Of a stretch of DNA of 35,027 nt, positions 1 through 35,027 are shown one piece after another. This stretch comes from a virus. Taxonomy: Duplodnaviria > Caudoviricetes. The translations under genes and the position numbers were made by a program. The stretch is from the IMG/VR virus record IMGVR_UViG_3300016472_000211, positions 1 to 35,027 of that record. One strand, given 5' to 3'. Below the pieces are notes generated by a model that saw nothing but the letters and a program-made list of their open reading frames with translations, had not been told where the DNA came from and did no database searches. Numbering within the stretch: the stretch's first letter is position 1; the number at the start of each line of letters is the position of its first letter.

Positions 1-13
1 CGACCTCGCTCAT
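1..13 (-). CDS. 5' end (M-S-E-V-) of a gene that leaves the window; probably continues at 35027 if the molecule is circular
   Basis: ATG at 13 overlaps the TGA of the 10..786 gene (ATGA) and has AGGAG just upstream. Joined to the other window end it is in frame with ORF 34483..35019. Confidence 0.6.
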
Positions 14-786
14 GTGGTGCTCCTCATGTCCTCACCTGTGATTGCCTGGAGTCTGCCCGCCTGGGCCAGTCGCGAGCGCACGCGGTCGCCGAGGTACGCC
101 CACAGCTGCTGCTCGCTGAGATTCGCGGTGCAGATGATGCGCCCGCCCAGCTCGCACCGACGCCCGATGAGCGACTCGGCCAGGTCGGACGCGAACGGCG
201 TGATCATCCCCTTGACCTCGTCGACGACGAGCAGGTCTGCGCGCAGCAGGGGCTCGACTATCGGCCGCAACGGTCGGTCATCGCGCAGCTGGTCGCGCAG
301 GCTCGAGAGCAGGTCAGGCCACGCTACCCATTGCACGGTCATTCCGAGGTCGAGGCAGAACAGTGCTGTCGCGCACGCGAGCCAGCTCTTGCCCCGCCCC
401 GGTGCGCCGTACCAGACCCGCGCCAGCTGATCGCCTGACCGGATGACCTGCGCCAGCTGTTCGACCTGGCCAAGCGTGCGCTCTCCTCGCCAGGAGGGCC
501 TGACCTGGTGCGCCCACACCGGAAGACGTGCCGCGTTGAGCCGTCGGACACGGCGCAGGACTGGCCCGCAGTGGCTGCACTCGCGTGACCGCTCATAGCC
601 GTCCGCGTCGACCTCGAACCGGAACCCGGATCGGCATCGGTCGGGACAATCGCCCTCCACTCTCAGGCCTGCGTGACCTCGATCGGTGATGACCTCGGAC
701 ACGACCATCGGCCGCATCTCTCGCGCCACTGGTCGCCCCAGGGCGAACGCCTCTGCCAGAGACGTCCAGTCGACTGCGTCCGTCAT
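10..786 (-). CDS. DnaC/IstB-like AAA+ helicase loader
   Basis: Walker A GAPGRGKS, Walker B LLVVDE, sensor T-A-N-L and arginine-finger-like RVRSRL. N-terminal Cys cluster (CPDRC...CSHC). Lies directly downstream of a phage replication initiator. Confidence 0.88.
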   Translation of the reverse strand: MTDAVDWTSLAEAFALGRPVAREMRPMVVSEVITDRGHAGLRVEGDCPDRCRSGFRFEVDADGYERSRECSHCGPVLRRVRRLNAARLPVWAHQVRPSWRGERTLGQVEQLAQVIRSGDQLARVWYGAPGRGKSWLACATALFCLDLGMTVQWVAWPDLLSSLRDQLRDDRPLRPIVEPLLRADLLVVDEVKGMITPFASDLAESLIGRRCELGGRIICTANLSEQQLWAYLGDRVRSRLAQAGRLQAITGEDMRSTT

Positions 787-1637
787 AGTAGTCCCTCCGT
801 CACGACCCGTGGGGACGCCACGGGCTCTCCGCTCTGGTATGCCGCGCTCGGCTGGCGCTCGACTCGCCGCACTCGCTGCTCGGGCTCGCCCGCTGCTACT
901 GCGGCCACGACTGGACGCAGGTACGCGATGGTCAGGTCACCCTGGCACCGCTCCGACGCGCGCCGGATGGCCTCGGTCATCGCCTCATGGCCATGAGCCG
1001 TCACCATCGTCGCGAGACTTTGCACCGTGGCCGGGGATACCTGCATCGCCTGTCGCCCGCTCTGCGTGCGGCGGAATGCCTCGACCACAGCAGCGAGCCC
1101 GTCAGGCGGCGGCGGGGGCTGAAGCGGCGCAGGCTCAGCGCGCGCGCGCGACGTAGTACCGTCCACCTCTACTAGGACACTGTCCTGTATGTCCTGTCCT
1201 GTATGTCCTGTCCTGTCAGGCGTTACGTTGCGTTGTTCGCCGTTACGTAACGTTACGTCGCCGTTACGTAACGGTGCGTAACCGTTACGCACGGGTTCGT
1301 TCGCGGCGTCTCTGGCCTGTCGATTGCGCTCGCGGAACGCTCGCTGGCGCTCCGAGTTGCTCGGGTCGGGCTGGTGCTCTGACCATCGCGGGGTCGTCCA
1401 TCCCCCATCGCACTCGACGAGCATCCCGACGGCGCGCAGTCCGCTAATCGACCTCGCGACCGTGGACTCGTCCATCTGCCACAGGTCCGAGATGACCACC
1501 GGGTCCAGATCGTCATCCGTCGCGATGCCGTTCCCACGCTTCAACGCGCAGAGCACCGCAGGCCACACGGACACAGCCCGCGCACGCCTGAGCCGGCCGT
1601 CGGCATGGCAGTCCGTATCCAGCCGCACCCAGGTCAT
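783..1637 (-). CDS. Phage replication initiator (replisome organiser / lambda O-like)
   Basis: N-terminus W-V-R-L-D with an HTH-like region, basic segment NSERQRAFRER, repeat-encoded linker, helical C-terminal domain. Lies between an HTH gene and a DnaC-like gene. Confidence 0.75.
   Translation of the reverse strand: MTWVRLDTDCHADGRLRRARAVSVWPAVLCALKRGNGIATDDDLDPVVISDLWQMDESTVARSISGLRAVGMLVECDGGWTTPRWSEHQPDPSNSERQRAFRERNRQARDAANEPVRNGYAPLRNGDVTLRNGEQRNVTPDRTGHTGQDIQDSVLVEVDGTTSRARAEPAPLQPPPPPDGLAAVVEAFRRTQSGRQAMQVSPATVQSLATMVTAHGHEAMTEAIRRASERCQGDLTIAYLRPVVAAVAAGEPEQRVRRVERQPSAAYQSGEPVASPRVVTEGLL
1181..1290. repeat. Probable replication-origin iterons inside the initiator gene
   Basis: TGTCCTGTATGTCC x2 (1181-1208) plus further TGTCC units. 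CGTTACG occurs five times. TCGCCGTTACGTAACG at 1237-1252 and 1258-1273 (21-bp period) contains the palindrome CGTTACGTAACG. Confidence 0.65.
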
Positions 1638-1840
1638 GGCCGACGCTCCAGCATCGCGATCAGCTCGTGGACGTCCAGCTCGAGGACCTCGGCGAGCCGA
1701 GGCACGTGCCGGGCCGCAGGGAGTACCTTGCCGCGCTGCCAGTTACTGACCGCTGCGACGCTGACGCCGATGTCCTGAGCCAGGTGCCCGATGGTGATGC
1801 CACGGGCCATGCAGATGTATCTGATGTGTTCCTTGAGCAT
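1634..1840 (-). CDS. XRE/Cro-CI family HTH regulator
   Basis: 68 aa with pattern GITIGHLAQDIGVSVAAVSNWQRGKVLP...LAEVL. Confidence 0.9.
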   Translation of the reverse strand: MLKEHIRYICMARGITIGHLAQDIGVSVAAVSNWQRGKVLPAARHVPRLAEVLELDVHELIAMLERRP

Positions 1841-1846
1841 AGGCCA

Positions 1847-1874
1847 ATCCTAGCGGTTGCGGCATATCCGTCAA
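1847..1874 (-). promoter_or_regulatory. Sigma70-type promoter for the leftward operon, probably producing leaderless mRNA
   Basis: TTGACG (1874-1869), 16 nt, TAGGAT (1852-1847). The ATG at 1840 is 7 nt downstream of the -10 and has no RBS. Confidence 0.7.
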
Positions 1875-1877
1875 GAT

Positions 1878-1928
1878 GAAAAAAAAGTAAAAAATAGTAT
1901 AGACATCGAGCCAGCGCTGTGCCACTAT
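1878..1928 (+). promoter_or_regulatory. Sigma70-type rightward promoter with A-tract UP element
   Basis: A-rich tract, TAGACA (1900-1905), 17 nt, CACTAT (1923-1928). Followed by hairpin CAGCGACGC/GCGCCGCTG. A related copy lies at 3125-3183. Confidence 0.6.
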
Positions 1929-1978
1929 CCACTCATCAGCGACGCAATTCCGCGCCGCTGAAACCCGGAGGAAGTAGG

Positions 1979-2143
1979 ATGAACTACGCACACCCCAGCA
2001 CCATGACCATCGCCCAGATTGAGCGCAGCATCAAACGCGCAACGTCGGCCGCGAAGATGGCCGCGCTGGACGGCCGATACTCTGACCAGACCCGCCACCT
2101 GCGCCGCATCTACCGTCTGGAGTGCGAGCTGGAGCGCCGCTAA
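1979..2143 (+). CDS. Small basic hypothetical protein (54 aa)
   Basis: ATG at 1979 with GGAGG at 1967-1971; first gene after the rightward promoter. Confidence 0.7.
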   Translation: MNYAHPSTMTIAQIERSIKRATSAAKMAALDGRYSDQTRHLRRIYRLECELERR

Positions 2144-2196
2144 CCCACTGACGAGGCCCCGGCGGGGGCCGAAACGCCGAGAGGCGTCTGGGACGC
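2144..2196 (+). ncRNA. Hammerhead ribozyme, type I (HHR1)
   Basis: Stem I CCCA(2144-47)/UGGG(2189-92); core CUGACGA(2148-54); stem II GGCCCC-GGCG-GGGGCC; GAAA(2171-74); stem III CGCC-GAGA-GGCG. Cleavage triplet GUC, cut after C2188. Confidence 0.9.
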
Positions 2197-2220
2197 ATGT
2201 TGCGCCACAATGGAGGACGA

Positions 2221-3126
2221 ATGGAACGAAAAGACTACATCGGCGGAACGGACGTGTCGGCGATCCTCGGTCTCAATAGCTACTCGACCATCGGCGAGGT
2301 CTGGCGCAGGAAGCGCGGCCTCGATGGCGAGGTCGAGGCCAACGAGCGCATGCGATGGGGCCTGCTGCTGGAGCCGGTCATCCTCGCCGAAACAGAGGCC
2401 CGCCTCGGCGTCGTCGGAGAACGGCCTGGGCTGATCCAGCATCCGTTCATCGAGCATCTGGCCGGCACGCCCGACCTGGTGTACCAGCGCGACGGTGAGT
2501 GCGTGGTCGTCGACGCGAAATGGAGCAAGGTGCGCGGCCTGGCCGCCGACGGCACCATCGCCGACGTCGACAATGGGAGCGTGCCCGGGTCGTGGTGGTG
2601 CCAGCTGCATCATTACGCCTGGCTGGTCGAGGAGACTCGCGGAGTGCCCTGCCGCCTCGGCCAGATTGCGGCGCTGACGCCCGATGGGCTGCGTATCATC
2701 GACGTGCCGATCGACATCGCCTGGTATCGGGAGTCTGTCTTGCCGCGACTGGATGCGTTCTGGGCCTCGGTGCAGGACGGCATCGAGCCCAGCCTGCCCG
2801 AGCCGGTCAAGGTTACGCCGCCGCCAGCGCTCGACGGCATCGACGACGCCGTCGCCGACTACCTGGCCGCGTCGGCTGCGATTGACGAGGCCGAGCAGAT
2901 GAAAGCCTCGGCTAAAGCCCGCATCGAGGAGGCCATAGCTGCCGCTGGTCATCCGGGCAAGTCGACTGCAGGAGGAGCGACCATCAGCTACATCGTCACC
3001 AAGGGCCGCGTCAGCCTCGACAGCAAGCGCCTGGAGGCCGACAACCCCGAGCTGTTCGCGTCGTACAGCAAGGTCGGGGCCTCGTTCTCGTCGATTCGCG
3101 TATTCGCCAAAGCTGAAAAAAGATGA
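2221..3126 (+). CDS. YqaJ-family (lambda exonuclease-like) recombination nuclease
   Basis: Motifs IGGTDVSAILGLNSY, WG..LEP.I, GTPD, DAK (E/D-x-K), QLHHY. GGAGG at 2212-2216. Confidence 0.9.
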   Translation: MERKDYIGGTDVSAILGLNSYSTIGEVWRRKRGLDGEVEANERMRWGLLLEPVILAETEARLGVVGERPGLIQHPFIEHLAGTPDLVYQRDGECVVVDAKWSKVRGLAADGTIADVDNGSVPGSWWCQLHHYAWLVEETRGVPCRLGQIAALTPDGLRIIDVPIDIAWYRESVLPRLDAFWASVQDGIEPSLPEPVKVTPPPALDGIDDAVADYLAASAAIDEAEQMKASAKARIEEAIAAAGHPGKSTAGGATISYIVTKGRVSLDSKRLEADNPELFASYSKVGASFSSIRVFAKAEKR

Positions 3127-3164
3127 AAAACGATATAGACTTCGGCGATGAGTGGTAGCACTAC
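3125..3164 (+). promoter_or_regulatory. Second copy of the rightward promoter
   Basis: A-tract, TAGACT (3136-3141), 17 nt, CACTAC (3159-3164). Shares TATAGAC.TCG and CACTA.CCAC.CA...GC.ACGCAAT with the 1891-1948 region. Confidence 0.55.
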
Positions 3165-3196
3165 CCACCCACGGCAACGCAATATCTCGGTCCTGA

Positions 3197-3249
3197 CCCA
3201 CTGATGAGTGCCCGGCAGGGGACGAAACACCGACAGGTGTATGGGATGC
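3197..3249 (+). ncRNA. Hammerhead ribozyme, type I (HHR2)
   Basis: Stem I CCCA(3197-3200)/UGGG(3242-45); core CUGAUGA(3201-07); stem II GUGCCC-GGCA-GGGGAC with one G.G mismatch; GAAA(3224-27); stem III CACC-GACA-GGUG. Triplet GUA, cut after A3241. Confidence 0.88.
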
Positions 3250-3283
3250 ACGGCGCATGGTGCGCCACACCACAGGAGGATAG

Positions 3284-4255
3284 ATGAGTAATGATTTGAC
3301 GCTGGTCCGCCGGACCATCAGCGACCTCAGCAGCGATTTCCAGGGCTCGGCACTGTTGCCGAAGCACTTGCGCAACCCGGCAGACATGGCACTGGTCATG
3401 CACATGGGTGACGTTCTCGGCATCGATCCGCGACAGGCGATCTGGTCGATGCACGTCATCGACGGCAAACCGAACATGAGCGCCGACCTGATGGCGGCAG
3501 TCTGCTCGCGCTCTCCGCTGTGCGAGTACCTGATGCCGACCGTGATGACGCCGACGCGCGTGGAGTACGCCGCGAAGCGGCGCGGCTGGCCGGCAGAGGT
3601 ACGCATGTCGTTCACCATGGAGGACGCGCAGCGCGCCGGACTCGCGGGTCGGGATAACTGGCGGAAGTACCCGATGGCGATGCTGAAGGCCCGCTGTCTC
3701 GCCATGATTTGCCGAGCGACCTGGCCGGACCTGCTGGCTGGCGTCTACGATCCGGACGAGCTTGCGCCGGCGTCAGCGTCTGAGTCCCCGGTGCGCGTCG
3801 AGCCGAGCCGAGCCGAGCCGAGCCGACTGGAGCCGACTCGGGCCGACTCTGACCTGGTCATCGAGGTCGGATCAGGAGCGTCCATCAAGGCGCAGGTCGC
3901 CGCACAGAAGCCGAAGCGCCGCGTCACCCAGGCACCGACGCCTGAGCCTGTCGTGGTCGAGCCGGCTGTCGAGCCCGACCAGGCCATCGTGGTCGAGCCG
4001 GTTGTCGAGCCCGAGCCCGAGCCCGACTATCGCGCCGACGTGCGGTCCAGTCTGCGTCGCATCGGCGCGACCATGACCGACCTCCTGGCCTACGCCGAGA
4101 ACGCCCTGGGGCGCCCTGTGGGGCCTCCCGACACCTGGTCCGTAGCTCAGGCGCGGTTCATCGCTCAGAAGCTGTACAACGGCTGGGCAAGCGGCCTGGC
4201 CGCGTGGATTAGCCAGCCGCCGAGCGACATCGACGCCGACCAGCTCCCCGAGTAA
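3284..4255 (+). CDS. recT: RecT/Red-beta-like single-strand annealing protein
   Basis: LGIDPRQAIWSMHVIDGKPNMSA...FTMEDAQRAGL...NWRKYPMAMLKARC...WPDLLAGVYDPDE with a Pro/Glu-rich linker. Paired with the YqaJ-type nuclease; AGGAGG RBS. Confidence 0.82.
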   Translation: MSNDLTLVRRTISDLSSDFQGSALLPKHLRNPADMALVMHMGDVLGIDPRQAIWSMHVIDGKPNMSADLMAAVCSRSPLCEYLMPTVMTPTRVEYAAKRRGWPAEVRMSFTMEDAQRAGLAGRDNWRKYPMAMLKARCLAMICRATWPDLLAGVYDPDELAPASASESPVRVEPSRAEPSRLEPTRADSDLVIEVGSGASIKAQVAAQKPKRRVTQAPTPEPVVVEPAVEPDQAIVVEPVVEPEPEPDYRADVRSSLRRIGATMTDLLAYAENALGRPVGPPDTWSVAQARFIAQKLYNGWASGLAAWISQPPSDIDADQLPE

Positions 4256-4312
4256 CCCGCCCCTGCCCTCCCAGGGGTCGAGCCCGATCCGTCGGCGGGT
4301 AGTCCGACGTTG

Positions 4313-4355
4313 TGCCGCCACGGGATACGCCCGTTCGACTCGGGCAGCGGCATCA
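4313..4355 (+). ncRNA. tRNA-like minihelix (acceptor stem plus T arm; no D stem or anticodon arm)
   Basis: UGCCGCC(4313-19)/AGCGGCA(4346-52) pair at 6 of 7 positions. T arm GCCCG-UUCGACU-CGGGC (4329-4345). 9-nt linker ACGGGAUAC. Ends in UCA, immediately followed by GGAGG. Confidence 0.55.
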
Positions 4356-4365
4356 GGAGGTAGAG

Positions 4366-4599
4366 ATGTACGGTGAGCGCATCATGTGGGCGCTGGTCCT
4401 CTACGCCGCCGGGTTCGCCTCGGCGGTCATCGTCGGCGCGCGAAAAGGCGAACAGGTGTCTGCGGGAGTGGCCGACGTGCTCGACACCTGCGACGAGCTC
4501 GCCCGCGCCGACCGGGTGGACTGCAAGCGATGCGTGCTGGCCGTGCCGCCTGGAGACGACCTGCGGGTCGCGCGGATGCCGCGGGCAGTCACCCCGTGA
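4366..4599 (+). CDS. Hypothetical membrane-anchored protein
   Basis: ATG after GGAGG (4356-60); N-terminal hydrophobic stretch WALVLYAAGFASAVIVGA. Confidence 0.65.
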   Translation: MYGERIMWALVLYAAGFASAVIVGARKGEQVSAGVADVLDTCDELARADRVDCKRCVLAVPPGDDLRVARMPRAVTP

Positions 4600-4853
4600 C
4601 CCCCGGCACCCGAGTCATCATCCTCCGAGGCGCCCGCGTCCAGTTCCGCGCCCGCGTCGAGCGCATCTCATGGCCGGGCGGGGACATCATCATGCACGAC
4701 GTCTGCCAGCTCGACGGGCGTGTCGTCCTGACCACCGGGTTCATCGACCCGATGCCGCTCGTGTTGCGCGCCAAGGCGCGGCAGCACACCGTGATTAGCT
4801 ACGGCGGGTACGGCGGCGAGATGACCGCGGAGGCCGACGAATGGGACCACTAG
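4596..4853 (+). CDS. Hypothetical protein
   Basis: GTGA overlap with the previous stop; non-shadow amino-acid composition. Confidence 0.6.
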   Translation: MTPGTRVIILRGARVQFRARVERISWPGGDIIMHDVCQLDGRVVLTTGFIDPMPLVLRAKARQHTVISYGGYGGEMTAEADEWDH

Positions 4854-4867
4854 GAATGGAGCATGCG

Positions 4868-5287
4868 ATGAAGACGAAACCGACCGACATGGACCACGAG
4901 GCCGCGCGGCTGTTCCGCGTAGAGGCCCGCATGCGGGCCTTCACTGAGTTCGCCCGGGGGACGGTGATATGCCTCGACTCGATGAGCGACGGAACCGGAT
5001 GTGTGACACTCGTAGGGGAGGGTACATACGAGGCTTTGGGACGGCCGGTCGCCATCGACACCGACGACCCCTCCACGGTCGGGTGCATGCTCGCGCAGGT
5101 CGAGCAGTCGCGGCCCGGGTTCGCGGTGAGCATCATCGACCGACTGGCGACGCTGCCGGACGAGCCAGACCGCAGGTTCGCTGTGCTCTCGGCGAACAAG
5201 CCGGGAGTGCAGGAGATGGTCACCGGCCCGACCCGCGGCGCCGCCCTGGTCGCAGCCATGAAGGCGCTCAAGGGGGCGGCGGCGTGA
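4868..5287 (+). CDS. Hypothetical protein
   Basis: GGAG upstream; fits the tight operon packing. Confidence 0.65.
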   Translation: MKTKPTDMDHEAARLFRVEARMRAFTEFARGTVICLDSMSDGTGCVTLVGEGTYEALGRPVAIDTDDPSTVGCMLAQVEQSRPGFAVSIIDRLATLPDEPDRRFAVLSANKPGVQEMVTGPTRGAALVAAMKALKGAAA

Positions 5288-5345
5288 ACATCCTGCACGA
5301 CAAGCCGTCGCCGGACAACGACGAGCCGGAGGATGAGGGCGAGTG

Positions 5346-5564
5346 GTGAGCCCCGCCGAACTGGCCTACCGCTGCGGCCTTCTCGCGCTGTCGTTCATTG
5401 CGTGCGGCGCGTACCTGCCGGCGATGGCGAGTGCGGGCGCATCCGTGCGGACTGGCGGCGCCGTGGAGACATCGCCCTCGCCGCCGCTCAACTGGCCACC
5501 ATCGCAGCCGGGCGCGCGAATCCGCCGCCGCCCGGGATTGGAGTGGACGCTCAATGACGCCTGA
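5346..5564 (+). CDS. Hypothetical protein with N-terminal hydrophobic segment
   Basis: GTGA coupling to a 21-aa micro-ORF at 5284-5349; hydrophobic GLLALSFIACGAYL. Confidence 0.45.
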   Translation: MSPAELAYRCGLLALSFIACGAYLPAMASAGASVRTGGAVETSPSPPLNWPPSQPGARIRRRPGLEWTLNDA

Positions 5565-5793
5565 AGAGCACGTTTCCGAAGCCCTCCGCGCCCGCGTGCT
5601 CGCCGTCGCCGGCGGCGCCGACGTCCACTTTGAACGCCTGGAATTGCCGGGCATCATCGCGCCCCGGCTTCACTTCCGCGTGTGGGTCGGGCCGCTGGGG
5701 AATGGGGCGAGGGCGTTCAACGGGAGCACGCTGCCTGAGGCGGTGGACCGAGCCGTGTTCTGTCTGACGCCGGACGACCCGCTGCCCTGGTGA
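5554..5793 (+). CDS. Hypothetical protein; last gene of the + strand operon
   Basis: GGAG upstream. Its stop abuts the stop of the convergent gene (TGATCA, 5791-5796). Confidence 0.6.
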   Translation: MTPEEHVSEALRARVLAVAGGADVHFERLELPGIIAPRLHFRVWVGPLGNGARAFNGSTLPEAVDRAVFCLTPDDPLPW

Positions 5794-6120
5794 TCACCGC
5801 CCTCGGGCCACCATCGCCCGCTCGACCGCTTGGGCGAGGTCGCCGCCCGGCAGCATGCAAGCCGCCCCGTGCGGCCCGTCGCAGTCGTGCTCCGTCACGA
5901 TGACGCAGCTGACGCCGTAACCTCGGGCCACGCGCGCCACGTCGAGGCAGGAGACGGACGCCGCCTCGCCGATGGTCTCCGGGGTGACGATGCAGTCGCA
6001 TCGCTCGGCGCGCAGTTCCGCAAGACCCGCTGTGAGGTCGTCCACGCGATATGTGACCGCGCCGGGCATCGTCCGGGCGTCGAGGTCGGAGACGCAGCCG
6101 GCGATGATGCAGAGGCGCAT
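5794..6120 (-). CDS. Degenerate CheY-like receiver-domain protein
   Basis: Pattern MRLCII ... AGLAELRAERCDCIV ... VARVARGYGVSCVIVT ... DLAQAVERAM follows receiver secondary-structure order, but the acceptor Asp and conserved Lys-Pro are not evident. Confidence 0.5.
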   Translation of the reverse strand: MRLCIIAGCVSDLDARTMPGAVTYRVDDLTAGLAELRAERCDCIVTPETIGEAASVSCLDVARVARGYGVSCVIVTEHDCDGPHGAACMLPGGDLAQAVERAMVARGR

Positions 6121-6121
6121 G

Positions 6122-6421
6122 CTATTCCGTGGCGCGTGGGGCCTGCGCTCTTGCCCGGGAAAGGGCAAGTTCAATGCGCGCGTCGGCCTCGCCGCGGTCG
6201 AGCTTGTCGTCGCGGAGGCGGTCCACCCGGCCTTCCAACGTCTCGACTCGGCGCCGCGTCTCGACGTGCGCGTGATTGACTGAGTCGATGGCCTGCAGCA
6301 TCGGCGTCAGCCTGCGCCCGAGCATCGAATCGACGAGCCAGACGAACCCGCCCATCAGCGCGACCATGATGCCCACGAGGGCTCCGAGCGTGCGAACAAG
6401 CTCGCCGATGTCGACCATCAT
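6122..6421 (-). CDS. Single-TM plus coiled-coil protein (lysis-cassette-like)
   Basis: TM LGALVGIMVALMGGFVWLV followed by heptad VETLEGRVDRL; ATGA coupled. Confidence 0.65.
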   Translation of the reverse strand: MMVDIGELVRTLGALVGIMVALMGGFVWLVDSMLGRRLTPMLQAIDSVNHAHVETRRRVETLEGRVDRLRDDKLDRGEADARIELALSRARAQAPRATE

Positions 6422-6726
6422 CTCGCCCCCTCCACGACGCCCCAGGCGACCACCGCGCCCGCCGCAGCGCCGATGCCGAACCACACCAGCGGAGACCATT
6501 CGTCACGAAACTCTACGAGCAGGTCGCGCGTCACCGCGAGTTCGCGCTCGGCGTCTGCGAGTGCGTGCACGGCGTCGCGGTCCTGGTCGGCGTGCTCGTA
6601 GGGGTAGATGAGCCCGGCGACCGGCACGGGGCAGCCAGCCTGCGCCGGCACGGGCCACGGGTCGCCGGTCATGTGCGCCGGGCACGCGCCCCACACGGCA
6701 GCGGCGAGGACGGGAGCGAGCATCAC
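6418..6726 (-). CDS. Secreted or lipoprotein-like protein with C-terminal TM (spanin candidate)
   Basis: Signal-like MMLAPVLAAAVWGAC; C-terminal LVWFGIGAAAGAVVAWGVV. Confidence 0.55.
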   Translation of the reverse strand: MMLAPVLAAAVWGACPAHMTGDPWPVPAQAGCPVPVAGLIYPYEHADQDRDAVHALADAERELAVTRDLLVEFRDEWSPLVWFGIGAAAGAVVAWGVVEGAR

Positions 6727-6917
6727 AGGCAGCCATCCCGCGCGCTGCGGACGGCGCGGATGCCGTCCTCGTACTCCTGCAGCGCGAGTCGCGCTTGTTC
6801 CGCCCGCAGCGCCGCACGCTCGACACGCTCTCGGGCCAGTTCGGCGCGGAGCTTCAGCAGGACGTGCCGGCGGTCGGCTTCGATCGCCAGGTCTACGATG
6901 CGCAGGAGGATGTTCAC
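6723..6917 (-). CDS. Small coiled-coil hypothetical protein
   Basis: GTG start coupled to an upstream 29-aa ORF (6914-7003); helical R/E/A/L-rich sequence. Confidence 0.55.
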   Translation of the reverse strand: MNILLRIVDLAIEADRRHVLLKLRAELARERVERAALRAEQARLALQEYEDGIRAVRSARDGCL

Positions 6918-7022
6918 GGCATCACGCCCGCGCCTAGGGCCGACCACGCGACGGGGAGGTCTGGCGGGTCGAACGGGGGCGGTGCTGTGGCGAGCGTGCT
7001 CATACGGCCATGATGCTACGAC

Positions 7023-7250
7023 TCAGCCCGAGCTGCCAGCCTGAGCCGCTCGGCCTGCGACGGCTCCGACGCAGCCTGAGATGCCAGCGACGACCGCGCC
7101 GAGCGTCGCGCCGTCTGCCTGGCCAGTGACGAGCGCCGCCACGCCCAGGACAGTGAGCCCGGCGATACCAGCGAGGCCGACGAGGACGGTGCGGCTCCAT
7201 CGCTCGCGCGACAGGACCAGGCGCCTCGGCTCTGCATGAGGGTCAGTCAC
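7023..7250 (-). CDS. Two-TM holin-like protein
   Basis: GTGA overlap with the fibre gene; two hydrophobic helices (VLVGLAGIAGLTVLGVAALV; TLGAVVAGISGCVGAVAG). Confidence 0.55.
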   Translation of the reverse strand: MTDPHAEPRRLVLSRERWSRTVLVGLAGIAGLTVLGVAALVTGQADGATLGAVVAGISGCVGAVAGRAAQAGSSG

Positions 7251-9526
7251 GGCCCGACAGACCCGCGCAATGCGCGCATCGTGTAGTCCACGGGCGCCTG
7301 ATTCCAGCCAGCACGCCACCGGATGGACGACACAGCGACCGCATCGACGTTGCCGCCGCTGCCGGGGCCTACGATGCGGCCGATGCGCAGCAGGCCCTCA
7401 TTGCCAGCCGTAAAGCTGGCCCATGGCGTCGAACTCAGGCCCGTCCAGATTCGGACTGGACCAGCCCAGACCTCAGTGTAGCTCGTGGCCGCCGTCGTGC
7501 CTGACGAGACACCATTCGCACATCGGATGGTGAGCCACAGACTGCGATTGGGGAGTCCGCCAGTCAGGACCAGCGAGGTCAGGCTCCCGGCCCCGCTCGA
7601 GGCCCAGAGGCCCGTCGAGGTCACCGCGGGGATGAACTGGTTTCCGCCGGCCGCCATGCAGAACGCGAACGCATGCACGATGTTCGCGCTCGTGCTGGCT
7701 GGCAGTTGGCACAGGACACGCAGCTCAAAAGACCCCGCGATGCTCATGCCCGTCACTGGAGCGAGCCCGCCGACTCCGGTGACGATGGTCTTGCTCATGT
7801 AGGCCGCGCCACTGTTCGCAGTCGGAGTCAGCAGGCGTGCGGTGTAGGCGCCAATCGTGGACGACGTGTCCGCGAGCGTCCCGGTCTTGGTCCACCCATC
7901 GGCCTCCATCGTGGTGCCGCTGGCGGCGCTCCACTCGTAATCCCACACGTCGGCGGCATAGGGCGATGAGCCGGGGAGGTTGGTCAGCAGCGAGCCGTCA
8001 ACCGCGGGCAGCCGGCCGGACCCGTCGAGGACCGGGACATTGCCCGAGCCCGTGCCCGTGTTGACGGTCGCCGCGGTGCCAAGCCCAAGCGTGGTGCGCG
8101 CCGTCGCTGCGTCTGCGTCGTCTAGGAGCGTGCGCGCAAACGCAGTCAGGGTCGCCAGCGCGCCGCTGCTCGCCCCGGTGTAGTAGGCGATTCGGTCGGC
8201 GGCAGGGGTCAGCCCGTTGATGGAGGTGAGCGGCGCTTTCAGCAGCGCGGCCCCATCCGCGTAATACGTCGTGGAGCCCGCAGCGTTCTGGAATCGGCCA
8301 TTGAGGATCGCACTGCTCACCGGCGCCGCAGCCAGTCCGGCCGAGTCGCTGATGAGCAGCCGCGTGGGCAGGGTGTTGTTCGTGATCGTGCTGCCCGGAT
8401 TGAACAAGCATCGGTCGAGGAGCAACAGACCCGTGAACCCCGCCGATACGGTCAGATTGCCCAGGGTGCAGCCGACGACGTAGATGGTTGCGCTGATTGC
8501 CCCGATGGTCAGGCCGCCCTCCAGCTGGCACTGCTCGATGCGATGCACACCGGCGCCGGTAGTCGAGATGGTGGTCAGCCCCTCGATCTGCAGCGACACG
8601 AGGCGCACGCGGACGGCATTGTTTCCGATGGTCAGACCGCGACCGCTGGACAGCGACGCAACAGTCCCGCCGAAGTCGCCAGCCTGCGGGCCGATGATGC
8701 TGATGTTGTTGCGTCCCGCCGGAATCGTGACCGTCGCGCCGCCGTAGGAGCCGGGGCCGACGATGACCTGATAGGCGGGTCCTGCGGTCGTCGCGTCGAT
8801 GGCCGTCTGGATGTCGCGAGTCGGCGAGCCGGCGATCGCCCCTGCCTGCGCATACTCGGAGAAGGTCTGCGACGGTAGCCGCTCGTATCGGTCGGTGAGC
8901 CCGGTGACCAGCGTCGTCCCAGCAGGGCCGACTGGCCCCTGGATACCCTGCTCGCCCTGGATACCCTGAGCGCCCTGGATACCCTGAGCGCCCTGCTCTC
9001 CCTGGATTCCCTGCTCACCCTGGATTCCTTGCTCGCCCTGGACGCCCTGCGGTCCCTGCTCGCCCTGGATACCCTGCGGTCCCTGGACACCGGCGACGCC
9101 CTCCAGATTGACCGACCAGCTCGCATAGGTGCCCGAGCCAGTGTGCTGCGACACGTCGACCACAAGCACGCCGGTCGCGGCGTCGTAGGACACCATCAGC
9201 CCGTGCATGTGATGGTCTAGGTCGTAGGCGATGATGATCGGCTGACCGACTGTGTAGTCGAGGTCCAGATCTACGGTCAGGGTCTGCGTCCCGTTCGCCA
9301 GGGTGAGCGAGGTCGTGCTCGTCGTGGCGTATCGGTCGCCATCGGCACCAGGAGTGCCGGCGATGCCCTGCTCACCCTGGACACCCTGAATGCCCTGGAC
9401 GCCCTGAATACCCTGGTGCCCCTGCTCGCCCTGGACGCCCTGGATTCCCTGCGGACCAGCAGGGCCGGCAGGCCCGGCAGGACCGACGCCGCCTCGGAGC
9501 GTGCTGTAGCCTGGTGACGTGGACAT
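7247..9526 (-). CDS. Collagen-like tail fibre / receptor-binding protein
   Basis: Two Gly-X-Y blocks (GIQGEQ repeats), beta-helix-like middle, fibre motif [20 protein letters not shown], beta-rich C-terminal domain. Confidence 0.82.
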
Positions 9527-9538
9527 GAGCCTCTCCTA

Positions 9539-9907
9539 TCAGGTGGGCCAGAACGTGGCGGTGATGGTGCAGGTCGAGCCGACATCGCCCGCATATGCGA
9601 GCGTCGTGGCTCCGGTGCCGTAGAGCCCGAGCGTCAGGCTCTCGCCGTGTGCGATCTCGACCGCGCCCTGTACCGTCGCAGGCGACTCGGTCGTCAGGTC
9701 GCTCCGACCAGAGATCCAGACGGACCCGGACGCGCTGGAGTTGCGCACGATCACCACGACGAGGCGCCGGTTGGCCGCCAGCGCCAGGCCAGACGCGAAC
9801 GAGAAGAAGTCATCGGACGCGGTCGTCGTCCAGTCGGTCGAGCTGATGGTGATCGGGAGGAGTGACGCGCACTCGCTGCCGTCGATGTCGGGGATGCTGC
9901 TTGGCAT
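9539..9907 (-). CDS. Small beta-rich virion-associated hypothetical protein
   Basis: ATG after GAGGT; motif VIVRNSSASGSVWI...IAHGESLTL; adjacent to the fibre gene. Confidence 0.6.
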   Translation of the reverse strand: MPSSIPDIDGSECASLLPITISSTDWTTTASDDFFSFASGLALAANRRLVVVIVRNSSASGSVWISGRSDLTTESPATVQGAVEIAHGESLTLGLYGTGATTLAYAGDVGSTCTITATFWPT

Positions 9908-9909
9908 GT

Positions 9910-10398
9910 CTACCTCGGGGGGATGAGTCGTTGTTCGCGTGCAAGACCGCTGGGGCGGAAGTCGATGTGCACGAACCGGCCGGTCACTAGGCCTGGATTG
10001 GCCACGTCCGGCGGATACCAGAACAGGCCGCCAGGTGGCAGTCGCCCGTCTCTCTGCGCTGCGTCGAGGCGGCGGAATACCTCGTCGCATGGCAGGCCCG
10101 ACGCCACGAAGTCGAGCGCGGCGCCCCGTCGCTCAGGTGGCTCGCGCATGAATCGCATGGTTGCCACCGCGCGCTGCACAGGTGGCAGGTGCATCGACGA
10201 TGCCCGGCCGCCCTCATTGTGCTCGGCAGGCCTGGCGCCGCTCAGGCAGCGCATCGGGACACCGAGCAGCGCTCGCGCCGGCTCCAGCACATGCACGGCG
10301 AGGTACTGATACCGCGCCAGCTCGCCGGCCGGGTCGTCAGGCCACCAGCCGCGCCCGAGCGTAAGCTCGCCGGCGCTAAAGTGCGGCGACACCATCAT
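9910..10398 (-). CDS. Peptidase M15-family endolysin
   Basis: SPHFSAGEL, LEPAR..LGVP..LSG.R, SSMHL, A.D and FVHID Zn-peptidase motifs. Confidence 0.8.
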   Translation of the reverse strand: MMVSPHFSAGELTLGRGWWPDDPAGELARYQYLAVHVLEPARALLGVPMRCLSGARPAEHNEGGRASSMHLPPVQRAVATMRFMREPPERRGAALDFVASGLPCDEVFRRLDAAQRDGRLPPGGLFWYPPDVANPGLVTGRFVHIDFRPSGLAREQRLIPPR

Positions 10399-10622
10399 AG
10401 GCTACAACATAGGCTACAACTTGCTGATGACGCTACATCGCGACCGTGCGCGGTCATCTCCCATGAGGTGCCACGCGGTCGGATGCACCCGGCCGCATAG
10501 AGCGACTCGGCGGCGGTCATGCCAGGTGGCTCGCCGTGCTGCATGCGTAGCAGTGCGCGACGAGCATCCGGGCCAAGCTCGCGCCAGGTCAGGACGGCAT
10601 CGATGATGAGCGGCTGCGACAT
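10395..10622 (-). CDS. Small winged-helix-like hypothetical protein
   Basis: LGPDARRALL...SLYAAGCI...WEMTAHGR. ATGA coupled to the endolysin. Possible extended -10 TGcTACCGT at 10637-10629. Confidence 0.5.
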   Translation of the reverse strand: MSQPLIIDAVLTWRELGPDARRALLRMQHGEPPGMTAAESLYAAGCIRPRGTSWEMTAHGRDVASSASCSLCCSL

Positions 10623-10660
10623 GATGGCACGGTAGCACGCACGCCATGGGCGCGCACCTG

Positions 10661-13660
10661 TCAGGCGATGATCTGACCCGGGTCGGATACGTCGAGCACT
10701 CCAGCGTCGGCTAGATACGCCTGGCCCTGCTGCGACGTGGTGACGGTCGTGTAGGCGTCGGCGTGGATGATGTCGCCTGGAGCAGCGCCGTGAGGAGCTG
10801 CGAACACGAGCCGATTGAGCGCCGTGTTGACGGTCGCGATCTTGCAGGCTGTCCTGGCGGACCATGCCCCGGGCGTGAAGACGACGACGTAGTCGCCACT
10901 TGTGAAGCACTGAATGTCGGCGTCGCTGTAGTCGTCGGGCTCGATCTGCAGCACCGTCGGCGAGAGCACGCTGTGGACGGTCGCGCTCTGCGCCCAGCCG
11001 CCAGCGATACCGCCATAGGGCCGCAGTTCGAGGCGCAGGGTGTTCTCGACGAGGTCGCGTCGCATGCCGACGACGCGGCAGAGCGTATTCGACGCGGTCG
11101 TCGTCGGGTCGATGCCGATAGCCCATGTCGACGTGAGGCGCACGATGGAGCCGAGGCCCAGTCGGATGGCGTCCGGTTTGTCGGCTCTGATGGTCATCAC
11201 CCACCGCAGTCGCGGCGAACCGATGCGCGCTCTGATGTCGCTGACAAGCTCGGCGGCGGCGGCTGCTCGACCGCCGGCCGATGCAATCTGGACCCCTGGC
11301 AGGTCGAGCACGAGCGGCTGACCAGAGTCAGCGCCAGCGTCGTTGCGCTCGGTGCTCGTGTTGATCATGACCTCGTCGGGTTTGTCCGCACTGACCGCTG
11401 CGCGGTAATTGAGCCTGACCACATACGACCGCACGGTGCGCTGGTCGTAGACCACCGATACGGGCGCGCGGCCGCTCGTCACGACCAGGTCATCGTCGGA
11501 GATGGAGAGCACGACCTGGGTTGCGTCGGCTGCACTCATGGCGACGGGCTCGATCCGCCACACGCCATCGATGCCGATGACCTGCGCAATCTGGACGCCG
11601 CACGCGAGCATGAGTCCGGTTGTCTGCTCGCTGATCGTCTTGCCCCGGAGGGCCTCGTACCGCTGACCACTCAGGGCAGGCGGCCCAACAAATCCGGCGA
11701 ATGCGGTGTAGCGCACGCCCGTCCCTGGCAGGTTCGCGCCGATGGGCAGGCTGTCGGCGAGGCCGTTGTCGCGATTGCCGACGCCCGACATGAGCAGCGA
11801 GGCCACGTACTCCATCGGCTCGCTGCCGTAGGCGGCGGCCACCACCTGGCAGGTCAGCGGCGGGTCATCCTCGAGCGAGAGCACGCACGGTGCAGAGTCG
11901 GGCTCCTGGACCTCGTACCAATAGACCGTGTCGCCCGTGGTCGGGTGCGTGTCGCTGATGCTGCCAGTGATCCAGATACGGACGGGCGTCTCTCCCGAGC
12001 CTGTGATCTCTAGTAGCTGCGGCGTGCCGCTGCCGGTGTAGACGTCATCCTGCCACGGGCCGATGTACGGCTCGCCCGACTGATACCACCACCAGGCCGG
12101 CCCCTGGTGCGGGTAGTGATTGAGGTCGGGGTCGCCGACTCGGTTTCCGACGACCGTGATTGCTCGGTCCTCGCGCACGATGGCGCGCTGTGGCAGCCGC
12201 CGTGAGCGTACCTGTGCATCCGTCTCGCCGATGAGCCAGCCAGCCCGGCATGCTCGACCGCCACGCACCCATGCGACCTCGGCAGGCCATGTGATGCTTT
12301 CCTCCGTGAGATAGGCCCACACGTCCCACTCGGCACCTGGCCTACTGAGTTGCGCCCGCGCATCTCGCGGCTGGAGCCCGAGCGCGTCGGGGTCGGACCA
12401 GCACGCCACGGTGGTCTGCCAGGCCTGCGGCTCGTTGACGACGGCGAGCAGCCGGTCGGGCCAGGCTACGACCTCGGACGTAAGCGCCGGGTCGAGCAGC
12501 CTGAGCGGAGAGTGGACTCCAACGTCGCCGCTGATGTAGACGGTATCCCTGCCCGCTGCCAGAGCGGCCGCGAACTGTGTCACCTGAGCGCCGCCTGGCT
12601 CCAGTAGCAGGTCCGGCGACGTGTAGCCAATCGGATTGCCCTGGATTGGGTTGGGGCGGTCGACCGATGCCGTCACCAGGCGCACGCTGCTGAGGGTCGC
12701 GATGATCGCCTGTGAGGTCGCGTCGAGCGTGACGGCGCCTGATGCGATGTTGACGGCGGTCATCGTCAGCGGGATGCGCCGGAGCGAGTACGACACGATC
12801 CAGTCCACGGTGTCGGCGATGCCAGTCGTCAGCAGATGCGCGCCCGGTACGCTCGTCGTCGAGCGCGCCTCGGTGCCGACGCCGAGCCGGTAGCTCATGG
12901 CGGCAGTGAGCGGGGCAATCCGCAGGCTGATGGTCCGTCCGTCGTAGGTCGGTGCCGAGTCCAGCAGCCCGGCCCAATACTGGACCCACCCGAGCGCCGA
13001 GCCCGCCTCGTCGAGCGCGCTGACGTAGATGGTCGCTCGGCGACCGCGCCAGGTCGTAACCTCGCTCGTCACCCATGGCTGCTCGCCCTGGGTCGGATTG
13101 ACGGCGTGCGTCTGCGTCGCCCAGAGGTCAGCGCCACGGGTCGCGCCGACGAACCAGTATCCGCCGACCGTGCTGGTCGACGTAGCCCACAGGACCTCCT
13201 GACCGATGTGGATCGGACCTGGAGTCGTCCAGCCGCTGACGTCCGACGCGACCTGGATATCGACCGGGCCTGAGCCGGCGCCGGCGTGGTCGAGTGGCGA
13301 CACGAGCTTGACTCTCTGCGTCGCGGCAGTCCTGCCTGCGACGCGCAACAGCATGGACATCGGGTCGACCGTGGCGCCAGTATCAGCGCGACGCGCACCG
13401 TAGGCGAGCACGGACACCTCGACCGGCGACTGCGACGCGACCGGCGACACGTCGTCGAGCGTGCCATCGATGGGTCCGACGTCGAGTACGGCGTCGATGA
13501 GGTCGACCGGCGACTGCACGAGCGCCCCGGTGTAGTCGTACAGCCGGCCATCGATGACCGATGCACCAGGGCCGACTGAGGAGCACAGCCGGAACGGTAG
13601 ACCGTCGACCTGGATACACCAGGCCACGCGGCGGCGGTCAAGGTACGTCCACGACGACAT
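10661..13660 (-). CDS. Large tail tip/hub protein (999 aa)
   Basis: Size and position after the tape measure and distal-tail genes; beta-rich. Confidence 0.65.
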   Translation of the reverse strand: MSSWTYLDRRRVAWCIQVDGLPFRLCSSVGPGASVIDGRLYDYTGALVQSPVDLIDAVLDVGPIDGTLDDVSPVASQSPVEVSVLAYGARRADTGATVDPMSMLLRVAGRTAATQRVKLVSPLDHAGAGSGPVDIQVASDVSGWTTPGPIHIGQEVLWATSTSTVGGYWFVGATRGADLWATQTHAVNPTQGEQPWVTSEVTTWRGRRATIYVSALDEAGSALGWVQYWAGLLDSAPTYDGRTISLRIAPLTAAMSYRLGVGTEARSTTSVPGAHLLTTGIADTVDWIVSYSLRRIPLTMTAVNIASGAVTLDATSQAIIATLSSVRLVTASVDRPNPIQGNPIGYTSPDLLLEPGGAQVTQFAAALAAGRDTVYISGDVGVHSPLRLLDPALTSEVVAWPDRLLAVVNEPQAWQTTVACWSDPDALGLQPRDARAQLSRPGAEWDVWAYLTEESITWPAEVAWVRGGRACRAGWLIGETDAQVRSRRLPQRAIVREDRAITVVGNRVGDPDLNHYPHQGPAWWWYQSGEPYIGPWQDDVYTGSGTPQLLEITGSGETPVRIWITGSISDTHPTTGDTVYWYEVQEPDSAPCVLSLEDDPPLTCQVVAAAYGSEPMEYVASLLMSGVGNRDNGLADSLPIGANLPGTGVRYTAFAGFVGPPALSGQRYEALRGKTISEQTTGLMLACGVQIAQVIGIDGVWRIEPVAMSAADATQVVLSISDDDLVVTSGRAPVSVVYDQRTVRSYVVRLNYRAAVSADKPDEVMINTSTERNDAGADSGQPLVLDLPGVQIASAGGRAAAAAELVSDIRARIGSPRLRWVMTIRADKPDAIRLGLGSIVRLTSTWAIGIDPTTTASNTLCRVVGMRRDLVENTLRLELRPYGGIAGGWAQSATVHSVLSPTVLQIEPDDYSDADIQCFTSGDYVVVFTPGAWSARTACKIATVNTALNRLVFAAPHGAAPGDIIHADAYTTVTTSQQGQAYLADAGVLDVSDPGQIIA

Positions 13661-14289
13661 CAGATTGCCTCCGGTGGCAGTGGGATGACGCAGAGCGAGA
13701 CGAGCGTCGCACGCAGCGAGGACACTCGAATGAGCACGATGGAGTCCTCGTTGCCGCCGACGTACATGCGACGAGGTCCGCTCGGCGTCGCCGCGACCGG
13801 GTCGAGCGTCGAGAATCGCGCGCCGCTCTCGATGACGTAGGGCCGCAGGACGTCGTAGTGCTCGGTGCCGACCTCACGACCGGGCAGCGTGCCAGCGTCG
13901 AGGGTCCAGGTCGCGCCGATGTCGATGGATGCGCCCGACTGCTGCTCGATGCTGATGGTCATCTCGGGGTGTGCAGTGCTCGGTGTCGGGCTGGAGAGCG
14001 CCACGCCGACCAGATGGAGCAGCTCGACTCCCGGCGGGCAGAAGTACGGCACGACGATAGAGCCGAAAAAGGCCGGCTCCTGGCTACGCCAGCCAACATC
14101 CCGATTCGCGCCGCTGGCGTAGCTCGCGGACTGGTAGACCGACGCGGGCGCGAATCCGCGCGCCTGGATACCTGTGAGATGATTGAGCGCGTTGGCTGCG
14201 CCGAGCAGTTGTCGCGCGGTGACAGCCTGCCACGCCACGACACTCGCCGCTGGTGGCGGTGCCCACAGAGGAGAGACTGGCGAGCCCAT
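13660..14289 (-). CDS. Minor tail protein
   Basis: Position in the tail module; tight coupling to neighbours. Confidence 0.55.
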   Translation of the reverse strand: MGSPVSPLWAPPPAASVVAWQAVTARQLLGAANALNHLTGIQARGFAPASVYQSASYASGANRDVGWRSQEPAFFGSIVVPYFCPPGVELLHLVGVALSSPTPSTAHPEMTISIEQQSGASIDIGATWTLDAGTLPGREVGTEHYDVLRPYVIESGARFSTLDPVAATPSGPRRMYVGGNEDSIVLIRVSSLRATLVSLCVIPLPPEAI

Positions 14290-14290
14290 G

Positions 14291-15379
14291 TCAGACGCCC
14301 CACATGCAGATGGACATGATGCTGCGGGACGACAGCTGGTCAGGCGTCTCGCCCTGCACCCGCGACCACTCGTCGACCGCTCCTGCGCGTGACGGCTCGG
14401 GCCATACGCTGACGAGGATGGACTCCCACCCGGCGGGCATGTTGCGCGCGGTGCTCCGCTGCGTTGGCAGCCTAATCGATCCAGTCACCCACACCACGGA
14501 CGCCCCGACAGGGACTGAGATGGCCGTCGAACGAAAGAACGGATCGCTGGTCGAGCCCTGGCAGTGGACGACGATGGTCTGCGGCAGCGTGCCCTGCTGC
14601 ACGCGGACGTGGATCTCACACGTCCAGTCCTCGCGCGCCGTGTCGGCCCATACGAGCATCGGCATCACATGAGGCCATGCCACCATGTACCGTGACTGCG
14701 GGTCGGTCAGGGCCTCGTGTGCGAACCCGGACCAGGACCAGTAGACGTGCGGCGCTCCCTCTCTCATCGTCGGCAGACTGGAGAGCAGGCGCCGCCCCTG
14801 CTCGGCATTCAGCGATTGGTCAATGCTTAGCTCGGAGCCGTCGAACGGCTCGACCCAGTACGGCGACGTGAGCGCGGCCTCTGGCGGCAGCATCACGAGC
14901 ACTGCGCCGACCTGGATAGTAGCAGGAGCCGCGCCGACGTCGAGGTACATGCGGATCGTCTCGTAGCCCGCCGCCGTGTCGATGGTGAGCGAGGCCTGCA
15001 CGAGCGACCAGCTGTTGCCGATGGCCGTCGTCACGCTGTCGCCAGCGGCCACACTGTCCCATCGGACGGTCGACGTGATGGCCGTGCTGATGGCGTAGAG
15101 GTAGCACTCGACCGAGGTCGCGACCCGCGTCGCCGGGATGCGCCACTCGGCGACCTGGCGCTGGGTCGTGTCCGTGTAGATGCAGACCGACTGACCAGGA
15201 GCCGAGGCGCCCTCGACGGGGTACACCTGGAGCACGCGCGGCGTCGCCGAGCCGAGGCGACTCGCGAGCCAGTTAGCCGCTTCGCCAAGCGGCGAGATGC
15301 TCTGCGAGTCGAGCGACTGGCCAGAGAGCAGCAGCCCGACATCGGGCACGACTGGTGCGGCGGGGATGCTATTCGCCAC
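14291..15379 (-). CDS. Minor tail protein
   Basis: Position; GTG start overlapping the previous gene end; beta-rich. Confidence 0.55.
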   Translation of the reverse strand: MANSIPAAPVVPDVGLLLSGQSLDSQSISPLGEAANWLASRLGSATPRVLQVYPVEGASAPGQSVCIYTDTTQRQVAEWRIPATRVATSVECYLYAISTAITSTVRWDSVAAGDSVTTAIGNSWSLVQASLTIDTAAGYETIRMYLDVGAAPATIQVGAVLVMLPPEAALTSPYWVEPFDGSELSIDQSLNAEQGRRLLSSLPTMREGAPHVYWSWSGFAHEALTDPQSRYMVAWPHVMPMLVWADTAREDWTCEIHVRVQQGTLPQTIVVHCQGSTSDPFFRSTAISVPVGASVVWVTGSIRLPTQRSTARNMPAGWESILVSVWPEPSRAGAVDEWSRVQGETPDQLSSRSIMSICMWGV

Positions 15380-16622
15380 GTGGCATCCTTCGGAGCGTCG
15401 CTCCAATGCGTGTCACGACGCGCGGGACTCCGGTCGCGTAGGTCGTGGTCATGCGTCGGTCCATGCTCGTCGATGCCTGGCAGCGATGCCGCCCGGTGAT
15501 GCCGCCGACGTCGGAGCGGTAGACCGCCGACGCCGCCGCGACCTGCACGCCGTCTTCGACCTGGTCAGGGATGGAGTATCCGACGCGCGGGTCTGACCAC
15601 TGCGGACAGAGCGTCACCCTCACGCCCGGCGCCAGGAATGGCGCGACGCGAGCGTGGAACACCATCTCCTCGTCTGCATATCCAGCCTGCGCGATGGGAA
15701 CCCCGACGCCGCCCTGTAGCTGCGCCGACATCGTTAGCTCTCGCCACGTCGACACGAGGCGACCGGCGACGCGGCCTGACGACAGGTCGAGCGCGGAGCC
15801 CACTGTCTCCGTCGAGCGGTTCGCGACCTCGACGCCAGAGCGCATGATGAGCGTCCGTGGTGCGACGTAGCTTGCGGTCAGGCTACGCACACCCGCCGAA
15901 TCGACCTCTAACTCCAGTCCGTCGAAACCGAGCCAGCGCATGAACGCGGTATCGGTCCACGTCAGCGACCAGCCCGTCGCCGTCGGCCATGAGGCGACGA
16001 CTCGCCCGAACCCGTCGATGCACCATCGGATGCGGCGCGTGATGTTGTCGCGGGCGTCGTTAGTCCAGCGCTCGAGACACGAGGTCACGGCGTCGGCATC
16101 TCCGGTGCCAGGTGCCAGCATCACGGTCGGGATACCCTGGTGCGTGCCCCCATATAGTGCGGCATGGATGGAGGTCGCGCCTTTCGCAATCGTAAACTGC
16201 GTCGAACTGTCGAGATACGCAGTGCCTCTCGACCAGGGACTAGGTGCCGTCGCGACCTGCGCGCCTGCGGCGGCGACGCTGGTCACGACACCGCCCCATC
16301 CCCATGGATCAGACGCGCCTGGAGTGACGCTAAACGACCCCGAGCTGCCGCCGGTGAGTCGCACGTAGACCCGGCTCGCTGCATCGATGCCAGCAGACAG
16401 CGTGCCTGCGCCGCCCGCCGCAGTCCACTGCGCGGCAATCTGCGACGAGAGCGACCGAGCCGCCGACCAACCGTTCAGGAACGCGACGGCGTCTGGGTAG
16501 TGCGCCCCGTTGTGCATACTCGCAATGGCCGGGACTGCGACCACTGAGCCGCCGATAGTGAACACGGACACGCCAGCCCATGCCGATGCGTCGAGGCCTA
16601 CGAGGAGTGCTGCGACTGTCAT
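15369..16622 (-). CDS. Distal-tail-position protein
   Basis: First gene after the tape measure; Gly/Ser/Thr/Trp-rich. Confidence 0.55.
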   Translation of the reverse strand: MTVAALLVGLDASAWAGVSVFTIGGSVVAVPAIASMHNGAHYPDAVAFLNGWSAARSLSSQIAAQWTAAGGAGTLSAGIDAASRVYVRLTGGSSGSFSVTPGASDPWGWGGVVTSVAAAGAQVATAPSPWSRGTAYLDSSTQFTIAKGATSIHAALYGGTHQGIPTVMLAPGTGDADAVTSCLERWTNDARDNITRRIRWCIDGFGRVVASWPTATGWSLTWTDTAFMRWLGFDGLELEVDSAGVRSLTASYVAPRTLIMRSGVEVANRSTETVGSALDLSSGRVAGRLVSTWRELTMSAQLQGGVGVPIAQAGYADEEMVFHARVAPFLAPGVRVTLCPQWSDPRVGYSIPDQVEDGVQVAAASAVYRSDVGGITGRHRCQASTSMDRRMTTTYATGVPRVVTRIGATLRRMPRGE

Positions 16623-16623
16623 C

Positions 16624-18492
16624 TCACACCGCCACTGCGAGGCGCGGCTCGCTGATACCGCCGCGCATATCCTGGCGTCTCGTGGCCTGCGTCACGCCGC
16701 GCGTGACCACGTCCTCGCCGATGTAGACCACGACGGGTTGTGGCGCCCGGTCGGATGCTCGACCAGTCGGACCCGTATCAGCCGCGCTCGGGGTGCGCTC
16801 TCCGCCTCGGCTCCCACCGCCACCGCCACCACTGGCGGATGCGCTGCCGATCTTGCCCGCGCCGAGCGCACGAGCAGCGAGTGCGAGCGTGCCGCCCATG
16901 GCCGCCATGACGCCAGCAGCGGCGTAATACTGCGGCGCCGACGTGCCGAGCAGCGTGCCGCCGAGGATGAGCGCCGCTGTGCCCATGGCCGACAGGTAGA
17001 TGGAATTGCCCAGCGCCTGCGCCGATAGCGCCGCCAGCGCGTTGCCGATGGCCCGTTTGATTTGCTTCGCCCCGGCGTCGCCGCTGGTGATGAGGTTCGT
17101 GACCATCGCGCCGAATGAGCTAGACACGGTCCCGGCGACCTGGCCAATGACGGCTCCGACGTTCGAGGCCGCGGCGGTCAGGCCCGTCAATGCGGCCTCG
17201 ATGCTCTGGAGCATGCCGTCGAACGGGCTCGCCTCGATGGGCTGCGACATGATGTCGCCGATGGTGTCGTAGGCGAGTTGCGCTCCGGCCGTAATCTGGT
17301 CCCATGCGTCGCGATACGGCGCCGTGAATCTGGCCCACGCCTCGGGGTCCGGCTCTGGCACCATCGCTGCGGACATCGCATCGATGCCCCGGAGCGCCTC
17401 GGCCTCCATCTCGCGACGTGGCGACTTGGCGCCAGCGACAGCGCCGACGATTTCGCCGAGCGTCTGTGGCCTGGCCGCGGCCTTAGCGCCGCCAGCCCCC
17501 TCGGCTCGACCACCGAGCGCGCCCCTAGCAGCGCGCATCATGTCGACCTCTCGGTCGCGGAGCGAGTCGCCGACCTGTTTGATTCGGCGGGCCTCTTGGG
17601 CGAGGTCGGCGGCCCGCTTGTCGAGCGCGGCGCGGATGGCAGGGCCGGCCATCGTGCCCTCGTAGTCGAGGGCCGCCGCCTCGAAGTCGCGCATGAGCGC
17701 GTCACGGTCCTTTTTCAGCTGTGCGGCAGCCTCGCGAAGCTTCCCCTTGTCCTCGCGCACCTGCTGCAGCTCGTCGCCCACGATGGCCGACAGCATGTAC
17801 CCACGACCGCCAGCGCCCATCGAGACGCCGGTCTGCGCCGACAGGAACGCCTCACCCATCTCAGTCATCGCCAGGCCTGCACGTCGCGCGGCCTCGGCCT
17901 GCTGGTCGAGGTACTGCGCATGCTCGCGAGCAAGCGCGGCCTGGTACTGCATCTCGATGGACGTTGACCGTGTGCTGTCCCCGAGCCCGGACATCGCGTC
18001 CCAGGCCGCCTTTGCGCCCTCGCCGATGGCCAACAGTAGTCCGGCGATGCCGAAGCCAGGCAGGATTGCGGCAGCGCGAGACAGGGCCGCGAACGCCTTG
18101 CCGAGGCCCTCCATCGCGACTTTCGCGCCGCTGGTCTGCTGCACGGCCTCGGCGGCCTGGGCGCCGAATCGTGCGACGGATGCTCCGGCCTGGGTCGTGG
18201 ACTGAGCGACCTTGGTGCTCTCCGTGACCCAGGTGTTCATGATGCTGTCGAATCGACGCGTCTCGGTGACGACAGAGCCAAATGCGTTGGTCGTCTGCCG
18301 GATGGCGCGCTCTTGCTCCTGAAGCGCTCGCGTGCTGCGCTGCGTCGCCTGCTCCTGCTTCGAGATGGCAGTGGCGGCGGCAGAGGCCGACGATGCGACC
18401 GACCCGTCAGCGGCTGCAACCGCTCGCAGTTGCGCCTCGGCGACATCCGCGCCGATGACAGTGACCTCAATCTCGGTGCGTGCGAGCGCCAT
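16624..18492 (-). CDS. Tail tape measure protein (622 aa)
   Basis: Ala/Gln-rich helical sequence with hydrophobic segments, N-terminal IEVTVIG, C-terminal VVVYIGED. Follows the frameshifted chaperone pair. Confidence 0.82.
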   Translation of the reverse strand: MALARTEIEVTVIGADVAEAQLRAVAAADGSVASSASAAATAISKQEQATQRSTRALQEQERAIRQTTNAFGSVVTETRRFDSIMNTWVTESTKVAQSTTQAGASVARFGAQAAEAVQQTSGAKVAMEGLGKAFAALSRAAAILPGFGIAGLLLAIGEGAKAAWDAMSGLGDSTRSTSIEMQYQAALAREHAQYLDQQAEAARRAGLAMTEMGEAFLSAQTGVSMGAGGRGYMLSAIVGDELQQVREDKGKLREAAAQLKKDRDALMRDFEAAALDYEGTMAGPAIRAALDKRAADLAQEARRIKQVGDSLRDREVDMMRAARGALGGRAEGAGGAKAAARPQTLGEIVGAVAGAKSPRREMEAEALRGIDAMSAAMVPEPDPEAWARFTAPYRDAWDQITAGAQLAYDTIGDIMSQPIEASPFDGMLQSIEAALTGLTAAASNVGAVIGQVAGTVSSSFGAMVTNLITSGDAGAKQIKRAIGNALAALSAQALGNSIYLSAMGTAALILGGTLLGTSAPQYYAAAGVMAAMGGTLALAARALGAGKIGSASASGGGGGGSRGGERTPSAADTGPTGRASDRAPQPVVVYIGEDVVTRGVTQATRRQDMRGGISEPRLAVAV

Positions 18493-18883
18493 GGCGGTCA
18501 GTCTCCTCGGCCTGCACTCTATCCCACTCGGCCCGCAGTGTCAGCACGGCGTCGACCACCGACCCTAGCGTCGAGTCGAGCGCGCCGATGGGCTGGCCCG
18601 CATCCGACCATTGTTTCGCGCGCAGAACATGCGCGATGAACTCTGACCGGGCCATGTGGTCGAGGCACCACGGCGCACGCTCACCACCCGGCCAGAGTGA
18701 CAGGCCTGGCACCCACTCTCCATGCGGCGAGTCAGGGTCGATGTCTACGGGCGCAATCTCGTCCGCGCCGTGTCGAGCTACGACGCCGCCGCACTGAGCA
18801 TCGCAGTAGTGGACGTGTGCGCCGCGTCGCTCGGCATCGGCTCTCCTGACGAGCGCGCGCAGGATGAGCCCGCCTGTTTTCCC
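18467..18883 (-). CDS. Tail assembly chaperone, frameshifted C-terminal extension (GT-like)
   Basis: The -1 frame is open from the slippery site GGGAAAA (18883-18877) to the stop at 18467. Confidence 0.75.
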   Translation of the reverse strand, partial: GKTGGLILRALVRRADAERRGAHVHYCDAQCGGVVARHGADEIAPVDIDPDSPHGEWVPGLSLWPGGERAPWCLDHMARSEFIAHVLRAKQWSDAGQPIGALDSTLGSVVDAVLTLRAEWDRVQAEETDRHGARTHRD

Positions 18884-19362
18884 AAGTGGCTCCATCCGTC
18901 GATTCGGGCTGCAAGTTCCGCTCGCACCATGGCCCAATCCCGACCGAGCCCGCCGGGACCGTACAGGGCCTCGACCGGGTACATGCCGTCCACCGGGCGC
19001 TCATCGAACCCGTCGAGCGCGACCAGCCCGCGCCGAATCAGCTCGGCCTCGATGTGCGCCTGCGAGTCCGTACCAGCGGCGAGCAGAGCAGCGCGCCGCG
19101 CATCGGCGAACTCCCCCCCGGTCAGACCTCGAATGGTGGCGTATGCCACGCCGACCGGCTGACCACCGAGCACGTCCCACACACCCATAGGGTCGAGCGT
19201 CTCGTGGTACAGCGCGACGGCGAGACGCAGGCGCTCAGTGAGCGCGTCGGCCTCGTCGCCTGCGCCGGTGAGCGTCGATACGACGAGCGCCCGCAGGTCG
19301 GGGTCGCACATAAGCGGGATGCGGGCCAGGTCGCCCGCGCGACTCGCGCGCTGGAACGCCAT
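18778..19362 (-). CDS. Tail assembly chaperone (G-like)
   Basis: Lies between the tail tube and tape measure; contains TIRGLTGGEF and an in-frame G-GGA-AAA (L-G-K). Confidence 0.78.
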   Translation of the reverse strand: MAFQRASRAGDLARIPLMCDPDLRALVVSTLTGAGDEADALTERLRLAVALYHETLDPMGVWDVLGGQPVGVAYATIRGLTGGEFADARRAALLAAGTDSQAHIEAELIRRGLVALDGFDERPVDGMYPVEALYGPGGLGRDWAMVRAELAARIDGWSHLGKQAGSSCARSSGEPMPSDAAHTSTTAMLSAAAS

Positions 19363-19365
19363 GGG

Positions 19366-20703
19366 TCAGGCCACGAACCAGAGAACCCACGGCGTATTCG
19401 CGCCATCGGTGGGAGTCGTCGTCGAGCCGTCGCCCGCGTAGTCACCAGCGCGCAGCGGGACGACCTGGGTCCGGTCGTTTGCCGTGAAGGTATAGCCGGG
19501 GTCCTCGCTCGGCTCGACACTCCCGACCCAGACGCCGCATCCGTTGCCCGCGGCGTTCGCCCCAGCGGCGGAGAATCCGACGGTGCGCTTCTGCGAGAGG
19601 CGCAGCCAGTCGCGCACGTCGGCGCTCGTCGTGCTCGGGCTGTCGATGGTCATCGACCCGGTGAGCGTCGCCGAGGAGACACGCATCTCGGACATGCGCG
19701 ACCGCGTACCCTGGTCGGACACCGGCACCAGGTCGAACTCGATAGACACAGACCACTCGCGCACGGGCAGCGTGGTAGCCGTGCCCGAGTAGGGCGCAGA
19801 GCTGGTGCTGTGGTCTTGGGTCACGAGCACCGGAGCGACCCGGGTACGCAGCGCCGTCGAGCCCGATGCACCGATCATGAGTGGTTCGGTCGGGGTCGCC
19901 ACAGGGGCCATGACATAGGTTCCGTCGGCGCATCGCAGCGTCGGCACGATGTTGACGGCCCCGGTCGGGCCGGCGGTGATGTCGAGCTTGGCCAGTCGCG
20001 CACCGACGCCGATGACGGTGTCGTATCCGTCGCGCGGAGCGTACTGCACCGCGACCGAGCCACCATCGGGCACGGCGTCCGACGAGATGAAAAACTGATG
20101 GCAGAGGCGCACGGTCGCCGTGGACGCTGCCGGGATGCCGTGGGGCTCGACCGTCGTGACCGTGGCAGGCGCACCGGCTCCGACATCGCTGACTTTGACG
20201 CCGCGCAGTGTGCCGTCCGTCTGGACGACTGCCACGATGTCGCCGGGGAACAGCACGGCCGCAGACGGCACCGTGAACGTGTTTGCGGTAGCGTAGGTGG
20301 CAGTCACGGATGCACCCGGCGTGGCGATTTTGGCGCTGCAGCCGCTCAGGAGCAGCACGCCGAGGCCAGTGGCGCTAGGCACATTGGTCCCCATGCCACG
20401 GGCCTCCATCGGGATGCCGACGTCACCCGTGATGCTGCGGACTGGCCCGCTGGCATCGATGGCAGTCAGCACGCGCAGCGGCTGCCGGCCGCCCGCGAGC
20501 GTGATATCCGACCGCTCGTCAGTGGGCATCTTCAGCGCGGTCGATGCGCCGCTAAATCCGTCCTGGGTGACGCGCAGCGAGTACCACGTCAGGCCCGCGA
20601 GCGTGGCCGTGTCGAGCGCACGCGCATCGGTCGCGTCGACCGAACCAAACGAGGATTCCTCCGCGACCATACAGGTCGCTCCGTTGTTGATGCCAGTGCT
20701 CAT
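19366..20703 (-). CDS. Major tail (tube) protein
   Basis: N-terminal VAEESSFG, Ser/Thr/Gly-rich, position before the chaperones; no sheath gene seen. Confidence 0.7.
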   Translation of the reverse strand: MSTGINNGATCMVAEESSFGSVDATDARALDTATLAGLTWYSLRVTQDGFSGASTALKMPTDERSDITLAGGRQPLRVLTAIDASGPVRSITGDVGIPMEARGMGTNVPSATGLGVLLLSGCSAKIATPGASVTATYATANTFTVPSAAVLFPGDIVAVVQTDGTLRGVKVSDVGAGAPATVTTVEPHGIPAASTATVRLCHQFFISSDAVPDGGSVAVQYAPRDGYDTVIGVGARLAKLDITAGPTGAVNIVPTLRCADGTYVMAPVATPTEPLMIGASGSTALRTRVAPVLVTQDHSTSSAPYSGTATTLPVREWSVSIEFDLVPVSDQGTRSRMSEMRVSSATLTGSMTIDSPSTTSADVRDWLRLSQKRTVGFSAAGANAAGNGCGVWVGSVEPSEDPGYTFTANDRTQVVPLRAGDYAGDGSTTTPTDGANTPWVLWFVA

Positions 20704-21161
20704 GAGACCTCCCACTCGGCGCGAAGCCGTAGTCTGTAGATGGTGGCGTACCTGCCGCCGTCGGCGGCGGGTACGTCATACCGCTCGACGGGCAGGAGCG
20801 GATAGAGGCTCGTGGCGACAGCAGACCACGAGGTAGGCGGTGCAAGCGCGGTGACGATGCTCGCGCAGTCCTCGGCTGCCACGGACGCCATCAGATGCGG
20901 GTCGCGGTAGTCGCCGCGAGCGTATGTCACGCTGACGACCAGGTCGTGCGATGGATAGTGCAGGGTCAGGCCGACATAGCGCGGCTCTAGGATTCCCCCG
21001 ACTGGCTCGACGAGGAGCAGTCGGCTCCGCATCCCGGCCTGCTCCTCCAGCGGCATCCAATCCTCGACCTGCGCGCGCAGGAACCGCACGTGCGGTCCAC
21101 TCGTCGGGGTCACGGACTCGATCACACTGCATACGGTGTCGATGATGTCGGCGAGGCTCAC
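20700..21161 (-). CDS. Tail terminator-like protein
   Basis: 153 aa immediately before the tail tube; coupled start/stop. Confidence 0.55.
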   Translation of the reverse strand: MSLADIIDTVCSVIESVTPTSGPHVRFLRAQVEDWMPLEEQAGMRSRLLLVEPVGGILEPRYVGLTLHYPSHDLVVSVTYARGDYRDPHLMASVAAEDCASIVTALAPPTSWSAVATSLYPLLPVERYDVPAADGGRYATIYRLRLRAEWEVS

Positions 21162-21772
21162 TTGCGCCGCTCCCCCCGTCGCATCGCATCCGCGACGATG
21201 GCCCCGAATGACGCATCAACAGCTGGCGCGTCAGAGTCTGCGAGCCCGATCCATGGCCGAGCCGCATTGACCTCAGAGCCGTAGATTGCGGCCTCGCCAG
21301 TGAGGCCGATGATCGCCGACAGGCGCGTTGTCTTGCGGACGCGAAACTCGCGCATCATCTGACCGGAGAGCGTCAGGTCGACGAGTACGCCAGCGCGGCC
21401 GGACCTGCTGGTCAGGCCGAGCCTGGACGCTCGCTTATACTCGGCGTATCCGCCCGGATAATAGCGGCCGGTGATGACCCATCCTGCGCCCCGTGGCGCC
21501 CGGCCGCTTGCAGTCAGCAGCCTGCGAGGATGGCCGCGACCGTAGTCAGGGAGCCCGCCTTTGGGCCGCAGCCGCGCTGCAGTATCCGAGGCAAACGAGA
21601 TGGTAATGGGTCGCGTGCTGTACGGTGCCAGCGAGTTGCCGTCCTCGCCGATGCCTCGCACCTGGGTGCGCTCGACGATGATACCTCGCACGGACACTGC
21701 GAGCGCCTCCATCGCCTGCACGTCCCAGACGGACGTAGGGACGGTGCCGAGCGGCCGGACCTTGATGCTCAT
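21158..21772 (-). CDS. Tail completion / virion morphogenesis protein (Mu G / P2 S-like)
   Basis: G..LAPYS, LTLSGQM, YG...ARPWIGL motifs. Confidence 0.7.
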   Translation of the reverse strand: MSIKVRPLGTVPTSVWDVQAMEALAVSVRGIIVERTQVRGIGEDGNSLAPYSTRPITISFASDTAARLRPKGGLPDYGRGHPRRLLTASGRAPRGAGWVITGRYYPGGYAEYKRASRLGLTSRSGRAGVLVDLTLSGQMMREFRVRKTTRLSAIIGLTGEAAIYGSEVNAARPWIGLADSDAPAVDASFGAIVADAMRRGERRK

Positions 21773-22755
21773 CGCGGGTCGTCCATGCGCGGACGGTCCA
21801 CGACGGTCGGCAGCGATTGGCGCGCGAAGTCGACGAGCGCCGCGTTCTGAACGTGGCTCATGGGCGTCGCACCGATAGCCGCCGCCTCTCCAGGCTGAAG
21901 CACGCCGTCGTTGTTGTAGTCGAGCATTTCGAGACGCTGGAAGCATCTCCCAAGCTCGGCGTCGAGCTCCTCGGCGATGGTGGCGCGCAGCTCGGGCCGA
22001 GGCTGGCCACGCCCGGCCATGTCGTCGAGCAGCGTCAGCTGCGTCAGGAGCAGATGCGCCCGGCGGAACTGCTCGCCGGATACCTGGTCCTCCCATGTGC
22101 CATTAGGCAGCTCTGGCCGGATCCGCCGAATGAGGGTGTCGAGTGACGTGTCGATAGCATCCTGATACCCGTTAGTCCCGGGCTGGTACAGCGTGCGCGC
22201 CCAGTTAGCGCCGCGAAGTACCTCGCCGTCGGTCAGGCCCGTCGCAAAGACCGACCAGACCACGGCGACCGGCTCGCGTTCCACACGCTGGATCGTCGTC
22301 TCGCCGGACACCGTCGCCGAGTACGCGAACTGGAGCAGCACGGGGCGCTGCGGCGTCGCCGGGATGGCGATGGCCGGGATGCTCGCCTGCCAGGTCAGGA
22401 GTTGGATGAGGCACTCGACCGCGTTGACCTCGCGCGGCAGTGGCTCGGAAAGATAGGTGTACGGATGCTCGACGCGGATGATGCGGACTGCGGCCTGCCC
22501 GTAGGCCTTCTCTCCGATCCACGCCTGGATCGGGACTCCGGGGACCATGTGGGGCTCGCCCGACGACCACAACGTCGTGAGTCGCGTCCGCGTCGAGTCG
22601 ATGGCCGAGATGCTCGCGCCTGACTGTCGAGCCATGGCGTAGCTGACCGCGCCCGTCGACCAGTAGAGGGTCGCCGTCACGGACTGCGGCACGATGCCAG
22701 CGGCCCCAGGCTGCCAGGATAGGAGGTACGGCTTGCCGATGATGAGCTTGCGCAT
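21769..22755 (-). CDS. Head-tail joining region protein
   Basis: Position between head and tail genes; no specific motif recognised. Confidence 0.5.
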   Translation of the reverse strand: MRKLIIGKPYLLSWQPGAAGIVPQSVTATLYWSTGAVSYAMARQSGASISAIDSTRTRLTTLWSSGEPHMVPGVPIQAWIGEKAYGQAAVRIIRVEHPYTYLSEPLPREVNAVECLIQLLTWQASIPAIAIPATPQRPVLLQFAYSATVSGETTIQRVEREPVAVVWSVFATGLTDGEVLRGANWARTLYQPGTNGYQDAIDTSLDTLIRRIRPELPNGTWEDQVSGEQFRRAHLLLTQLTLLDDMAGRGQPRPELRATIAEELDAELGRCFQRLEMLDYNNDGVLQPGEAAAIGATPMSHVQNAALVDFARQSLPTVVDRPRMDDPR

Positions 22756-22764
22756 GGTGCCTCA

Positions 22765-23685
22765 CTATACACCGACGCGGGCGGCGTCGGCATCGGTGGC
22801 TCGTGGGATGCCGAGCGCATTCGCGGCGGCCATCGGCATCTGCACCCAATGGTGGCGGCAGTTGTAGCCGCCTCCAAAGAAGACCGGCGGCATCCCAGGC
22901 ATGCCATTGTCCATTGCGACCACCTGGTCACGAGTCCAGGCGAGTCCGTAGACCTCGCGGCAGAACTTGCGCTGGAGGCCATCGACAGGCCCGGCATAGA
23001 CCCATGCGAGCAGACTGCCGTCAGGGTCGGCGAATCGAGCGGTCGTCGCTGCAGCGTAGCGATCAAACGCAGCCGTCTCGGTCCTGACATCCGTCTCGAT
23101 GGGCGCGATGGCCGACTCCAGCGACGCGCGCAGGCTTGTGCTCGCCGACGACCACGAGTCAGCGAACAGCGCGGCGTCGAACGACTGCAGGATGCGGAGA
23201 GCGAACGGCTCTTTGACGACCACACCCCAGGTGTCTGCCGCATTGCGGTATCGGCTTGCCATGGCAGCCTCGAACCCCGCGGCATCGAATCCTGGGTCGA
23301 GCAGTGCGAGGCCTGCACGCTCTGCCGTCCGCATCGCCTCGCCAGAGAGACGCTGCAGCTCATCCCGCCACGCCTCTTGCGCTGCGTCCATGAGCGGGTA
23401 TCCGTTGTCGTCCGTGATCTCGTCGAGGATGGCGATGACGTCTGACAGCTGCGCGCCGTACAGGTAGACGCGAGCATCGTCGAGAGTCTCGCCGCCGAGA
23501 TAGTCACGCAGGCCGCCAGCCAGTCGATCGGCGACCTCGCGCAGCATCGCCGCGACCTCGGATGCGGCGTCGTCTGTGACGTCGACTCGGTCACGGATGA
23601 GACGCTCGATGCCCGCTGGCAGGTCGCCACGCGCGAGCGTGATACCGCCGATACCACCGCAGCACCAGTCGACGGTGCGCGGCAT
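22765..23685 (-). CDS. Head morphogenesis / minor capsid protein (MuF-like)
   Basis: C-terminal YAGPVD...RKFC...GGGYNCRHHW motif. Confidence 0.75.
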   Translation of the reverse strand: MPRTVDWCCGGIGGITLARGDLPAGIERLIRDRVDVTDDAASEVAAMLREVADRLAGGLRDYLGGETLDDARVYLYGAQLSDVIAILDEITDDNGYPLMDAAQEAWRDELQRLSGEAMRTAERAGLALLDPGFDAAGFEAAMASRYRNAADTWGVVVKEPFALRILQSFDAALFADSWSSASTSLRASLESAIAPIETDVRTETAAFDRYAAATTARFADPDGSLLAWVYAGPVDGLQRKFCREVYGLAWTRDQVVAMDNGMPGMPPVFFGGGYNCRHHWVQMPMAAANALGIPRATDADAARVGV

Positions 23686-23981
23686 CAGCTACCCCGGCGC
23701 TTGCGCGCCTTGGGCGGCTGCTCGGGGATGGAGATGGAGTCCGTCTCAGGGTTATGCGGCGTCGGCTCACAGACCGCCGCCACGAAGCCGTTGACGGCGT
23801 CGACGACGGCCTGGGGCACGTCGTACTCAGGCACGAGACACGGCCTACCGTCTACACCCTCGACGAGCTCCGCGTACCGGGCTACGTCAGCCGGGTCTAG
23901 CTCGTAGACGCCGGGCGCGCTGATGCCGAGCACGGGGATGCGCGTCATCTGACTCGCCGGGGTGTAGCGGTAGCGTGGCAT
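23685..23981 (-). CDS. Small head-associated hypothetical protein
   Basis: Follows the major capsid gene with a 1-nt overlap; basic C-terminal tail PKARKRR. Confidence 0.6.
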   Translation of the reverse strand: MPRYRYTPASQMTRIPVLGISAPGVYELDPADVARYAELVEGVDGRPCLVPEYDVPQAVVDAVNGFVAAVCEPTPHNPETDSISIPEQPPKARKRRGS

Positions 23982-25021
23982 CAGGCAGCGACGGCCGTGA
24001 CGAGGTAGCCGAGATTGCTATCGCAGACGATCTCGTCCGTGTAGCACTCGCCAGCGACGAGGCGCCCCTTGGCCTGCGGCGGCTCGCTGATGTGCTCCGA
24101 CACGGCGATGGGCAGGGTAAGCCCGTCCATGCTGATGCCGGCCGCACCGACGCGGTCCTCGACGATGAGCAGCGCGCCGACCGGGCGCACCATGACGTCG
24201 GAGCCAGCAACGCCGACGTCGGCGTCCTGCAGGCACCCAATCCAGAACGCCTTGCCCCACAGGTACCCGCCGCTCGGGGTCAGACCGGGAGCTGCCGTGT
24301 TGCTGCGCGCCGAGCCGACCAGCACGCGCAACCCGAACAGGGACTGGATGCGGCCGATGGCGTCCGCCTCGGTGAGCAGGTCGGCGCGAGCCGCACCGCT
24401 GCCGACGACGGCGACGCCCTGGGCCTGCAGGCACCGCCGGTATGCGTCGATGACCTGCTGGCCGAGGATGATGGTATCGGGGTTGCGCCCGTAAGCGTTT
24501 TCTCGAGCGGCGACCATCGCAACATCGATGTCCAGGTCCGGTTTGGCCGTCGTGTAGCTGCTCCACTGGATGCCGCCGCCGCCCAAAGCGGCGAGCGCGG
24601 CGTCCGGCCAGTTGCCCGTGGAAAAGAACAGCGTGGCCAGGCGGCTCTCCATGTCGAGAGCCAACTTGCGGCCGATGGCGGCGGCCTCGCGCGACAGCAA
24701 GTCGCTCGGGAACTGCGAGCGCTCCATCAGCTTGTCGGGGATGACCGCCGACGCCAGCTTATACTCCTCGCACGTGAACGACACCGTCGTCGGGTCGCCA
24801 GCCTGGGTGCGGGGGTAGTCGGCGGTCAGCGAGGTCCGGAGATTTGTGGGCGAACCCATGAACGAGGCGCTCGACTCTACGAAGACCTTGCCGTGGTAGC
24901 TCGTGGCGGGGACTCGCGCCTGGGGCATGCCCGACGCGACGAGCCGCAGCTGCTGCGCTGCACCGATGGCAGCGCCGGACAGGAGCGGAGAGACGACGTT
25001 GACGGAACTGAGACTGGGCAT
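23981..25021 (-). CDS. Major capsid protein (HK97 fold, lambda E-like)
   Basis: 346 aa; V.PLLSG.AIG N-terminus, LDMESRLA, WSSY...P..DI, PDTIILG, final GYLVTAV; AGGAG RBS. Confidence 0.82.
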   Translation of the reverse strand: MPSLSSVNVVSPLLSGAAIGAAQQLRLVASGMPQARVPATSYHGKVFVESSASFMGSPTNLRTSLTADYPRTQAGDPTTVSFTCEEYKLASAVIPDKLMERSQFPSDLLSREAAAIGRKLALDMESRLATLFFSTGNWPDAALAALGGGGIQWSSYTTAKPDLDIDVAMVAARENAYGRNPDTIILGQQVIDAYRRCLQAQGVAVVGSGAARADLLTEADAIGRIQSLFGLRVLVGSARSNTAAPGLTPSGGYLWGKAFWIGCLQDADVGVAGSDVMVRPVGALLIVEDRVGAAGISMDGLTLPIAVSEHISEPPQAKGRLVAGECYTDEIVCDSNLGYLVTAVAA

Positions 25022-25033
25022 GATGTGCTCCTG

Positions 25034-25441
25034 TTAGGCGATGTCGATGGGGCCATGGATGGAGATCGAGCAGAGCGCACCATCAGCGGTCGCTCCCGTC
25101 GAGGACTTGCCGGCGAGCAGACGGGCGAACGCGCGGTCGCCGGACGCGGCAGCGGCGAGCTTGCCGCTGGCGTTCGTCGTCACGAGCGACCCGGCGGCGA
25201 TGACCGCGCCCGCCGTCGCGAAATCGCAGACTCCGTCAACCTGCACCGCGAGCACCTGGCCGTCGGTCGCGGACTCCAGCGCAATGCCGACGTTCGCATC
25301 GGCGGTCGCCGTCGTGCCGTCATCGGCAGCCGCCACCTGGGGCAGGCCACCGGAGAAGCCGACGATCTTGACCACCTGGCCGGCGGTGATCGTGCCGCTG
25401 GCGACGAAGTTCGGAATGTTGCCCTTGCTGCCGTAGCTCAT
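25034..25441 (-). CDS. Capsid decoration / cement protein (DUF2190-like)
   Basis: A..TITAGQVV, VGIALESA..G, TAGAVIAAGSLVTTNASGK. Sits between protease and capsid genes. Confidence 0.75.
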   Translation of the reverse strand: MSYGSKGNIPNFVASGTITAGQVVKIVGFSGGLPQVAAADDGTTATADANVGIALESATDGQVLAVQVDGVCDFATAGAVIAAGSLVTTNASGKLAAAASGDRAFARLLAGKSSTGATADGALCSISIHGPIDIA

Positions 25442-27045
25442 TTGGGACTCCGGATGAGGTTGAGTTTTGCGTTGGCCTCGGCGGCCTGCGCCGCGCGGGG
25501 GTCAGTCTCGGTGCGGGCGGCATGTCCGACCACCTGGGTCGGTCGCGTCGCCGGGATGTGGCTCAGGACCAGCGCACGGTGCTCAGGGGCCATCGACAGC
25601 AGCGCCTGACGCGCCTCGGTCGTGATGATCTTGCCCGCCAGCTCGGCCGCGTCGACCTCGGCGACCGCAGCGACGCGAGCCGCCTCGGCCTCCAGGGCTG
25701 CGACACGAGCCGCCAGCGTGGCGGCGCTCTCTGCCTGTGCGCGGTACGTGTCTCTCTCCAGCGCGAGCGCGTCACGCTCGGCTCGGACGCTGGCGATCTG
25801 GTCGAGCAGCGTGTCACGCTCTCGGGTCAGCGCCAGCACGTCGCCCACGATGGGGGCCTGCTGCTGTGCCATGTCGGCACCTCCTGTGAGGCTCGTGGCC
25901 TCGGCTGCGGCGCGTGACAGCGCCAGTGGATCGAGCGAGTCCTGGCGAGGCGTCGCAGTGAGCGACACGCTGTGCAGGATGCGGCCCGGCATGTCAGCGC
26001 CCGTGCGAGGGTCGCGCGGCGCGCCGAGCAGCGTGGGGCTCAGGTAGTAGACGCCGGGGTTAGCGGCGAGCAGGGCTGCGCCTGCATCGGTCCACTCGGG
26101 CGTGCCGTAGAGTCCGCGACCGGGCTTGCACTCCAGCGCGGTCAGACGCCCGTACAGCGTCGGCGACTCGCCAGCCTGCGAGCGATAGAGAGCATGGCCC
26201 ATGTCGATGGGCACGCCGTAGCCGAGCGCCGATGCGCTCGTCGCGATGTCGCGGCATAGCTGCTCGGTCACGTCCAGCAGGTGCTCGCCCGTATAGGCGT
26301 CGTAGAGCGCGCCCTCGCGGAGCAGCTGCACCTGACGACCGCGGGTCAGACCCTCGACGGGCGGAGCATGCACCGGCAGCGACTCCAGCACCAGGCCACG
26401 CGCCAGCGACATCGGAGGCGACGCGATGGGCCGATAGGTCGTGACCTCCTCGACGGCCTCAGGCTCGCCGAGCACCAGTCGGCCCGACTCGTCACGCGAG
26501 TAGGTCAGCCGATAGTAGCGGTCCTCGTCCAGACCACAGACCTCGGCCACGACGCTGGACTCGTCGATCGTGTCGTCCTCGAGTCGCACCCAGCAGTTGG
26601 CCGCCTTCTCGGGCGGCACGAGGCCCATGAGCCGAGCGTGCGCCGCCGACCGCAACTCCTCGACGAACTCGCCGAGCGACTGGCCAGGAGCCGTCGCAAT
26701 GGTCATCGACATGACAGTCTCTCCTGCGGCCTCCATGCGGCCGCGCCTGGATTTCTCGCGCTCCACCCATTCGCGGCCTGGGTCGCCGCCCCACAGCAGC
26801 CACGCGGTGAGCCACGGCGTCCCGGCCGTATCGCCATCGGGCCGCGTCGCATCATGGCGAGCGAACCAGGCGGGTGCCTCGACGGTGAGCCAGCGCACCG
26901 ACTGCGCCTCACGAGCAGCGATGGAGCGCGCCCGGCGGATAGTCTCAGGCCTGAGTCCGTCGCCGCCCTGGCCCGCGTCGTACATGCGCAGCCCACGACG
27001 GACGGCAGAGGCGACGGCCTCGGATGGCACTCGGCGCAGCGGCAT
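25438..27045 (-). CDS. Capsid maturation protease (Mu I-like) fused to scaffold, with an extra N-terminal domain
   Basis: PIDMGH, PEWTDAG, YYLSP and LHSVSLTATP protease motifs; coiled-coil C-terminus; N-terminal WFARH...WLLWGGDPG domain. Confidence 0.8.
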   Translation of the reverse strand: MPLRRVPSEAVASAVRRGLRMYDAGQGGDGLRPETIRRARSIAAREAQSVRWLTVEAPAWFARHDATRPDGDTAGTPWLTAWLLWGGDPGREWVEREKSRRGRMEAAGETVMSMTIATAPGQSLGEFVEELRSAAHARLMGLVPPEKAANCWVRLEDDTIDESSVVAEVCGLDEDRYYRLTYSRDESGRLVLGEPEAVEEVTTYRPIASPPMSLARGLVLESLPVHAPPVEGLTRGRQVQLLREGALYDAYTGEHLLDVTEQLCRDIATSASALGYGVPIDMGHALYRSQAGESPTLYGRLTALECKPGRGLYGTPEWTDAGAALLAANPGVYYLSPTLLGAPRDPRTGADMPGRILHSVSLTATPRQDSLDPLALSRAAAEATSLTGGADMAQQQAPIVGDVLALTRERDTLLDQIASVRAERDALALERDTYRAQAESAATLAARVAALEAEAARVAAVAEVDAAELAGKIITTEARQALLSMAPEHRALVLSHIPATRPTQVVGHAARTETDPRAAQAAEANAKLNLIRSPK

Positions 27046-28463
27046 CAGCCCTGACCTACGACGGCAGATGGAGTCAGGATACCAGACGGCGGAATGGCAG
27101 CAGGCCGGACACGCTGACCTCGCGGTCGCGCGCTCGGGTCCTCGGCTGGCATCTCGACCGCCGCTCGCACCGCGTCGCGCACGGCGTCGTCAGGTCGGAG
27201 CAGGTCCGCAGACACGAGGCTCGGCAGGACGCTCAGATAGCGCACGAACGCCTCCGACGCGAGCCCGGCCGCCTTCATGCGCGGCATCAGCGCATCCGGC
27301 ACGTTAGGCCCGAACTGCCAGCGGACAGCGCGGCCAATGTAGCTCTGCATCCCTCGGCAGATGTCGTCATCGACCGCCTGCGCCGCATCATGCGCCGCGC
27401 TCATCTGCGTCTCAGAGAGCGAGTACGACCCCGAGGCGTTGGCGGTGCCGAGCATGAGCCATTGCGCGCTGGCCACGCTGAGGATCTGCCGGTCACGCGC
27501 GTCGATGATGGCCTGTACCTCGGCCAGGTTGCCCAGCTCTCCGCCGAACGTCGCCAGCTCAATCCATGGCGGGACCATCAGATAACTCTGGTCATGCGAG
27601 ATGTAGAGCTGCAGCGTCTGCTGGTATTTCTCCAGCTCGGCCTGTACGAACGCAGGAGTCTCGGGGTTGCCGAACTGGCGCGACACGTCGGGCAGGAGTC
27701 GAGCGACCGGCGTAGGCGTCGCCCATCGACGGACGCCCGCGATCAGCTGCTGCTGGAGCGTTACCACATCCCGGTACAGCGGCTCGACCGAGCGGAGCAT
27801 GCCCTCGCCCGAGTAATCGTCGTGCGCCACTGCGCCGCAGACGTACACCAGCAGCTGCGACGCCGGGATGACGCGGAACGTCCCATATCCAGCGGTCGGA
27901 CGCTGCTCGACTGCGGCCAGCCGCCCGTCGCCATCGACAATCCAGCGCGCAACCGAAGTCGCGTCACGCGGCAGGAGCGGCGTGTACCACACACCGCCGA
28001 CCTGTACCGGGACCATCTCCCAGACCGCGAAGCCCTCTAGGTGCGCTTGCAGCAATTGGCGCAGCACCACCTGCCACTCGGTGCCGAGCGGACTCTGCGC
28101 ACCGATACCGAGACACGCGCGGATGTGGGCGGCGTACTGCGCGGCCTGCGGCGAGTCGTCGGCTGCAGTCACGGACCAGGTCGCAATCTCGCAGAGTCCG
28201 CGCCAGGCAGTCACACCAGACTGGACGCTCCAGTGCGTCATAGCGCGCCGGAATGCGGCGATGCGGTCGGGGTTGGCCTGCAGGCGCCGATTGTGCTCGT
28301 AGGCAGAGCCGTAGATGCCCGCGCCACTGTAGCCGCCGCCGACACCCATCTCGGTGCTCGGGCGCTCAGTCGCGTCTCGCAGACGCGCGCTCTCGGCTGT
28401 GCTGACGACTCCGTACATGGGCGCAGGGTACAGCCGCGCACCCGATGCTACAAGTGGCAGCAT
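27045..28463 (-). CDS. Portal protein (Mu gp29/DUF935-like)
   Basis: GFAVWEMV, GEGMLRSV, ATPTPVA, R.RQIL, LMLG...GSYSLSET. Directly after TerL. Confidence 0.82.
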   Translation of the reverse strand: MLPLVASGARLYPAPMYGVVSTAESARLRDATERPSTEMGVGGGYSGAGIYGSAYEHNRRLQANPDRIAAFRRAMTHWSVQSGVTAWRGLCEIATWSVTAADDSPQAAQYAAHIRACLGIGAQSPLGTEWQVVLRQLLQAHLEGFAVWEMVPVQVGGVWYTPLLPRDATSVARWIVDGDGRLAAVEQRPTAGYGTFRVIPASQLLVYVCGAVAHDDYSGEGMLRSVEPLYRDVVTLQQQLIAGVRRWATPTPVARLLPDVSRQFGNPETPAFVQAELEKYQQTLQLYISHDQSYLMVPPWIELATFGGELGNLAEVQAIIDARDRQILSVASAQWLMLGTANASGSYSLSETQMSAAHDAAQAVDDDICRGMQSYIGRAVRWQFGPNVPDALMPRMKAAGLASEAFVRYLSVLPSLVSADLLRPDDAVRDAVRAAVEMPAEDPSARPRGQRVRPAAIPPSGILTPSAVVGQG

Positions 28464-28496
28464 CGATGCTGCTATCGGCAGACTATCAGCAGGCTA

Positions 28497-29909
28497 TCAA
28501 CGCGAGTCGCGCTCCTGGCCGATATGCCGTGACGGCGCAGCGCGCACCGGAGCGATGACCGACGCGAGCGCCAGCTCTGGCAGATGCCACAGCACGCGCC
28601 GCGCGCCGTATCGCAGAGCATCGACCGCGTGGTCGCTGATGCCGTCCTTCATCGGCTCCTCGCGACCCCTGACATCCCACCGATACGCGAGCAGGGACCG
28701 ATGCAGCGATCGGCCTGTCTGGTCGCGCGCGCCTTCCTCGGCGAGTCGAGACGACACCAGCAGGCGGCGGCGCTCCATCGCCAGTCGCATCCGATTCAGC
28801 GAGGCGACGACCGAGCGGCGCTCGGGGATCGTCTCGACGACCGGCCGCAGCCCGAGCCCCTCGGGCGGATGCAGCGAGATGATGTCGAGGTCCGAGTGCC
28901 CAGTCTGCGCCGATGTCGCCGCGCCAGCTGGGTCCGCGACGACCTCGTCGATGGGGATACGACCGCCAGCGATGCGACGCGGAGCGGCATCACGAGCGAT
29001 GCGCGCGCAGAACGCGCCGACCGTGATGTGCGTCCCGGTGCTGTACCACTCGCGCATGACGACCCACCGGCCGCGCTCGGCGTCCTCGGCGAGCAGGAGC
29101 GCGTGCGGGTCCCGTGCGCCGAGGTCCATCGCGAGCACAGTCCGCGTCTGCGAGTAGTCCGGTGACCAGTCGGTGAGCACGCCATCGGGAGCCAGTCGCG
29201 CGACGTACTCCTCGACGATCTGCCCCTCTGGCGCGTACTCCTCGCCATCGAGCATGGCCCGCGCGTGACGCTCAGTCATCGCCGCGCGCAGCCGCGATTC
29301 GTACTCGGGATCGTTGTGCGTGTTGTCGCGGGTCTTGGGCCGCCAGGTCAGACCGCCCGACTTCGCGGCCTCGCTGACCCACCAGGTGCTCACAGGCAGG
29401 CCCGACGCTACGACGAGCGGCGAGCACACTCGCCCGGTAAGGTCGACCGCCTGCACACGGGTCCGCTCCTGCCAGACCGTCCAGTACCGCGAGTCGATCT
29501 GCTGGCACTCGTCGGCGATGATGGCGTGCAGATTCATGCCCTCGATTGGGCTGCCACCGATGCGAGGGTCGCCGGACGTATCCAGGTGACGCAGCCGGAC
29601 GACCGAACCGGACGGCCACCGGAACTCGGTGTCGGTCGCTCGCCACTCGCCGCCTGCGCTGCGTGCCAGCGACGAGATAATCGGGAGATGGATGTCGCGC
29701 AGGCTCGGATAGGAGTCCATCACGAGCGCGATTTCTGCGCCCGGCCTGGTCGCGGCGAGCAGGCACGCAGCGGTGCCGACCAGGACCGACTTGCCCGACC
29801 CCTTGCCGCCAGCCCATGCGTAGCAGCCGCCACTCTGCCGCAAGATGCAGCGCAGAGCCTCGGCCTGCCAGGGCAACGGCTGGATGTCAGCGAGGGAGAG
29901 CGCCGCCAT
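28497..29909 (-). CDS. terL: Terminase large subunit
   Basis: PLPWQ, Walker A GGKGSGKS, Walker B IIADE, nuclease motifs AMDLG, ADPAG and DHAVDALRYG. Confidence 0.93.
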   Translation of the reverse strand: MAALSLADIQPLPWQAEALRCILRQSGGCYAWAGGKGSGKSVLVGTAACLLAATRPGAEIALVMDSYPSLRDIHLPIISSLARSAGGEWRATDTEFRWPSGSVVRLRHLDTSGDPRIGGSPIEGMNLHAIIADECQQIDSRYWTVWQERTRVQAVDLTGRVCSPLVVASGLPVSTWWVSEAAKSGGLTWRPKTRDNTHNDPEYESRLRAAMTERHARAMLDGEEYAPEGQIVEEYVARLAPDGVLTDWSPDYSQTRTVLAMDLGARDPHALLLAEDAERGRWVVMREWYSTGTHITVGAFCARIARDAAPRRIAGGRIPIDEVVADPAGAATSAQTGHSDLDIISLHPPEGLGLRPVVETIPERRSVVASLNRMRLAMERRRLLVSSRLAEEGARDQTGRSLHRSLLAYRWDVRGREEPMKDGISDHAVDALRYGARRVLWHLPELALASVIAPVRAAPSRHIGQERDSR

Positions 29910-30258
29910 GGTCTGTCAGTACCTGCATGATGAGCCACGCGACATCGATGCACTCGACAGGCGCCGTGCGTCCCTCCATGCGTCCCTGGGTCGCATACAG
30001 CGCGGCGTCGAGCAGTTCCTGCAGGCAGTCGATGTAGGCCGCCCGGCCGTTGTTGGTGCACAGTTCCGTGCCGTAGTGAGCGCGGCCTAGCTCTCGCCGA
30101 GCGCGGAGCATAGACTGCAGCTGGCGCCGCTGCTGCTCTGTCCGCTGGGTCGTGTCGACGTAGACCATGAGCGCATCGGTCACGCTGCGACCGTCGCCAG
30201 TCGGCGCTGGCTCTTCGATGGCCGCGTGTGCCACCAGGTCCCTGAGGTCACCTTCCAT
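29887..30258 (-). CDS. All-alpha NTP pyrophosphohydrolase (MazG-like) candidate
   Basis: R...G..HYG..L...NGR...D..QELLD...Y acidic helix motif; GGAG RBS. Confidence 0.55.
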   Translation of the reverse strand: MEGDLRDLVAHAAIEEPAPTGDGRSVTDALMVYVDTTQRTEQQRRQLQSMLRARRELGRAHYGTELCTNNGRAAYIDCLQELLDAALYATQGRMEGRTAPVECIDVAWLIMQVLTDHGGALPR

Positions 30259-30658
30259 CGCTGCTCCCTCCTTCGCCGGCCAGGCGCTCCAGCACAGTCC
30301 GGACGCCGTCCTGTGGACTCGGCGCGGATACCTCGACGCGGGACTCGACGCGGCGTCCGTAGTCGGCCGGGTGTCGGCGCTCGAGGAGCCACGCTGCGGC
30401 CTGCCACTGGCCACCCTCGGCTGCCTGCCTGATGACCTGCAGGGCGCGCGAGATGCAGTCCGCGTCCGCCCTTTTTAGGTCCGCCAGGAGCGCCGCAAAT
30501 GGCGCCTCGCCAGCCTCGCCACGCTGTCGCCACTCACGTAGGGTCGATGCTCCAATGCCGACAGACTGTGCAGCGGCCTCCCACGTCGCGCCCAACTCGA
30601 CCGCCTCAATGAGGCCCGACCTCACTGCCGGCCGTAGCTTAGTTGGCCTCGCCATCAT
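30248..30658 (-). CDS. Terminase small subunit-like HTH protein
   Basis: MARPTKL, HTH (AAAQSVGIGASTLREW), WQAAAWLLERR.P..YG; upstream of TerL. Confidence 0.72.
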   Translation of the reverse strand: MMARPTKLRPAVRSGLIEAVELGATWEAAAQSVGIGASTLREWRQRGEAGEAPFAALLADLKRADADCISRALQVIRQAAEGGQWQAAAWLLERRHPADYGRRVESRVEVSAPSPQDGVRTVLERLAGEGGSSDGR

Positions 30659-31050
30659 CGACCCCAGTACGTGTGCTTGATCCGACCGAGCACGCGCCGC
30701 CCACCACGAGCAGCGCATGAGCCGGGTCTATCGTATCCGCCACAGTACCATAGAGCGTCACGTGCCCACTCGGGCACGTCGAGGGTGTCGGTCACGAACC
30801 GCACGCCGAGCTCGACGTGCCGCCATGTCAGCGGCCAGCGGCAGCCGTGCGCGTGCTGACCGGGCGACCAGAGCGCGGTCCAGAGCGTGCCGTCGTAGCG
30901 CGCCCACCCGCGTCGGTCGAGCCGGGCCCGGGTGCGCACGACCTGGAGCACGACCGCGCCGTCGCGGTAGTCGCGGCCGGACTCGGCGCACGCTGTATCG
31001 GCTGCTCCGATGATGAGTAGCAGGGACTGGACGATGCCGAGCGCGGTCAT
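30655..31050 (-). CDS. SleB-like cell wall hydrolase (lytic transglycosylase)
   Basis: Signal/TM N-terminus, then AES (catalytic Glu candidate), G.AVVLQVV.TR, TL...LWSPGQH, ALWY. Confidence 0.6.
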   Translation of the reverse strand: MTALGIVQSLLLIIGAADTACAESGRDYRDGAVVLQVVRTRARLDRRGWARYDGTLWTALWSPGQHAHGCRWPLTWRHVELGVRFVTDTLDVPEWARDALWYCGGYDRPGSCAARGGRRVLGRIKHTYWGR

Positions 31051-31152
31051 GCCGTCACGACCCGGTACAGCAGCCCCAGCGCGCCGATCGCGAACACGAT
31101 ACTCATGGCTCGAACCTCCTGACGCCGCTCCCGCTCCCTGACGAGGCCATGG

Positions 31153-31422
31153 TCAGCGGCATGATGCACCTGCGTCGCTCGCATCCTCGACCGTCAGATT
31201 CACGTCGATCCACCGCATGATGGACATCCCATCGGGACGCTCTGGATTCAATTGAGCGCGCCACATGTGCGCCACAGCCCCAGCGACGATGTCCTCGCCG
31301 AAGCGCGTCCACCGCGCGAGAACGTGCCGGGCGTAGTCGTCGACCGTCACGCCGGGCTGCGAGCCCCCGGGTGCCGAGGCCATCGCGTGCGAGGCGGCGA
31401 ATGTCATGCGCTGGCGCTGCAT
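31153..31422 (-). CDS. Hypothetical protein
   Basis: Coding-like composition; start uncertain (31422 or 31407). Confidence 0.5.
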   Translation of the reverse strand: MQRQRMTFAASHAMASAPGGSQPGVTVDDYARHVLARWTRFGEDIVAGAVAHMWRAQLNPERPDGMSIMRWIDVNLTVEDASDAGASCR

Positions 31423-31432
31423 TGCCGCTTGC

Positions 31433-31642
31433 TCATGGTGCGGCCCTCTCGTCCCCGAACTTGTGCGGGCCATCGTGAAGCGCCACACGGATGCACCCGG
31501 CCTCGTCCGACTGGCGCCGATGGTCGCAGCATCGCGCGTGCTGTGGGCGCGAGATGCCGCAGGGGCCATCGTGCGCGAACTCGCGGTTGCAGATGATGGT
31601 CACCCCGTCGCCGAGGTCGATGAACTTCATGCAGTTCGCCAC
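31433..31642 (-). CDS. Small Cys/His metal-binding protein with a duplicated motif
   Basis: CNREFAHDGPC and CIRVALHDGPH; GGAGG upstream of the GTG at 31642. Confidence 0.6.
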   Translation of the reverse strand: MANCMKFIDLGDGVTIICNREFAHDGPCGISRPQHARCCDHRRQSDEAGCIRVALHDGPHKFGDERAAP

Positions 31643-31724
31643 TGCTACCCTCCCCACTGCAGCCCGCGGGCTACAAAGCTGTTGATTTCGGTGACGCGCA
31701 CCGTGCGCCGGCAGACTTCCCTAC

Positions 31725-32276
31725 TCATGGCTCGAACCACCTGACGCCAGTGAGCCGCCATCCGATGCTATCGACCTCGGACGCTCGCACCGTGCGCCGG
31801 CCGACGCGAGCCACATGCTCAGCGAGTAGGGCAGGACTGATGCGGTAGCAGTGGTCCCAGGCCTGCAGGACGATGAGCGCCAGGCCGGCGCATCCGGCGA
31901 CCAGCTGCAGCTCTCGCCACTGCCGGGGCTGGAGCGCACCGCCCTCGACGCCTCGGCCCGATGGGTCGACGCCAGAGTCCCACGAGTCCGGCCCCGAGTG
32001 CGTCTTGGCCTCCAGCGCAATGTGCCGCCCGCCACCATCGTGGCCCACGAAATCGACGCCCTGATACCCGTCCCAGGCGGCGCGGAACAGGTGTCGGCCA
32101 CGGACATCGACCGACACCCGGCCGAGCACTGAGACGGGCGCTCCGACGCGGCGCATGTACGCCACGCCGTCACGGGCAAGAGTCTGGTGGTATGCGTCGA
32201 GCCAGTCCTCCAGACGCTCACCGCGTGCTCGGGCCGCGCGACCGACCTGGCTACGATTCAGGAGCGGCAGGGTCAT
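31725..32276 (-). CDS. recU: RecU-like Holliday junction resolvase (PD-(D/E)xK)
   Basis: RGERLE, A...R...PV.V, VDFVG, ALEAK and L.P.Q...L motifs follow the RecU layout. Confidence 0.72.
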   Translation of the reverse strand: MTLPLLNRSQVGRAARARGERLEDWLDAYHQTLARDGVAYMRRVGAPVSVLGRVSVDVRGRHLFRAAWDGYQGVDFVGHDGGGRHIALEAKTHSGPDSWDSGVDPSGRGVEGGALQPRQWRELQLVAGCAGLALIVLQAWDHCYRISPALLAEHVARVGRRTVRASEVDSIGWRLTGVRWFEP

Positions 32277-32800
32277 CCGCTCACCTGCCCCGCGAGCCCG
32301 CTCAGGTCATCCCGCGCCGATACAGGCGCCCCGCTCTCGATGATTGCGCGGGCGGCATCAAGTTCGGCCTGCAGCCGCGCGGATTCGGCCCGCAGCGCGT
32401 CGCGCTCGGCCTCGGCTGCGTCCAACCGGCGGATTAGTTCATCCGTCGCATTGGGCAGCGAGTCGACCCCGGCCCGTTTCATCGCGACCAGTGTTGGCCC
32501 GATGACGCGCTCGATTTCGGCGCGGTTGTGCGCGTCGCGTGCCTCGGCCTCTTCGGCCCGGCGCTCGGCATCGCGCAGGCGCTCGTCCGCCACCGCGTCC
32601 GCCTGCGGGTAGAGGACGGTGAACGGGCCGAACTCCTCGACGTAGCTGATCGGTAAGGCGTCGGCGCCGCGCGTGTCGTCGTCGCCACTGACATCACACG
32701 ACGGGTCGTACAGCACCCGCGCCTTTTCCGTTCCCCGCAGCCAAATCGCCCCGTCACGGTCGGCGAGCACATCGCCGAGCTTTCCGTCTCGGATGTTCAT
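32273..32800 (-). CDS. Hypothetical protein with coiled-coil C-terminus
   Basis: GDVLADRDG.IW...FGPFTVL N-terminal domain; GAGG RBS. Confidence 0.65.
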   Translation of the reverse strand: MNIRDGKLGDVLADRDGAIWLRGTEKARVLYDPSCDVSGDDDTRGADALPISYVEEFGPFTVLYPQADAVADERLRDAERRAEEAEARDAHNRAEIERVIGPTLVAMKRAGVDSLPNATDELIRRLDAAEAERDALRAESARLQAELDAARAIIESGAPVSARDDLSGLAGQVSG

Positions 32801-32844
32801 GCAGCCTCGCTTTCGTTGCCGACCTGCCGGACCGCCCTGATCAC

Positions 32845-32871
32845 GCACGGCCGCCCCGTTTCGGCCTGTCA
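32845..32871 (-). other. Decayed or partial third copy of the type II hammerhead
   Basis: Directly after a stop codon: ACAGGCCGAAACGGGGC (17 nt) is identical to the 5' part of HHR3/HHR4, but no CUGANGA follows. Confidence 0.55.
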
Positions 32872-33084
32872 AAAGTCAGCGCACTCGACGACCGCGCGCA
32901 GCGCGGCCCGTGCGGCGTCGTCGTCCTCGAATCCCTCGACCTCGGTCCCGCGGCCCGTGTTCCTGATGACAACGTCTGCTTCGGGGAACTCGGCGATGAT
33001 GGCATCCTCGAGCGCTTCCACGTTGGCGCCGTCGTTCAGAGTGTCGAGGTCGATACGGATGGTCTTGTTGCTCTTGGTCTGCAT
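32869..33084 (-). CDS. Small acidic hypothetical protein (71 aa)
   Basis: Asp/Glu-rich; starts 50 nt downstream of the HHR3 cut site. Confidence 0.7.
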   Translation of the reverse strand: MQTKSNKTIRIDLDTLNDGANVEALEDAIIAEFPEADVVIRNTGRGTEVEGFEDDDAARAALRAVVECADF

Positions 33085-33105
33085 GGTGATTTCTTTCTTG
33101 GCTGT

Positions 33106-33156
33106 GGCCATCATCAGGCGCCGCATCACGGCGCGACGGGTTGCCCCGTTTCGGCC
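33106..33156 (-). ncRNA. Hammerhead ribozyme, type II (HHR3)
   Basis: Minus strand: GGCC-GAAA-CGGG-GCAA-CCCG-UC / GCGCCG-UGAUG-CGGCGC-CUGAUGA-U-GGCC. GUC triplet, cut after C at 33135; extra U between A9 and G10.1. Confidence 0.85.
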
Positions 33157-33158
33157 TG

Positions 33159-33341
33159 TTACATCCCGACGTGGGCCGCGACGATGTCCGTGATCATGCG
33201 CCGCGCGTCAGAATTGGTGAAATAGTGCAGCACGAGCTGCATATCGTCGGCCTTGTCAGGCTCTCCAGCCGCGCGGAGAGCCTTGATGCGGAGTTTCATC
33301 GTAGCCTTGAGGGCGGGAGGCATCGTCGGCTGCTTGTTCAT
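33159..33341 (-). CDS. Small hypothetical protein (60 aa)
   Basis: AAGGA upstream; its TAA lies 2 nt before HHR3. Confidence 0.7.
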   Translation of the reverse strand: MNKQPTMPPALKATMKLRIKALRAAGEPDKADDMQLVLHYFTNSDARRMITDIVAAHVGM

Positions 33342-33362
33342 CGTCCTTGCCTTTCGTCGGTG

Positions 33363-33430
33363 GGCGCTTCGTGCGCCGTTCATGTGCAAAGAATACCCGG
33401 GCCCTTCATCAAAGACAACAAGAAATTGTC
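33363..33430 (-). promoter_or_regulatory. Promoter cassette B: operator, sigma70 promoter, leader hairpin
   Basis: GACAA-N7-TTGTC (33414-33430); TTGTCT (33418-13), 17 nt, TATTCT (33395-90); hairpin GGCGC-ACGAA-GCGCC (33377-63). Confidence 0.75.
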
Positions 33431-33446
33431 ATGCCGGATACGATTC

Positions 33447-33659
33447 CTACTCACCCAATTCCGGCAGGACTTCCGCAATCCTCGCGGCGAGCTGCGGCGG
33501 CATCGGACGGATGCCGTTGACCGTCCGGTGCAGGTTGCCCTTGTCCATGCCGAGGGCCGCTGCAAGGTCGGAGAGGCTGCGCGGCCCGGGGCTCTGCGCG
33601 GTCTTGCGGGCGCTGAGGGCTTCGGCGATGCGCTGGGCCAGGGTCGGGTGGTCGGTCAT
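33447..33659 (-). CDS. XRE-family HTH regulator
   Basis: SLSDLAAALGMDKGNLHRTVNGIRPMP...RIAEVL. Confidence 0.82.
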   Translation of the reverse strand: MTDHPTLAQRIAEALSARKTAQSPGPRSLSDLAAALGMDKGNLHRTVNGIRPMPPQLAARIAEVLPELGE

Positions 33660-34024
33660 GCGTCTGCCGCGCCGGTCCAGTCGCCGCACTCATGGCAGTG
33701 CGTGTCCTCGGGGCCAAAGAACCGATGTCCGCCCTTGGCGCAGTTCCACCCATCATCGACTACCCACGCGGCCGCCGCGTTGAAGTGGCAGCACGGGTCT
33801 TCGCCGGTGCCCGACAGAAGACCGCCATCGGCCAGCGTGTCCCATTCTCCGGGCACTACCAGTCCCAGCCGGGACGCGGCCGTCCACGGGGTTTCGCCGT
33901 TGCGCGTCTCGACGTCGATTTGCACTGCAGTTCCGGTCGGGCCGAACGCCTCTGCGCCGTCCGCGTCCGCGTTGCAGGTCATCCAAAGGCTGCCGTGGCT
34001 GTCGAAGAAGTAGGTTTCCATCAT
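33656..34024 (-). CDS. Hypothetical protein with C-terminal Cys/His finger
   Basis: AGGAGG RBS; CAKGGH...CHECG. Confidence 0.7.
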   Translation of the reverse strand: MMETYFFDSHGSLWMTCNADADGAEAFGPTGTAVQIDVETRNGETPWTAASRLGLVVPGEWDTLADGGLLSGTGEDPCCHFNAAAAWVVDDGWNCAKGGHRFFGPEDTHCHECGDWTGAADA

Positions 34025-34398
34025 GTCCTCCTGCGTTGTAGACGCCCGGCGCCATGCCGAGCGGACATCAATCTGTTGGCCATCATCAGGCGCCGCATCA
34101 CGACGCGACGGGTTGCCCCGTTTCGGCCTGTTACGCCGACGTATGCGCCCATCTCGCCAGAGAGTTCGATGTCGCCGAGCGAACCGAACACCTCGGCCAG
34201 CGCCTCATTGAGCAGCTCGCCGCTGCCTGCAACATAGAATTCCGCAGTCTCGACGGAAACAAGGTGGTGCACGCCAGCAGCGCGCTCGACCGCGCAATGC
34301 CGGATAACAGCGTGCGGGAAGGTGGAGCGCAGGGAGTCGAGCCCTGCCTGCTCGGACTTGCTGATGGGGCTGAGGTCGGACATCTTGGGGAAGTTCAT
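34021..34398 (-). CDS. Hypothetical protein whose reading frame runs through HHR4
   Basis: AAGGAG RBS. The frame continues through 34128-34078 to an ATGA overlap at 34021-34024. Confidence 0.6.
   Translation of the reverse strand: MNFPKMSDLSPISKSEQAGLDSLRSTFPHAVIRHCAVERAAGVHHLVSVETAEFYVAGSGELLNEALAEVFGSLGDIELSGEMGAYVGVTGRNGATRRVVMRRLMMANRLMSARHGAGRLQRRRT
34078..34128 (-). ncRNA. Hammerhead ribozyme, type II (HHR4)
   Basis: 57 of 58 nt identical to HHR3 (34077-34134 vs 33105-33162). The single change turns a stem I C-G pair into U.G. Cut after C at 34107. Confidence 0.85.
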
Positions 34399-34416
34399 CT
34401 GGGCTCCTTTGTTCTG

Positions 34417-34484
34417 GGCGCTTCGTGCGCCGTTCATGAACAAAGAATATCAGCGACCCCGGCAGAAGACAACAATAACTTGTC
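34417..34484 (-). promoter_or_regulatory. Promoter cassette A: operator, sigma70 promoter, leader hairpin
   Basis: GACAA-N7-TTGTC (34468-34484); TTGTCT (34472-67), 17 nt, TATTCT (34449-44); hairpin GGCGC-ACGAA-GCGCC (34431-17). Confidence 0.75.
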
Positions 34485-35027
34485 ATGCCGATGTCGATTT
34501 CTCTGCGCCCACGAACGGCCGGCCCGTGATGCTGCCTGGCTGCACATGACGACCGACGGGCCAGATGGATTGCGCCGTGCACTCGGAGGCGAACCCGCTC
34601 CGAGGAGCGCATGACCTGTCCCGGCTGCCGCTACGCAGTCGCCGTGCCGGCCGCTCGCACGACACCAGGACTCCGCTGCGGACAGTCGTCCGCTCCGTCG
34701 TAGTCGCTCGGATGGATTGGCCCTGCGGCAGCGGAGTACCGGCCGCCACCCAGCGTTCGAATGCAGCCCGCGCCACCGCCCGATAGACGCGAGCGTCCCG
34801 GTACTGATTGTTCCACCTGTCCGACCTGGCAATCTTGATGGTCACCTGGCCGGGGCTGAGCGGCGAGTATCTGCAGATGTGCGAGCCGGTGCTGTCGAGC
34901 TCCAGGCCGGTCCTGGCTGCATGCCACTCGACCGCCAGCCGGTATGCGGCCGAGTACGCAATATCCAGCTGCCTGCATAGCGCGTCGAGCCGCGCAAACT
35001 CATCCGACGACGTCCGCATCTTCCACC
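34483..35027 (-). CDS. Ribbon-helix-helix-like DNA-binding protein (5' end outside the window or at 1-13)
   Basis: WKMRTSSDEFARLDALCRQLDIAYSAAYRLAV fits strand-helix-turn-helix; the frame is open to the window edge. Confidence 0.5.
   Translation of the reverse strand, partial: WKMRTSSDEFARLDALCRQLDIAYSAAYRLAVEWHAARTGLELDSTGSHICRYSPLSPGQVTIKIARSDRWNNQYRDARVYRAVARAAFERWVAAGTPLPQGQSIRATTTERTTVRSGVLVSCERPARRLRSGSRDRSCAPRSGFASECTAQSIWPVGRHVQPGSITGRPFVGAEKSTSA

Follow-up and report, generated by a model that had tools for sequence, protein, structure and literature searches.

Four hammerhead ribozyme motifs occupy repeated gene units in an uncultured freshwater phage

Layout of the hammerhead elements and their flanking genes

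The DNA analyzed here (the window, 35,027 nucleotides) is from an uncultured freshwater phage that carries four hammerhead motifs with intact cores (Table 1). When both strands were scanned for the core CUGANGA, GAAA, and NUH together with three stems, exactly four elements were recovered, at 2144-2192 and 3197-3245 (plus strand, type I) and at 34128-34078 and 33156-33106 (minus strand, type II), and 1000 dinucleotide shuffles gave 0 matches. These are the four full-core, three-stem hammerheads that a sequence-only reading of the window had placed here, two of type I on the plus arm and two of type II on the minus arm; their predicted cut sites match the earlier ones, the distances from cut to start codon (32, 42, 82, and 50 nt for HH1, HH2, HH3, and HH4, respectively) were confirmed, and the motif scan found none in the structural module, as that reading had stated. 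In both type II cores a single additional U stands between A9 and G10.1, which is a tolerated variant.

Table 1. Features of the four hammerhead-containing cassettes (positions in the window)
Feature	Position	Strand	Remarks
P1, putative promoter	1900..1928	+	-35 1900-1905, 17-nt spacer, -10 1923-1928; A-rich tract upstream
Gene A, cassette 1	1979..2143	+	54 aa, without family; stop flush with HH1
HH1, type I hammerhead	2144..2197	+	predicted cut after 2188 (GUC)
Gene B, cassette 1: YqaJ / RecE-like exonuclease (recE)	2221..3126	+	PF09588 E 1e-12, phrog_434 E 2e-46
P2, putative promoter, copy of P1	3136..3164	+	gene A slot empty behind P2
HH2, type I hammerhead	3197..3250	+	predicted cut after 3241 (GUA)
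Gene B, cassette 2: RecT-like annealing protein (recT)	3284..4255	+	phrog_561 E 8e-28
P3, putative promoter	34444..34483	-	-35 34472-34467, -10 34449-34444; duplicated at P4
Gene A, cassette 3	34021..34398	-	125 aa; frame crosses HH3; stop overlaps next start
HH3, type II hammerhead	34078..34129	-	predicted cut after 34107; extra U after A9, 6-bp stem I
Gene B, cassette 3	33656..34024	-	122 aa, without family
HTH protein	33451..33659	-	PF13560 E 1e-4, below curated cut-off
P4, putative promoter	33390..33429	-	-35 33418-33413, -10 33395-33390
Gene A, cassette 4	33159..33341	-	60 aa, without family; stop 2 nt before HH4
HH4, type II hammerhead	33106..33157	-	predicted cut after 33135
Gene B, cassette 4	32869..33084	-	71 aa, without family
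Dead 5' fragment of type II ribozyme	32855..32871	-	directly behind stop of 71-aa gene

Judged by sequence, a unit made of a promoter-like element, a leader, a small gene (gene A, which fills the slot), a hammerhead, a second leader of 30-80 nt with a Shine-Dalgarno site, and a downstream gene (gene B) is repeated around each of the four hammerheads. HH1 and HH2 are 81% identical, HH3 and HH4 are 98% identical, and same-type pairs have identical closing stems. The use of one hammerhead type per arm is explained if two cassette families were acquired separately and each was then duplicated in tandem. A 99.9% identical contig reads across the join of the two ends, which shows that the genome is circular, so that all four hammerheads fall within 5,167 bp. 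The earlier description of hammerheads in both early arms held as to their presence on two strands; it is corrected here by this close spacing and by the minus-strand pair lying downstream of the replication genes.

An 8-nt direct repeat (1952-1959 and 2134-2141) lies on either side of gene A in cassette 1. Loop II of HH1 (GGCG) and of HH2 (GGCA) is in each case able to pair with the 3' tail. Among the differences listed between strains, HH2 varies by G3210C, which closes the single stem II mismatch, and by C3234A in loop III; these variants, beside an empty slot, appear to keep the structure. On the minus strand, HH3 has U1.7 and an A before stem II. The frame 34398-34021 runs through HH3 in this strain, which breaks the rule that the elements lie between genes; homologues of this gene A stop at about residue 88, immediately ahead of the ribozyme. 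An ESM Atlas search with the 122-aa gene gave a best score of 0.82, a lead only. One contig has a 13-nt duplication inside HH4, which was not counted as evidence.

The promoters had been described as duplicated, which was borne out; as putative promoters they are assigned from this duplication and from register with near-consensus promoters of relatives. P1 is in register with TTGACA-17-TAGGGT in the relative G003 and shares its leader start. The consensus promoter scan, on the other hand, called none of P1-P4 (P1 fell below threshold). Terminator-like matches were at chance level in a terminator scan. An inverted repeat that spans the -35 box of P3 recurs at P4 and is a possible operator, and the HTH protein is a candidate regulator of P3 and P4.

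Cultured relatives were sought by terminase and by capsid and none was found, and the best recT matches in the host search reached about 30% only. A Planctomycetales MAG was one of two genome matches of the type I pattern; this is not host evidence. A metagenome scan returned one locus. Among the sequencing runs listed as matching the region, no RNA run held more than a small share of it, and the one compared run labelled RNA is probably DNA.

Conservation of the two hammerhead families

The sequence-only reading had named an Rfam cmsearch as a check, and this search called none of the four elements: at gathering score there were 0 hammerhead matches in the window, the best score with the Hammerhead_1, Hammerhead_II, and Hammerhead_3 models being 21.3 bits versus a gathering score of 48.5. 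Below threshold, one weak Hammerhead_3 match (E 3.6) was present. Family members at 6 other loci scored up to 32 bits versus Rfam gathering scores of 34-37, and the type I and type II families are both missed at Rfam thresholds. The same search found no other ribozyme class in the window. Upon thermodynamic folding in context, the closing stems had low probabilities (0.03 for stem I of HH1, about 0.2 for HH2, and 0.01 or less for stem II of HH3 and HH4), values that have to be read in light of a folding model that ignores the tertiary core.

Comparison of family members, which come partly from related phages and so are not independent and whose cores are fixed by the search patterns, gave 25 of 25 fully paired type II sequences, with all 6 stem I pairs changing on both sides. 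An A before stem II and a U at 1.7, neither of them fixed by the search pattern, are present in 25/25 type II members; these are the positions of a known AU Hoogsteen contact as given in passages of PMC11875169 and PMC2632901. The type I family (26 sequences) has 99.4% of cells paired and 6 pairs that change on both sides, loop II is GGCR in 25 of the 26, and the third (variable) loop-tail pair is standard in 23/26, where the tail bases are fixed by the search pattern. The retention of stems by compensatory change suggests selection on the fold in both families.

Placement recurs as well. A Shine-Dalgarno site and a start lie downstream in 30/32 type I and 23/25 type II contexts, type I elements lie within 9 nt after an ORF stop in 23 of 32 cases (flush in 19 of those), and wherever a locus has more than one hammerhead, all copies share a strand (18/18). 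Single-copy hammerheads also exist (G004). In the cultured Streptomyces phage Satis, the same type II family is found between annotated genes, and Caulobacter phage S2B has hammerheads.

Slot exchange and the likely role of cleavage

Among near-identical strains, the ribozyme persists where gene A has been lost or exchanged for another sequence, and the slot before recT is empty. A related contig that lacks gene A of cassette 1 joins 1951 to 2134; among the differences listed for it, 0 fall in 40 nt of HH1 versus 22 in 252 nt upstream (each comparison lists 40 differences, with 175 and 118 further ones, and HH1 of the X5 strain is therefore read among the listed ones only). In another near-identical strain, gene A of cassette 4 is replaced by 314 other bases. 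Joints with a short side of 21-30 letters were considered weak and left out of this evidence. In the related phage G001, the core patterns find no hammerhead and a covariance model finds a 5'-truncated dead copy, which together with the dead fragment in the window points to past exchanges.

The earlier proposal that the elements center on the recombination genes was not supported. Only two of the four precede recE or recT; the closest relative (terminase 80% and capsid 86% identical) has contiguous recE and recT behind one promoter, without a ribozyme, which indicates that the cut is dispensable; and only 3 of 80 other recT loci have hammerheads. Likewise, the suggested placement before recE/recT in related phages is absent from G001 and L008 and is found directly before recT at 2 of the 80 other loci; of the 29 type I copies outside this phage, 2 precede recT.

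The four elements, with their intact cores, likely cut early transcripts of the phage. Covariation, conservation at putative tertiary-contact positions, and published cleavage by similar prophage clusters argue well for the earlier proposal of transcript cleavage by putatively active ribozymes. Their role is probably to cut the transcript such that gene B receives a short, constant leader with a 5'-OH end, independent of the gene in the slot. The hammerheads would cut during transcription; the gene A message would leave with a hairpin and a cyclic phosphate at its 3' end, the gene B message would begin with a 5'-OH and a hairpin, and the two would decay and be translated independently. The predicted leaders left after cleavage are similar to the primary leader of the relative that lacks the ribozyme. 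Any stabilization of the leaders would depend on the nucleases of the host, and protection by the 5'-OH is not assured, since direct entry also lets RNase E cleave many RNAs with a 5'-OH end, as described in PMC4191395. The constant leader and ribozyme could double as crossover points for exchange of slot genes, possibly via the phage RecE/RecT. More tentatively, the promoter, leader, and ribozyme may form the socket of a natural plug-and-play expression system in which RecE/RecT swap accessory genes via the repeats, with cleavage insulating the gene that follows, in this phage including the recombinase genes, from whatever is inserted; if true, this would be an integron-like array made of RNA parts.

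Four other explanations were weighed. Cleavage could act as a destabilizing timer that shortens the life of the gene A or gene B message and yields a pulse of early or toxic proteins. The slot genes are small, first-transcribed ORFs without known role, 48 of 61 proteins flanking hammerheads lack a PHROG family, and glmS cleavage lowers expression (the part of PMC6765202 on glmS, a case from RNase J hosts); yet both cut products are predicted to have end hairpins, and the empty HH2 slot leaves no gene A to time, so that we consider a timer rather unlikely. It is improbable that the elements persist chiefly as DNA repeats that allow genes to be swapped, with cleavage incidental or selfish. The slot exchange, the dead fragments, and the patchy distribution among recT loci fit such repeats, but recombination needs identity and the copies diverge with compensatory changes, as HH1 and HH2 do, and retain their putative tertiary-contact bases.

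Release of the 5' piece as a small RNA, a decoy or regulator of about 70 nt where the slot is empty, would suit HH2 and the slot-less HH1 variant, either of which would free a short non-coding piece. This piece is mostly ribozyme body, however, and the same leader just stands before gene A in relatives, which makes such a function very doubtful. We give little credence to circular mRNAs. In that reading, cleavage at both members of a same-type pair would free a monomer (1053 nt with recE on the plus strand, 972 nt on the minus strand), its ends would form a hammerhead again, and the ribozyme or RtcB would ligate them. Each arm does have two same-type ribozymes, and their identical closing stems make the monomer ends complementary; against this, each monomer contains an internal promoter, hammerheads also occur as single copies, and Perreault et al. 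searched prophage clusters for products that were circular or spliced and detected none, according to a passage of PMC3088659.

Relation to known ribozyme systems

The purpose of self-cleaving ribozymes in bacterial and phage genomes is a question named in passages of two reviews (PMC6765202 and PMC6155905), and the present genome by itself does not settle why they are carried. It does offer natural controls: near-identical strains whose slots are filled, swapped, or empty; a relative with the same recE-recT operon but no ribozyme; and a read-through allele. Because the type II family occurs in Satis and hammerheads occur in S2B, the question is testable in laboratory strains. The RiboJ insulator (Lou et al. 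2012) reportedly cuts between promoter and ribosome-binding site and leaves a constant hairpin leader. In contrast to RiboJ, the units described here are natural and their upstream piece is usually protein-coding, and insulation by them is a proposal.

Phage-gene-associated ribozymes near small non-conserved ORFs, for which differing stabilities or translation of the pieces have been suggested (passages of PMC6765202 and PMC6155905), share the setting near phage genes (Roth 2014 and Weinberg 2015, as cited in part of PMC6765202), whereas no ribozyme class besides the hammerhead was found here. A literature search, with Roth 2014 and Weinberg 2015 covered through a review, turned up no report of natural phage ribozymes mediating cassette exchange or insulation, nor any on Satis ribozymes. 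The Halovirus HF1/HF2 hammerhead likewise lies shortly before the start of an early DNA-metabolism gene (a helicase), with a mapped 5' end no more than 3 nt from the cut site; it differs in its salt-adapted core variant, single copy, and archaeal host (all from passages of PMC3088659). In the CChMVd (+) hammerhead an additional residue separates A9 from G10.1, at the same core position as here, and a U at that position raised trans-cleavage 3-4 fold, in a viroid type III context rather than the type II phage family with U described here (part of PMC3705267).

The closest comparison is with prophage hammerhead clusters, which cleave in vitro and in E. coli and for which transcript processing has already been proposed (Perreault 2011, passages of PMC3088659); the processing idea is thus not new, and the arrangement seen in this phage has been known since 2011. 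A string search of the supplements of that paper gave no match, in a setting where gapped alignments could hide these families, which may be in Dataset S1. A type II pseudoknot, in which loop I pairs with the 3' tail over at least 4 bp, was also sought; runs of 4 were present in 3 of 25 family members and in none of the window copies. As in the clusters, several sense-strand hammerheads here flank single genes or short blocks of variable identity, and the two systems share mixed types between variable small genes, the type II architecture, and, putatively, loop-tail contacts. As far as the clusters are described in passages of PMC3088659, their type II elements have a 4-bp pseudoknot, whereas the type II copies here have none and carry the extra U after A9, and the present phage differs from them in that recE and recT occupy two of its gene B positions and that slot exchange among strains and an empty slot are documented.

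Detection and conservation of the hammerhead elements

The sequence-only reading had claimed four hammerheads in this genome, and a core and three-stem scan of the window returned exactly these four, with the same coordinates and cut sites and at the claimed distances from cut to start codon (32, 42, 82, and 50 nt for HH1 to HH4). The same scan found 0 elements in 1000 dinucleotide shuffles of the window. Counted across the join of the window's ends, the four together fit into 5,167 bp. Rfam models miss each of them, and covariance models built from both families, which match the four by construction, found no further intact copies in the window. The type II pair (HH3 and HH4) has an additional U between A9 and G10.1, which is no sign of decay because a U at this place is reported to raise cleavage of a viroid hammerhead 3-4-fold (PMC3705267). 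The four elements are real, probably active hammerheads.

Pattern scans of IMG/VR yielded 36 stretches of the type I form and 27 of the type II form (32 and 25 distinct contexts, the window's included); since the search patterns fixed the cores, only free positions were counted. In the type II family, 325 of 325 cells are paired, all six stem I pairs vary on both sides, and an A before stem II and a U at 1.7 are each present in 25 of 25. The AU Hoogsteen contact of fast hammerheads is described as using these two positions (PMC11875169, PMC2632901), and the commoner type II form without the extra U has the A in 95 of 95 and the U in 91 of 95. Among the 26 type I sequences left after near-duplicates were dropped, 99.4% of cells are paired, both-sided change occurs at six pairs, loop II is GGCR in 25, and in 23 the final base of this loop forms a pair with the tail (G-C in HH1, A-U in HH2). 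Many family members are from related phages, which weakens these counts, and equilibrium folding in context gives the closing stems low probability, which counts against the hammerhead fold. At the level of sequence, these comparisons show that the motifs are intact and under selection for the fold.

The 35,027-bp record is the entire phage record, and the genome is circular because one IMG/VR contig, 99.9% identical, crosses the end join. The runs that match it best are freshwater and seawater metagenomes, and terminase or capsid comparison found no cultured relative. The closest relative found, G001 (95% complete), has a terminase 80% and a capsid 86% identical to the window's; capsids of the further relatives G002-G004 are 52-53% identical. 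A Mu-like portal and protease are combined with a terminase and RecE/RecT, the tail fibre gene has two collagen-like repeat blocks, and none of the 47 ORFs scanned across the whole window was recognised as an integrase.

Coordinates of features in the window and in compared loci
Feature	Location	Strand	Basis or remark
HH1, type I	2144-2197	+	
HH2, type I	3197-3250	+	
HH3, type II	34078-34129	-	
HH4, type II	33106-33157	-	
YqaJ/RecE, RecT	~1.9 to 7 kb	+	profile searches of ORFs
HTH gene, replication gene, DnaC	1840 to 10	-	profile searches of ORFs
Small unknown genes, resolvase, terminase, Mu-like portal and head genes, tail genes	across join from DnaC	-	profile searches
Tail fibre gene	7247-9526	-	
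Gene A frame, cassette 3	34021-34398	-	
Inverted repeats	34466-34483, 33412-33429	-	over -35 boxes
HTH gene between the repeats	33451-33659	-	
Stretch 3' of recT stop	4253-4352	+	
Same stretch, other locus	L002 5970-6070		
Satis hammerheads	L154 4003-4058, 4314-4369		unannotated type II with extra U; flank gene 248; third match elsewhere
S2B hammerheads	L155 590-647, 2497-2563, 3083-3143		one type III, two type I
Viral contig	L133 548-3867		five type II copies with extra U within 3.3 kb

Cassette layout and slot exchange

A direct-repeat search showed that the window holds two units in duplicate. The type I copies are 81% identical and spaced 1053 bp apart; the type II copies are 98% identical, and the blocks upstream of them are duplicated too. 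In G002-G004, each unit opens with a promoter and leader ahead of a small gene A, followed by the hammerhead, a hairpin, a Shine-Dalgarno site, and gene B. A consensus promoter scan called none in the regions of the inferred promoters P1-P4; P1 is exactly in register with TTGACA-17-TAGGGT and TAGACA-17-TAAGGT, upstream of the same leader start (relative G003). A start lies downstream of the hammerhead in 30 of 32 type I and 23 of 25 type II contexts, and an ORF stops at most 9 nt upstream in 23 of 32 type I copies and 11 of 25 type II copies, the latter count including one alternative frame in the window. When 61 flanking proteins (80 found minus near-duplicates) were compared with PHROG, 48 had no family, 7 an unknown family, and 6 a named one, including 2 RecT. 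Both minus-strand promoters have an inverted repeat over the -35 box, a candidate operator, and the HTH gene between the two repeats is a candidate repressor.

One contig fuses 1951 to 2134, having lost gene A via an 8-nt repeat and kept HH1, which shows 0 differences in 40 nt versus 22 in 252 nt upstream. HH2 in the window has the same gene-less layout (promoter, ~25 nt, ribozyme), and its variants in two other strains close the sole stem mismatch and otherwise alter only loop III. In a 99% identical strain, 314 other bases substitute for the gene between leader and HH4. These alleles show that the slot upstream of the ribozyme is exchangeable among strains. The first 17 bases of a type II element form a dead piece behind the stop at 32869, and G001 has a dead, 5'-truncated type I copy ahead of a gene; such pieces mark earlier slot exchanges.

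The gene A frame of cassette 3 crosses HH3, and its stop overlaps the next gene's start codon. In another strain, a one-base difference makes this gene stop ahead of HH3, and two homologues terminate at the corresponding position. The read-through allele is not a single assembly error because it is present in more than one contig. A cut at HH3 in this allele would leave a non-stop message, and translation across HH3 may block cleavage.

Recombination genes and consequences of cleavage

The proposal that the system is centred on the recombination genes was not borne out, as G001 and one metagenome contig have cro, one promoter, and contiguous recE and recT, and lack both a ribozyme and a further promoter. 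Hammerheads were found at 4 of 81 recT loci scanned (a near-identical contig and three others, with RecT as gene B at two of these three); shuffled recT loci give 0-2 in total, and the sole addition by covariance models was the G001 fragment. Judged from these loci, ribozyme placement before recT recurs in this phage clade yet is not required.

Directly 3' of the recT stop, and common to the ribozyme-free G001, is a structured intergenic stretch comprising a hairpin with four compensatory pairs and then 39 identical bases in which an acceptor-like stem closes a T-arm resembling that of tRNA. ARAGORN found no tRNA and Rfam no match in it; other IMG/VR matches to its pattern resemble the ends of tRNAs or tmRNAs. 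It is a possible processing signal or tRNA remnant.

The main argument for a role at the 5' end is that the leaders left by the predicted cuts of HH1 and HH2 resemble the primary leader of ribozyme-free relatives, hairpin included. Judging by these six short sequences, cleavage would give back the ancestral 5' end once material had been inserted behind the promoter. Cleavage would uncouple gene A from gene B and fix the leader of gene B, a reading that we regard as reasonably probable. Self-cleavage of prophage hammerhead clusters is reported both in vitro and in E. coli (PMC3088659), and in Desulfovibrio it is reported for three type II hammerheads located close to phage-like genes (PMC8782182). 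RNase E is described as cutting 5'-OH substrate poorly via its 5' sensor and as reaching many sites by direct entry (PMC4191395).

It is unlikely that the cut acts as a destabilising timer. That the elements, duplicated and with stem pairs varying on both sides, serve as recombination repeats only is less likely still, and we give little credence to the released small RNA as the relevant product. Formation of circular mRNA seems the least probable; Perreault et al. looked for circles and detected none (PMC3088659).

Comparison with known systems

Perreault et al. (2011) describe single genes or short gene blocks in prophages as often bordered by several hammerheads, and suggest that long transcripts may be cut into gene-length mRNAs (PMC3088659); reviews treat the role of such ribozymes as unresolved (PMC6765202, PMC6155905). 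A string search of the alignment supplement of Perreault et al. did not match the window's families, which may already be included there. Streptomyces phage Satis (MH576962.1) has three matches; the two checked are complete type II hammerheads carrying the additional U, and annotated genes lie on either side of them. The blastn match is shared by phages Quantum, Kradal, and EhyElimayoE. A motif scan found three hammerhead motifs in Caulobacter phage S2B (MN857473.1), among small genes adjoining a terminal repeat and integrase. To these systems, the present genome adds evidence from individual strains that slots may be filled, swapped, or empty. It also contributes a sister operon that lacks ribozymes, two families scoring below Rfam thresholds, and cultured phages that carry such elements.

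Follow-up and report, generated by a model that had tools for sequence, protein, structure and literature searches.

The DNA analysed here, which we call the window, is a stretch of 35,027 nt that makes up the whole record of a virus. It carries tailed-phage genes (terminase, Mu-like portal and protease, capsid and tail fibre), and the best sequence matches of this phage come from freshwater metagenomes. Its rightward genes follow the order 54-aa ORF, YqaJ/RecE-like exonuclease and RecT-like annealase. A first hammerhead motif, HHR1, lies between the 54-aa ORF and the exonuclease gene, and a second, HHR2, lies ahead of the annealase gene (Table 1). Pfam and PHROG searches with the 54-aa ORF returned no match, and only two homologues of it were found, both near-identical.

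Table 1. Features of the hammerhead locus in window coordinates
Feature	Position	Strand	Details
Cro/C1-type HTH gene	1634-1840		heads the leftward block; DnaC-like loader at the end of that block
P1, promoter-like hexamer pair	1900..1928 (1900-05, 1923-28; 17-nt spacer)	+	putative; after an A-rich tract; recognised from sequence and P2 homology
54-aa ORF	1979..2143	+	stop codon abuts HHR1; optional among strains
HHR1, type I hammerhead	2144..2197	+	predicted cut 2188/2189; pseudoknot 2162-64 with 2194-96
Hairpin and Shine-Dalgarno after HHR1	2194..2216	+	hairpin 2194-97/2201-04 overlaps the tail; SD 2212-16
YqaJ/RecE-like recombination exonuclease gene	2221..3126	+	PF09588 E 1.2e-12; phrog_434 E 1.6e-46
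P2, promoter-like copy of P1	3136..3164 (3136-41, 3159-64; 17-nt spacer)	+	putative; aligns with P1 and its leader
HHR2, type I hammerhead	3197..3250	+	predicted cut 3241/3242; pseudoknot 3215-17 with 3247-49; G.G mismatch 3210/3221
6-bp hairpin and Shine-Dalgarno after HHR2	3252..3279	+	hairpin 3252-57/3261-66; SD 3274-79
RecT-like single-strand annealing protein gene	3284..4255	+	phrog_561 E 8.4e-28

Other stretches of the window are also structured or repeated. Iteron-like repeats at 1200-1290, made of 9-nt and 21-nt units that are partly palindromic, lie inside a 284-aa gene upstream of the DnaC-like loader, and are likely to be a replication origin within an initiator gene. Towards the right end, BLAST of L126 against the window revealed self-similar stretches (33105-33172, 33361-33436 and 34415-34490), with one 77-nt repeat at 83% identity and one 68-nt stretch locally repeated. 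A conserved structured spacer follows the RecT-like gene (window 4255-4367, + strand) and recurs in the relative L129 (4972-5085). It contains a first hairpin, in which four pairs are compensated between the two phages, then a second hairpin, and finally, just before a ribosome site, a tRNA-like end of 37 nt identical in both phages, with an acceptor-like stem and a T-arm and no D or anticodon arm. ARAGORN found no tRNA in the spacer, and Rfam nothing relevant. Pattern scans for it matched only the contig of L129, and other contigs in runs X5 and X6 match the spacer stretch with different flanks. We regard it as a candidate for a processing site, an attachment site or a family of small RNAs.

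A type I hammerhead descriptor matched the window twice on the + strand and not once on the - strand, and found nothing in 300 dinucleotide shuffles. This result bears out the original prediction of two type I hammerheads with intact cores and a 4-bp stem I. Both copies show the full cores, CUGANGA and GAAA, around a three-way junction, and both have the type I topology, with stem I open and loops closing stems II and III. Stem I has 4 bp (2144-47/2189-92 in HHR1, 3197-3200/3242-45 in HHR2), stem III has 4 bp plus the core A-U, and the cleavage triplets, GUC in HHR1 and GUA in HHR2, both conform to NUH. Among 12 aligned sequences of the same geometry, the A15.1-U16.1 pair is A-U in all 12, and 96.3% of cells pair versus 80.2% after shuffling, all slid controls remaining under 39%. 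A covariance model built from these 12 sequences, HHR1 and HHR2 among them, found no further ribozyme of the kind in the window, the best remaining match having an E of 0.052. No Rfam family reached its gathering threshold anywhere in the window; RF00008 scores the two copies at 21.3 and 16.0 bits versus a gathering score of 48.5. A type III alternative fold of HHR1, which would draw on a second copy of the cleavage site further upstream, was seen in 1 of 170, in this phage alone, and was treated as chance.

Stems I, II and III pair with covariation, the one exception being the G.G mismatch in stem II of HHR2. Stem III was said to have diverged with pairing kept (CGCC/GGCG versus CACC/GGUG), and it is indeed paired in both copies. 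The same was said of stem II, which is true of HHR1 and fails in HHR2, where G3210 faces G3221. Related strains in runs X4, X5 and X6 (three studies) have C at 3210 and so a C-G pair there, which makes the mismatch a peculiarity of this strain; the comparison covered 40 of 238 difference rows, so that HHR2 may differ at further positions. In related strains 90-95% alike, HHR1 differs only at loop III (2180) and at the spacer nucleotide (2193). Both motifs are predicted from sequence to be real type I hammerheads.

HHR1 and HHR2 differ from each other at 10 of 54 positions. Six of these differences form three compensated pairs, one each in stem II, stem III and the pseudoknot; three others fall at variable unpaired sites, and the last breaks a pair. 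Random trials produced at least three compensations and no more than one break in 31 of 200,000 cases, and a compensated pseudoknot pair alone in 9,839 of 200,000 (4.9%). Thus, the comparison of the two copies supports selection on the fold and does not by itself establish the pseudoknot.

Further information about the pseudoknot was obtained from homologues. In both copies loop II is complementary to the 3' tail, which starts one nucleotide past stem I, confirming that the two segments can pair at the same spacing, as first proposed. Homologues were collected with three patterns over viral and metagenome contigs, and the viral-contig search and its companions yielded at least 260 loci with at least 173 distinct type I hammerheads. 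In pairing counts that, here and below, ignore kinship among the sequences, at least three Watson-Crick pairs were present in 85 of 138 distinct loop/tail combinations among the matches listed (mean 53.7 and maximum 73 in 5,000 permutations), and runs of at least four in 45 (mean 14.2, maximum 28). We also used a subset in which loop and tail were both free in the search and each stem-loop II sequence was entered once (n=92, among the matches listed). GC occupies tail positions +3/+4 in 33 of the 43 stem-loops whose loop II contains GC, and in 1 of the 49 whose loop II does not. The complement of tail +3/+4 is present in loop II in 63 of the 92 (permutation mean 31.8, maximum 47), with 11 different dinucleotides represented. 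A second loop class, to which 60 of 86 entries belong, shows more pairing than permuted sets at three of its four positions, with counts of 33, 31 and 29 versus 26.9, 20.6 and 14.8. The two inner pairs give the predicted loop II/tail pseudoknot good support.

The outer pair behaves differently. Its change from G-C to A-U between the copies had been offered as compensatory evidence, with covariation in homologues as the check, and this check succeeds for the inner pairs and fails for the outer one. An independent set was drawn from metagenome contigs with the window's exact geometry and the outer pair left free; it comprised 138 matches, 108 of them distinct, of which 39 were dropped for failing the stem tests and 69 were intact. 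The outer pair is formed in 57 of these 69 versus 55.6 expected (p=0.30), and after collapsing in 43 of 53 versus 41.1 (p=0.18). Outer-pair covariation as proof of the pseudoknot was discarded, being unsupported in this independent set. The 69 homologues have G-U in 30 cases, A-U in 15, G-C in 12, A.A in 6, A.C in 5 and G.A in 1. Purines occupy the loop side in every case and U predominates on the tail side, so that the pairing follows from composition. In the viral set, which is smaller, redundant and includes the near-identical phage L042, 38 of 51 centred GGCR loops lie in the window's register, with a Fisher p of 0.0025 for the outer pair (G-C 19, G-U 8, A-U 5, A.A 4, A.C 1 and G.A 1 among the matches listed). 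The pair is open in 3 of the 12 aligned sequences. Moreover, the HHR1 tail also forms one arm of the downstream hairpin, and the repeat comparison places 7 extra nucleotides in HHR2 ahead of the homologous hairpin, so that the two tails may differ in origin. The outer pair (G-C versus A-U) is consequently the weakest evidence for the pseudoknot, and the conclusion that both copies are under selection as hammerheads in which loop II contacts the 3' tail is supported, though by other evidence.

The predicted contact is best read as two firm pairs plus one loose pair, probably with a non-canonical contact involving the purine at tail +5. A rival reading goes further: the ribozymes would be active, and loop II and the tail would meet mostly through non-canonical contacts, in a two-pair kiss flanked by contacts of the G.A type, with no 3-bp helix. 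In 42 of the 69 homologues the outer pair is either G-U or a mismatch, and the tail is always a purine at +5 (A 63, G 6) and A at +1 in 59 of 69, which suggests sequence-specific contacts that go further than Watson-Crick pairing. However, the inner pairs vary on both sides in the wider family, where loops UGGC, UGAC, UGGU and UGAU are accompanied by matching tails. We hold this reading to be a serious, although not the favoured, possibility.

The two hammerheads are embedded in similar surroundings. The 110 nt before the 54-aa ORF align with the 110 nt before HHR2 (65 of 114 columns identical), and the aligned regions share the A-rich tract, two hexamers 17 nt apart and the leader. Relatives have T at 3164, as in the second hexamer of P1. 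As a consensus sigma-70 scan called neither P1 nor P2, the term promoter is used here in a putative sense. Contigs of runs X6, X8 and X16 (three studies) join the P1 leader directly to 2134, without the 54-aa ORF, and the joint falls on an 8-nt direct repeat (1952-59 and 2134-41). In these strains both genes are preceded by the same layout: promoter-like site, leader, hammerhead, hairpin and ribosome site. A unit of this composition, with a 30-nt leader, was likely duplicated to give one copy per gene. Within the P1 leader (window 1925-1985, + strand), a long hairpin spans the ribosome site that serves the 54-aa ORF (z -2.33, 2 of 200 shuffles). Run X18, probably DNA, listed no piece over either ribozyme and no back-joint.

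The relative L129 is 75% identical over the exonuclease gene; it has no hammerhead core, both cassettes are absent, and its exonuclease stop overlaps the annealase start. The cassettes are thus dispensable in the wider lineage, since L129 does without either. In the window, an ATGA is found at the exonuclease stop (3123-26), and the ATG over this stop opens an 11-codon frame across P2 (3123-3158, + strand). The equivalent ATG overlap in L129 is the start of the annealase gene. The ATGA overlap fits an insertion of the second cassette at this point, of which it is possibly the scar; loss in L129 is the alternative.

From 0 to 5 nt past the stop of an ORF of at least 40 codons begin 102 of 166 family hammerheads, versus 928 of 33,200 random sites (2.8%); given a stop triplet, the figures are 102 of 120 versus 14%. 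The distance from the cut to a start led by a Shine-Dalgarno sequence has a median of 32 nt in the family (119 of 166), and the corresponding leaders here measure 32 nt (HHR1) and 42 nt (HHR2). Two or more hammerheads are held by 39 of 184 loci with a hammerhead, overlapping loci being counted apart. Five other phage contigs (L008, L026, L033, L066 and L173) carry arrays in which 4 to 6 type I hammerheads lie within about 4.5 kb and different loop/tail pairs are adjacent. A 5'-terminal hairpin on the cleavage product was rejected as a family trait (19 of 68 versus 30% in shuffled sequences). A search of cultured phages gave one weak match, within a gene (E 0.4), and genome contigs gave 8 matches by sequence pattern alone, all in MAGs, with no cultured host found among them. 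Two pattern searches, of viral and of metagenome contigs, each led to an estimate of about 220 stored stretches for the subfamily. The locus points to an abundant phage subfamily missed by Rfam thresholds.

We propose that the type I hammerheads self-cleave the early transcript before the exonuclease and annealase genes, and that the short loop II/tail pseudoknot braces the 4-bp stem I, a reading that we consider likely with some confidence. Stem I and the pseudoknot would form as the tail is transcribed and keep stems I and II parallel. The cuts, after C2188 and A3241, would release 5'-OH messages in which the leader carries the hairpin and the ribosome site. Each recombination gene would then have a 5' end that stays the same regardless of the sequence before it, and this end likely gives the gene a stability and a translation of its own; the likely role is to divide the early transcript into pieces of about one gene each, with 5'-OH ends. 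Such ends resist 5'-monophosphate-dependent decay in many bacteria. RtcB, for its part, joins 5'-OH and 2',3'-cyclic phosphate ends. Hammerhead cleavage leaves the cyclic phosphate upstream and the 5'-OH downstream, according to a review (Weinberg et al. 2019, PMC6765202).

In nested folding with no pseudoknot term, the hammerhead fold costs 0 to 2.8 kcal/mol relative to the most stable nested structure, and because the gap is so small, a small tertiary contact could decide the fold. Nested-only folding in context gives stem I a probability of 0.03 to 0.19, and for HHR2 this probability is near 0 during early elongation. The modelled energies would equally allow slow or partial cleavage. The same calculations place the HHR1 tail in the competing hairpin with a probability of 0.72 to 0.95, as would be expected if cleavage were conditional, the hairpin and a ribosome at the abutting stop competing with stem I and the pseudoknot, and HHR1 being a switch tied to translation of the upstream ORF. 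The frequent abutment of stop codons in the family (102 of 166) also favours such a switch. However, the 5'-terminal hairpin is not enriched on family products, HHR1 is kept in strains of three studies that have no upstream ORF, and HHR2 lies 70 nt after the stop of the nearest gene, and we find a switch unlikely.

We are more sceptical still that duplication and recombination have spread the cassettes as near-neutral passengers whose cleavage is of little importance to the phage. Their absence from L129 and the G.G mismatch tolerated in this strain would agree with that, but the compensated divergence between HHR1 and HHR2 and the constancy of HHR1 outside loop III and the spacer nucleotide speak against it. 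Least credible of all is a portable promoter-hammerhead-RBS cassette acting as a 5'-end insulator for each recombination gene, in which read-through transcripts are cut twice and the excised 1,053-nt exonuclease RNA is closed by a host RtcB-type ligase into a translated circle: its ends suit RtcB chemically, it contains a ribosome site and the whole gene, and paired hammerheads recur in the family (39 of 184 loci), but Perreault et al. sought spliced or circular products from such clusters and found none (PMC3088659), P2 within the fragment accounts for HHR2 without any pairing to HHR1, and the junction would rebuild a hammerhead with an outer A.C, the form of 5 of 69 natural members, and so would likely be recut.

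The locus offers a natural comparison between strains with and without the upstream ORF, one strain whose stem II has a mismatch, and a relative in which the same two genes are translationally coupled and the ribozymes are absent. The design of compact ribozymes could make use of the very small tertiary contact. What self-cleaving ribozymes do for the bacteria and phages that carry them is an open question, and the review by Weinberg et al. (2019, PMC6765202) describes the role of bacterial ribozymes as largely elusive, with mRNA processing as a suggestion.

Hammerheads of this kind have been described before. According to Perreault et al. (2011, PMC3088659), pseudoknots occur in all three hammerhead types, in about 40% of the set; pseudoknot mutants lose activity and compensatory changes rescue it, as tested on a 6-bp type II pseudoknot; and tandem or clustered hammerheads flank single prophage genes and cleave both in vitro and in E. 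coli. The locus studied here has in common with them the core, the type I topology, the stem I/II pseudoknot and several copies flanking phage genes, and the processing of polycistronic RNA proposed there matches the role proposed here. The same text looks for a loop II complementary to the stem I tail with covariation, which we find at the inner pairs, and its scoring rule asks for a pseudoknot of at least 4 bp, whereas here 3 pairs are possible and 2 are firm, the flanking G of the pseudoknot facing A in both copies. In Rfam clan CL00010 (RF00008 and relatives), the catalytic core and the stem II/III junction match RF00008 in part, with both copies below the gathering score.

Eckert et al. 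(2023, PMC10085705) reported self-cleaving ribozymes enriched near Mu-like phage genes and near other ribozymes. Similarly, the portal and protease genes of this phage are Mu-like and its two ribozymes lie 1 kb apart; unlike in that report, the neighbours are recombination genes and there is no permuted topology. Type I hammerheads in bacterial and phage DNA are also mentioned by Lopez-Galiano et al. (2026). A literature search, with most subscription papers outside it, retrieved no paper on a short-pseudoknot subfamily or on a promoter-ribozyme cassette.

In summary, the locus is predicted to be a member of the prophage type I hammerheads, falling short only of the 4-bp pseudoknot rule and of the Rfam thresholds, and its architecture and genomic setting were already published in 2011 (PMC3088659). 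The duplicated promoter-leader-ribozyme-RBS unit and the abutment to stop codons were not found described in the accessible part of Perreault et al. (2011). What the locus adds to the known systems are these duplicated cassettes, each joining a promoter-like site, a leader, a ribozyme and a ribosome site, and absent from a 75%-identical relative.
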